64,000 nt of DNA, from the NCBI GenBank assembly GCA_028826165.1, contig JAPDFW010000092.1, positions 186,001-250,000 of the forward strand, given 5' to 3'. A program made the translations under genes and the position numbers. The notes under the pieces are model-generated. The model saw only the letters and a list, made by a program, of their open reading frames with translations. It had not been told where the DNA came from and searched no databases. Shown here in pieces: positions 1 through 64,000 of this stretch. This stretch comes from Anaeramoeba ignava BMAN. Taxonomy: Eukaryota > Protista > Anaeramoebae. Position 1 is the first letter of the stretch. Every line of letters starts with the position of its first letter.

Positions 1-216
1 CTTGATTATCCATTTTTTGAAACAAGTTCAAAAGAAAATATTAATGTTAATGAAGCTTTTGATACTTTTTTTAAACAAGTTGGAACAAGAGCTGTTCAAA
101 CAAATGATCCAAATATTAAAAATCCAAATAAATATCCAAATCAAAATCAAAACCAAAATCAAAATCAAAATCAAAATTCAAATTCAAATTCAAATAAAAA
201 ATGTTTATGTTTTTGA
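1..216 (+). CDS. Rab1-like GTPase copy 0, last exon only (truncated by window edge), ends KKCLCF
   Basis: Frame 1 reads [20 protein letters not shown]...KKCLCF* (G5 box plus Cys motif); TGA at 214-216. Confidence 0.9.
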   Translation, partial: LDYPFFETSSKENINVNEAFDTFFKQVGTRAVQTNDPNIKNPNKYPNQNQNQNQNQNQNSNSNSNKKCLCF

Positions 217-330
217 ATTTAATTTTATATTTATTTCATCAATTCAAAATTATTTGAATAAATTTTAATCCAAAAATCAAATTTTTCAAAATTTTTCATT
301 TTTCATTTTTTATTTTTCAATTTTCAAAAA

Positions 331-1354
331 ATGAATCAAGATTATGATTATAGAATTAAAATACTTTTAGTTGGAGATTATTCAGTTGGGAAATCTAGTT
401 TAGTTCTTAGATATTTTGTATTTAAAAATTTATTTTTATCAAAAATATTATTAATAATAAAAATATAAAAATTGAATAAATAATTAAAAGGATAATACAT
501 TTACAGAATCATATGTATCTACAATTGGAGTTGATTTTGTAAGTTAAGTTAAGTTAAATTAAATATTAATTAATTTAATAAATTAATTTTTTTAATTTTT
601 TAATTTAAAATTTAATCCAAAAAAAAAGAAAATTAAAACAATGGAAATGAATGAAAAGATTTATAAGTTTCTTGTTGTAAAAATATTATTTTAAAACTTT
701 TTAAAACAAATTCTAATTTTATTCCAATTTCCAAAATTTTATTCCGATTTCTAAAAAATATTAAAAATTAAAATATAAAATATAAAATATAAAATATAAA
801 ATATAAAATATAATATAAAATATAAAGTGGGATGCATCAGGAGGTGAAAGATTTAGACAAATAACTTCATCTTATTATAGAGGAACACATGGAATTATGA
901 TTCTTTATGATGTTACAAATCAAGAATCATTTGATAATATTAAAAATTGGATTAAAGAAATTCAAAGATATGGAAATGATACTGTTAATATTATGTTAAT
1001 TGGAACAAAATCTGATTTAATTTCAAAAAAAGTTATTGATACAGAAACTGGAGAAGTAATTTATATTTTTATATTTTTATATTTTTATATTTTTATAAAT
1101 TCAATTCCAAATAAAAATAAAAATAAATCAAATAAAAGAAATTAGCAGAACAACTTGGTTATCCATTTTTTGAAACAAGTTCAAAAGAAAATATTAATGT
1201 TAATGAAGCTTTTGATACTTTTTTTAAACAAGTTGGAACAAGAGCTGTTCAAACAAATGATCCAAATATTAAAAATCCAGATAAATATCCAAATGAAAAT
1301 CAAAATCAAAATCAAAAAAATCAAAATTCAAAATCAAAATGTTTATGTTTTTGA
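331..1354 (+). CDS. Rab1-like GTPase copy 1 (exons 331-417, 491-538, 629-676, 828-1055, 1139-1354)
   Basis: Spliced reading gives GDYSVGKS / [11 protein letters not shown] / WDASGGE / YYRGTHG / GTKSD / ETSSK / CLCF*; four phase-0 GT-AG introns. Confidence 0.92.
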
Positions 1355-1466
1355 ATTTAATTTTATATTTATTTCATCAATTCAAAATTATTTGAATAAA
1401 TTTTAATTCAAAAATTCAAAAAAATTCAAAAATTCATTTTTTTTTTTTATTTTTCAATTTTCAAAA

Positions 1467-2387
1467 ATGAATAAAGATTATGATTTCCTTTATAAAATTG
1501 CTTTTGTTGGAGATTATGGAGTTGGGAAAACGAATTTAATTTATAAATTTGTTGTATTTTCTTTTTTTGAAATAATTTATAAACAAAAATTCAATAAAAA
1601 CAAAACGTTTTTTTATTATTTTGAATAAAAAAAATAAAGGAAGGAACATTTTCTGAAACACCAATTTTAAGAATTCCAAATGATTTTGTGAAATTTCCTT
1701 TTAAAAATAATAATTAATTCAATTCAATTTAATTTAATTTAATTTCTCTTCTTTTTTCTAATTAATTAAACAAAAAATATTTTCAAATTTAGCCTTATAA
1801 AAAACTTGAATTTAATGAAAAAATTATTAAACTTCAATTTGTAAATTAATTTTCTTTTTAAATTAATTAATTAAAATTGATTTAAAATTGATTTAAATAA
1901 TTCAAAGTGGGATCCATCAGGAGGTGAAAGATTTAGAGCATTAACAAAATATTTTTATAGAGGAGCACATGGAATTATTCTTCTTTATGATGTTACAAAT
2001 CAAGATTCATTTGATAATCTTAAATATTGGATTAAAAAAATACAAGAATATGCACCTGAAAATATTAATATTATGTTAATTGGAACAAAATCAGATTTAA
2101 TTTCTCAAAAAGTTATTGATACAGAAACTGGAGAAGTAATTTTATATAATTTTATATATTTAATTCCAAAAAATTTATTCCCAAAAAAATATAAACAAAT
2201 CAAATAAAAGAAATTTGCAGAACAACTTGGATATTCATTTTTTGAAACAAGTTCAAAAGAAAATATTAATATTAATGAAGTTTTCCAAAAAATGATTGAA
2301 GAAATCGAAAAAAGAGATAAACAAAATCAAAATACAAATACAAACCAAAATACAAATCAAATCCAAAATCAAGAAAAATGTTTTTGA
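1467..2387 (+). CDS. Rab1-like GTPase copy 2, highly divergent
   Basis: GDYGVGKT / ETPILRIPNDF (switch-I Thr lost) / WDPSGGE / GTKSD / ends EKCF*; same 5-exon layout. Confidence 0.88.
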
Positions 2388-2493
2388 ATTTAATTTTTAT
2401 ATTTATTTCATCAACTCTAAAATTATTTGAATAAAATTTAATTCAAAATCCAAAAAATCATTTCCATTTTTTATTTGTTTTTTCTTTTCAAAA

Positions 2494-3424
2494 ATGAATC
2501 AAGATTGTTACAGTATTAAAATACTTTTAATTGGTGATTATCAAGTTGGAAAGTCTCGTTTAATTTTGAGATATTTTGTATTAAAAAATTTATTTCAAAA
2601 AACGTTTTTTTATCAAAATTATTATTAATAATAAAAATATCCAAATTGAATAAATAATTAAAAGGATGATACATTTACAGAGCCATATTTTGCCACAATT
2701 AGAATTGAATTTGTAAGTTAAGTTAAGTTAAATTAAATATTAATTAATTTAATAAGTTTATTAACTAATTTTTTTAATTTTTAAATTTTAAATTTAATCC
2801 AAAAAAAAAGAAAATTAAAACAATAGAAATAAATGGAAAGATTTTTCAGTTTTTTGTTGTAAAAATAGTTTTTAAAACTTTTTAAAACAAATTCCTAATT
2901 TTATTCTGATTTACAAAAAATAATAAAATAATAAATATAAAATATATAAAAAGTGGGATCCATCAGGAGCTGAAAGATTTAGAGCAGTAGCAAAATCTTA
3001 TTATAGAGGAACACATGGAATTATTCTTCTTTATGATGTTACAAATCAAGATTCATTTAATAATCTTAAATATTGGATGAAAGAAATTCAAGAATATGCA
3101 CCTGATAATGTGAATATGATTTTAATTGGAACAAAATCTGATTTAATTTCTCAAAAAGTTATTGATACAGAAACTGGAGAAGTAATTTTATAATTTTTAA
3201 TTTTTATATTTTATAAATTCAAAAAATATTTATTCCAAATAAATCAAATCAAATAAAAGAAATTTGCAGAACAACTTGGAATTTCATTTTTTGAAACAAG
3301 TTCAAAAGAAAATATTAATGTTAATGAAGCTTTTGATACTTTTTTTAAACAAGTTGGAACAAGAGCTGTTCAAACAAATGATCCAAATATTAAAAATTCA
3401 AATGATACAAATTGTTGTTTTTGA
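2494..3424 (+). CDS. Rab1-like GTPase copy 3
   Basis: GDYQVGKS / ATIRIEF / WDPSGAE / GTKSD / NCCF*. Confidence 0.9.
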
Positions 3425-3516
3425 ATTTAATTAATTAATCAATAAAATTATTTGAATAAAATTCAAAATTCAAAAAATCATTTTCTTTCATTTTTTATTT
3501 TTGTTCAATTTCAAAA

Positions 3517-4503
3517 ATGAATCAAGATCATGATTATAGAATTAAAATACTTTTAATTGGTGATTATGGAGTTGGAAAATCTAGTTTCACTGAGAGATAT
3601 TTTGTATTTAAAAATTTTATTTTAATCAAAAAACGTTTTTTTATCAAAAATATTATTAATAATAAAAATATAAAAATTGAATAAATAATTAAAAGGATGA
3701 AAGATTTGAAGAACCATATATTTCTACAATTGGAATTGATTTTGTAAATTAAATATAAATATTAATATTATTAATTAATTTAATAAGTTTATTAACTAAT
3801 TTTAAATTTTAAATTTAATCCAAAAAAAAAGAAAGTTAAAACAATAGAAATAAATGGAAAGATCTTTAAATTTCTTGTTGTAAAAATAGTTTTTAAAACT
3901 TTTTAAAACAAATTCCTAATTTTATTCCAATTTCCAAAAAATAATAAATATAAAATATAAAATATAAAATATATAAAAAGTGGGATCCATCAGGAAGTGA
4001 AAGATATAGACAAATAACAAGATCTTATTATAGAGGAACACATGGAATTATGATTCTTTATGATGTTACAAATCAAGATTCATTTGATAATATTAAAAAT
4101 TGGATGAAGCAAATACAAGAATATGCACCTGATACTGTTAATATTATGTTAATTGGAACAAAATCTGATTTAATTTCAAAAAAAGTTATTGATACAGAAA
4201 CTGGAGAAGTAATTTTATAATTTTTATAAATTCAATTAAATTCAAATTATTTAATCCAAATAAATCAAAAATAATTCAAATAAGAAATTTGCAGAACAAC
4301 TTGGTTATCCATTTTTTGAAACAAGTTCAAAAGAAAATATAAATGTTAATGAAGCTTTTGAAACTTTTTTTAAACAAGTTGGAACAAGAGCTGTTCAAAC
4401 AAATGCTCCAAATATTAAAAATCCAAATAAATATCCAAATGAATATCAAAATCAAATTCAAATTCAAAATGAAATTTCAAATGATACAAATTGTTGTTTT
4501 TGA
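3517..4503 (+). CDS. Rab1-like GTPase copy 4
   Basis: GDYGVGKS / STIGIDF / WDPSGSE / GTKSD / NCCF*. Confidence 0.9.
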
Positions 4504-4609
4504 ATTTATTTAATTAATCAATAAAATTATTTGAATAAAATTCAAAAATCCAAAAATCCAAAAATCCAAAAATTCATTTTTTTTCATTTTTCATTTTCAA
4601 TTTTCAAAA

Positions 4610-5809
4610 ATGAATAAAGATTATGATTATAGAATTAAAATTATTTTAATTGGTGATTATGGAGTTGGAAAAACTAGTTTACTTTTGAGATATTTTGTAT
4701 TTAAAAATTTATATTTTTATCAAAATTAATAATAATAAAAATATAAAAATTGAATAAATAATTAAAAGGATGATACATTTACAGAATCATATATCACCAC
4801 AATCGGATTTGATTTTGTAATTTAAATTAAATATTAATAATATTAATTATTGCAATAAATTTATTAACTAATTTTTCAATTTTAAATTTAATCCAAAAAA
4901 AAGAAAATGAAAACAATAGAAATGGATAAAAAGATTTATAAGTTTCATGTTGTAAAAATATTTTTTAAAACTTTTTAAAACAAATTCTAATTTTATTCCG
5001 ATTTCCAAAAATTTATTCCGATTTCTAAAAAAATATAAAATATAAAATATATTATAAAATATATAAAAAGTGGGATACATCATCATCAGAAAGATTTAGA
5101 CAAATAACTTCATCTTATTATAGAGGAACACATGGAATTATGATTCTTTATGATGTTACAAGTCAAGATTCATTTGATAATCTTAAAACTTGGATGCAAG
5201 ATATTCAAAGATATGCACCTGATACTGTTAATATTATGTTAATTGGAACAAAATCTGATTTGATTTCTCAAAAAGTTATTGATACAGAAACTGGAGAAGT
5301 AATTTTATATTTTATAATTTTTATATTTTTCAATTCAAAAAATATTTAATTCCAAATAAAAATATAAAATAAATTAAATAAAAGAAATTTGCAGAACAAC
5401 TTGATTATCCATTTTTTGAAACAAGTTCAAAAGAAAATATAAATGTTAATGATGCTTTTGAAACTTTTTTTAAACAAGTTGGAACAAGAATTATTCAAAC
5501 AAATAATCAAAATCAAAATCAAAATCAAAATCAAAATCAAATTCAAATTCAAAATCAAAATCAAAATCAAAATCAAAATCAAAATCAAAATCAAAATCAA
5601 AATCAAAATCAAAATCAAAATCAAAATAAAAATCAAAATCAAAATCAAAAAATCAAAATAATCAAAATCAAAATCAAATTCAAAATCAAATTCAAAATCA
5701 AAATCAAAATCAAAATCAAAATCAAAATCAAAATCAAAATCAAAATCAAAATCAAATTCAAAATCAAAATCAGAATCAAAATCAAAATCAAAAATGTTTA
5801 TGTTTTTGA
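4610..5809 (+). CDS. Rab1-like GTPase copy 5 with long poly-NQ tail (1-nt frameshift in an A-run near 5650)
   Basis: GDYGVGKT / TTIGFDF / WDTSSSE / GTKSD; CLCF* at 5795-5809 is reached only if one A is added in the run at about 5647-5652. Confidence 0.8.
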
Positions 5810-5877
5810 ATTTATTTATATTTAAATAAAATTTATTTGGATTATTATTTTCATTTTTTTCTTTTTTTCATTTCAAA

Positions 5878-6849
5878 ATGAATTCAAATTATGATTATAG
5901 AATTAATATTGTTTTAATTGGAGATTCTGGAGTTGGAAAAACTAGTTTACTTATTAGATATTTTGTATTTAAAAATTTAATTTTATCAAAAAACGTTTTT
6001 TTATCAAAAATATTATTAATAATAAAAATATCAAAATTGAATAAATAATTAAAAGGACGGTACATTTACAGAACCATATAATACTACAATTGGAGTTGAA
6101 TTTGTATGTTATATTAAATATTAATAATATTAATTAATTTAATAAATTTATTAACTAATTTTCTAATTTTTTGGATTTTGAATTTCAATTTAAATTTTAA
6201 TCCAAAAAAAAGAAAATTAAAACAATAGAAATGAATGAAAAGATTTATAAATTTCTTGTTGTAAAAAATAGTTTTATTTCCAAAAAAAAAGAAACTTAAA
6301 TCAAAATGTTAAAAATATATTAATAATAAATATAAAAAGTGGGATACAGCAGGAGCTGAAAGATTTAGAGCAGTAACAAGATCTTATTATAGAGGAGCAC
6401 ATGGAATTATGGTTATTTATGATGTTACAAATCAAGATTCATTTGATAATCTTAAAATTTGGATTCAACAAATTCAAGCATTTGCAAATGATAATGTTAA
6501 TATTATGTTAATTGGAGCAAAATCAGATTTAGTTTCAAAAAAAGTTATTGATACAGAAACTGGAGAAGTAATTATATAATTTATAATTTTTATATTTTAT
6601 AATTTAAATCAAATTATTTAATTCCAAAAAAATCAAAAATAAATTAAATTAAAGAAATTTGCAGAACAACTTGGAATTCCATTTTTTGAAACAAGTTCAA
6701 AAGAAAATATAAATGTTAATGAAGCTTTTGAAACTTTTTTTAAACAAGTTGGAACAAGAGCTGTTCAAACAAATGATCCAAATATTAAAAATCAAAATAA
6801 AAATCAAAATCAAAATCAAAATCAAAATAAAACAAATTGTTGTTTTTGA
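5878..6849 (+). CDS. Rab1-like GTPase copy 6
   Basis: GDSGVGKT / TTIGVEF / WDTAGAE / YYRGAHG / GAKSD / NCCF*. Confidence 0.92.
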
Positions 6850-6906
6850 ATTTAATTGAATCAATAAATTTATTTTTTTATTTTTCATTTTTTTATTTTT
6901 TTCGAA

Positions 6907-8042
6907 ATGAATCAAAATTATGATTATAGAATTAATATTATTTTAATTGGAGATTATGGAGTTGGAAAAACTAGTTTAGTTGAGCGATATTTTGTATTTG
7001 AATTTTATTTTAAATTAACTATAAAATTAAAAAACGTTTTTTTGAAATGATTTTGAAAATTATTAATAATAATCAAAATATTAAAATTGAATAAATAATT
7101 AAAAGGATGATATATTTGGAGAACCGTATATTTTAACAATTGGAATTGATTTTGTAAGTTAAATTAAGTTAAATCAATTTTAATTAATTTAATAAATTTA
7201 TTAACTAATTTTTTAATTTTTTGGATTTTGAATTTTAATTTTAAATTTTATCCAAAAAAAAGAAAATTAAAAAAATGGAAATAAATGAAAAGATTTATGA
7301 ATTTCTTGTTGTAAAAATAGTTTTATTTCCAAAAAAAAAGAAAATTAAATCAAAATGTTAAAAATATATTAATATAAATTATTAAAAGTGGGATACAGCA
7401 GGAGCTGAAAGATTTAGAAGAATAACCTCATCTTATTATCGATTAGCACATGGAATTATGCTTGTTTATGATGTTACAAATCAAGAATCATTTGATAATC
7501 TTAAATATTGGATGAAGGATATTCAAAGATATTCAAATGATAATGTTAATATTATGTTAATTGGAACAAAATCTGATTTAGTTTTCAAAAAAGTTATTGA
7601 TACAGAAAGTGGAGAAGTAATTTTATTATTTTATTATTTTTCTATTTTTCAACTCAATTCAAATTATTTAATTCCAAAAAATCAAAAATAAATTAAATAA
7701 AAGAAATTTGCAGAACAACTTGGAATTCCATTTTTTGAAACAAGTTCAAAAGAAAATATTAATGTTAATGATGCTTTTGAAACTTTTTTTAAACAAGTTG
7801 GAACAAGAATTATTCAAACAAATGATCCAAATAATCAAAATCAAAATCAAAATCAAAATCAAAATCAAAATCAAAATCAAAATCAAAATCAAAATCAAAA
7901 TAATCAAAATCAAAATAATCAAAATCAAAATCAAAATAATCAAAATCAAAATCAAAATCAAAATCAAAATAATCAAAATAATCAAAATAATCAAAATCAA
8001 AATCAAAATAAAAATCAAAATAAAAAATGTTTATGTTTTTAA
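6907..8042 (+). CDS. Rab1-like GTPase copy 7 with poly-NQ tail
   Basis: GDYGVGKT / LTIGIDF / WDTAGAE / YYRLAHG / GTKSD / CLCF*. Confidence 0.92.
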
Positions 8043-8125
8043 ATTCAAAATTAATTTTTATTTTTATTTAAATAAATTTATTATTTTCATTTTTTTTATT
8101 TTTTTCATTTTTTTCATTTTTCAAA

Positions 8126-9102
8126 ATGAATCAAGATTATGATTATAAAATTAATATATTTTTAATTGGAGATGCTGGAGCTGGGAAATCTAGTTTAATT
8201 CTGAGATATTTTGTAATAAAAAATTTTATTATTATTCAATATATTTTTCAAAATTATTATTAATAATAAAAATATCAAAATTGAATAAATAATTAAAAGG
8301 ATAATAATTTTATAGAATCATATATTGCCACAATTGGAGTTGATTTTGTATGTTATATTAAATATTAATAATATTAATTAATTTATTAAATTTATTAACT
8401 AATTTTCCAATTTTTTGGATTTTGAATTTTAATTTTAAATTTTAATCAAAAAAAAGAAAATTAAAACAACAGAAATGAATGAAAAGATTTATGAATTTCT
8501 TGTTGTAAAAATAGTTTTATTTCCAAAAAAAAAGAAAATTAAATCAAAATGTTAAAAATATATTAATAATAAATATAAAAAGTGGGATATAATAAAAGGA
8601 AATCAAATATTCACAACAATAACAAGATCTTATCTTCATTTAGCACATGGAATTATGCTTGTTTATGATGTTACAGATCAAGAATCATTTGATAATCTTA
8701 AAACTTGGATGAAGGATATTCAAAGATATGCACCTGATAATATTAATATTATGTTAATTGGAACAAAATCTGATTTAGTTTCTCAAAAAGTTATTGATAC
8801 AGAAAGTGGAGAAGTAATTTTATTATTTTATTATTTTTATATTTTTCAATTCAATTCAAATTATTTAATTCCAAAAAAAATATAAATAAATCAAATTAAA
8901 GAAATTTGCAGAACAACTTGGAATTCCATTTTTTGAAACAAGTTCAAAAGAAAATATTAATGTTTATGAAGCTTTTGAAACTTTTTTTAAACAAGTTGGA
9001 ACAAGAATTATTCAAACAAATGATCCAAATAATCAAAATAATCAAAATAATCAAAATCAAAATCAAAATAAAAATCAAAATAAAAAATGTTTATGTTTTT
9101 AA
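8126..9102 (+). CDS. Rab1-like GTPase copy 8
   Basis: GDAGAGKS / ATIGVDF / WDIIKGNQ (one-codon insertion in G3) / YLHLAHG / GTKSD / CLCF*. Confidence 0.9.
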
Positions 9103-9185
9103 ATTCAAAATTAATTTTTATTTTTATTTAAATAAATTTATTATTTTCATTTTTTTCATTTTTTTCATTTTTTTCATTTTTCAAA

Positions 9186-10193
9186 ATGAATCAAGATTAT
9201 GATTATAAAATTAATATTGTTTTAATTGGAGATTCTGGAGCTGGAAAAACTAGTTTAATTCTTAGATATTTTGTAATAAAAAATTTTATAATTATTCAAT
9301 ATATTTTTCAAAATTATTAATAATAAAAATATCAAAATTGAATAAATAATTAAAAGGATAATAATTTTTCGGAATCATATATTGCCACAATTGGAGTTGA
9401 TTTTGTAAGTTAAATTAAGTTAAATCAATTTTAATTAATTTAATAAGTTTATTAACTAATTTTCCAATTTTTTGGATTTTGAATTTTAATTTTAAATTTT
9501 AATCAAAAAAAAGAAAATGAAAACAATAGAAATGAATGAAAAGATTTATAAATTTCTTGTTGTAAAAACAATTTCTAAAATAGTTTTATTTCCAAAAAAA
9601 AAGAAACTTAAATCAAAATGTTAAAAATATATTATATAAAAAATATAAAAAGTGGGATACAGCAGGAAGTCAAAGAATTACTATACTAACTTCATCTCAT
9701 TTTCGATTAGCACATGGAATTATGCTTCTTTATGATGTTACAGATCAAGAATCATTTGATAATCTTAAATATTGGATGAAGGATATTCAAAAATATTCAA
9801 ATGATAATGTAAATATTATGTTAATTGGAGCAAAATCTGATTTAGTTTCTCAAAAAGTTATTGATACAGAAAGTGGAGAAGTAATTTTATTATTTTATTA
9901 TTTTTCTATTTTTCAATTCAATTCAAAATATTTAATTCCAAAAAAAATATAAATAAATTAAATTAAAGAAATTTGCAGAACAACTTGGAATTCCATTTTT
10001 TGAAACAAGTTCAAAAGAAAATATTAATGTTTTTGAAGCTTTTGAAACTTTTTTTAAACAAGTTGGAACAAGAATTATTCAAACAAATGATCCAAATAAT
10101 CAAAATCAAAATCAAAATCAAAATCAAAATCAAAATCAAAATCAAATTCAAAATCAAAATCAAAATCAAAATAAAAAATGTTTATGTTTTTAA
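9186..10193 (+). CDS. Rab1-like GTPase copy 9
   Basis: GDSGAGKT / ATIGVDF / WDTAGSQ / HFRLAHG / GAKSD / CLCF*. Confidence 0.9.
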
Positions 10194-10289
10194 ATTCAAA
10201 ATTAATTTTGGAAAAATTTATTTTCATTTTTCTTTTCTTTTCTTTTCTTGATATTATATTAAAATGGAAAAACAAACTTAAAAATGTTT

Positions 10290-11249
10290 ATGTTTTTAAA
10301 TTCAAAAATAAGTTTAATTATTCGATATTTTTATTTTAAAATTTTTCATTTTTCAATTCAAAAACAAAAAACATTTTTCAAATAAAATTCAAAACCAAAA
10401 ATTTTGGAAAACGTTTTTCTTTGAAAATTTTGATAAAAATTTTTTATTGATTCTTATATTTCATCAATTGGAGTTGATTTTTAAATAAATATTAAATTAA
10501 TTCAATTAATGAAAGGATAATAATTTTTAAAGAAAGATCTTTTACAATTTGAGTTGATTTTTGTTGTTGAATTTAATTAGAGAATAATTTAAAATTTGAA
10601 TAAATTTAAAAGGTTTTCCAATTTTTGGATTTTTGAATTAAAAATTTTAAAAAATATTCAAAATATTCAAAAAAATTAAAAATATCCAAAAATATTCAAA
10701 AATATTCAAAAATATTCAAAAATATTTTATTTCCAAAAAATATTAAAAAAATATTCAAAAATATTCAAAAATATTCAAAAATATAAAAAGTGGGATTTTC
10801 ATTCAAATCAAATATATAGACCTGTAACAATTATTATTATTATAAATCAGCACATGGAATTATGCTTCTTTATGATGTTACAGATCAAGAATCATTTGAT
10901 AATCTTAAATATTGGATTAAAGAAATCCAAGAAAAAGCACCAGATGATGTAAATGTTATTATAATTGGAACAAAATCTGATTTAGTTTCCAAAAAAATTA
11001 TTGATACAGAAACTGGAAAAGTAAATTAAATTAATCCATAAATATAATTAATTCATAATTATAAATAATTTTATAAATTTAAAAAAAAAGAATTTTGCAG
11101 AACAACTTGGTTATCCATTTTTTGAAATAAGTTCAAAAGAAAATATTAATATTAATGAAGCTTTTGAAACAATAATTAAACAATCTTCCAAAAAATTAAA
11201 ACAAAACCCAATCGAAACAAAACAAGAAAAGAAATGTTTATTTATTTGA
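10290..11249 (+). pseudogene. Rab1-like copy 10: 5' exons scrambled, exon 4 frameshifted (pseudogene or mis-assembled)
   Basis: Fragments SLIIRYF and DSYISSIGVDF; exon 4 from 10791 reads WDFHSNQIYRPV then shifts frame; last exon intact, ends KKCLFI*. Confidence 0.6.
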
Positions 11250-11416
11250 ATTAAAAAATTTTTTTTGGACTGAAAAGAAAAGAAATTTTTTTCTTTTGTT
11301 TTTCTTTTTTGTCTTTTTTGTTTTTTTTGTTGAATGAAAAAAATCAAAAAATTTCATTTTTCATTTTTTTTTCATTTTTTTTTTCATTTTGTTTAAAATT
11401 TGGGAAATATTTTTTA

Positions 11417-13039
11417 ATGAATGCAGATTTTGATTATCTTTTTAAAATATCTTTTCTTGGTGATTCTGGAGTTGGAAAATCAAGTTTAATTTATCGTTAT
11501 TCTGTATTTTATTTAAAAAGAAAATTTTATAAAAATAAATTTTAAATAAATCTTTCTTTATTTGTAATTGGATTTAAATCAAATTTAAAAGGATGGAACA
11601 TTTATAGATTCTTTTATTTCAACAATTGGGATTGATTTCGTAATTTAATTTCATATTTTTCTTCTTCAAATAAACCATAAAATAACAACAATTATTTTTC
11701 CTTTAATTTTTTTTCCTAAATTTCTTTTAAATTAGAAAATTAAAAAAATTGAAACAAACGGAAAAATTTTCAAACTTCAGCTTGTACATCTTTTTTTAAA
11801 CTTCAAATTCAATTTTAAACTTCAAATCAAAATCTAAATCTAAATCTAAATATAAATCTAAATCTAAATCTAAATCAAAATCTAAATCAAAATCAAAATC
11901 TAAATCTAAATCTAAATCTAAATCTAAATCTAAATCTAAATCTAAATCTAAATCTAAATCTAAATCTAAATCTAAATCTAAATCTAAATCTAAATCTAAA
12001 TCTAAATCTAAATCTAAAATCTAAATCAAAATCAAAATCTAAATCTAAATCTAAATCTAAATCTAAATCACAAATCAAAATCAAAAAATCTAAATCTAAA
12101 TCTAAATATAAATATAAATCAAAATCTAAATCTAAAATGCAAAATCTAAATGCAAAATCTAAAAAATCAAAATAAAAATAAAAATCAAAATCTAAAAAAT
12201 GCAAATCAAATGCAAATCTAAATCTAAATCTAAAATCAAATCTAAATCAAATCTAAATCAAAATCAAATCTAAATCAAAATAAATCTAAATCTAAATCCA
12301 AATCTAAATCTAAATCAAAATCAAAAATGCAAAATCAAGCTAAATTAAAAAATCAAATCTAAAATCCAAATAAATAAATCTAAAAATCTAAAATCAAAAT
12401 CTAAATCTAAATCTAAATCTAAATCTAAATCTAAATCTAAATCTAAATCTAAATCTAAATCTAAATCTAAATCTAAATCAAAATCTAAATCTAAATCTAA
12501 ATCTAAATCAAAATCAAAATCAAAATCAAAATCAAAATTAAAATTTCAAAAATTCAATTAAAAAAAGTGGGATTTAACAGGAAATGAAAGATTTAGGTTA
12601 ATTCCAAGATCTTTTTATAGAGGAGCACATGGAATTATGCTTCTTTATGATGTTACAAATCAAGATTCATTTGATAATCTTAAAAATTGGATTCAATCAA
12701 TTCAAGAAAAAGCACCTGAAAATGTAAATATTATTTTAGTAGGAACAAAAATTGATTTGGTTTCCAAAAAAGTTATTGATACAGAAACTGGAAAAGTAAA
12801 TTAAATTAATTCATAAATATAATTAATTCATAATTATAAATAATTTTATAAATTTAAAAAAAAAGAATTTTGCAGAACAACTTGGTTTTTCATTTTTTGA
12901 AATAAGTTCAAAAGAAAATATTAATGTTGATGAAGCTTTTCATCATTTTGTTCATCAAATTTATCAAAGAGTTAATCAAGATCCACAAAATAATCTTAAT
13001 TTGATTGAAAATCAAAAAAAAGAAAATTCTTGTTTTTAA
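11417..13039 (+). CDS. Rab1-like GTPase copy 11
   Basis: FDYLFK / GDSGVGKS / STIGIDF / WDLTGNE / GTKID / EISSK / NSCF*; intron 3 expanded by (AAATCT)n. Confidence 0.9.
11826..12540 (+). repeat. (AAATCT)n/(AAAATC)n microsatellite in intron 3 of copy 11
   Basis: Direct inspection of the sequence. Confidence 0.95.
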
Positions 13040-13123
13040 TAATTATTTTTTTTTAATAAATATTTTTTTTGTTATTGAAATTTATTTTTCATTTTTCATT
13101 TTTTATTTTTCATTAAAAATTAA

Positions 13124-14088
13124 ATGAATCCTATTTTTAAAGAATATGATTATCTTTATAAAATTTTTTTAGTTGGTGATTCTGGAGTTGGAAAATCTTG
13201 TTTAATACTTAGATATTGTGTATTTTATTTATTAAATTGTTTATTAAATATTGAAATGAATCCAAAAATTTCAAATTAAAAAATTTTTTCATTTTAATTA
13301 TAACTTTTTTCAAACTTAATTTTAAAGGATGAAACATATACAGATTCTTATATTTCAACAATTGGAGTTGATTTTGTAAATGAATATTAATTTAATTCAA
13401 TTTTCAAAATTAAGAAAAAAAAAACAAATCAATTAAAAAAATCAATTAAAAAACAAATTGAATTAAAATTTGGATCAGAAAATCAGAACAACTGAATTAA
13501 ATGGAAAAACTTTTAAACTCCAAATTGTAAAATTCAAATTAAAAATTCAATTAAAAATTCAAATAAAAAAATTCAATAAAAAATTCAATCAAAAAAATTC
13601 AATTTATTAAAGTGGGATTTTGCAGGAACTCAAAGATTTTCTCCATATACAAGAACTTATTATAAAGGATCACACGGAATTTTACTTTTTTATGATATTA
13701 CAGATCAAAAATCATTTGATAATCTTAAAATTTGGATTAAAGAAATTCAAGATAAAGCAGATGATGGTGTAAATATTATGTTAATTGGAGCAAAATCAGA
13801 TTTAGTTTCAAAAAGAGTAATTGATACAGAAACTGGAGAAGTAAATTTTTTAATTTGAAAATTAAAAGAAATAATCCAAAAAAAATAATCCAAATAAAAT
13901 AGAAATTAGCAGAACAACTTGGTTATTCATTTTTTGAAATAAGTTCAAAAGAAAATATTAATGTTGATGAAGCTTTTGAATTATTAATAAATCAAATTTA
14001 TCAAAGAGTTAGTAAAACTACTCAACAAAACTCAAACAAAAAATCAAATTCAAATCAAAAAGAAAAAAAAGGATGCTTATTATTTTGA
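13124..14088 (+). CDS. Rab1-like GTPase copy 12
   Basis: GDSGVGKSC / [11 protein letters not shown] / KIRT..KLQI / [19 protein letters not shown] / GAKSD / KKGCLLF*. Confidence 0.92.
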
Positions 14089-14218
14089 ATTTATTTATTT
14101 TTTATTGAAGAATTTGAAATTATTTTTATTCTCAATTTTTTTGAAATTTTAATAAATATTTTTTTTGTTTTAAAATTTATTTTTCATTTTTCATTTTTTA
14201 TTTTTCATTAAAAATTAA

Positions 14219-15200
14219 ATGAATCCTATTTTTAAAGATTATGATTATCTTTATAAAATTTTTTTAGTTGGTGATTCTGGAGTTGGAAAATCTTGTTTAA
14301 TACTTAGATATTGTGTATTTTATTTATTAAATTGTTTATTAAATATTGAAATGAATCCAAAAATTTCAAATTAAAAAATTTCTTCATTTTAATTACAACT
14401 TTTTTCAAACTTAATTTTAAAGGATGAAACATATACAGATTCTTATATTTCAACAATTGGAGTTGATTTTGTAAATAAATATTAAATTAATTCAATTTCC
14501 AAAATTTAGAAAAAAAAAAAACAAATCAATTAAAAAAAATCAATTAAAAAACAAATTGAATTAAAATTTGGATCAGAAAATCAGAACAACTGAATTAAAT
14601 GGAAAAACTTTTAAACTCCAAATTGTAAAATTCAAATCAAAAATTCAATTAAAAATTCAATAAAAAAATTCAATAAAAAATTCAAAAAAAAATTCAAATC
14701 AAAAATGAATTCAAAAATAAAAAGTGGGATTTTCATTCAAGTGAAAGATATAGACCTGTTCCTCATTATTATTATAAAGGATCACATGGAATTTTACTTT
14801 TTTATGATATTACAGATCAACAATCATTTGATAATCTTAAAATTTGGATTAAAGAAATTCAAGATAAAGCAGATGATGGTGTAAATATTATGTTAATTGG
14901 AGCAAAATCAGATTTAGTTTCAAAAAGAGTAATTGATACAGAAACTGGAGAAGTAAATTTTTTAATTTGAAAATTAAAAGAAATAATCCAAAAAAAATAA
15001 TCCAAATAAAATAGAAATTAGCAGAACAACTTGGTTATTCATTTTTTGAAATAAGTTCAAAAGAAAATATTAATGTTGATGAAGCTTTTGAATCATTAAT
15101 AAATCAAATTTATCAAAGAGTTAGTAAAACTACTCAACAAAACTCAAACAAAAAATCAAATTCAAATCAAAAAAGAAAAAAAGGATGCTTATTATTTTGA
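14219..15200 (+). CDS. Rab1-like GTPase copy 13 (near-identical to copy 12 except switch II)
   Basis: GDSGVGKSC / STIGVDF / [19 protein letters not shown] / GAKSD / KKGCLLF*. Confidence 0.92.
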
Positions 15201-15331
15201 ATTTATTTATTTTTTATTGAAGAATTTGAAATTATTTTCATTCTCAATTTTTTTGAAATTTTAATAAATATTTTTTTTGTTATTAAAATTTATTTTTCAT
15301 TTTTCATTTTTTATTTTTCATTAAAAATTAA

Positions 15332-16737
15332 ATGAATCCTATTTTTAAGGAATATGATTATCTTTATAAAATTCTATTAGTTGGTGATTCTGGAGCTGGA
15401 AAATCTTGTTTAGTACTTAGATATTGTGTATTTTATTTATTAAATTGTTTATTAAATATTGAAATGAATCCAAAAATTTCAAATTAAAAAATTTTTTCAT
15501 TTTAATTACAACTTTTTTCAAACTTAATTTTAAAGGATGAAACATATACAGATTCTTATATTTCAACAATTGGAGTTGATTTTGTAAATAAATATTAAAT
15601 TAATTCAATTTCCAAAATTTGGAAAAAAAAACAAATCAATTAAAAAAATCAATTAAAAAACAAATTGAATTAAAATTTGGATCAGAAGACAAGAACATTT
15701 GAATTAAATGGAGATACAATCAAACTTCAAATTGTAAAATTCAAATTATAAAAAATTAAATCATAAATCAAATCATAAATCAAATTATAAATCAAATTAT
15801 AAATTAAATTATAAATTAAATCATAAATCAAATTATAAATCAAATCATAAATTGAATCATAAATTGAATCATAAATCAAATCATAAATTGAATTATAAAT
15901 CAAATCATAAATTAAATTATAAATCAAATCATAAATTAAATTATAAATTAAATTATAAATCAAATTATAAATTAAATTATAAATTAAATCATAAATTGAA
16001 TCATAAATTGAATCATAAATTAAATCATAAATTAAATTATAAATTAAATCATAAATCAAATTATAAATTAAATCATAAATTAAATCATAAATTAAATCAT
16101 AAATCAAATCATAAATCAAATCATAAATTAAATTATAAATCAAATTATAAATTAAATCATAAATTAAATCATAAATTAAATCATAAATCAAATCATAAAT
16201 CAAATCATAAATTAAATTATAAAAAATCAAATTATTAAAAGTGGGATACAGCAGGAGCTGAAAGATTTAGAACAATAATATCTTCTTATTATAGAGGAGC
16301 AAATGGAATTATGCTTATTTATGATGTTACAGATCAAGATTCATTTGATAATATTAAAACTTGGATTAAAGATATTCAAGAAAAAGCACCAGATGATGCA
16401 AATATTATGTTAATTGGAACAAAAATTGATTTAGTTTCAAAAAGAGTAGTTGATACAGAAACTGGAAAAGTAATTTCTAAAATTGAAAGAAATCCAAATA
16501 TTAAATAAATATTTAAATAAATATTAAATAAATATTAAATAATAAAAATAGAAATTAGCAGAACAACTTGGTTATTCATTTTTTGAAACAAGTTCAAAAG
16601 AAAATATTAATGTTGATGAAGCTTTTGAATCATTAGGAAATCAAATTTATCAAAGAGTTAAACAAATTCCTCAACAAAAGCCAATTCCAACTCCAATTAA
16701 AAAAGTTGAAGAAAAAAAAGGATGCTTATTATTTTGA
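15332..16737 (+). CDS. RAB1: Rab1-like GTPase copy 14 (closest to canonical Rab1)
   Basis: [20 protein letters not shown] / [16 protein letters not shown] / TIKLQI / [22 protein letters not shown] / GTKID / KKGCLLF*. Confidence 0.85.
15750..16225 (+). repeat. 12-bp AAATYATAAATY tandem repeat in intron 3 of copy 14
   Basis: Direct inspection; it is the source of the spurious ORFs 15727-16230 and 15852-16238. Confidence 0.95.
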
Positions 16738-16938
16738 ATTTATTTATTTCCAAATTTTGTATTGAAAGAATTTAAAAAAATAAAACAAAATTTAATTATT
16801 GTTTAAAAAAAAAATATTTCTGTTTTGATTTTGATTTTGATTTTAATAATTTATTTCTAAAAAAAAAAAGTGGAATAAAAAATGAAAGAAAAATGAAAAA
16901 AAAATTGATTTTCATTTTTTTTTTAATTTTGAAATTAA

Positions 16939-18176
16939 ATGGAAATTCAAAAAGATTATGATTATAAAATCAATATTCTTTTAGTTGGAGATTATAGAGT
17001 TGGGAAATCAAGTTTAAGTCTTCGTTATTTTGTATTTTAATTATTATTTTAATTTATCAATAAAAAAATGAAAAAATGAAAAAATTTATAATTAAAATAA
17101 TTCAATAAAAAAATATAAAAACTGAATACATTTTTAAAAGGAAGATAAATTTCAAGATTCTTATATTTCAACTATTGGAGTTGATTTTGTAAGTAAATTA
17201 TAATTTAAAACAATTAATTTATTAACCAAACAATTTAAAAATTATAAAAAACAAAATATAAATCAAAAAATCAAAACAAAAGAAACTTAAAACAATTGAA
17301 ATGAATGAAAAGATTTTCAAATTTCTTGTTGTAAATAATTTAAAAGAAAATAAATGGAAAAAATAATATTCAAATTAAAAGAAAAATATTCAAATCAAAA
17401 AATCAAAAAATAAATGAAATTATTTTTTTCCAAAATTTTATAAAAAGTGGGATTATCAACCAGCTGAAAGATTTTGGGAAATGCCAAGTAATTATTATAG
17501 AGGAGCACATGGAATTATGATTCTTTATGATACTACAAATCAACAATCATTTGATAATATTAAAAAATGGATAAAACAAATTCAAAATTATGCAAAAAAT
17601 GATGTAAATATTATTTTAATTGGAACAAAAATTGATTTAGTTTCTCAAAAAGTAATTGATACAGAAACTGGAAAAGTATTTTTTAAATTGAAAGAAATCC
17701 AAATATTAAATAAATATTAAATAAATATTAAATAAATATCAAATAAATATTAAATATTTAAATAAATATTAAATAAATATTTAAATAAATATTAAATAAA
17801 TATTAAATAAATATTAAATAAATATTAAATAAATATTAAATAAATATTAAATAAATATTAAATAAATATTAAATAAAAATTCAATAAATATTAAATAAAT
17901 ATTTAAATAAATATTAAATAAATATTAAATAAATATTTAAATAAATATTAAATAAATATTAAATAATAAAAATAGAAATTAGCAGAACAACTTGGTTATT
18001 CATTTTTTGAAACAAGTTCAAAAGAAAATATTAATGTTAATGAAGCTTTTGAAACTTTTTTTAAACAAACTGGAACAAGAGTTGTTCAAACAAATTCAAA
18101 TCAAAATTCAAACACAATTTCAAATTCCATTTCAATTTCAAATCAAAAAGATAAAAAAGAATGTTTATTATTTTGA
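16939..18176 (+). CDS. Rab1-like GTPase copy 15
   Basis: GDYRVGKS / STIGVDF / WDYQPAERFWEMPSNYYRG / GTKID / KKECLLF*; intron 4 holds (TAAATATTAAA)n. Confidence 0.9.
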
Positions 18177-18264
18177 ATTTTATTTATTTTTGTTTACAAT
18201 CCAAAAAATCATTTTTCATTTTTTCATTTTTTCATTTTTTCATTTTTTTTAAAATTTAAATTAA

Positions 18265-19515
18265 ATGAATTATAAAAAAGATTATGATTATATTTTCAAA
18301 ATTTTTTTAGTTGGTAATTATGGAGTTGGAAAAACAAGTTTATTAACTAGATATACTGTATTTGATTTATTCAAAATTTTTTTAAAATCAAATTTTCTAT
18401 ATTAAAAATTTTTTCATTTAAATTATAACTCTTTCCAAAATTAATTTTAAAGGATGGAAACTTTACAAATTCGTATAACTCAACAATTGGATTTGATTTT
18501 GTAAATGAATATTAATTTAATTAAATTTTCAAAATTCAAAAAATTAAAAAAAATTAATTCAAAAAATTAATTCAAAAAAAAATTAAATTAAAAACAATTT
18601 GGATTAAAAATTAAATTAGAAAATTAAAACATTTGAATTAAATGGAAAAATTTTCAAACTTCAAATTGTAAAATTTTTATATCAAAAAAATCAAAAAATC
18701 AAAATCAAAATTAAAAATCAAAATCAAAATCAAAATCAAAATCAAAATCAAAATCAAAATCAAAATCAAAATCAAAATCAAAATGAAAAAATCAAAATTA
18801 ATAAAAGTGGGACCCAACAGGAGCTGAAAGATTTTTAACAATAACAAGATCTTATTATAGAGGAACAAGTGGAGTGATTCTCTTTTATGATGTTACAGAT
18901 CAACAATCATTTAATGATCTTAAAGATTGGATAAAAGAAATTCAAGATAAAGCAGATGATAATGTAAATATTATGTTAATTGGAACAAAATCGGATTTAG
19001 TTTCTCAAAAAGTAATTGATACAGAAACTGGAAAAGTATTTTTGAAATTGAAAGAAATTCAAATATTCAATAAATATTAAATAAATAATAAATAAATATT
19101 TCAATAAATATTTCAATAAAAATTCAATAAATATTAAATAAATATCAAATAGATATTAAATAAATATTTCAATAAATATTAAATAAATATTTCAATAAAT
19201 ATTAAATAAATATTTAATAGATATTAAATAAATATTCAATAAATATTAAATAAATATTAAATAAATATTTAAATAGATATTAAATAAATATCAAATAAAT
19301 ATTAAATAAATATTAAATAAAAATAAAAGAATTTTGCAGAACAACTTGGTTATTCATTTTTTGAAACAAGTTCAAAAGAAAATATTAATGTTGATGAAGC
19401 TTTTGAATCATTAACAAATCAAATTTATCAAAGAGTAAAACAAATTCCTCAAGAAAAGTCAAATCAAATCAAAAAAGAAAAAGATGATGAAAAAAAAGGA
19501 TGTTTATTATTTTGA
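18265..19515 (+). CDS. Rab1-like GTPase copy 16
   Basis: GNYGVGKT / STIGFDF / WDPTGAE / GTKSD / KKGCLLF*. Confidence 0.9.
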
Positions 19516-19642
19516 ATTTATTAATTAATTTATTTAGGAATTTGGGATTATTTTTTTATTCACAATTTTTGAATAAATGAAAAATATTTTTTAAAAAGAA
19601 ATCATTTTTTCATTTTTTCATTTTTTTTAAAAACAAAATTAA

Positions 19643-20681
<1,039 letters not shown>

Positions 20682-20791
20682 AAATTTATTTTTAGAATTG
20701 GATTATTTTTATTCAAATTTTTGAATAAATGAAAATATTTTTAAAAAGAAAATCATTTTTCATTTTTCATTTTCAAAAACAAAATCATTAA

Positions 20792-21590
20792 ATGAATTAT
20801 CAAACAGATTATGATTATCTTTTTAAAGAGCTTTTTATTGGTGATACTGGAGTTGGAAAATCATGGTTTTATGCTTAGATATACTCTATTCAAAATTTTT
20901 CAAATCAAATTTTCCAAAACAATTTTAATTTAAATTATAACTTTTTCCAAAATTATTTTAAAGGATGAACTTATACATGTTATTTTATTTCAACAATTGG
21001 AATTGATTTTGTAAATGAATATTAAATTAATTCAATTTTCAAAATTTGGAAAAATTTTTAACTAAAAATTAAATTAAAAATTAAATTAAAAACAATTTGA
21101 TTAAAAACAATTTGAATTAAAAATTAAATTAGAAAATTAAATAATTTGATTTAAAATAAAAAATTGAAATTTATATTAAAATTTTAAATAAAAAAATCAA
21201 AAGAACAATCAAAATCATTTTTGAAAAATCAAAAAAAAATAAAAATGAAAAATCTTTTGAATCAAAATCAAATCAAAAATCAAAAAATAAAAACAAAAAT
21301 CAAAATCAAAATCAAAATCAAAATCAAAAATAAAAATCAAAAATTAAATTGAAGAAAAAGGATGATCCATTATTTTGAAATTGAAAGATTTACAATAACA
21401 AAGGTTCTCCTTTTTAATCATTTTTCATTTTTCATTTACAAATCATTTTTCATTTTTAAAATTTAAATAAATTAAATTAAATTACCAAGAAAATTATCAG
21501 ATGATGCAAATATTATTTTAATTGGAACAAAATCGGATTTAGTTTCTCAAAAGAGTTAATTGATACAGATATGAAAAGTATTTTTTTAAA
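20792..21590 (+). pseudogene. Rab1-like copy 18: degraded duplicate of copy 17
   Basis: [27 protein letters not shown] and IGTKSD remnants, with indels and lost splice sites. Confidence 0.5.
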
Positions 21591-21599
21591 TTGAAAAAA

Positions 21600-22943
21600 T
21601 CCAAATTTTCAAATAAATATTTCAATAAATTTTATATTTCAATAACTTTTCCCAATATTATTTAAAAGGATGGAACTTTTAAATAAATATTAATTAAATG
21701 AATATTAAATTAATTCAATTTTCAAAATTTAAAAAATTTATTCAAAAAAAATTAAATTAAAAACAATTTGAAAATAATTTGGATTAAAAATTGAATTAGA
21801 AAATCAAAAGATTTGAATTAAATGAAAAACAATTCAAACTTCAAATTGTAAAATTTTTAAATCAAAAAATCAAAAAAATCAAAATCAAAATCAAAATCAA
21901 AATCAAAATCAAAATCAAAATCAAAATCAAAAATAAAAATCAAAATCAAAATCAAAATCAAAATCAAAATTAAAATCAAAATCAAAAATTAAATTAATAA
22001 AAGTGGGATCCATCAGGAAGTGAAAGATTTAGAACAATAACAAGAGGTTATTATAGAGGAGCACATGGAATTATTCTTATTTATGATGTTACAAATCAAA
22101 ATTCATTTGATAATCTTAAAACTTGGATTAAAGAAATTCAAGAAAAAGCATCAGATGATGTGAATGTTATGCTAATTGGAACAAAATCGGATTTAGTTTC
22201 TCAAAGAGTAATTGATACAGAAACTGGAAAAGTATTTTTTAAATTGAAAGAAATCCAAATATTTCAATAAATATTTCAATAAATATTTCAATAAATATCA
22301 AATAAATATTTAATAAATATTAAATAAATATTCCAAATAAATATTTAAATAAATATTAAATAAATATTTCAATAAATATTCAAATAAATATTAAATAAAT
22401 ATCAAATAAATATTAAATAAATATTGAATAAATATTTAAATAGATATTAAATAAATATTTAAATAAATATTAAATAAATATTTCAAATAAATATCAAATA
22501 AATATTAAAATAAATATTAAATAAATATCAAATAAATATTAAATAAATATTAAATAAATATTAAATAAATATTAAATAAATATTAAATAAATATTAAATA
22601 AATATTAAATAAATATTAAATAAATATTAAATAAATATTAAACAAATATTTAAATAAATATTAAATAAATATTAAATAAATATTCAATAAATATTAAATA
22701 AATATTAAATAAATATTTAAATAAATATTAAATAAATATTAAATAAAAATAAAATAGAAATTAGCAGAACAACTTGGTTATTCATTTTTTGAAACAAGTT
22801 CAAAAGAAAATATTAATATTGATGAAGCTTTTGAATCATTAACAAATCAAATTTATCAAAGAATAAAACAAATTCCTCAACAAAAGCCAATTCCAACTCC
22901 AATTAAAAAAGTTGAAGAAAAAAAAGGATGTTTATTATTTTGA
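21600..22943 (+). pseudogene. Rab1-like copy 19: exons 3-5 intact, exons 1-2 missing or garbled
   Basis: KLQI / WDPSGSERFRTITRGYYRGAHG / GTKSD / ETSSK / KKGCLLF*; only an exon-2 stub near 21668. Confidence 0.6.
22255..22745 (+). repeat. (TAAATATTAAA)n 11-mer in intron 4 (also at about 17700-17965, 19065-19320, 23905-24200, 27920-28570, 29890-30160)
   Basis: Direct inspection of the sequence. Confidence 0.93.
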
Positions 22944-23145
22944 ATTTTATTTATTTCCAAATTTTGTATTGAAAGAATTTAAAAAAATAAAACAAAATTT
23001 AATTATTGTTTAAAAAAAAATTATTTCTGTTTTGGATTTTGATTTTAATTTTGATAATTTATTTCTAAAAAAAAAAGTGGAATAAAAAATGAAAGAAAAA
23101 TGAAAAAAAATTGATTTTCATTTTTTTTTTTCATTTTGGAATTAA

Positions 23146-24420
23146 ATGGAAATTCAAAAAGATTATGATTATGTCATTAAAATTCTTTTAGTTGGAGATC
23201 ATGGAGTTGGGAAATCAAGTTTAAGTCTTCGTTATTTTGTATTTTAATTATTAATTTAATTTATCAATAAAAAAATGAAAAAATGAAAAAATTTATAATT
23301 AAAATAATTCAATAAAAAAATATAAAAATTGAATACATTTTTAAAAGGAAGATAAATTTCAAGATTCTTATATTTCAACTATTGGAGTTGATTTTGTAAG
23401 TAAATTATAATTTAAAACAATTAATTTATTAACCAAACAATTTAAAAATTATAAAAAACAAAATATAAATTAAAAAATCAAAACAAAAGAAACTTAAAAC
23501 AATTGAAATGAATGAAAAGATTTTCAAATTTCTTGTTGTAAATAATTTAAAAGAAAATAAATGGAAAAAATAATATTCAAATTAAAAGAAAAATATTCAA
23601 ATCAAAAAATCAAAAAATAAATGAAATTATTTTTTTCCAAAATTTTATAAAAAGTGGGATTATCAACCAACTGAAAGATTTAGGCCAATTCCAAGTAGTT
23701 ATTATAGAGGAGCACATGGAATTATGATTCTTTATGATACTACAAATCAACAATCATTTGATAATATTAAAAAATGGATAAAACAAATTCAAGATTATGC
23801 AAAAAATGATGTTAATATTATTTTAATTGGAACAAAAATAGATTTAGTTTCTCAAAAAGTAATTGATACAGAAACTGGAGAAGTATTTTTTAAATTGAAA
23901 GAAATCCAAATATTAAATAAATATTAAATAAATATTAAATAAATATTAAATAAATATTTAAATAAATATTAAATAAATATCAAATAAATATTAAATAAAT
24001 ATTTAAATAAATATTAAATAAATATTAAATAAATATTAAATAAATATTAAATAAATATTAAATAAATATTAAATAAATATTTAAATAAATATTCCAAATA
24101 AATATTCCAAATAAATATTAAAATAAATATTAAATAAATATTCAAATAAATATCAAATAAATATTAAATGAATATCAAATAAATATTAAATAAATATTAA
24201 ATAAAATGAAATTAAAGAACAAATAAATTATTCAAATAAAACAATAAAGTTAAATTAAAATAAAATAGAAATTAGCAGAATAACTTGTTATTCATTTTTG
24301 AATCATTAAAAAATCAAATTTATCAAAAGACAAAAACAATTTCAAACAAATTCAAATCAAAATTCAAAATCAAATCAAAATTCAAATCAAAAAGATAAAA
24401 AAGGATGTTTATTATTTTAA
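23146..24420 (+). pseudogene. Rab1-like copy 20 (paralogue of copy 15); last exon has a stop and lacks the G5 box
   Basis: GDHGVGKS / STIGVDF / WDYQPTE intact; exon 5 reads KLAE* and the [12 protein letters not shown] segment is deleted. Confidence 0.6.
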
Positions 24421-24564
24421 GTTTATTTATTAATTAATTTAAGAATTCGGGATTATTTTTTATTCACAATTTTTTGAATAAATGAAAAATATTTTTTAAA
24501 AAGAAATCATTTTTTCATTTTTTCATTTTTTCATTTTTTTTTAAATTTAAATAAATTGAATTAA

Positions 24565-25729
24565 ATGAATCCAATTTTTCAAAATTATGATTATCTTTTT
24601 AAAATTATCTTACTTAGTGAAAGAGGAATGGGAAAATCATGTTTATTACTTAGATATACTGTATTTTATTTATTCAAAATTTTTTTAAATCAAATTTTCC
24701 AAAACAATTTTTAATTTAATTTATAAAATTTTCCAATATTATTTTAAAGGATGGAACTTATTCAGATTCTTATATTTCAACAATTGGAGTTGATTTTGTA
24801 AATGAATATTAAATTAATTCAATTTTCAAAATTAATTCAAAAAAAAAAAACAAATCAAAAAATTAATTCAAAAAATTAATTCAAAAAATTAATTAAAAAA
24901 AAAATTAAATTAAAAACAATTTGGATTAAAAATTGAATTAGAAAATCAAAGGATTTGAATTAAATGGAAAAAAATTCAAACTTCAAATTGTAAAATTTTA
25001 TATCAAAAAAATCAAAAAATAAAAATCAAAATCAAAACCAAAATCAAAATTAAAAATCAAAAATCAAAAATCAAAATTAAAAATCAAAATCAAAATCAAA
25101 ATCAAAATCAAAATCAAAATCAAAATCAAAATCAAAATTAAAAAAATCAAAATCAAAAATCAAAATCAAAATCAAAATCAAAATTAAATTTAATAAAAGT
25201 GGGAACCTGCAGGAAGTGAAAGATTTTTAACACTAACAAGATCTTATTATAGAGGAGCACATGGAATTATAATTCTTTATGATACTACAAATCAAGAATC
25301 ATTTGATGATCTTAAAAAATGGATTAAAGAAATTCAAGAAAAAGGGCCAGATGATGCAAATATTATGATAATGGGAACAAAAATTGATTTAGTTTCTCAA
25401 AAAGTAATTGATACAGAAACTGGAAAAGTATTTTTTAAATTGAAAGAAATCCAAATATTCAATAAATATTAAATAAATATTCAATAAATATTAAATAAAT
25501 ATTAAATAAATATTTAATTTAAATTTTCAACAAAATAAAAAAGAATTTTGCAGAACAACTTGGTTATTCATTTTTTGAAACAAGTTCAAAAGAAAATATT
25601 AATATTGATGAAGCTTTTGAATTATTAACAAATCAAATTTATCAAAGAGTAAAACAAATTCCTCAAGAAAAACCAAAATCAAATCAAAATTCAAATCAAA
25701 AAGATAAAAAAGGATGTTTATTATTTTAA
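24565..25729 (+). CDS. Rab1-like GTPase copy 21
   Basis: P-loop SERGMGKS / STIGVDF / WEPAGSE / GTKID / KKGCLLF*. Confidence 0.9.
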
Positions 25730-25853
25730 GTTTATTTATTAATTAATTTAAGAATTCGGGATTATTTTTTATTCACAATTTTTTGAATAAATGAAAAATA
25801 TTTTTTAAAAAGAAACCATTTTTTCATTTTTTCATTTTTTTTTAAATTATAAA

Positions 25854-26993
25854 ATGATACAAGATGGAGATTATCGAATTGATATCCTTTTAATTGGTGA
25901 TCGAAAAGTTGGGAAATCAAATTTAAGGCTTAGATATTGTGTATTTTATTATTTAAAAATAATATTCAATAAAAATTATATCAAAATTGATTGTTTTTAA
26001 AAGGAAGATACATTTACAGATGAAAATTTGGCAATAATTGGAGATGATCTTGTAAATAAATTGGATTATAAATAAAATTATAAATAAAATTATAAATAAA
26101 ATTATAAATAAAATTATAAATAAAATTATAAATAAAATTATAAATAAAATTATAAATAAAATTATAAATTAAATTATAAATAAAATTATAAATAAAATTA
26201 TAAATTAAATTATAAATAAAATTAAATTATTAATTAAATTATAAATTAAATTATAAATTAAATTATAAATTAAATTATTAATAAAATTATAAATTAAATT
26301 ATAAATAAAATTATAAATTAAATTCAGAAAATGAAAGTAATTGAAAAGGCTGGAAAGGTTTCAAAGATTCTTATCGTAAAAACTTTAAAAGAAAAAGAAA
26401 GAAAAAATCCAAAAAGAATTTTGATTTAAAAAATAAATTTTTTGAAATTAAAAAAAAGTGGGATCCAACACCAAATGAAAGATATAGACAATTAATATTA
26501 CTTTATTATAAAAAAGTTCATGGAATTATAATTGTTTATGATGTTACAAATCAAGAATCATTTGATAATATTAAAAAATGGGTGAAAGAAATTCAAAATA
26601 ATTCAAATGATAATGTAAATGTTATTCTAATTGGAACAAAAATTGATTTAGATTCTCAAAAAGTTATTGATACAGAAACTGGAAAAGTATTTTTTATATC
26701 AAAATTAAAAAATATTAAAATAAATATTAAATAAATATTAAATAAATATTAAATAAATATTAAATAAATATTTCAATAAATATCCAAAATATATTAAATA
26801 AAAATAGAAATTAGCAGAACAACTTGGTTATTCATTTTTTGAAACAAGTTCAAAAGAAAATATTAATATTAATGAAGCTTTTGAAACAATGATTATTCAA
26901 ATTGAAAAAAGAAATCATGAAAAATTAAAAAAAAATTCCAATTCCAATTCCAAAAATAATCAAAATGAAAAAAAAGATTGTTTATTAATGTGA
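25854..26993 (+). CDS. Rab1-like GTPase copy 22, highly divergent
   Basis: GDRKVGKS / ENLAIIGDDL / WDPTPNE / YYKKVHG / GTKID / KKDCLLM*. Confidence 0.87.
26068..26322 (+). repeat. 12-bp AAATWAAATTAT repeat in intron 2 of copy 22
   Basis: Direct inspection of the sequence. Confidence 0.93.
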
Positions 26994-27133
26994 AAGTTAG
27001 GTTTTTAAATTTGAATTGAAATTTGAATTGAAATCCATTTTTTTTTAATTATTGATTTATATTTTTGGAAAATGAAAAAATTTCAAAAAATATTTTTTTC
27101 ATTTTTTTTCGATTTCTTTTCTTAAATAATCAA

Positions 27134-28747
27134 ATGGATTATAAACAAGAATATGATTATCTTTTTAAAATTATTTTAGTTGGTGATTCTGGAGCTGGAA
27201 AATCTTGCTTATTAATTAGATATTCTGTATTTTATTAATAAAAATTGAATTAAATTAAATTTTTAGAAATGTAAAAAGTTTTTTCTCATTAATAAAAACA
27301 TTTTTAATATTAATTTTAAAGGATGGTAAATTTTCAGATTCTTATGTTTCAACAATTGGAGTGGATTTTGTAAATGAATATTAATTTAATTCAATTTTAA
27401 AAATTTAAAATTAAAAATTAAAAATTAAAAATCAAAATTTAAAAAAGAGGATTAAACCAATTGAATTAAATGGAAAAATTTTCAAGCTCCAAATTGTAAA
27501 ACTTTAAAATAAAATTTAGATTTAAAATCTAATTGAAATTCAAAATTAAAATCAAAATCAAAATCAAAATAAAAATTAAAATCAAAATCAAAATCAAAAT
27601 CAAAATCAAAAATCAAAATTAAAATCAAAATCAAAATCAAAATTAAAATCAAAATCAAAAATTAAATTAATAAAAGTGGGATTTTGCAGGAACTGAAAGA
27701 TTTTCAATGTATACAAGAAATTATTTTAGAGGAGCACATGGAATTATGATTCTTTATGATATTGCAAATCAAAACTCATTTGATAATCTTAAATTTTGGA
27801 TACAAGAAATTCAAGAAAAAGCAGGAGATGAAGTAAATATTATTCTAATTGGAACAAAATCAGATTTAGTTTCAAAAAGAGTTATTGATACAGAAACTGG
27901 AAAGGTATTTTTTTACATACAATAAATATTAAATAAATATTAAAATAAATATTAAATAAATATTAAATAAATATTAAATAAATATTAAAATAAATATTAA
28001 AATAAATATTCAATAAATATTAAATAAATATTAAATATTAAATAAATATTAAATAAATATTCAATAAATATTAAATAAATATTAAATAAATATTAAATAA
28101 ATATTCAATAAATATTAAATAAATATTCAATAAATAAATATTAAATAAATATTAAATTAAATATTAAATAAATATTTCAATAAATATTAAATAAATATTA
28201 AATAAATATTAAATAAATATTAAATAAATATTCAATAAATATTAAATAAATATTTCAAATAAATATTTCAAATAAATATTTTAAATAAATATTAAAAATA
28301 AATATTAAATAAATATTCAATAAATATCTAATAGAAATTAAATAAATATTAAATAAATATTAAAATAAATATTAAAATAAATATTCAATAAATATTAAAT
28401 AAATATTAAATATTAAATAAATATTAAATAAATATTTCAATAAATATTAAATAAATATTAAATTAAATATTAAATAAATATTTCAATAAATATTAAATAA
28501 ATATTAAATAAATATTAAATAAATATTTCAATAAATATTCCAAATAAATATTCCAAATAAATATTAAAATAAAATAAAATAGAAATTAGCAGAACAACTT
28601 GGCTATTCATTTTTTGAAACAAGTTCAAAAGAAAATATTAATATTAATGAAGCTTTTGAATCATTAACAAATCAAATTTATCAAAGAGTTAAACAAATTC
28701 CTCAAGAAAAACCAAAAAATGAAAAAAAAGATTGTTTATTAATGTGA
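27134..28747 (+). CDS. Rab1-like GTPase copy 23
   Basis: YDYLFK / GDSGAGKSC / STIGVDF / [19 protein letters not shown] / GTKSD / KKDCLLM*. Confidence 0.92.
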
Positions 28748-28896
28748 AAGTTAGGTTTTTAAATTTGAATTGAAATTTGAATTGAAATCCATTTTTTTTA
28801 ATTGTTGATTTATATTTTTGGAAAATGAAAAAATTTCAAAAAAACGTTTTCTTATTTTTTCATTTTTTTTTTCGATTTCTTTTCTTAAATAATCAA

Positions 28897-30683
28897 ATGG
28901 ATTATAAACAAGAATATGATTATCTTTTTAAAATTGTTTTAGTTGGTGATACTGGAGTTGGAAAAACAAGTTTATTATCTAGATATACTGTATTTTATTA
29001 ATAAAAAATTAAATTAAATTAAATTAAATTTTTAGAAATGTAAAAAGTTTTTTCTCATCAATAAAAACATTTTTAATATTAATTTTAAAGGATGGTAAAT
29101 TTTCAGATTCTTATGTTTCAACAATTGGAGTGGATTTTGTAAATGAATATTAATTTAAATTAGTTTAAATTAAATTAAATTAAATTAAATTAAAAAATTA
29201 AAAAATTAAAAACAAAGAGAACAAAAACAATTGGATTAGATGGAAAAAATATGAAACTTCAAATTGTAAAACTTTAAAATAAAATTTAGATTTAAAATCA
29301 AAATCAAAATCAAAATCAAAATCAAAATTAAAAATCAAAATCAAAATCAAAATTAAAATCAAAATCAAAATCAAAATCAAAATCAAAATCAAATTGAAAA
29401 TCAAAATCAAAATCAAAATTAAAATCAAAATTAAAATCAAAATCAAAATCAAAATCAAAATCAAAATCAAAATCAAAATCAAAATCAAATTCAAATTGAA
29501 AATCAAAATCAAAATCAAAATCAAAATCAAATTCAAATTGAAAATCAAAATCAAAATCAAAATCAAAATCAAAATTAAAATCAAAATCAAAACCAAAATT
29601 TAAATCAAAATAAAAATCAAAATCAAAAATTAAATTAATAAAAGTGGGATTTAGCAGGAAGTGAAAGGTTTATAAATGTAACAAGAGTTTATTATAGAGG
29701 AGCAAGTGGAGTTATTCTTCTTTATGATATTGCAAATCAAAACTCATTTGATAATCTTAAATTTTGGATACAAGAAATTCAAGAAAAAGCAGAAGATGAA
29801 GTAAATATTATTCTAGTTGGAACAAAATCAGATTTAGTTTCAAAAAGAGTTATTGATACAGAAACTGGAAAGGTATTTTTTTACATACAATAAATATTAA
29901 ATAAATATTTCAATAAATATTAAATAAATATTGAAATAAATATTAAATAAATATTTCAATAAATATTAAATAAATATCAAATAAATATTAAATAAATATT
30001 CCAAATAAATATTAAATAAATATTTCAAATAAATATTAAATAAATATCAAATATTCCAAATAAATATTTCAAATAAATATTCCAAATAAATATTCCAAAT
30101 AAATATTTCAAATAAATATTAAATAAATATTCCAAATAAATATTTAATAAATAAAATATTAAATAAATAGAATTCGAATAAATTTTAAATAAGTTCAAAA
30201 GAAAATATTAATAAATATTAAGCTTTTAAATATTCCAAATCAAATTTATTAAATTAAATAAAACAAATATTTCAAAAAATAAATATTGAAAAACAAATTT
30301 TTCAATAAATTTAAAAGAAAATATCAAAAATAAAAATTAAATAAAAATTAAAACAAAAAAAAAAACAAATTAAATATTAAAAATTCCTCTTTTCAAATAA
30401 ATATTAAATAAATATTGAATAAATATTCAAAATTAAAAAATTCAATAAATATTAAAGGAAAAAGAATAAAATAAAAATTAAAAATAAATAAAATCAATTT
30501 AGACTTTTTATCTTAAGTTATTCATTTTTGAAACAAGTTCAAAAAAGAAAATATTAATATTGATGAAGCTTTTAATCATTAACAAAAATAATTTATCAAA
30601 AAGTAAAACAATTTCCTCGGGAGGAAAACCAATTCCAATTCAATATAATTATTTTTGAAAAACAAGTTTGTTTATTAATTTAA
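28897..30683 (+). CDS. Rab1-like GTPase copy 24: exons 1-4 intact, last exon garbled
   Basis: GDTGVGKT / STIGVDF / WDLAGSE / GTKSD; exon-5 remnants at 30170-30683 end in CLLI*. Confidence 0.65.
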
Positions 30684-30841
30684 AAAGAAAATTCCAAAAA
30701 GAAAAAGTTTGGGATCAAAAAAATAAAAATAAAAAATTTTGATTGTAAAAATTTAAATTTTTCTTCCCTTGTATTTTGTTCTTTTTTATTTATTTTATTT
30801 TTATTTTTAAAAATTTTTTTCAAAAAGAAATCAAAATTAAT

Positions 30842-33800
30842 ATGCAAATTAAAATTGAAGTTAAAAGTATTCAAAGATTTAAAAAATCAAAATCAAAGTG
30901 AATAAAAGGAAAAAAGAATAAAAAGAAAAAAAATTAAAAAAAAAAAATACAAAAACAAATCAATTAGACTTTTTATCTTATAGTTGTTTCTTCAACTGAA
31001 GAATGGGGAGTATTAAGAAACTACACAAATTTTCGAATTCTTCATGACACAGTAAAAATTCTAATTAAAAATAAAATAATTTAAATTAAATTCAATTCAA
31101 TCCAAACAAGATCAACGAAAATGAATTAAAATTAATTAAATTTTTTTCTCTTTTATTTTTTCTTTTATTTTTTTCAGTTAAAATTATCTTTTCCAGAACA
31201 ATTACAAAAAATTAAATTTCCAATAGAAGTTTGGGATCAAAATTTACAAGAAATAATTTGTTTTGATTGTATCCAAGAATATTTAAATGATTTATTAAAA
31301 ATCCCAGAAATTGAATCTTCAAAACCTTTTGTTCATTTTATTCATGTAATTTAGAATTAAGAAATAAAATGGAAAATTTTTTTGAAGATCAAAAAGAAAT
31401 CAAAATTAAAATCAAAATCAAATTTAAATTCAAAATCAAAATCAAAATCAAAATCAAAAATCAAAATCAAAATCAAAATTCAAATCTAATTCAAAATCAA
31501 AATTAAATCAAAATCAAAATCTAATTCAAAATCAAAATTAAATTCAAATCAAAATCAAAATCAAAATCAAAATTAAAATCAAAATCAAAAATAAAATTAA
31601 AATCAAAATCAAAATCAAAATCAAAAATCAAAACAAAATTACAATCAATCTAATCAAAAATCCAATTGGAAAATCAACCAAAAAATTAAAAAAAATTTGC
31701 CACGAAAACATTTTTATCTTTCCAATATTTTGAAAAATAAATTTAAAATTAAAATCAAAATAAAACCAAAAATCGAAAACCACAAAAAAAACAAACACAA
31801 AAAACAATCCCAAATAAACCAAAAAAATAATCAAAAAATGGAAATGGTTGTAAATTGAAAAAAAATTTTTTCATCAAGATCTAAATAAATTTAATTTAAT
31901 TAATTCCAATCAATTTGATCAATTTAATCAAATAAAATCAATTTAATTAAATAAAATCAAATAAAATCAATTTAATTAATTTAATTAATTCAAATCAAAT
32001 TTAAATAAATTAAATCAAATCAAAATCAAATCCAAATTAAATCAATTTAATCTAATCAAATTAAATCAATTAAATTAAATCAAATAAATTTAATCTAATA
32101 CTAATCAATTTCAAATCAATTTAATCAATTTAATCAATTTAATCAATTTAATCAATTTAATCAATTTAATCAATTTAATCAATTTAATCAATTTAATCAA
32201 ATCAATTTAATCAATTTAATCAAATCAAATCAAATTAAATCAAATCAAATCAAATCAAATCAAATCAAATTAAATCAAATTAAATTAAATTAAATTAAAT
32301 CAAATCAAATCAATTTAATCAATTTAATCAAATCAAATCAAATTAAATTAAATCAAATCAATTTAATCAAATCAATTAAATAAATAAAATCAAATCAAAT
32401 CAAATCAAATCAAATTAAATCAATTTAATCAAATCAAATCAATTCCAAAAAATTAAATTAAATAAAATCAAATTAATTCAAATTAATTCAAATCAAATTT
32501 AAATAAATAATAATAAAAAAGCCACTCCCAGGTCATATAAATCGAGAAAGTTATTTGCAAACAAAAACAGCAGAAATGATCCAAAAAGAAAACAGACTAC
32601 TGAAAAAATGGGAAAAAACAAGATTAGTAGGAACACGATATGAAATCAGTAAGAAATTCAAGAAACAATTACGAAAAGGAGTACCAGACAAGTTTCGGAA
32701 GCAAGTATGGCTACTTGCAACAGGGGGAAAGGAGCTACTTGCGAAGCAGGGGAACTTCTATATGGATCAGTTAGAGAAACTATTTGGAGATCACGTACCA
32801 GAACACATTTCAGAATTTCCAATTGTGGCGGATGATGAATTTCATAAGTTCCACCACTTTATCGACACAGTACCCCTGGAGAGAATATTGGCGGTTCTAT
32901 CCGATCAGCACCACGATATCTCGTACTGTGTGTCCATCTCAGATATCATTTCTATCCTTTTGGTTTTCCTGGAGGAAAGCGAGTGTTATGCCGCTATTCA
33001 TTGCATGGTTATCATGTCCAAGAAGGGAAGAAAGTACTTCGAGACAACAAAAACAAACACCAATCTCTTCGAGGAAACATTCCGCAAACTCCTTTGGTCA
33101 AAAGTCCCTTCGGTTGCTAGAAAAATGAATGAGCTCGGAATTCAACCCGGTGAGTTTTATTCCGATTGGTTCCAGCGTACATTCGTAACAGACCTCCCTT
33201 TCCAGGCCGTTTTGCGTGTATTCGACTGCTTCCTCTATGAGGGAACTAAGATATTTTATAGAGTTGCTCTTTCCGTGTTTATGATCATGAAGAAAAATTT
33301 ACTCAATGCAAAATCAAAAGAGGAATTTCGAGAGTTGGTTCGAAATTTCCTTTGGAATATCGACAATATCGATGCCATTTTGAAGAAGGGCTTCAGTATT
33401 CTTCTCTCACGTTCAGGCTTCGATAAGATTGACCAAGAGAATCTGAAGATGAAGCGTGATGTGCTTGAATCAAAGATAATCAAAAAGGCATCTCATGTCG
33501 AACCAATTCGCGGATCTCTTTTTCGCATCAAAATACACGAATCTGGCCTCATAAAAAACACACATGCCCAGAAGATCTATCTCCATATCCCGCGTCATCT
33601 CCATTCGCGAATTCCAAAATTGATTTTTTCAACAGAAACTCATGGATTCACTTTGGGAAAATTGTATGCAACTTGCGCTCTTCATAGTCCTCCATTTATT
33701 TTGGTAATAAAACCCTTTATTGAAATCCCTTCAGATTATCTTTGTGGCGCGTTTTTGACTTATACTCCTCAGATTAGTGAGGAATATTATGGAGATGGAT

Positions 33801-34532
33801 TGATGTTCTTGTTTTCATTTACTGAGAATTTTAGGTGTTATCATTGGTCTGAATTTAAGGATGAATTTTTACTTGATGAAAAAACTAATCCTTTATTTAT
33901 TGAATCAAAACCAGCTGTTAAAAAATCTGAATTGAAAGAAAACGGAAATGAAAATCCAAATCCAAAATCCAAATCCAAATCCAATTCAAAATCAAAATGA
34001 AAATCAAAATCAAAATCAAAATGAAAATCAAAATCAAAATGAAAATCAAAATCCAAATCCAAATCAAAAAAAACATCCGAAAATCCAAAAAGAAAATCAT
34101 CCAATTCGAAATCAAAATCCAATTCGAAATTCAAATCAAAATCAAAATCAAAATCCAAATTCAAATCCAAATCAAAATCAAAATCAAAATCCAAATTCAA
34201 ATCAAAATCAAAATCAAAATCAAAATCAAAATCAAAATCAAAATCAAAATCAAAATCAAAATCAAAATCAAAATCAAAATTACAAAATTTATCGAACTTC
34301 TTTTATGTATGGTTCTAAAACTAATTTCCAAATAGGAAATGGTCCTTTTGGTCCTGGTTTGTTTTTTGATAAAGACCTTAAGAATTGTACTACTTGTGTT
34401 ACTGAAACTTTTTCAAATCAACCTTTAATTCCTTCTTCACTTTTTCCACTTGAACAACAAAAAGATCCACAACGTTCTTCTTTTATGATTCAAAATTTAG
34501 AAATTTATAGTTTGAAAAAGAAAGAAAAATGA
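30842..34532 (+). CDS. PX + TBC (Rab-GAP-like) + TLDc protein, TBC1D24/Skywalker-like
   Basis: Exons 30968-31051 and 31178-31346 encode a PX signature (WGVLRNYTNFRILHDT|LKLSFP..QEYLNDLLKIPEIESSKPFVHF). The exon from 32522 encodes TBC (LRKGVPDKFRKQVW, LRVFDCFLYEGTKIFYRVAL) and TLDc (LIFSTETHGFTLGKLY, GDGLMFLFSF, GLFFDKDL, ETFSNQPL). There is a 1-nt frameshift near 33965, and the start exon is approximate. Confidence 0.82.
31400..32500 (+). repeat. Intronic low-complexity tract (AAAATC, AAATC, AATCAATTT units)
   Basis: Lies between GT at 31347 and AG at 32520-32521. Confidence 0.85.
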
Positions 34533-34689
34533 AACAAAAATGGAAAAAAATTTATAATTTTCTTTCTTTTTTTTTTCAAAACTTTTTTTTTTTGAATTGG
34601 TTTTTTTTTTTTTTGATTTGAAGAATTTGAAACAAATTTTGTTTTAAATAAAAAGAAAATGAATAAAAAAATTAAATCTAAATTTAAAT

Positions 34690-35075
34690 TAAATCAAATT
34701 AAAATAAAAAAAAGTGGAACAAAATAATTATTTTTTGTTTTTTAATTAATCAATCAAAATAAAATTTAAATCTAAATTTAAATCAAAATTAAATAAAAAA
34801 ATTAAATCAAAAAAAGTGGAACAAAATAATTATTTTTTTGTTTTTTAATTAATCAATCAAATTGAAAATTAAAAATTAAATCAAATTAAATAAAAAAATT
34901 AAATCTAAATTTAAATTAAAAATTAAATCAAAAAAAGTGGAACAAAATAATTATTTTTTTTGTTTTTTAATTAATCAATTAAAATAAAAATTAAATCAAA
35001 ATTAAATCTAAAATTAAATCAAAAAAAGTGGAACAAAATAAGTATTTTTTTTGTTTTTTAATTAATCAATCAAAT
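34690..35075. repeat. Four imperfect tandem copies (about 90-120 bp) with core AAAAAAGTGGAACAAAATAATTATTTTTTGTTTTTTAATTAATCAAT
   Basis: GTGGAAC cores near 34714, 34816, 34937 and 35028. Confidence 0.9.
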
Positions 35076-35163
35076 TGAAAAAGAAAAAGAAAATGAAAGA
35101 AAAAGAAAGAAAGAGAAAAGTTTGTAGATTTCGATTGGAAAATTTTAAAATTGCTTGAGAAAA

Positions 35164-37577
35164 TCAAATATGTTCATCCTGATTCAAATACTGGGAATCA
35201 AGATGGTCTTTGAGTTCTGAATATTGAGTATCAGCCTTATTATCTTCTACTCTAAATGTCTTCATACCAGCAGGAGTATCACCAGCAAAAGTCATAGCAT
35301 TCATACCAGCTCTTGAGATGCCTTTTGTAGAATAAAAAACATGGTAGTCTCTCCATAGCTTGTAGACAAGGAACAGGAAGAGGGCGATGCAGAAGCAAAT
35401 AAAGACAATAATAGCGACGCAAATACGCTTTTGCTTTTTTGTATTCGAAGTGGCAGCAAGAGCGCAAGCAAGAATAAAAACAATAAGAGTAAATAAGATG
35501 ATCAAATAGTGAGAAAGTAAGACGTATTTTTGCGCGCGGGGAGTTTTTCGAAAAATAGGCAAGAAATGGACCATGTGAAAAAGCAGGAGGAGACCCATCA
35601 AAACAAGCGCTGCAGGGCAAGTATTCATGCCGATGTCAACGCATTCATTGTCGATGATTTTGTCGAGAAACGAGTTGAGACCATCATATCCAGATTGGGT
35701 ATAAAAGATATGGTCGTTAATCGGAGATGTAGCGATTGCATCGAAGGTCTCGATCATTCGTGTGACGTTAGTATCTTGATTATGTACCCCAATACAATAT
35801 ATTGTGATTCCATAACTTTTGACTTGATTTGCCATTGTTTGGATGACAGGTATTTGATTCATGTTGTCGTTGCCGTCTGTCAATAGGATGATTACCTGTC
35901 GGTTGTCCTCCCCGTCTCGTCGTCGTGCGTTGATCTCGTCAAGCGCTGTTTGAAGTCCGGATACGATGTTTGTTGTTGTCCCTATGTCAGGCATGTCGTT
36001 GATTCCATAGTCAATTGCACAGTGACTTCCTGTTAAACACATGCTTAGCTTCGCCCATGCTGCAAATTGTACTACTCCTACGTGCGCTCCTTCTGTTGAT
36101 ACTTTGAACTCGTTTACTACTTGCTCCCCAAACATCTTTACTTTCTCCCAATCCATCTCAATAATACTTGCAGAGTGATCGAGCACAAGCATCATGTCTA
36201 GCGGATTGTCGCATTGGCTATTATCGCCTGTTTGTTTTCGATTTAATTTTCAATATAAATTTAATTTTAATTTTAGATATAATTTTAAATGTAATATTAA
36301 ATATAATATTAAATATAATATTCAATATAATATTAAATTTAATTTTAAATATAATTTTAAATATAATATAAAATATAATTTTAAATATAATTTTAAATAT
36401 AATTTTAAATATAATTTTAAATATAATTTTGGATATAATTTTAAATATAATATTAAATATAATATTAAATATAATATTAAATATAATATTAAATATAATT
36501 TTAAATATAATATTAAATATAATATTAAATATAATATTAAATATAATATTAAATATAATTTTAAATATAATTTAAAATATAATTTTGAATATAATTTTAA
36601 ATATAATTTTGAATATAATTTTAAATATAATTTTAATATTAAATATAATTTTAAATATAAATTAAAATTTTTAAATATATATTTTAAATATAATATTAAA
36701 TATAATTTTTAAATATAATTTTAAATATAATATTAAATATATTTTAAATATAATTTTAAATATAATTTTAAATATAATTTTAAATATAATTTTAAATATA
36801 TTTTAAATATAAAAATAAATTTTAAATATAATTTTAAATATAATATTAAATATAATTTTTAAATATAATATTAAATATAATTTTAAATATAATATTAAAT
36901 ATAATTTTAAATATAATTTTAAATATAATAATATTAATTTTAAATATAATTTTAATATAATTTAAATATAATTTTTAAATATAATTTTTAAATATAATTT
37001 TAAATATAATATTAAATATAATTTTAAATATAATATTAAATATAATAAATATAATTTTAAATATAATTTTAAATATAATATTAAATATAATATTAAATAT
37101 AATATTAAATATAATATTAAATATAATATTAAATATAATTTTAAATATAATATTAAATATAATATTAAATATAATATTAAATATAATATTAAATATAATA
37201 TTAAATATAATTTTAAATATAATTTTAAATATAATATTAAATATAATATTAAATATAATTTTAAATATAATTTTAAATATTTTAAATATTTTAAATATAT
37301 TAATTTTTAAAATATTTCAAAAATAATATCAAATATAATTTTAAATATAATATTAAATGTAATATTAAATATAATTTTAAATATAATTTTAAATATAATT
37401 TTAAATATAATATTAAATATAATTTTGGATATAATTTTAAATATAATTGAATTGAATTGAATTGAATTGAATTGAACTGAATTGAATTTTAAATGGAAAT
37501 TTTTCTTCTTTTCATTTACTTGCTGTTATTAATGTAATTGTTGAAAGCAAAAATATTAAAATTATGTGCGATTTCAT
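35164..37577 (-). CDS. Signal peptide + VWA (MIDAS) domain + three TM helices membrane protein (exons 37577-37520, 36227-35164)
   Basis: Exon 1 encodes MKSHIILIFLLSTITLITA; a phase-1 intron joins it in frame to SDNSQCDNPLDMMLVLDHSAS..VGVVQF..TNIVSGL..IILLTDG..IYCIGV; three hydrophobic segments follow. Confidence 0.9.
36245..37445. repeat. 12-bp AAATATAATWTT repeat filling the VWA gene intron
   Basis: Direct inspection; it is the source of spurious ORF 36194-36712. Confidence 0.95.
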
Positions 37578-37916
37578 TTCTTTTTAAAAATTGATTTCTT
37601 TTTTAAAAATTGATTTCTTTTTTAAAATGATTTTTTGGTAAATGATTTTATTTTTGTTTTTCTGAATAAAAAAAGAAAAAGAAAAAGAAAAAGAAAAGAA
37701 AAAGAAAATGAAAAAAAATGAAAAAAAATGATTTTGATAATTTCAATTAAATTTTTTTTTTATTATAATTTTTACTAATATTTTGAAAAAATTGAATAAT
37801 TTATTCCATTTTTTTTTTTTTTTTCTTTTTTTTTTTTAAATAGAAAATAAATCAAACATAAAAATAAATTCAAATCAAAAAAATGGAAAAAAAAAAATAA
37901 GAATTAAAAATTTGTT

Positions 37917-40900
37917 TTAATTTTTTTGTGTTGAGAATTTTTGGATAGTTTCTAAAAAATCTTGATAACTTTCTAAAAAATCTGAATCATTTTGAAAATC
38001 TTCATAAATCAATTCAATAAAATCAATTACTCCAGTAATATTAATATATTGCATATTTTCTAAAAATATAAAAATAAATAAAAATTAAAATTAAATTAAA
38101 ACTTTTTATAATTGAAAAATTTTTTTCTCTTTTTACGTTCATTTTGATCTATAATTCTAGAAATTGTTTTTAATGCTTGAATTTGAATCTTTTTTTCTAA
38201 TGAAAAATTTTTCATTATTGAAATAATTAAATCAATTGCATTCGAATTTTTGATTAAATTTTGATTAACTTTTTGATTAAAAAATTTAAATTAAAAATTT
38301 TAAATGGAAAAAATTTTAAAATAAAAAATTATAATTTACAGCTATTCCCTTTGCACATATTCTCAATAAAACCCAAAAAAAATAAACTCAATTTTAAATT
38401 ATGAGAAAATCTTTTAGCTAAATTTGTAATAGAAGCAATTGCATTTTGATTTCTCAAAAATTCTTGATTTTCTATTTGAATTAAAAAAAAAAAATTTTTT
38501 TATTTTTTGGATCATTTTTTTTTCTTTTTTGGATCATTTTTTTTTACCTGTATTTCCTTTTACTAAATAAGATAAAACTTCAATTCCATAACATAAAATT
38601 TGATCATTATTTTTATTTTCATTGATAATATCTAAAATTCTACTTATTCCTCGTAATCTTCGAATTGTTGTTTGATTTTCTATTTGTAATTCAAAATAAA
38701 AGAAAAATTATTTAATTTTTCAATTCAAAAAAAAATTTTTCAATCAAACCTTTTGAATTTTTTGATAAAAGTGATAAAAGAAAGAAATTATGAGGAAAAA
38801 AGAGACCATTTGATTTATGATTCATTAAATTAATCAATTCTTTAATTATGCTTTTTGAGGCCATTTGATCTATTAAATCTATATAAGAAAAAATTGATTT
38901 AAAAAAATTTTTCTTTTTTCTTTTTTTCTTTTTTTCTTTTTCAAACTTTGTTCAATAATTTTGGAAAGTAAAGAATAACATTGTTGTTGAATTTTTGGAG
39001 ACTTTTTGAAATTATTAATTGCAGAAAAAACCAAATTAATTATGTCTAAATTTATAAACTCAAGTGCAATTTCTATAAAAATTTGTTAATTAATTTTCAA
39101 TTTTTAAATTTTGAAAAAAAATATCATTTTTATTACGAGAATTTGAACATAATTTTCTTAAAGCCATAATTAATTGCTCAGAGTATTCTACTTTTGATAT
39201 TTGTTTAAGATATTTTTGTAATAAAACGAATGCATCTGTTTCTTTAATTTGCTCATAATTTTCTATTTAAATTTTAAATTTTTAATTTTAATTTAAATTA
39301 ATTTTAATTTTAATTTAATTTAATTTTTACCAAATTTGGAAAAATCTAAAAATGAAATGATTGAAAACAATCGGAATAAAATTTGATCGGATGGATTATT
39401 TTTAAGTATTTCAATAATTTTTTTGATTCCTTGAAATTCTGTAAAAAGATCTTGATTTTCTAATTAAAAAAAAAATTTTTAATTAATTAATTAATTAATA
39501 AATAAATATTTCAAAATTCATTTTCTACCTGTTGAATTGTAAATTAAATGTTGAAGAAACCTTAAAATTTTTAATTGAAGATCTCTATTACGAGAATATT
39601 TTTCTAAAATTTGGATCATTTTCGGAATTTCTTGTAATTGGAAAAATTTATGTTTTGATTCTAAAAAAAAAAAAATCAAAAACATGACAAATTAATTCTT
39701 TTTGTTTTAATCAAAAATTAAAGTTTACCTTTTTTGGTTTTTGTGAATAAATCAAAAATTGAAACTCCAGCATTATAAATAATCATATTATCATCAAAAA
39801 TTCTAATCGATTGATCAATTAATTCAATTCCATTTGTTTCTTCAATTAACTGAAAAATTTCTATTTAAATAATGCATTAAAATTAAACAATCCATTTAAA
39901 TATCGAATTATTTTTTTTTTTTTGGGAAACTTTAAATTAATTTAATATTATTTACCCATATCACTAAAATTGGCTCTATTTATTGATAAAACTTTAATTT
40001 TTTTCATTAACATCTCGAATTGGTTTTGGATTCCAATTATTATAAATTTGTTTGCCATATTTGGGAATAAATTTTTTTTATCTTTTTTTTTATAGGATAC
40101 CTCATTTTGAATTTGAATTAAGTTATCCAAAATTTCTTCGAAATGATTCTCTTTTTGTGAAATTGGGATTGTCTTTTGTTCTTTTTTTTCCTTTTTATTT
40201 GAATTCTTATTATTTATATTTATATTTGAATTTTTATTATTTTTCTTTTCCTTTGAATTTTGATTTTGATTTTGATTTTGATTTTGGTTTTGATTTTGAT
40301 TTTGATTTTGATTTTGATTTTGATTTTGATATTCATTTTGATTTTGATATTCATTTTGATTTTGATTTTTGATTTTTTTGATTTATATTTTGATATTCAT
40401 TTGATTTTGATATTGATTTTGATTTTGATATTGATATTCATTTTGATATTCATTTTGATTTTGATTTTGATATTGATATTCATTTGGATTTTGACTTATA
40501 TTTTGATATTCATTTTGATTTTGATTTTGATATTGATATTCATTTGGATTTTGATTTGAATTTTGATATTCATTTTGATATTCAATTTGGTTTTGATTTT
40601 GATTTTGATTTGAATTTAAATTTACATTTTGATATTCAATTTGGTTTTGATTTTGATTTGAATTTAAATTTAAATTTTGATATTCATTTTGATATTCAAT
40701 TTGGTTTTGATATTGATTTGAATTTAAATTTAAATTTTGATATTCATTTTGATATTGATTTGAATTTAAATTTACATTTTGATATTCATTTATATTTGAA
40801 TTTTGATTTTGATATTCAATTTGATATTCATTTTCATTTTGATATTGATTTGAATTTGAATTTTGGTTTTGATATTGATTTGAATTTGAATTTTGATATT

Positions 40901-43900
40901 CATTTTGATATTGATATTGATTTGAATTTGAATTTTGGTTTTGATATTCAATTTGATATTCATTTTGATTTTGATTTATATTTTGATTTTGATTTTGATT
41001 TTGATATTGATATCCATTTTGGTTTTGATATTGATTTTGATATTCATTTTGATTTTGATTTTCATTTTGATATTCATTTTGATACTGATATTCATTTTGA
41101 TTTTGATTTATATTTTGATTTTGATTTTGATTTTGATTTTCATTTTGATACTGATATTCAATTTGATATTCAATTTGATATTCATTTTCATTTTGATTTT
41201 GATTTTGATTTTGATTTTCATTTTCATTTTGATTTTGATTTTGATTTTGATTTTGATTTTGATTTTGATTTTGATTTTGATTTTGATTTTCATTTTGATT
41301 TTCATTTTGATTTATATTTTGATACTGATATTCATTTTGATTTTGATTTATATTTTCATTTTCATTTTCATTTTCATTTTCATTTTCATTTTCATTTTCA
41401 TTTTGATTTTGATTTTGATTTTGATTTTGATTTTGATTTTGATTTTGATTTTGATTTTGATTTTGATTTTGATTTTGATTTTGATTTTGATTTTGATTTT
41501 GATATTCATTTTGATTTTGATTTATATTTTGATTTTGATTTTGATTTTCATTTTGATTTTCATTTTCATTTTCATTTTGATATTGATTTTGATTTTGATT
41601 TTGATTTTGATTTATATTTTGATATTCATTTTCATTTTCATTTTGATTTATATTTTGATTTTCATTTTGATTTTGATTTTCATTTTGATTTTGATTTTGA
41701 TTTATATTTTGATTTTGATATTGATATTCATTTTCATTTTCATTTTCATTTATATTTTGATTTTCATTTTGATTTTCATTTTGATTTTCATTTTGATTTT
41801 CATTTTGATTTATATTTTGATTTTGATTTTGATTTTGATTTTCATTTTTATTTTGATTTTCATTTTGATTTTCATTTTGATTTATATTTTGATTTTGATT
41901 TTCGTTTTCGTTTTCGTTTTCATTTCGATTTTGATTTTGATTTTTATTTGGAGTATTATATTGATTTATAATATTAATGCGAATTGGTGTTTGTATTTCA
42001 TTTTGTATTTTATTTAAATTATCAATAATTTGTAATAACTCAATTCGATTTTCTAATGATAAAGGAATATTTTTTTTTGGAATTTTTGGAGTTTTTTGAT
42101 TTTTTTGATTAATAATTTCTTGTAAAATTTGGAATGGGATTTTTTTGAAAGGATTTTCATTTTGATTTTGATTTATATTTTCATTTTCATTTTCATTTTC
42201 ATTTTCATTTTCATTTTCATTTTCATTTTCATTTTCATTTTCATTTTTATTTTGATTTTCATTTTGATTTTGATTTTGATTTTGATTTTCATTTTCATTT
42301 TCATTTTTGATTTCATTTTCGATTTGATTCTCATTTTCATTTTGATTTTGATTTTGATTTTCATTTTCATTTTGATTTTCATTTTCATTTTCATTTTTAT
42401 TTTTATTTTTATTTTGATTTTGATTTTGATTTTGATTTTGATTTTGATTTATATTTTGATTTTCATTTTGATTTTCATTTTGATTTTGATTTTGATTTTG
42501 ATTTTCATTTTGATTTTGATTTTGATTTTGATTTTCATTTTCATTTTCATCGATATCCATTGAAATATTTTCATTTTGATTTTCATTTTGAATTACATTT
42601 TCAATTTCATCTTCATATTCATCCTCTTCGTCTTCATCCATTTCTTGAATTGTATTTAGAAATATATTTGATTGATTTATTTCTTCATTTCTATTTTTAT
42701 CAATATCTATATTCATTGAAACGCTTTTATTTTCGTTTTCTGATTCATATTCAGATTCATACTCAATTTCATTTTTTATTTCATTTTCATTTTCATTTTG
42801 ATTTTGATTTTCATTTTCATCTTCATTTTTGATTTCGATTTGATTCTCATTTTCATTTTCATTTTCATTTTCATTTTCATTTTCATTTTTATTTTTGATT
42901 TCATTTTCATTTTCATTTTCATTTTCGTTTTCATTTTCATTTTTGATTTCATTTTCGGATTCAGACTCATTAAATTCCTGTATTGTATTTAGAAATATAT
43001 TTTTTTTGTTAAATTCATTTAAATATTCATTTGAATGTTTCGAGAATTCATTTTCTTGATTTATATTTTGTTGATTTATGTTTTCTTGTTTTATATTTTC
43101 TTGTTTTATATTTTGATTTATATTTTGTTGATTTATGTTTTCTTGATTTATATTTTGTTCAATTATGTTTTCTTGTTTTATATTTTGTTGATTTATATTT
43201 TGTTCAATTATATTTTGTTCATTTATGTTTTCTTGTTTTATATTTTGTTCATTTATATTTTGTTCATTTATATTTTGTTGATTTATGTTTTCTTGTTTTA
43301 TATTTTGATTTATATTTTGTTCAATTATATTTTCTTGTTTTATATGTTGATTTATATTTTGTTGATTTATATTTTGCTGATTTATATTTTGTTGATTTAT
43401 GTTTTCTTGATTTATGTTTTGTTCATTTATATTTTCTTGTTTTATATGTTGATTTATATTTTGTTGATTTATATTTTGTTGATTTATATTTTGTTCATTT
43501 ATATTTTGTTCATTTATATTTTGTTCATTTATATTTTGTTGATTTATGTTTTCTTGTTTTATATTTTGATTTATATTTTGTTCAATTATATTTTTTTGAT
43601 TTATGTTTTCTTGTTTTATATTTTGTTCAATTATATTTTCGTTTTTGAAACTAATTGATTGACTAACTGGATTTTTTATAATATTTTCGATTGAATTTTT
43701 TAAATATGGTATTTTGGAGCTTGTTGGATTTGATTGACTATTAAATATAAACGAAGATTCTACATTAAAATCATTATTATGAGAATTACTAATATTGAAA
43801 TTTCTATTTTGATTAAGCATTTTCTTGAAATAAAACTTGTTGAGATAATTCATAACAATTTTCCTATTTAAAGAAATGCAACTATTTGTAATTTCTTTAA

Positions 43901-45005
43901 ATAATTGATTTAGTTCACTAACGGTTAATTCTTTCCTTTTCAATTCTTCTGTTACTTTTTTGATTTGATTTATAATAAATGTTTTGCATGAAATGAATAA
44001 TTTTTCACTTGTATTTTGAAATTTATGAAAAATAAATAAAACAGTTTCATTTGAAATCTGTCTTGATACTCTCTTTTCAAAATTTGAGATCAACAACTTC
44101 AAATCAAACAAAATTGCACAATTTAAAACATCACTTTCATCTACGTTTGAATTTGAAAACTTTCCTGAATACATATAATGAAGGACATATTGTATAATAG
44201 GTGGCTCAAAATCCGGAATTTCTACAAAATTTGAATTTAAATTTTCTAGTTTATTTGCTAAAAATGGAGATCGACAAATTAAAATTGATTTATGACATGA
44301 AATTGGAATTTTTTCTCTTCCACTTAAAATCTTGAAATCAAAATCTTCTTCTTCTTTTTTTGTGAATATTTTCAGCATATCTTGTGATAAATGTGACAAT
44401 AAATAAGCTTCAAAAATTTTGGGTGAAACAACAAAATATGATTTTTTTTTCTTGTATAAAAATGAATTTGGAGTTCTTTTTCGAGTCTTGTTTCTTCTAT
44501 TTTGATTTTGATTTGTATTTTGATTTTGATTTGTATTTGGATTTTGATTTGTATTTTGATTTTGATTTATATTTTGATTTTGATTTTGATTTATATTTTG
44601 ATTTTGATTTTGATTTATATTTTGATTTTGATTTTGATTTTGATTTTGATTTTGATTTTGATTTTGATTTTGATTTATATTTTGATTTTGATTTATATTT
44701 TGATTTATATTTTGATTTTGATTTATATTTTGATTTTGATTTTGATTTATATTTTGATTTATATTTTGATTTATATTTTGATTTTGATTTTGATTTTGAT
44801 TTTGATTTATATTTTGATTTATATTTTGATTTGTATTTGGATTTTGATTTGTATTTTGATTTATATTTTGATTTATATTTTGATTTGTATTTTGATTTAT
44901 ATTTTGATTTATATTTTGATTTATATTTTGATTTTGATTTTGATTTTGTTTTTCCATTTTATTTCTGATTTGTGTTTGATTTCTGGTTTGCATCCTCGTA
45001 TTCAT
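37917..45005 (-). CDS. BTB/POZ + very long N/Q/E low-complexity region + about 10 armadillo-like repeats
   Basis: BTB motif DFKI..CHKSILICRSPFL..EIPDFEPPIIQYVLHYMYSG. After a frameshift near 40380, about 11 small exons encode helical repeats (e.g. ENQTTIRRLRGISRILDII..GIGVLSYL); stop at 37919-37917. Fusion into a single gene is inferred. Confidence 0.72.
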
Positions 45006-45252
45006 TTTAAATTTAAATAGAAATGAAATGGAAATTGAATTTGAATTTGAATGAAATTAAATTTTAATGCAAAAAATTAAAATAAAAAATAAAAAATAAA
45101 AAAATGAAAAATAAAAAAACTAAAAAAAATTTTTTTCTCTTTCTCATTTAAATCCAAAAATAAAAATTAAAAATTAAAAATAAAAAATAAAAATTTAATT
45201 TGAAATTAAGAAAAAAAAAAAGTAAAAAATAGATTTCCATTTTTTACTTTCT

Positions 45253-46939
45253 ATGAATTCTAAATATAAAAGAATATTTAGCAAAAATATTAAATTAGAA
45301 AAAGAAATACCCTTTTTTATTCAAGAATGTTTTAAATTTCTTATCAAAATTAAGAATCCGAATGAAAAAATATTTTTTAAAAACGTTAATCCTCAAGTTA
45401 TTAATTCAATAAAAAAAATGGTTGATGTAGGAACACCTATTAATTTAGAAGTTTTAGGACAAAGTGTTGTTTGTGCTGTTATAAAACATTACCTTTTAGA
45501 ATTACCTCTTCCTTTATTTTCAAATGATTACTATAATATGTTTGAAAAAGTGATAGGTTGATATTTAATATCTATTTAAAATCTATTTAAAAATTTTAAT
45601 ATTTTAATATTTTAATATTTTAATATTTAAAAATAGAAAAACCCGAAACAGAACAAAAATCTTCATTAATGATTGTTATACAAAAGATCCCAATTATCAA
45701 TTTGAAAATATTTGTTCAAATTTTAAAATTAATTACTCACTTTACTCAAATTGATAAATTAACAAATTCAACAATTTCAATTATTTCTCTTTTTGGATCA
45801 TTAATTTTTCAAAAAGAATCAACAGAAACAATTGAATTTATAATGTTTCTTGCTTGTCAAAACATGAAAAATATTGAAAATTATTTGAAACAAGTAAATT
45901 GAAAAAAAAATTATTTAAAATCAAAAATTAATCATTTAATCTTCTATTAATTTTCTTTCTTGTTTAAAAAAGATGATTGAAAAATCAAATCAAAAAAAAG
46001 AAATCAAATCCCAAAATATGAATCAAAAACAAAAGGAAATATTGGAAAATGATAAAATTATCGCGACTCTCTTACTCAAAAAAGAAATTGATTTGGTTTC
46101 TAATGAAAAAAAACAATTAAGTCAAAAGTATCAATCAAAAAAATTTGAAATTGAAGAAGAAATTCAACAAATTAATAAAATTAATGGAATTTATGAAGAA
46201 ATGAATGAAAATTTTGAAAATCAAAAAGAAGATCAAATTGTTGGGAAAAATTATCAAATATTACAAAAAGTAAATGAAGAAAAAAAAGCAAAAATTGAAG
46301 AATTAGAAAAAGAAGTTGAAAAATTAAACTTCCAATTCGAGGAATTATCGAAATTTGTTGTAAACCAAAATGAAGAATGGGAAAATAAAGAAGAAAAAAC
46401 ACTTAAAGACATTTCATTATTGGAAACTGAATATGAAAAGAAAAAGTCGAGAAATTCTTCGATTGGAAAAAAGAAGAGAAGAAATTGCATTTGAAATGAA
46501 GGATATTTTGAAGAAAACACAAAAATCAAAGTTTGAAAAATCAAAAATTCAACAAGAATTATCAACATTTGAAAAACAACTCCAAATTGAATATTTAAAA
46601 GTAGAAACAGAACAGAAACTCAATGAATCAAGAAAATCACAATTTGATTTGTTTATGAAAGCATTCCAAGAAGAAAGAGAAAGATTTACAAACCTGAAAT
46701 TAATGAAAAATGAAGAAATGAATAAATTAAGTCAAGATTTTACAAAATTTTTAGAAATTAGTTCAAATTCTCAAGAGTTATTTGAAACAATTGAGAAAAT
46801 TGAAAATTACAAGATTGATTTGAGAAATTATATTAAAATTATCGAAAAACAAAGAAATCAGTCAAAATTAATTGAAAAAATGTTGATTGAAAAAGGTTTA
46901 ATTTCCAAAGATGATTTAAAATCAAATGAAACGAATTGA
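45253..46939 (+). CDS. RhoGAP-like domain + C-terminal coiled coil (3 exons, frameshift near 46440)
   Basis: IPFFIQECFKFL..EKIFF..AVIKHYLLELPLPLF..PIINLKIFVQILKLI..SLFGSLIF match RhoGAP boxes; the tail is E/K-rich with heptad character. Confidence 0.75.
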
Positions 46940-47040
46940 TTTAAAATCAAACGAGTATTATTGATTTTCTTTTCTTCTTTTTTTTTCCCTTTTTTCAAAA
47001 TAAACAAAATAAAAAAAAAAACTTCAAATCATTTTGATTT

Positions 47041-49560
47041 TCATTTTTTCACCATTTCTTTGATATTAAACATTGCAAAGGAACCTAAATCAATGTTATT
47101 TTTTGCACAAGAATATTTTGTGTATACAAAATGTTTCAAAGATTTTTCAAGAAGAGAAGTTTGAGGTTGATTTTCATAATTAAGTAAAAATTTGTTTATA
47201 ATTTTTGAAACTTTTAAACGTTCTTCTTGATTAAATAAATGATTTAAATGTGATTTTTTTGGTTGAGAAAAAGCAATTAAACCTAAGACTTGTTCAATTT
47301 TTGAACTGTGGATATAATTATCCCAAATTTCTTTGTTTATAATTTTGTTTTGGTCATTTTGTGATTGAAGTTTTTTTTCATTTTTTTGGTTAAGTATTTT
47401 TAATTTTTCAGAATTAGGAATTTCTTTTGGAAGTATTTCTATATTTTGGTTGTGTAAATTTAATGATGCTAAATAAGGAAGAGATGATCGAGAAATGTTT
47501 AAATTATTAGATTGATGATTTATATTTTGAATTTGATTTTGATTTTGATTTTGAATATTTCGAATATTTTGAATATTTTGATTTCGAATATTTTGATTTC
47601 GATTTATATTTGAATTTGGATTTATATTTCTAATTTGAATTTGAACTACATTTTGAAGTATATTTGGGTTTATAAGTACATTTTGATTTATAAGTCTATT
47701 TTGATTTTGATTTTGATTTTGATTTTGATTTTGATTTTGATTTTGATTTTGATTTTGATTTTGATTTTGATTTTGATTTTGATTTTGATTTTGATTTTGA
47801 TTTTGATTTTGATTTTGATTTTGATTTTGATTTTGATTTTGATTTTTGATTTTGATTTTGATTTTGATTTTATTTTGATTTTTTGAATTTTGATTTGAAA
47901 TTTTTTGATTTTGATTTTATATTTTTCGATTTTGATTTTGATTTTGATTTTGATTTTGATTTTGATTTTGATTTTGATTTTGATTTTGATTTTGATTTTA
48001 TATTTTGATTTTGATTTAAATTTCGATTTTGATTTAAATTTTGATTTTGATTTATATTTTGATTTTGATTTTGATTTAAATTTTGATTTTGATTTTGATT
48101 TTGATTTTGATTTTGATTTATATTTTGATTTTGATTTTGATTTTGATTTTGATTTTGATTTTGATTTTGATTTTGATTTTGATTTCGATTTCGATTTTGA
48201 TTTTGATTTTGATTTTGATTTTGATTTTGATTTTGATTTTGATTTATATTTTGATTTTGATTTAAATTTCGATTTTGATTTAAATTTTGATTTTGATTTT
48301 GATTTAAATTTTGATTTTGATTTTGATTTTGATTTCGATTTCGATTTAAATTTTGATTTTGATTTCGATTTTTTGTTGGAGAATTTAATCGACTTGTTTT
48401 ATCTTTTTTGAAAGAAGGTAATTTATATTCCGATATTATTTTCTCTTTAAGTTTAGCTAAATTAGATCCTTTTGAAAGTAAACATTCAATATTCGAAGAA
48501 TTAGAATTAATAGATTCAACAAAATCTTGAGTTTTCAAAACAAGTAATAAATCTTGATTTTTTTCCAACAAACCAGAATAAATATTTTGAATTTTATCAA
48601 TTGCTTGATCAACTTTCCCATCCAATATCAAATTTGAAATATTCTTTCGATTTTGAATTAAATTAATCATTTTTTGGATATCAAATTTTTGCAAAGTTTG
48701 ATGACCCAAAACATCACATTCATTTGAAAAAGCAAGTAAAGTATTTGCAAAACCACGATTAATCAAATGAGAAAAAATCAAGTGATTTAAAGCAAGACTA
48801 ATAAAATGAGAATCATAAAAAACGGAATTGCGAATTTTTTCTTGATGATCCAAAAAATAACTTTCTATATCAAATTTAAAGGGAGATTTTCCAAAGTTGG
48901 CGGTTATAATTTCGCCTCTTGATCTTAATCCAACAATGGGATAAAGTTTTTGCTTAGTTTCAACTTGTTGAAATGCAGTTGGAAGAGAAATTCCATTTTT
49001 TGTATAAAATAAAACACGTGAAATGCAATTCAAACAGCAACCGATTATGTCGCCGGTTGAGTAAGTTGGCCCATAAATTTCGCCTCTTCCATTTGATTCA
49101 AAAATTTTTCCATCATCTCCATGATAACCAAGTGAATAATAATCCCAACCTGGCATTCTATTGAGGCTCACAGACTTCGCTGATACCCCAATTCCAATAT
49201 AATTTGTGTCGCCAGATGATACTACATTAATCTCAAAATAAAAAATTCCACAACTAATTGGAATTGGATTTTCTGTTCTTATTGACGCGATCTCAGAATC
49301 GTCTCTTCCTGTTAAATATGTTTGTTGATTTTCCATTTTATTTGTTGTTTTTTTTCCAGGAATTATCATCCTTAAAAGTCAGTCTTTTTATTTATCTGTT
49401 TTTTTGAGGGGTTTAAATACATACCAAATCCTGTATAAATTATTTTTAATCCGTCGTCTTCGATATCAATAAATTTATATTTATCTTGAATATTAAATTT
49501 ATGAGGTAATTTTGGATATTTATCAATCAAATATTCTTTGTATTCTGATTCCGTATTCAT
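47041..49560 (-). CDS. RANBP9: RanBP9/RanBP10 (RanBPM)-like SPRY-LisH-CTLH-CRA protein
   Basis: SPRY (CGIFYFEINVV..IGIG..RMPGWD..GYHGDDG..YGPTYSTGDIIGC), LisH (LIFSHLINRGFANT), CTLH (RKNISNLILDGKVDQAI) and CRA (VLGLIAFSQP..ERLKVSKIIN); a frameshifted NQ insert lies at 47500-48370. Confidence 0.88.
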
Positions 49561-49664
49561 ATTTTAAAAAATACAAAATTAAAAAATTTCAAAATACAAA
49601 AAGAAAAAAAGAAAAAAGAAAAAATGAAAAAAATGAAAAAAATTTTTTCGCTTTTTTTATTTAA

Positions 49665-52600
49665 TCAATTTAATTCAAATAATTCTCCATAAAATTCAAC
49701 TCCAGCTAAAACAAGGAAATTATGATGAGTTGAATTATATCCTGTTTGTAAAAGGCGAATATATCTGAAATCTTTATCCAAATTTTGAGTTATTCTCCAA
49801 GAACATGTTGCAAATTTTCCATCTAAAGAATCATCATTTCTATGTTGTCTTAAAACTTTCCAACTTTGTTTATCATTTGAACCTTGAATATCCCAATTTC
49901 TTAAAGTATCTGCTCTATAATTTCCTCCATGCATTAAAGTATAATAATTTAATGTAACTGTTCTGTTTTCTCCAAAATCAAAAATAACCCAAGAAGATGG
50001 AATATCCTTATAAATATATTAATTTTAATTTTAATTTTAATTTTAATTTTAATTTTAATTTTAATTTTAATTTTAATTTTAATTATAATTTTAATTTTAA
50101 TTATAATTTTAAATTTTAATTTTAATTTAAATTTTAATTTTTAATTTTAATTATAATTTTAATAATTTTAATTTTAAATTTAATTATAATTTTAATATTA
50201 ATTTTAATATTAATTTTAATTATAATTTTTAATATTAATTATAATTATAATTTTAATTTTAAATTTAATTTTAATATTAATTTTTAATTATAATTATAAT
50301 TTTAATTTTTTAATTTTATTTTAATTTTAATTTTAATTTTAATATTAATTTAAATTATTAATTTTAATTTTAATTATAATTTCAATCCTATACTCGAGTC
50401 CAAAATTGTGGTGTTGATCTACTTGTTAAATCTAATGGATCTCCTTTTTCAATTGATGAAGTAAAAATATGAAATCCAATAGTTTCATCTCTTGCTGGAT
50501 TTGAAAATGTATTTGTTAAAGAACGAGATCCAATATAAAAAATAATTCCATTAGTATCAAAATCACTTTGATAATCAAAACTAATTCCACATAAAGGTCT
50601 TGGTTGGAATCTATTTTTTTTTAAATAAATTTTATCCGAATTTTAATTTTGAATTTTAAATTTAATTTTAATTTTCATTTTGATTTTGATTTTGAATTTT
50701 AATTTTAATTTTAATTTTGATTTTGATTTTGAATTTTAATTTTAATTTTGATTTTGATTTTGATTTTAATTTTGATTTTTAAATTCATACTGTTTTATTT
50801 CATCTTCTAATGGAATTAAATTATTTTGAAGAATATCAATTCTTTTCACTAAAGATTCGATTATAATATCTTTTGGAGTATATGGATTTTGTCTAGCATG
50901 TTCAAAATCTTCATAATTTAAATAAGGATAATGAACCGAAACCTAATAATTATTAATTTTATTTATATTTATTTTAATTTTTCAATTAAATCTTCCAAAA
51001 AAAAAATAATATTTAATACCATTAATATTTTTGCTTCTTCTTCATTTATATTTGGATGATTTTTTATATATTGACAAATTGTATAATAAACAGTACTTTC
51101 AGATTTAACTCCCAAATGATCATGACTAATTAATTTCAAAAATATTTCATATGGCATCCAATTAAAGTTGCTTTGATCAAGAAAACAAAAATTTTTAGCA
51201 ATTAACTATATAATTTTATTTTTGATTTTGATATTGATTTTGATTTTTATTTTGATTTTGATTTTCAATTTTATTTTGATTTTTGATTTATATTTTGATT
51301 TTGAATTTTGATTTTGATTTTTATTTTGATTTTGATTTTGATTTTAATTTTAATTTTAATTTTTATTTTGATTTTTATTTTGATTTTAATTTTGATTTTG
51401 AATTTTATTTTGAATTTGATTTTGAATTTGATTTTTATTTTAATTTTGAATTTGATTTTGAATTTGATTTTGATTTTGATTTTGAATTATTTTGATTTTG
51501 ATTTTGATTTTGATTTTGGTTTTGATTTTGATTTTGATATTAATTTTGATTTTGATTTTGATTTTGATTTTGATTTTGAATTTGAATTTGATTTTGAATT
51601 TGATTTTGAATTGAATTTTTGGATTGAAAATTACATAAATGCATTTTGAAGTAACATCATCTGCATGATATTCAATTGATTTCGCAAGAACATCAAGTAC
51701 ATTATTTTTAGTTGTATGTTGTTTAATAAAAATACTAGCTGTTTGTTTTAATTCTGGAATAATAAATTGATCTGCCATTGCAAGTATTGGAATAGCAGTT
51801 TCTTGGGTAATTTCTGCATGTCCATCATACATAAAACGAACAACAGAAGGAAAAACCTAATATTTATATATTTATTTATATATTTATTTATATATTTATA
51901 TATTTATTTATATATTTATATATTTATTTATATATTTATTTATTTATTTATTTATATATTTATTTAGATATTTTTTGGATATTTATTTATATATTTATTT
52001 ATATATTTATTTATATATTTATTTATATATTTTTAGATATTTATTTATATATTTATTTTATATATTTTATTTATATATTTAATTATTTTATATATTTATT
52101 TATATATTTATATTTATATATTTTTATTTATTTATTTATTTATATATATTTATTTATTTATATATATTTATTTATATATTTATTTATATATTTATTTATA
52201 TATTTATTTATATATTTATTTATATATTTATTTATATATTTATTTATATATTTATTTATATATTTAATTATATATTTATTTATATATTTATTTATATATT
52301 TAATTATATATTTATTTATATATTTTTTGGATATTTTGAGTTGACAAAGATTTAAATCAAATCTCTAATTGATTATCTATAAATTTGATATGTTAAAAAT
52401 TTTATTCAGTTAATACATTTGCCGGATCAGAAAATTTAACTTCAATTCTTTTTTCATGTTTTTCTTTCATTTCAGAAAGTAACATTTTTTTGAAATATTT
52501 GGAACTGTTTGTTTTTGTTCTCTTTATTATTAAAGATATAACTGTATATGTATTATTGAATGATGAACGTAAATTACCTGTAAGAAAGAATAATTTTATG

Positions 52601-52762
52601 AAGAAAATATTCTTTTCCTTCAATTACAATTATTACATCATAAAAATCTGATTTTTGGAGATATTTTAAAAAACCTTTTCCAAAAAATTCATTTTGTTTA
52701 GGTGGATTTGGAAGAGTTTCATTTATTGGATATAATTTTTTAGTTGTAAATTTTGGATTCAT
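49665..52762 (-). CDS. BTB-BACK protein with C-terminal galactose-binding/discoidin-like domain (HECTD1/At2g30600-type)
   Basis: [28 protein letters not shown]; [13 protein letters not shown]; [11 protein letters not shown]; [12 protein letters not shown]; [26 protein letters not shown]; multi-exon. Confidence 0.85.
51860..52325. repeat. (TATTTATTTATA)n intronic repeat; (TTTTAA)n at 50020-50380 lies in another intron of the same gene
   Basis: Direct inspection of the sequence. Confidence 0.9.
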
Positions 52763-53017
52763 ATAAATAATAAAAAGAAAAAAAGAAAAAAAGAAAAAAA
52801 TGAAAAAAAAAAACAAAATTTTTAAAATTTAGAGACAAATTATATCATCAAATACTTTTATTTTTCTTTTTTTTAATTCAATAACTTAATCATTTTAAAT
52901 TCAATTAACAAAAATGAAAGGAAAAGATTTAAAAGAAAAAGAACAAATTTTTTTATTTTTTTTCATTTTCATTTTTTAATTTTCATTTTTATTTTTTTTT
53001 TAAAAAGCAAAAAAAAA

Positions 53018-56000
53018 ATGGATAATAATATTATCAATCAAGAAGAAGAAGATCAATATTCAAGACAGTTATTAATGTTAGGAAAAGAAGCAATGCTTAA
53101 AATGGCTCAATCTAAAGTACTTTTAGTTGGTTTATCTGGACTTGGAGCTGAAATTGGTAAAATTATTTATTATTCTTTTTTTTTTTTAATTAAAACTAAA
53201 ATATTTTTTTATTGATTAAAATAAAATAAAAATAAAAATAAAAAAAAGCTAAAAATGTTATTCTTGCAAGAGTTAAAAAAATAACACTTTGGGATAAAGA
53301 ATTAACTCAAATTGAAGATCTAAGCGCAAATGTAAATATTTATTTTAATATTTATTTATATATTTATTCAAATATTTATTCTCAATATTTGTTCTCAATA
53401 TTTATTTTAATATTTATTTATATATTTATTTAAATATTTATTTTAATATTTATTTAAATATTTATTTATATATTTATTTTTAATATTCATTTCAAATTAG
53501 TTTTTTTTAACTGAAGAAGATATTGGAAAAAATCGAGTAGAAGTTTCTTATTCAAAATTTGCTGAATTAAATGAACATGTTCAAGTTGATTTTTCAACAA
53601 AAGAGCTTGATGAAGAATTTATAAAAGAATATACAGTTGTTGTTCTTTGTTCTCAACGATCTTTAACTGAAATATTTCGAATTGGAGATATTTGTCATAA
53701 AAATAATATTCAATTTATTGTTACAGATACACTTGGTGTTTTTGGATTTTGTTTTAATGATTTTGGAAAGGAATTTGTTGTTGCTGATCCAAAAGGAGAA
53801 CCACCACTAAAAACGATGATTGGTGAAATTACCAAAGTAATATCCAAAATAAATATTCAAAATAAATATCTAAAATATTCAAAATAAATATCCAAAATAA
53901 ATATTCAAAATAAATATTCAATATTCAAAAAAAAATATTAAAAATAAATATTCAAAATAAATATCTAAAATATTCAAAATAAATATCCAAAATAAATATT
54001 CAAAATAAATATTCAATATTCAAAAATAAATATTCAAAATAAATATCTAAAATAAATATTAAAAATATTAAAAATAAATATTCAAAATAAATATTAAAAA
54101 TAAATATCTAAAATAAATATCTTAAAATAAATATTCAAAAAAAATAAATATCTAAAATAAATATTCAAAAATAAAAAAAATAAATATTAAAAATAAATAT
54201 TAAAAATAAATATTCAAAATAAATACTAAAAATATCCAAAATAAATATTAAAAATATCTAAAATAAATATTCTAAATAAATATTAAATATCAAAAATAAA
54301 TATTAAAAATATCCAAAATAAATATTCAAAATAAATATTAAAAATATTAAAAATAAATATTCAAAATAAATACTCTAATTTTTAGGAAGAAAATGCAAAA
54401 GTTACAAATAACTTAGTTGCAAGACATGGTTTTGAAACAAGTAATTAAATTAAATTAAAAATTAATCTTAATAAATTAAATTAAATTAAAAATTAATCTT
54501 AATAAATTAAATTAAATTAAAAATTAATCTTAATAAATTAAATTAAATTAAAAATTAATCTTAATAAATTAAATTAAATTAAAAATTAATCTTAATAAAT
54601 TAAATTAAATTAAAAATTAATCTTAATAAATTAAATTAAATTAAAAATTAATCTTAATAAATTAAATTAAAAATTAATCTTAATAAATTAAATTAAATTA
54701 AAAATAATCTTAATAAATTAAATAAAAAGATGATCGAGTAATCTTTTCTGAAGTTCCAGGAATGACTGAACTTAATAACAAAAATTCGTAAAATTGAAGT
54801 CATTAATCCATTTGAATTTTTAATTGGAGATACAAAAGATTTCCATGATTATTCTTTCGAAGGCTCAGGAGGATATGCAACTCAAGTTATTACACCAATC
54901 AAAATGGATTTTGATTCAATAAAAGAATCAATTGAAAAACCAAAGTTTTTTATTTCTGATGACGCAAAAGAAAAAAGGCCGATTCAACTCCATTTAGGAT
55001 TCCAAGCAATATATCAATACATGGAAGAAAACAAACGCCAATTTTTAGAACCACACGCTGATAGCGTTGTTGAAGAAATCCTGAAAAAAATGGAAGAGAA
55101 AAATTCCACTTTTGAAACCAAAATAGAAATTGATAAAGAATTAATAACAAAATTAGTTTATTCCTCAACAGGAGAACTTTCCCCAATGTGCGCATTCTTT
55201 GGAGGAATTGTAGGACAAGAAGTGCTGAAAGCATGCTCAGCAAAATACACGCCTATCAATCAATGGATGTATTTCGATGCTATTGAATGCTTACCAAAAA
55301 ATTACTTGGAAATGCCTTTGGAGGAATTCAAATCGGATCAAAAAACACGATATTCAACACAAATCTCAGTTTTGGGGAAAAAAGTGGATCAAATGATTCA
55401 TGAACAGAAATATTTTATGGTGGGAGCAGGAGCTATTGGATGCGAAATGTTGAAAAATTGGGCAATGATCGGACTTGGAACAAGTGATAACGGCTTTATT
55501 CATTTGACAGATATGGACTCAATTGAAAGAAGTAACTTGAACAGGCAATTTTTGTTCAGACCGTGGGATATCAAGAAAATGAAATCTGAGGTGGCAACAA
55601 ACGCTGCAAAGAAGATGAATTCTGATCTCAATATCATTCCACATTCGGATCGAGTTGGACAAGAAACTGAGAAGTTTTATAACGATGACTTCTTTGAATC
55701 TTTAACAGGTGTTTGCAACGCATTGGATAATGTCGAGGCAAGGAAATATGTCGATTCAAGATGCGTGTTTTATCACAAACCTCTTCTTGAATCAGGAACA
55801 CTCGGACAAAAAGGAAACACTCAAGTCATAATCCCGAAATTGACGGTTTCTTATTCAGATAGTGTCGATGTCCCTGACACTTCAATACCTCTTTGCACAC
55901 TCCATAACTTCCCCAACAAGATAGAACACACAATAGAATGGGCAAGAGATCTTTTTGAAGGCCTGTTTCATAATGCACCACAAAATTTGGTTTCTTTTAT

Positions 56001-57174
56001 TTCTGATCCACTTTTTCTGTCAAATTTGGAAAAAAAACCAACACCTACAAAAATTGAGACTTTGGAGCAAATCATCGAAGATCTTGTCGATAATAAACCC
56101 GAGACTTACGAACAATGTGTGGAATGGGCACGAAATGTATTTGAAGATAATTTCCACAATATCATTCTTCAGTTACTTTTTATGTTCCCAAAAGATGCAA
56201 AAAATTCTTACGGTGATCCTTTTTGGCATGGAGAGAAAAGACCCCCAACAGAAGCAAAATTCGACATCAATAATAATGTTCATGTTGGATTTATTCTCAG
56301 CGCAGCAAACCTACGTGCTCAAATTTACGGGATTCCTAAGCAGAAAGATTTGGACAAAATTCGACAAATTATTCCAAATTCTGAAGTGAAAAAATTTTCT
56401 CCAAGAGATGGCTTTAAAGCATTAACCGATGATAAGGGAGAAGTAACCGAAATTGTTGACGAAACTCTTCAGGATGAGGATCGATATGAGATGCTTCTTA
56501 AAAAGCTTCCAGATCCAGAAAAATTCAAAGAAATTGAAATCAAAGTTCACAAATTTGAAAAGGATGATGATACTAATTTCCACATTGATTTTATCACTGC
56601 AGCCTCAACTATTCGTGCTATAAATTATGATATCGAACCAGTTGGCCGACTCGAGACAAAAGGAATTGCTGGTCGAATCATACCTGCAATTGCAACAACA
56701 ACGGCAAGTGTGACAGGATTAGTTTGTTTGGAGCTTTACAAGTTAATTCAAGAAGATAAAGTTTTAGAAGATTTCAAAAATGCATATTTTAATTTAGCTC
56801 TTCCTTATTTTGGATTTGCGAATCCAATCCAAAGTTTCAAGTATACCGGAAAAGGTGATCAAGAGTTCACAATTTGGGATCAATATAAAATTAAAGGAGA
56901 TTTAACTGTTCAACAACTTGAAGACTTTTTTGTTGAGAATCACAAAATTATTCCTACTATGATTAATGCTGGTAATAGTCTTATTTATAATGCTTATAAT
57001 CCAAGTCATAAAGAAAGAAAGAATCAAAAAATTACCGATTTATATCAATCCATTTCAAAAAAGCAACTATATCAAAATCAAAAGTATCTTTCTTTGAATG
57101 TTTTGTTTGATGATTCCGAAGCAAAAGAATCTATTGAAAATTCACCTATTGTTACTTTGATTTTACGAGATTAA
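53018..57174 (+). CDS. UBA1: Ubiquitin-activating enzyme E1
   Basis: [18 protein letters not shown]; GAGAIGCE; [10 protein letters not shown]; [10 protein letters not shown]; catalytic PLCTLHNFP; [14 protein letters not shown]; [13 protein letters not shown]; several 5' introns and one likely homopolymer frameshift near 54780. Confidence 0.96.
54442..54722. repeat. 31-bp tandem repeat (about 9 copies) forming a UBA1 intron; AAAATAAATATTC-type repeat in the preceding intron (53840-54370)
   Basis: TCTTAAT recurs every 31 nt. Confidence 0.9.
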
Positions 57175-57179
57175 AATCA

Positions 57180-57785
57180 AAATCCATTTAAAATTAAAAT
57201 TCATTTAAAATAAAAAAATTAAAATTAAAATTAAAATTAAAATTAAATCAAATTTAAAATTAAAATTAAAATTAAAATTAAAAATCCATTTAAAATTAAA
57301 ATTAAAATTAAAATTAAAATCAAAAATTAAAATTAAAATCAAAATTAAAATCAAAATTTAAAATTAAAATTAAAATCAAAATTAAAAATCAAAATCAAAA
57401 AATTAAAAATTAAAATTAAAATCAAAATTAAAAATTAAAATCAAAAATTAAAATTAAAAATTTAAAATCAAAATAAAATTAAAAATCAAAATCAAAATTA
57501 AAATTAAATCAAAATTAAAATTAAAATTAAAATTAAAATTAAAATTAAAATTAAAATTAAAATTAAAATCCAAAATTAAAATTAAAATCCATTTATAAAA
57601 TTAAAATTAAAATTAAAATTAAAATTAAAATTAAATTTAAAATTAAAATTAAAATTAAAATTAAAATTAAAATTAAAATTAAAATTAAAATTAAAATTAA
57701 AATTAAAATTAAAATTAAAATCCATTTATAAAATTAAAATTCAAATCAAAATTAAAATTAAAATTAAAATTAAAATTAAAATTCA
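57180..57785. repeat. (AAAATT)n intergenic microsatellite
   Basis: Direct inspection of the sequence. Confidence 0.93.
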
Positions 57786-57836
57786 AAATTTTTTTTCTTT
57801 TTTTCATTTTTCATTTTTTTCTTTCTTCTTTTTCAA

Positions 57837-60800
57837 ATGAAGAAATTAATCAATAAATGGATTCAAACAATTCTTAAAGAAAAAATTTCAAAAAATCAAC
57901 TTCAATTTTCAATTCAAATTTGCCAATTATTACAATCAATTAATCCTAAAATTCAATTTCCTTTATTTTTGTAAATTAAAATTTTAAAATTTAAAATTTA
58001 AAATTTTTATTCATTTTTATTTTTATTATTTTTTAATAGCAATTCACGAATTATTAATTATACAAATTTTGTTTCTTTTTTGAATAAACTCGATATTCAA
58101 TTTAAAACAAAAGCAAATATTCAACAATTATTAAAAAATCAAGAAATAATTTATTCTTTTTTGAAAGAAATTTATGATCATTATTCCCAAAAAAATATCT
58201 TAAAAAAAACAAATTTCATTAATGCTTATTTATGCAAAAATGATGGAAAATATATTCAAGAAGGAATTTTCATCATTTCAGACCAAAATTCAAATTTACA
58301 TTTCTTTTCAACTCAAAAATTCCAAAAATTCATTTCTTCAGAAAAAATTATCAACAAAATTCAAATCAAAATTCAAAAATACAAAAATACAAACCAAATT
58401 CCAATAATCATCTTCTTAGAACTCAAAAAAGGAATAACTTTTTTTTCATCAAATCAATTTTTTAGAAAATTTACTGAAAAAAATATTTCATTCATTTTAA
58501 AAGAAAAAAACATCATTTCCCAAAAAATTCACCATTTGATATTCACAATCAATTTGGCAATCAAGAAAAGGATGAGAACCTTAATTATTTTATGTTTGAA
58601 AATGTTTTGTTTGCCAATATTTTTGATTTTTCATCAAATGCTTTAGTTGATTCAATTAAAAATAATCCTTACTTTAAATTTTCAGTTCAATATTTTGATG
58701 AAGAAGGAAAACAAATTCAACAAGGAATTATAGAAATTGATAATGAAACAATGAAATTGATAGATAGTTCTGGAAATGAAATTATTAGTGAAAATATTAA
58801 CGATACAAAAGTAACCAACAAAAAAAAAACAAAAAGAATTATTCAAATCAATTTTCTTCTAAATTTCTTTTTCTATTTTTTCTTTTTTTTGATAAAAAAA
58901 ACCCAAAATTTAAATCAAGATCATTTTTAATGCTCATCAAGAAATTTTGTTTATGAAATGCAAAAATATGTTTACTATTATCATCCAAAAAACTCTATTT
59001 AATATTTTTTCCAGAACAATTTCAGAAAAATCAAAAAACTTTCAAGAAATAGAAACAGAATTAGAAAAGGAAAAGGAAATTAAGCATCAACAAAAAGATC
59101 AGAAATTGTTAAAAAATTTTATGTTTACTGAAGGAAACCAATTCGTGAAAATGAATCGGGGATTAATCTCAAACAAAATAATCAACTTGATTCAAAAGGC
59201 ATTTTCAACAGAAAATTTCCAAATGGAAGCAAAATTGGTTCAAATCGATTATTTGGAGACTAATTGTTCAATAGTATTAGGATCAACACATATATCTATG
59301 ATTATGTATTCGCAAGGACACACAGAAAAAAAATATTCTTGGCATTTTGGAGTGAATATTTTTGTGGATGATTCAAAATTTATTGTCAAATTGGTTGTTT
59401 CAAATCGAGCATTTTATATTCGTTTTCCAGATTATAAAAAAATGATTGTGTTTGTTTATGTTGTTTTGCTCAAAAATAAATATCACGGTCTTCATCCAGA
59501 AAACTGGAGAATTTCTGGAGAAATTTTAGATCAAAATCAAGAAATTGAATGTGTTGCTTTGACTTGCAAAAATAAAGGGAATGTTTCCTTTTTAATCTCC
59601 ATTTCTTCTGATGATTTTGCAAATGAAAGCGCATTGCTTGAAATGGATTCGGAACAAGTTTCTTTTTTTTTCAAAAAGCATCAAAAACAACAAGTTTATT
59701 TTTGGAAAGAAATATTGTTTGAAATTATGATTGATCAAGATTCTCATGTTTTGTTGTTAAATATTGAATCCGAGATACTTTTCATTAACGCTTTTTCCTT
59801 AATAAAAACGCTTTTAGTGATGAGATGTTTCAATTTATTTTCAGTTATGCACAAAGAAGAAGCTCCGAAATTAAAGACAACACAATTTTTTACAGAAGAT
59901 GAATTAAAATTTGAAGGATTACTTAATTATGAATATTTTGAATACAAACCAGATCCAATTTTAGAAGAAATCAATTTAAATGAAAATGAAAATACAAATG
60001 AAAATGAAAATGAAAATGAAAATACAATTAATATTGAGAAATATTTTAATATGCAAAGAAATGAAAAAATTATCACAATTATTGATCCAGATTATGTCAT
60101 TTATAAGAGTGAACTGCAAGATAAAATTTTTAAGATTAATGATAACAAAAAGGAGGAACAAAATCTTTTGGAATTCCGGAAAGAAAGCTTATACAAATAC
60201 CATTTAAAAGAAACATTAGATTACGGACAAGATCTTCATATCGAAAAATTATGTTTTGAAGTTTTGCTAATGAATGAGTTCCAAGAATGTGTTGATTCTT
60301 TGAAAATATTTTTGTTAGAGAAATATTGCATGATCAAAAGAAAAAACCAACAAGTTGCATATCAATATAATCAATACATGAAGATTTTAGTATTGGAGGA
60401 AAATTTTGGAGATTCCATCTTCTTTTTAAATGAAATTTATCACATCAAAATTAAATTTTATTCTTTAAAACAAAAAAAGCTTTTTGAAGATGGACTTTCA
60501 AACAGAATTTCTTCAAAAATGCCGTACAAACAAAAAAAAAATGAACCAGTATTTACTTGTTTTATTCGCACATTTATAATTCCAGTTCAGGTGTTTTTAA
60601 CACTAGGAAGCCACTGGATTGAAATTGAGCTTTCATTCAAAAAATTCTATATTTATTATTTCTCAATCGAATCAACCAAAACTCTAGAAAACAAAATTTC
60701 ACTTATTTTGCACAAGAATTTGTTTAGAATTGTGCTAGAATTTGAAAGTGAGGAATCTGCAAGGCAATGTTATCATGAAATCAAAAGGAAAAAATCGCAG

Positions 60801-62546
60801 TTTTTAGGATATGCACTTGATGAAAAAATGGGCATTTTGAATCTCAAAAGAATCAATCCCAAAGGAAAGTGCAAACTTATTGCATCATCAAAAATATTAA
60901 CAATTTACCAGAAAGGAAAAAGCTTTTTTGCGAATTTCTACAAAGATATCAAAATTCTTCAAACCAAAAAATCTCTTGTTGTGGATATTTATTTTTCGGA
61001 AGAGCAAAAAATCAGGATTAAATTCAACACAATCAAAGAAAAAGAGCAAGTTGAAAAAATTCTGGATCAAAACAAAAAAAATGCGACTATTGTGAATATT
61101 AATTCTGTGAGAAATTCCAGAGAAATCAAGGAAAAGGAAAGGCTCTGGATATCTCAATTAGCAGAAAAAGGAACAAATCCAGGTATTGACTTCAACTTCT
61201 CGGAAACAGAAAATGAATTCCATGGAGTTGTTGTTGATTCAGAACTGCAGAAACAATTTGGAAAAGCAACAATTGTTTTGAAAAAGGATCAAATTTTTAT
61301 TGCTTCAAATCAAATACTAATCCACTCAAAACTTGGAAGAAGAGAAACAAAGGTGTATCTGGAAATAACAACAGGACAAGTTGTGAAGTTCCATTTGCAA
61401 AATCATTCGTCAATCAATATTCTATTCAAAAACTCAAAAATTGCGCATTTTTTTCTCAATACAATAAGAAAATACATGAATTTCCAAGAAGAAAGTGAGG
61501 ATACTCAAAAGGAAATTATATTAGGCCGAACAGAACAGCGCGAATTTTTGGATTTTGGATTTGAATACAAAATCAACGCCTCTTTATTAGACTTTAATTT
61601 GAGATATTCTGGAATCGCGAAAATGACACTTTCAAAACATATTTTAAACATTAAAATTAATAATGAAAAAAATTTTGCCAATTTGATCGAGAAAACAAAG
61701 ATATCAATCAACAAAATAAATCCCTTGATTTGGCAAATTGTAATTGACGAAGATTACTTATTTCTAATTGAATTGATCGATATTCCGTCAGCGAAAAAAT
61801 TTCTTGAATATTATAAACTAGCAAAATCAACCAAAACAAATGAAAATTCAAAAGATGACAGTCGAAGGAGCACTCTCACGTTTTTGGTTCAAGCTCGAAA
61901 AGAGAGCTCAAATTTGTGGGAAAAGGTTATAATCGTAATGAGCTTTAGATCAATGAGAATCAACTTCGAAAAAGAGCATTTTTCTCAACGTTGGTTTGAT
62001 CATATCGGTTTAATCAAGAATAAGGACGGAATTTTCCAAATCAAATTTGATAAACAAAAAGACTTCATCAACCTGAAGTTTTCAAGCCAAGAAGAATCTC
62101 AATTATTTTACTCTTCTTTCCAGCAAGCTACTAGGAATAAATTTTTAAAACTCCAAGAATTTCCTCAAAATTTAGATGAAATTGAAGAAGAAAATAATGA
62201 TGAAGATTATAAACAAAAATTGATTCAAAATCTTCAAGAAAATGGGTTTTTGTTTGAAATTGAAATGCTAAATAATAATTTAAGAAAAACTGGAATTGAT
62301 GGGGTTTTGTTAATGGAATCAGAATCATTTTCTATTTTAACAAATGTCCGAAGTGGTGATGATTATTGTAATATCCAAACTTATAAATATCATCACAATT
62401 TTGGTATACAAACTGAATCTGGAAAGAATTCTTCAATTATCAGAATTATAGAAAGTGAATCCCAGAAGAAAATTTTCAAAATTAAAAAGTTTGAAGAAAA
62501 ACAAATTTTTATTGATTTAATTTCGCGAATTCTCCAAAAGAAATGA
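57837..62546 (+). CDS. Large uncharacterised protein: divergent CH-like N-terminus + tandem PH-like beta-rich repeats
   Basis: Exon 1 encodes MKKLINKWIQTIL..QICQLLQSINP; intron about 57970-58039; ORF pieces 58080-58646, 58592-58930 and 58947-62546 are joined across homopolymer frameshifts. Domain calls are by eye. Confidence 0.65.
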
Positions 62547-62651
62547 TTTCAAAAAAAAAATTAATTCCACTTTTTTTCAATTTTTTTAATCAATTTAATT
62601 AAACTAAATTAAAATAAATCAGAACAATTTTCAAAAATAATAAAATTATTT

Positions 62652-62940
62652 TTTTAAGGAAATAAATTTGGATTTGTTTGATTTAATTGAAAATAATCAA
62701 TTCCTAATTTTAATTTCTTCAATTATTTCTTGTGTAATTTGAATTTCATCTTTTTAATTTGATTTGAATAAATCCAATATTCAAATATTTGAAATGATTT
62801 ATTACTTAATTCACTATAATATGTAACTTTATTAGAAGTATCATTTGTTACAGATAAAAACATTCCTCGATATAATTCACTTCTCATTATTAATATTAAT
62901 TTGGGAAATTTATATTGTTTTTCTTTTCTTTCAATAATAA
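62652..62940 (-). pseudogene. BTB/POZ domain fragment with frameshifts
   Basis: Minus strand reads IIERKEKQYKFPKLILIMRSELYRGMFLSVTNDTSNKV..SFQIFEYWIYSN..IDYFQLN; two indels, and the 5' end abuts a satellite. Confidence 0.7.
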
Positions 62941-63660
62941 AATATTTTTCATTAATTTATTTCAAAAATGGAATAAAGAATATTAAATAATTAAATTTGA
63001 AATTAATTATATTTTATATATTTTATTAATATTTCTTTATTTAAAATAATATAAAATCATTCCCAATAATTAAATAAAATTAATAAAATATTTTAATTAA
63101 TTTATTTCAAAAATTGAATAAAGAATATTAAATAATTAAATTTAAAATTAATTATATTTTATATATTTTATTAATATTTCTTTATTTAAATTAATATAAA
63201 ACTATTCTCAATAATTTAATAAAATTAATAAAATATTTTAATTAATTTATTTCAAAAATGGAATAAAGAATATTAAATAATTAAATTTCAAATTAATTAT
63301 ATTTTATATATTTATTAATATTTCTTTATTTAAAATAATATAAAATTATTCCCAATAATTTAATAAAATTAATAAAATATTTTCATTAATTTATTTCAAA
63401 AATGGAATAAAGAATATTAAATAATTAAATTTAAAATTAATTCTATTTTATATATTTTATTAATTTTTCTTTTATTTAAAATAATATAAAACTATTCTCA
63501 ATAATTTAATAAAATAAATAAAATATTTTAATTAATTTATTTCAAAAATGGAATAAAGAATATTAAATAATTAAATTTAAAATTAATTATATTTTATATA
63601 TTTTATTAATATTTCTTTATTTAAAATAATATAAAATTATTCTCAATAATTAAATAAAAT
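62935..63660. repeat. 145-bp tandem satellite, 5 copies
   Basis: TTCAAAAATKGAATAAAG recurs near 62961, 63106, 63251, 63396 and 63541. Confidence 0.93.
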
Positions 63661-63674
63661 TGAGAAGAAAAATT

Positions 63675-64000
63675 GAAATATTTTAATAAAGATAAATATT
63701 TAATTTTAATAATATTTAATAATAATTTAATTTAAATTTATTTTAATTTAATTTTAAAATAATATTTTTTATTTATTATATTAATATTTTTGATTATTTA
63801 TTATTTCAATTTTAATTATAATAAAATATATTAAAAAGTGGAATAAATATTTTTAATAAAAGATAAATATATTTAATTTTAATAATATTTAATAATAATT
63901 TAATTTAAATTTATTTTATTTTAATTTAATATAATATTTTTATTTATTATATTAATATTTTTGATTATTTATTATTCCAATTTTAATTATAATAAAATAT
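63675..64000. repeat. About 170-bp AT-rich tandem repeat, two copies up to the window edge
   Basis: AATATTTTAATAAAGATAAATAT..TTTTTGATTATTTATTATT is repeated. Confidence 0.85.

Follow-up and report, generated by a model that had tools for sequence, protein, structure and literature searches.

Few protein segments of eukaryotes are as invariant as switch II of Rab1, and a locus of the amoeba Anaeramoeba ignava BMAN at which neighbouring Rab1-like genes carry very different versions of this loop raises the questions of what these genes are, whether they are still under selection and how their products might work as GTPases. The window analysed here is a 64,000-nucleotide stretch of this genome (GCA_028826165.1, JAPDFW010000092.1:186001-250000). 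A preliminary description of it had proposed an array of about 25 Rab1-derived GTPases encoded by head-to-tail five-exon genes, and gene modelling bore this out. The array lies on contig C82, where a neighbouring E1 open reading frame matches an A. ignava protein with 100% identity, in support of the species assignment. Its left end is approximately 3 kb upstream of the window and its right end at position 30,680, with about 28 tandem copies in total, comprising 24 with an intact exon 4 (20 of them full length) and four decayed copies (psi1, psi2, psi3 and psi4). Each intact copy has five exons separated by four phase-0 GT-AG introns, and canonical splice sites are present at all modelled exons in 23/23 modelled copies. 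The models of g14, g15 and g22 are identical, residue for residue, to NCBI proteins P0274, P0273 and P0271, respectively. All 19 switch II strings previously read from the DNA were recovered, on the plus strand.

All copies in the window are on the plus strand, and 21 of those with an intact exon 4 (g03 to g23) fall within it, while g01 and the divergent g00 sit just upstream. At the left edge, g02 contributes only exon 5 (1-216), its exons 1-4 (WDPTGSE) being upstream at C82:185193-185911. This is followed by full-length copies g03 (331-1354, WDASGGE), g04 (1467-2387, WDPSGGE), g05 (2494-3424, WDPSGAE) and g06 (3517-4503, WDPSGSE), then g07 (4610-5825, WDTSSSE), where a frameshift in a QN repeat removes the Cys tail. 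Four more full-length copies, g08 (5878-6849, WDTAGAE), g09 (6907-8042, WDTAGAE), g10 (8126-9102, an aberrant WDIIKGNQ with a one-codon insertion) and g11 (9186-10193, WDTAGSQ), precede psi1 (10250-11249), which retains relics of exons 1-3, a frameshifted exon 4 (WDFHSNQ) and a readable exon 5. The central part holds the full-length copies g12 (11417-13039, WDLTGNE) and g13 (13124-14088, WDFAGTQ), then g14 (14219-15200, WDFHSSE) and g15 (15332-16737, WDTAGAE), and the full-length g16 (16939-18176, WDYQPAE) and g17 (18265-19515, WDPTGAE). Further right, psi2 (19643-20680) has intact exons 1-2 with stops and frameshifts in exons 4 and 5, psi3 (20792-21560) consists of relics of exons 1, 2 and 4, and g18 (21800-22943, WDPSGSE) comprises exons 3-5 and lacks its own exons 1 and 2. 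The public annotation of g18 takes exons 1-2 from psi2. Exons 1-4 of g19 (23146-24417, WDYQPTE) are intact and its exon 5 has lost the G5 part, leaving a tail relic at 24297-24417. Finally, full-length g20 (24565-25729, WEPAGSE) and g21 (25854-26993, WDPTPNE), the most divergent copy, are followed by g22 (27134-28747, WDFAGTE), by g23 (28897-29872, WDLAGSE), which has exons 1-4, a decayed exon 5 and an annotation as the truncated protein P0152, and by psi4 (30183-30680), a pair of decayed exon-5 relics with which the array ends on its right side.

The relationship of these genes to Rab1 was examined by database searches with single exons or database proteins P0152 and P0274 as queries, while the spliced models were used locally for alignment, tree construction and codon analysis. 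The best PDB matches of array copies are Rab1, in agreement with the preliminary description: exon 4 matches Rab1 at 105 bits versus 82 bits for Rab8, and full-length g14 scores 218.6 bits with Rab1B, 198.7 with Ypt1 and 196.4 with Rab8A, the best non-Rab1 match, which places Rab1 ahead by about 20 bits. The array's best sequence match is canonical Rab1/Ypt1 (P0282 of A. ignava, on contig C78, and the human proteins Rab1A and Rab1B). The nearest paralogue in the A. ignava genome is canonical Rab1 (63% identity), and the database matches that rank after the array paralogues are Rab1 orthologues (57-62% identity). Each of the four array introns matches, in position and phase, one of the five in the canonical A. 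ignava Rab1 gene (after RFA/RYF, VDF, LQI/FLV and TAK/TGE, all phase 0), and both share G-domain length and the RabF-type motifs IGVDF, KLQIW-like, YYRGA and LLYDVT. Across the array, IGVDF-like, K[FL][LQ][VI]W, YYRG and L[LI]YD[VI]T sequences are found in most copies, while RFRxIT varies. In the tree, the array forms its own clade with a long stem branch to Rab1, g15 being the copy nearest to the canonical protein, and no counterpart of the array was found in Anaeramoeba flamelloides, which has no protein closer to it than canonical Rab1. Given this separate long-stem clade, the missing A. flamelloides counterpart and a variable switch II without Gln, the array genes are, judged by their sequences, Rab1-derived and not Rab1 orthologues. 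An array on contig C57 was left out of the count because its genes, which read GNKxD and have an intron at another position, are of a different Rab family.

A departure from Rab1 common to all copies is the loss of the catalytic Gln, which had been described for every copy and is confirmed: the residue is present in none of the 24 array copies, where G, A, S, T or N takes its place, versus 98/98 Rab1 orthologues, all of which read WDTAGQE. The Gly of DxxG is also gone in g07, g14, g16, g19 and g21, and the insertion in g10 disrupts the motif in a sixth copy; the G3 Asp is nearly invariant, with replacement by Glu in g20 and g00. Switch I has lost its Thr in two copies, g04 (ILRIPNDF) and g21. 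With the DxxG Gly missing from six copies and the switch I Thr from two, some of the proteins may be unable to switch. The P-loop fits GxxxxGK[S/T] in 22/23 modelled copies (for example GDYSVGKS in g03; the exception is SERGMGKS in g20), with an invariant Lys and a nearly invariant second Gly, although, of 22 aligned copies, 15 have another residue in place of the P-loop Ser that canonical Rab1 has at the Ras Gly12 position (Y in eight, P, T and R in two each, H in one). Ala is also listed among the replacements of this Ser. In G4, all copies retain KxD, and the Asn at the first NKxD position of canonical Rab1 is Thr in 19 copies or Ala in four (AKSD in g08, g11 and g13), a change that may bear on nucleotide affinity; TKxD is normal in Rho proteins. 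G5 reads SSK in g01-g23 and SAK, as in canonical Rab1, in g00. Whereas canonical Rab1 ends in GGCC, the array has two-Cys tails in g01-g03, g05, g06 and g08-g11 (CLCF in g02, g03 and g09; CCF in g05, g06 and g08), CAAX-type CLLF or CLLM tails in g13-g18 and g20-g22 (CLLF in g13 and g15; CLLM in g21 and g22), and single-Cys tails in g04 (KCF) and g12 (SCF). The residues predicted to bind guanine nucleotide (GK[ST], G3 Asp, xKxD and SSK) therefore appear to be retained together with a prenylatable Cys tail. Assignment to the nucleotide-free pseudoGTPase class was rejected, as every copy keeps GK[ST] and KxD and the sequence gives no ground for such a label.

Variation between copies is concentrated in the N-terminal half of the protein. 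Mean entropy in the array reaches 1.22 bits for switch II and 1.20 for the interswitch exon, with 1.05 for switch I and 0.98 for the P-loop exon, and falls to 0.69 and 0.58 bits in the C-terminal half, where 19/56 and 15/34 core sites are invariant. This profile is the inverse of that of the Rab1 orthologues. Switch II shows the biggest increase of any region (from 0.03 bits in Rab1 orthologues), but it is not uniquely hypervariable, as the interswitch, switch I and P-loop vary too. The proposed picture of a variable face on a constant frame therefore holds, the regulator-binding face being variable and the C-terminal core nearly constant. Synonymous divergence is lower in the 3' half, however, and part of this constant frame may consequently reflect homogenisation instead of selection. 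The most variable site is the position of Rab1b Thr72, and the Ser76 position also varies, whereas the Tyr77 position is conserved (ω = 0.16).

The preliminary description had named a switch II dN/dS no higher than neutral as an outcome that would count against it, and codon models (F3x4, implemented in our own likelihood code, with IQ-TREE supplying topologies only) indeed spoke against diversifying selection. Switch II ω was 0.65 for pooled sister pairs, which is not different from 1, and 0.45 on the tree (<1, p = 0.006), compared with about 0.2-0.4 outside switch II. Tree-based ω ranged from 0.19 to 0.45 and was significantly below 1 in all six regions, and sister pairs gave the same result in five of six. 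Site-wise codon models identified no switch II site with ω significantly above 1, and 9 of its 20 sites are near neutrality; the only site with significant ω >1 belongs to the alpha3-beta5 loop, which is Rab subfamily-specific. Nei-Gojobori dN/dS was 1.6-1.9 for switch II and close to 1 in the other regions, but these values were rejected as inflated because third positions are 94% A/T and the F3x4 models put every region below 1. The pattern is one of purifying selection with relaxation.

These data also bear on whether the array is mostly a young, redundant set of non-functional duplicates that is drifting towards pseudogenes, its Gln loss inherited from one defective founder. The four decayed and three truncated copies are grouped at the array's right-hand end, 9 of the 20 switch II sites are near neutral and the naive ω of the C-terminal half is close to 1. 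No transcript was found: an RNA look-up for 9100-15100 gave no run, and no transcriptome entry belongs to the 90%-identity clusters of four array proteins. Nevertheless, every region has an ω significantly below 1 after correction for AT bias, reading frames are open and splice sites complete in 20 copies, and GK[ST], the G3 Asp, KxD, SSK and YYRG are nearly invariant, which makes this explanation highly improbable. Purifying selection, open frames and canonical splice sites instead lead us to read the copies as functional genes.

Comparison of the closely related g13 and g14 provided an indication of how switch II variants spread. The first 45 nt of exon 4 differ at 21 sites, while the two copies are near-identical elsewhere, with about 1% difference (Fisher p = 1e-22), and synonymous divergence is 0.38 in this patch (14725-14769 in g14) versus 0.014 outside it. 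The g14 patch resembles psi1, with 4 differences in 36 nt compared with 14 for g13. Short gene-conversion tracts thus move switch II variants between copies, a clean case of cassette-like conversion in a functional loop, and the family grows and decays through duplication, pseudogenisation and short-tract conversion of switch II segments.

Published data on Rab1 indicate what loss of the Gln might mean. The preliminary description held that this residue supports intrinsic hydrolysis and that the array proteins would be slow or non-hydrolysing; in Rab1, however, Q67A alters intrinsic hydrolysis less than 1.5-fold, while TBC1D20-stimulated hydrolysis and DrrA-driven exchange are strongly reduced (the latter approximately tenfold) and TRAPP is little affected (PMC3919270). 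"GAP-resistant" is therefore a better description than "non-hydrolysing". By analogy with these mammalian point mutants, the array proteins are probably GAP-resistant, slow-cycling Rab-like membrane proteins with a long-lived GTP state, in which Gln loss would mainly abolish TBC-GAP-stimulated hydrolysis and leave activation by TRAPP intact. The regulator and effector face, comprising the P-loop edge, switch I, interswitch and switch II, would then have been released from canonical Rab1 partners and have drifted or diversified between paralogues. Overall, we consider it rather likely that A. ignava has here a tandem family of atypical Rab1 paralogues specific to its lineage, probably GAP-resistant and long-lived in the GTP state. 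About 24 selected paralogues without Gln and with a variable regulator-binding face would represent a natural experiment on Rabs outside the GAP-controlled cycle.

Genomic context offers some guidance on cellular role. The array genes are already known, as they are annotated and catalogued as unclassified Rabs: M0811_01738-01754 are listed as UNCLASSIFIED in the Rab OrthoFinder sheet of the genome paper's Supplementary Data (PMC11550330), and these loci, 17 in a row and not far from M0811_01763, the E1 gene of the window, are probably the array genes, based on locus-tag order and not sequence. Neither "switch II" nor "catalytic glutamine" is mentioned in that paper's text and 15 supplementary files, but it reports expanded Rab1, TBC-E and TBC-K families, which it links to control of the symbiosome (PMC11550330). 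From this context, the most plausible role is in trafficking to phagosomes and symbiosomes, a system that is expanded in the amoeba. One version of such a role, in which constitutively active Rabs with different effector sets act as identity tags for sub-domains of phagosome or symbiosome membranes, fits with the purifying selection on the fold and nucleotide-binding motifs, with an effector face that differs among paralogues and with the location of the sole ω >1 site. In subfamily B, CLLF or CLLM comes after a polybasic stretch, a combination that is a plasma-membrane-type signal, and the symbiosome reportedly stays connected to the plasma membrane. The near-neutral variable sites do not require distinct effectors, however, and A. 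flamelloides, which also has a symbiosome, has no protein closer to the array than canonical Rab1, so we regard membrane tagging as rather unlikely.

The same loss occurs elsewhere in this genome. When G3 was read by alignment to a Rab1 HMM, other tandem arrays of Ras-like and Rho-like genes mostly lacked the Gln and had a variable G3, whereas dispersed GTPase genes kept it in 20/20 cases, which suggests that this symbiont-bearing amoeba has a general evolutionary mode of this kind and renders a Rab1- or Legionella-specific story unnecessary. A broader immune-like repertoire, in which diversified switch surfaces act as decoys or sensors for bacterial effectors or toxins and conversion, including from pseudogene donors, generates the diversity, would accommodate these arrays. 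It would also accommodate the observed birth-and-death and cassette-like conversion, variation at the Thr72 and Ser76 positions on the surface that bacterial effectors modify, and the weaker DrrA-driven exchange of Rab1 lacking Gln. In the related A. pumila there is a Dot/Icm Legionellales symbiont for which effectors with adenylyltransferase domains are predicted, but the literature consulted names no Legionellales partner of A. ignava, the Tyr77 position targeted by DrrA is conserved, switch II as a region has ω 0.45-0.65 with no site significantly above 1, and relaxed constraint is a simpler account of the same pattern. We therefore consider a decoy repertoire distinctly unlikely, and its fullest form, with several Rab-, Ras- and Rho-like repertoires without Gln serving as baits and switch II variants built by short-tract conversion from donors including pseudogenes, very unlikely. 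If true, it would constitute an innate-immunity decoy system in a protist, with a logic analogous to that of integrated decoys in plant NLRs. As it stands, the array supplies candidates for machinery that keeps symbiont vacuoles arrested, or for an effector-decoy system.

The favoured reading, a tandem family of probably GAP-resistant Rab1 paralogues, has partial parallels amongst known GTPases. Rab24 and Rab25 have Ser or Leu for the switch II Gln and low GTPase activity, yet they are single conserved orthologues in which switch II is otherwise conserved; the array resembles them in naturally lacking the Gln and differs in being an array. The animal Rho-family singletons Rnd1-3 and RhoH, which are expected to be constitutively GTP-bound and regulated by abundance rather than by cycling, feature substitutions equivalent to Ras Gly12 and Gln61 and keep nucleotide-binding motifs and a CAAX-type tail. 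The array shares these substitutions, along with retained motifs and a prenylation tail, but consists of about 24 tandem genes that derive from Rab1, with variable switches and a putative GTPase deficiency. Atypical GTPase-deficient small GTPases of this kind have been reviewed (PMC13236570). EhRabX10 of Entamoeba histolytica is termed a "pseudoRab" (PMC8514894); compared by description, the non-conventional EhRabX Rabs come from another lineage and are not tandem copies derived from Rab1, but they are likewise a protist-specific Rab expansion with members that deviate in their G motifs.

A regular-expression search in the three forward frames of the window recovered on the plus strand every switch II string quoted in the preliminary description. 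Gene models were then defined by splice rules: a start ATG; GK[ST] plus seven residues followed by GT; two 16-codon exons between AG and GT; a 76-codon exon running from W to TG[EK]; and a terminal exon that opens with [KN][LF]AEQL and closes with the stop. In these models, all intact copies consist of five exons separated by four GT-AG introns, each in phase 0. The products of models g14, g15 and g22 are identical to the NCBI proteins P0274, P0273 and P0271, and the exons of model g18 are the same as those in the annotated fusion P0122. The head-to-tail array (copies g00–g23, left to right) begins some 3 kb before the window, which is C82:186001-250000, with g00, g01 and exons 1–4 of g02, and ends in exon-5 relics at 30183-30680. 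It comprises 24 copies with an intact exon 4, of which 20 are full length, and four decayed copies (psi1–psi4). Exons 1 and 2 are missing from g18 itself, and exon 5 is not intact in g19 or g23. Decayed and truncated copies are clustered at the right end, with psi1 as the exception. The leftmost member, g00 (C82:183000-183940), is divergent and has no Cys tail; from its motifs it looks like an intermediate form, featuring FEIAGGE and GTKSD yet retaining ETSAK. In g07 (4610-5825), the QN-repeat tail passes into a KI-repeat frame with no CLCF at its end, and the relic NVYVFEF is visible out of frame, which reflects either a true frameshift or an assembly error in repeat length. Long asparagine/glutamine repeats occur throughout the window.

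As had been proposed, the catalytic Gln of switch II (WDTAGQE in Rab1) is absent from all 24 copies, which have G, A, S, T or N at this position. The G4 motif NKxD is replaced by TKxD (19 copies) or AKSD (4 copies), G5 SAK has become SSK outside g00, and in 15 of 22 aligned copies the P-loop Ser (the Ras Gly12 position) gives way to Tyr, Pro, Thr, Arg or His, a count that omits g10, where the residue is Ala. The canonical DxxG Gly is missing in g07, g10, g14, g16, g19 and g21, and the switch I Thr in g04 and g21. Almost no variation is seen at GK[ST], the G3 Asp, Glu-Arg-Phe, YYRG, KxD or SSK. The tails of subfamily A (g01–g11) are mostly CLCF or CCF, and those of subfamily B consist of a polybasic stretch followed by CLLF or CLLM.

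Bit scores, shared introns and the nearest genomic relatives all agree with the Rab1 derivation put forward in the preliminary description. Against structures, exon 4 of g08 scored 105 bits for Rab1, 82 for Rab8 and 77 for Rab35, and full-length g14, whose switch II is the oddest, scored 218.6, 198.7 and 196.4 bits for Rab1B, Ypt1 and Rab8A, respectively. The nearest non-array sequences in the genome (63% identity in exon 4) are two canonical Rab1 genes on contigs C78 and C89, which carry WDTAGQE, GNKSD, ETSAK and GGCC. Mapping of the canonical protein P0282 onto C78 revealed five introns, four of which coincide exactly, and in equal phase, with the four introns of the array; this is informative because most other small-GTPase genes of the genome give an unbroken, end-to-end match to the Pfam Ras model. 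When 33 canonical Rab1 proteins were included in a tree (a quick search with no non-Rab1 outgroup), the array grouped as a single clade with a long stem (SH-aLRT 100, length 1.64), and g15 lay closest to the canonical proteins. After array paralogues, the best database matches of g23 are Rab1 orthologues (57-62% identity), and the best A. flamelloides matches are canonical Rab1 proteins with the Gln present. The tree, introns and database matches indicate that the family is Rab1-derived, yet not a Rab1 orthologue, and it is so far known from A. ignava only. Separately, a EukProt transcript of A. ignava Rab1 (P0278) reads TRTYYRGCHG in switch II where the C78 product P0282 has another ten-residue string, and features a tail of the C89 type; it may represent a further, third copy or allele of canonical Rab1.

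Other tandem small-GTPase arrays were compared by aligning their open reading frames to a Rab1 HMM. The Gln is kept in 7 of 22 members of a Ras-like array on C101 (161-179 kb), 0 of 14 in a Ras-like array on C60 (775-795 kb), 0 of 30, 0 of 6 and 0 of 2 in Rho-like arrays on C61 (204-236 kb), C61 (108-114 kb) and C115 (187-191 kb), and 1 of 6 in a Rho/Rac-like array on C60 (1204-1209 kb). It is retained in three arrays (C137, C59 and C81). Overall, 28 of 104 array members retain the Gln compared with 20 of 20 dispersed genes, these being the top-scoring dispersed Ras-family genes, all with xDTAGQE. The Ras-like and Rho-like arrays are mostly Gln-less with highly variable G3 motifs. Gln loss with a variable G3 thus characterises many of this genome's tandem arrays and is not confined to Rab1 derivatives.

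Switch II had been described as hypervariable on a constant frame. Across 22 aligned copies, mean entropy is 0.98 bits in the P-loop exon, 1.05 in the switch I exon, 1.20 in the interswitch exon, 1.22 in switch II (the first 20 codons of exon 4), 0.69 in the remainder of exon 4 and 0.58 in the exon-5 core. The corresponding values for 98 Rab1 orthologues across eukaryotes are 0.09, 0.26, 0.41, 0.03, 0.66 and 1.01 bits. The array profile is therefore the inverse of the orthologue profile, with the greatest gain in switch II; the observation as a whole is confirmed with one correction, as four segments are variable and switch II is not alone in this. Switch II position 11 (Rab1b Thr72) varies more than any other site in the protein; position 15 (Ser76) is also variable, and position 16 (Tyr77) is conserved. 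From exons 1–3 (0.27-0.41) to the 3' half (0.11-0.14), synonymous divergence between copies drops two- to threefold, and the constant frame may derive in part from homogenising conversion.

Diversifying selection, which the earlier interpretation implied, was not indicated by codon models. With a GY94-type model and F3x4 frequencies, omega for 11 sister pairs was 0.36, 0.20, 0.41, 0.65 (switch II), 0.29 and 0.25 across the six regions in order, and switch II alone did not differ from 1. Region-specific trees under the same model gave 0.19, 0.20, 0.31, 0.45 (switch II), 0.33 and 0.33, and each value is significantly lower than 1 (p = 0.006 for switch II). Among 20 switch II positions tested site by site, nine had an omega of 0.66-1.7 and none was significantly above 1, position 11 ranking highest (LRT 3.2); W, D, E, R, F, T13, YY, R and G were strongly constrained. 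The sole clear excess was at residue 50 of exon 4, within the alpha3-beta5 loop (omega 3.45, LRT 13.8). These tests draw on few sequences and short regions with branch proportions fixed, and are exposed to recombination. Nei-Gojobori counting gave an omega of 1.6-1.9 in switch II and, for the conserved half, still a value near 1; these figures were rejected as an artefact of A/T bias, since third positions are 94% A/T. Window G+C is 13-31%. The codon models point to purifying selection on the fold with relaxation of part of switch II. That the copies are simply decaying duplicates remains a rival explanation.

Copies g13 and g14 are ~99% identical across exons and introns, and their differences are concentrated in the last part of intron 3 and in a patch at the start of exon 4 (21 of the first 45 nt; Fisher p = 1e-22). 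Synonymous divergence is 0.38 in the exon-4 patch versus 0.014 elsewhere, which shows that g14 acquired it by transfer and not by mutation in place. The sequence closest to the g14 patch is that of psi1, a decayed copy, with 4 differences over 36 nt compared with 14 to g13. Differences are likewise concentrated in the pairs g22/g23 and g10/g11. Exon combinations are mosaic too, as g16 and g19 have an exon 3 of subfamily A alongside features of subfamily B. In 17 of 22 copies, a 48-nt patch and the rest of exon 4 disagree on the nearest neighbour, although many of these cases are weak given so short a patch. Duplication, decay and short-tract conversion shape the evolution of the family.

Directly after the array lies a TBC and TLDc gene of the TBC-K (TBC1D24/Skywalker) type (32555-34000, plus strand). 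Alignment with USP6NL places Phe at the IxxDxxR arginine and Val at the YxQ glutamine, and this protein therefore lacks both catalytic fingers; a PX domain upstream is unsupported, with no Pfam match at 31136-31351. Further downstream are genes for a vWA-domain membrane protein (35164-36195, minus strand), a QN-rich open reading frame of great length in which visual inspection suggests a possible BTB domain (40383-45005, minus), a RhoGAP-domain exon (45253-45561, plus), a SPRY-domain protein (47870-49369, minus) and a 756-residue ubiquitin-activating enzyme (54904-57171) that is 100% identical to A. ignava M0811_01763.

The A. ignava genome paper reported hundreds of Rabs, 75-80% of them unclassifiable, and connected expanded Rab1, TBC-E and TBC-K families with control of symbiont vacuoles (PMC11550330). 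Its supplementary table enters M0811_01738-01754 as UNCLASSIFIED, and neither 'catalytic glutamine' nor 'switch II' turned up when its text and supplements were searched. As context, A. pumila has a Dot/Icm Legionellales symbiont according to a 2026 preprint. The decoy and identity-tag roles suggested for the array copies in the preliminary description both remain rivals; of its interpretation, Rab1 origin and Gln loss stand, while diversifying selection and the premise that the Gln supports intrinsic hydrolysis do not. The array is best read as a lineage-specific family of atypical Rab1 paralogues that is under selection and probably resistant to GAPs. Resistance is suggested by the Rab1 Q67A mutant, in which basal hydrolysis is altered less than 1.5-fold, TBC1D20-stimulated hydrolysis and DrrA-driven exchange are strongly reduced, and TRAPP is barely affected (Langemeyer et al., PMC3919270).

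Follow-up and report, generated by a model that had tools for sequence, protein, structure and literature searches.

Trypanosome antigenic variation of the VSG type works by gene conversion. In human red/green opsin exon 5 and in RHCE/RHD (PMC3924837) the introns and flanks of tandem paralogues are near-identical, and divergence forms a sharp island of functionally exposed residues; in the MHC, the plant R-gene clusters (Cf-4/9) and the self-incompatibility loci (PMC3924837) clustered paralogues and pseudogenes form a short-tract patchwork in the partner-binding surface. In ordinary Rabs the RabF3 region is among the most conserved segments (PMC3327705).

A tandem array of Rab1-derived genes in the anaerobic amoeba Anaeramoeba ignava shares features with these conversion systems. 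As in opsin and RH, the flanks and introns of paralogues are homogenised around a sharp island at the variable residues, but the array has about 27 copies and many loop lineages instead of two, selection is plausible only, and the island is only presumed to be old and stable. As in the MHC and R-gene clusters, short tracts in the binding surface are common to otherwise unrelated paralogues (copies 13 and 10, copies 12 and 23, and a second array on contig C60); the varied surface here, however, is an intracellular GTPase switch and not a recognition domain, omega >1 was not significant and the data come from one assembly only. Broken copies could act as donors, as in VSG-type variation, although the array gave no indication of one expression site, a silent archive or real-time switching.

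The Anaeramoeba paper (PMC11550330), which described an expanded Rab1 family and left 187 A. ignava Rabs without an assignment, says nothing of tandem arrays (0 hits for 'tandem'), of conversion or of switch-II variation. In the searchable literature no report of conversion or selection at Rab switch II was found, apart from a remark made in passing on one Tetrahymena pair (PMC2954822). The Rab1 expansion is already published, and for the reshuffling of switch II we found no report; the process is known from immune and resistance genes and the Rab substrate would be new.

The window, the whole stretch of 64,000 nucleotides that was analysed, corresponds to C82:186001-250000 of the 42.8-Mb assembly. 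The array genes have five exons and a tandem unit of about 1.1 kb, and their models were rebuilt using GT-AG intron borders. The array and the copies needed below, apart from 10, 12 and 13, are as follows.

1-30600, plus strand: Rab1-derived tandem array, 24 head-to-tail copies in the window, some of them broken; locus L001 adds 3 copies within 3 kb upstream
15332-16737, plus strand: copy 14, a chimera, near-identical to copies 12/13 from exon 1 to intron 2 and unrelated to them in its 3' half, with a near-ancestral switch II
16939-18176, plus strand: copy 15, twin of copy 20
23146-23882, plus strand: copy 20, exons 1-4; exon 5 degraded
27134-28747, plus strand: copy 23, body twin of copy 24, with a switch II in common with copy 12
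28897-29872, plus strand: copy 24, exons 1-4, twin of copy 23 but with a different switch II and exon 3

Judged by sequence, the array genes are Rab1-derived small GTPases. They matched Pfam Ras with E values of 1e-20 to 6e-23 (in copy 12 on exon 4), had Rab1a/1b as top PDB hits and were 56-64 % identical over the G domain to the canonical A. ignava Rab1 (KAJ5073091.1; 58-59 % was also computed). All four introns match positions in the canonical Rab1 gene on C78, which has one extra intron, and a C-terminal prenylation cysteine motif is retained (copies 12 and 13 end in GCLLF; prenylation itself is predicted). Unlike Rab1/Ypt1, they lack the switch-II Gln, which is replaced in 23 of 23 compared copies, and several, copy 13 included, are also without the G3 Gly; DxxGQ with its catalytic Gln and a conserved switch II, the mark of canonical Rab1, was not found in the array copies. 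NKxD reads TKxD or AKxD, the RabF3 region is hypervariable, and the proteins probably have altered switches. Exon 4 starts exactly at the G3 Trp-Asp, and so switch II opens exon 4.

Other features of the window were recorded. The 3' part of copy 14 with copies 15 and 16 corresponds to copies 19, 20 and 21, indicating a block duplication (window 15332-19515 vs 21800-25729). Copies 17-18 (19640-21700) and the end of copy 24 (29900-30660) carry many frameshifts and resemble uncorrected nanopore consensus; they are doubtful pseudogenes. Copy 8 has a one-codon insertion in G3 (8583-8600) and an NQI patch in common with copy 10. In the twins 23/24 a 6-nt word is shifted by one base within switch II (27704-27718, 29672-29686), possibly by compensating -1/+1 indels, and may be chance. 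Directly after the array lies a TBC-TLDc (RabGAP-like) gene (32555-34532), followed by an ORF like a vWA-domain membrane protein (35164-36195) and a SPRY/RanBP9-like ORF (47870-49369), both recognised by eye from the translation, and by an E1 ubiquitin-activating enzyme (54904-57174) 100 % identical to A. ignava M0811_01763.

The canonical Rab1 genes were also compared. Two unlinked ones (L002, L003) differ in exon 4 by only 3 synonymous nt, and their introns align poorly. Transcriptome-derived canonical Rab1 proteins (P0134, P0126) carry S75R, S76T and A81C, whereas both genomic genes (L019 and L020, on C89 and C78) have S, S and A; the tails match at 100 %, no genomic locus encodes the R75/T76/C81 variant, and the same transcriptome matches the E1 of the genome over about 900 aa. 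This mismatch may be an allele, a culture change or a transcript-assembly chimera.

The analysis centred on copies 12 and 13.

13124-14088, plus strand: copy 12, 201 aa; exons 13124-13219, 13328-13375, 13479-13526, 13613-13840 and 13903-14088
13527-13612, plus strand: copy 12 intron 3, low-complexity, last ~12 nt unlike copy 13
13622-13657, plus strand: copy 12 switch-II tract, exon-4 codons 4-15; closest relative copy 23
14219-15200, plus strand: copy 13, twin of copy 12; exons 14219-14314, 14423-14470, 14577-14624, 14725-14952 and 15015-15200
14625-14724, plus strand: copy 13 intron 3, last ~29 nt unlike copy 12 and loosely like the end of the copy 10 intron
14734-14769, plus strand: copy 13 switch-II tract, without the G3 glycine; closest relative copy 10

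The initial annotation had described the two as nearly identical except for 10 of 12 switch-II residues, about four residues elsewhere and small intron differences, and the rebuilt gene models bore this out. Ten of the 12 residues at exon-4 codons 4-15 differ, and exactly four outside them (E7D, K97Q, L167S and E194R, the last lying in an A-run and possibly a nanopore error), 14 in total. In the tract DNA 21 of 36 nt differ, the second most divergent value among 253 pairs, and three codons differ at all three bases. Outside switch II the divergence is about 2 %: 1/96 in exon 1, 0/48 in each of exons 2 and 3, 2/183 in the rest of exon 4 and 3/186 in exon 5, with 2/108 in intron 1, 4 substitutions and 2 small indels in intron 2 (which in copy 13 is nearer to copy 14 than to copy 12) and 0/62 in intron 4. 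Such clustering had P<5e-5 even when the null took account of how variable each site is across the family. Shifting one tract by 9 nt against the other gave an alignment that was rejected as chance, the ungapped register keeping the consensus codons in each copy. Homologue searches, run exon by exon, returned no transcript-derived protein for copies 12 and 13.

The relatives that had been proposed for the two loops were recovered as well. The copy 13 switch II is 6/42 nt from that of copy 10 (next best 14) and the copy 12 switch II 8/48 nt from that of copy 23 (next best 12). Copies 10 and 23 were also the best non-self matches of the respective tracts genome-wide, and no closer donor was found elsewhere in the genome by this search; an exact 15-mer match on C87 was rejected as donor, the surrounding sequence being unrelated. 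Less could be kept of the idea that the divergent tract begins in the 3' part of intron 3: the intron end does differ (12 vs 29 nt past the last repeat unit that the two have in common), but the sequence there is low-complexity and exon 4 opens with three identical codons. A start inside intron 3 is possible, the claim being weak because the sequence is a slippage-prone repeat. The intron 3 end is identical though switch II differs in 15/20, 23/24, 19/23/24 and 6/8.

Phylogenetic tests gave different trees for the loop and the body. For codons 3-18 of exon 4, the tree joined copy 13 to the broken copy 10 (98/100) and copy 12 to copy 23 (91/92); for the rest of exon 4, 12+13 and 23+24 were each recovered with 99 % bootstrap. 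AU tests were reciprocal: a forced (12,13) was rejected on switch II (p=0.007), and in the remainder of exon 4 (10,13) and (12,23) were each rejected at p=0.001, so the proposed recombination survived the check for congruent trees. In a parametric simulation under the flank topology, with switch-II branch lengths left free to allow episodic acceleration (a burst in any copy), the observed dlnL was 58.6 against a null of 11.1±3.7 and a maximum of 24 in 150 simulations. Both borders of a tract can be seen in one further copy.

10791-11020, plus strand: exon 4 of broken copy 10, with 2 extra nt in a TAT run; codons 3-18 like copy 13 with a copy-8-like patch at codons 6-8, then like copy 9; intron 4 like copy 11

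Here a copy-9-like intron end is followed by the copy-13-like tract and then by a 69-nt perfect match to copy 9. These comparisons show that recombination is needed, and they support its having carried switch II between gene bodies.

Short-tract conversion shuffling switch II, as it was originally put forward, is in this respect upheld by the AU tests, but the notion of a special cassette with identifiable donors is not. Seven of eight equal-sized control windows were also discordant (z 4.0-8.6 vs 12.8 for switch II). The strongest tracts are long: the one joining copies 2 and 3 takes in the whole of exon 4, and the one joining copies 12/13 with 14 runs from exon 1 to intron 2. A GENECONV-like scan had no switch-II-only tract among its top 30. 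In the tract the proposed donors differ by 15-18 %, in the rest of the exon by 12-16 %, so they are not nearer in the loop than around it. No window evolves faster than switch II (tree length 2.2x that of the rest), which is also the only 36-nt window without any pair of copies within 1 nt; the smallest distance in the Rab array, 3-4/36 nt, is between near-ancestral copies, and none of the 50 perfect runs of at least 60 nt between copies spans all of switch II. Since the donors are so distant and no near-identical pair exists, the transfers would be old or overwritten. F3 and P11 are common to the copy-12 and copy-13 types, and for this reason the direction is not polarisable and copies 12 and 13 could have been the donors; flank conversion sparing switch II fits as well as import of the loop. 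The array is best read as a mosaic throughout, with switch II as its extreme.

A second array was examined.

C60:775000-794300 (L014-L016): Ras-like tandem array, intronless, 16 units found

Three switch-II types were distinguished in it. Along the array they run C A A B A B C D C B, with a distance of 8.5 % inside a type and 31 % from one type to another. The flank distance is unrelated to type (0.077 vs 0.084, P=0.16). Recent near-identical donor-recipient tracts were seen only in this array: one pair has a single difference over about 140 nt around switch II, while its flanks differ by 12 % and 5 %. Discordance is highest at switch II (z 17.9), the P-loop window being almost as high (15.6). 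The C60 array displays the decoupling of loop and flanks more clearly than the Rab array, and the shuffling of switch II is a genome-wide tendency acting via general exchange and not a demonstrated dedicated system. Further tandem Rab arrays were noted at L005-L013 and L017 (C59, C81, C57, C60); several appear to have switch II intron-split into small exons, and the C59 and C81 copies have long C-terminal extensions.

Copies 15 and 20, said to show the same pattern as 12 and 13, are a weaker case. Exons 2-3 are identical, intron 3 is identical over 117/117 nt and five switch-II residues are changed, but exon 1 carries 7 differences and the clustering is marginal (P=0.017). The loop contains only 6 nt changes, 6 non-synonymous and 0 synonymous, for which point mutation is adequate (6 single changes, P 0.03-0.3 at 4-8x rate).

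Selection on the loop was estimated in two ways. Counting gave a pN/pS of 1.8 in switch II and, for close pairs, a pN of 0.27 for the loop as against 0.05 for introns 1-2, figures biased by a GC3 of 1-15 %, by the choice of close relatives as pairs and by AT-rich introns absorbing differences into gaps. Codon models with observed or intron-derived base frequencies, covering only 13 codons on a tree fitted to the same data, gave switch II an omega of 1.07-1.17, as against 0.36-0.66 in most other parts and 1.1-1.3 in codons 16-45. Under a two-class model the estimate was 1.6-1.7 (p=0.07-0.11), and constraint fell on codons 7-9 and 13. Diversifying selection on switch II is plausible on these figures. 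We infer that selection for difference ranks ahead of relaxed constraint because each copy has its own loop, the changes in the youngest pair are almost all non-synonymous and the divergence ends at the last changed residue.

The reading that we prefer, and hold with evenly balanced confidence, is that ectopic exchange throughout the array keeps the gene bodies alike, while old lineages of switch II endure, are probably favoured to differ, and move in short tracts. Such exchange, frequent between the ~1.1-kb tandem units and taking the form of gene conversion and unequal crossing-over, would re-homogenise the introns and most of the coding body, above all its 3' half. Switch II (exon-4 codons 3-15) sits between conserved arms, the splice acceptor with the Trp-Asp codons on one side and the YYxG-HG block on the other. 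These arms could serve double-strand-break repair templated by a neighbouring unit; the genome contains Rad51-type and MutS genes. Freed from Rab1-type constraint and probably favoured to differ, the loop would be where homogenising tracts tend to stop, so that old lineages survive; short tracts would also carry a loop lineage into another body, and at least two such moves, of the 13/10 and of the 12/23 type, would have taken place. The products would be Gln-less Rab1 derivatives, predicted to be prenylated, alike in scaffold but each with its own partner-facing loop. TBC GAPs supply Gln in trans. Recombination, the decoupled genealogy and the one distinct loop per copy are shown at the level of the sequences; the direction of each transfer, selection for difference and any effect on partner binding we infer.

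The strongest competitor, possible if rather unlikely, dispenses with selection for diversity: constraint would have been lost with the catalytic Gln, and a diverged switch II would resist strand exchange by mismatch rejection, its islands being passively re-assorted as the flanks convert. An omega of about 1 in switch II, the missing Gln in all copies, the missing G3 Gly in several and the several broken copies would be expected from it. It accounts less well for the constraint still visible on the E/R/F codons 7-9 and the Tyr pair, for the lack of stops in intact copies, for the 6/6 non-synonymous changes in 15/20, for a kappa of 0.44-1.1 in switch II vs mostly 1.6-6 elsewhere and for the 12/13 divergence stopping exactly at the last changed residue.

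It is improbable that switch II is a dedicated, frequently copied cassette, a hotspot drawing on a donor library of broken copies (copy 10, for example) in the manner of antigenic variation. The loop is the most discordant window in both arrays, conserved arms flank it and the C60 pair has nearly shared DNA around it between more distant flanks, all in keeping with such a device; against it stand the absence of a recent donor-recipient pair and the remote donors in the Rab array, the recombination of other windows and the want of an evident single expression site.

An assembly effect is very unlikely. Copies 12 and 13 might be two haplotypes joined in tandem via a copy-14-like 5' region, or their flanks might have been equalised by short-read polishing: the assembly is a nanopore one, polished with Racon, Nanopolish and Pilon, of an organism of unknown ploidy (PMC11550330), copies 17-18 nearby are noisy, and the 12-13 and 13-14 spacers are nearly alike. 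However, 13 substitutions lie outside the tract, in exons and introns, and the 5' part of copy 13 alternates between 12-like and 14-like, which one mis-join would not be expected to give. The 13/10 and 12/23 links, the twins 23/24 and the C60 pattern are independent of the 12/13 junction, and the loop difference would still be real were 12 and 13 allelic. Two DNA runs contain 59-68 % of the sampled words of the region, a figure that is no test of the 12/13 junction. A history without recombination, in which strong positive selection acted on point mutations after a recent duplication, is adequate for 15/20 but was rejected for 12/13 and is hardly credible for the whole, since it would need 21 changes including the three triple-hit codons (binomial P<=1e-5 given 1.6-3 % flank divergence, even at 8x the flank rate), leaves unexplained the derived residues in common with copies 10 and 23, and failed the simulation with free branch lengths.

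As to what might drive the variation, Legionella enzymes modify neighbouring residues of Rab1: SetA modifies Thr75 of Rab1a (PMC13037854), AnkX Ser76 of Rab1b (PMC7228754) and DrrA Tyr77 of Rab1 (PMC4730224). The variable codons of the array cover the SetA- and AnkX-modified positions and adjoin the Tyr77 of DrrA, and we hypothesise a bacterial driver of switch-II variation. A wider speculation, which we consider doubtful, is that bacterial effectors or symbionts press A. ignava to recombine libraries of switch-II variants onto shared scaffolds. The outcome would be Rabs that act as decoys or escape forms, and an MHC-like Rab/Ras repertoire that possibly extends to the canonical Rab1 genes, whose transcript records depart from the genome at three residues of switch II.

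Few parts of a Rab are normally as conserved as switch II, which is read by GEFs, GAPs, effectors and several bacterial enzymes. Its uncoupling from the gene body would provide a mechanism for making new Rabs in an amoeba with about 230 of them, and would help to explain why about 80 % of A. ignava Rabs are unclassifiable by phylogeny, as mosaic genes have no single tree. Copies 12 and 13, nearly the same protein except for the loop, may serve as a natural experiment on switch II alone, on both localisation and partner choice.
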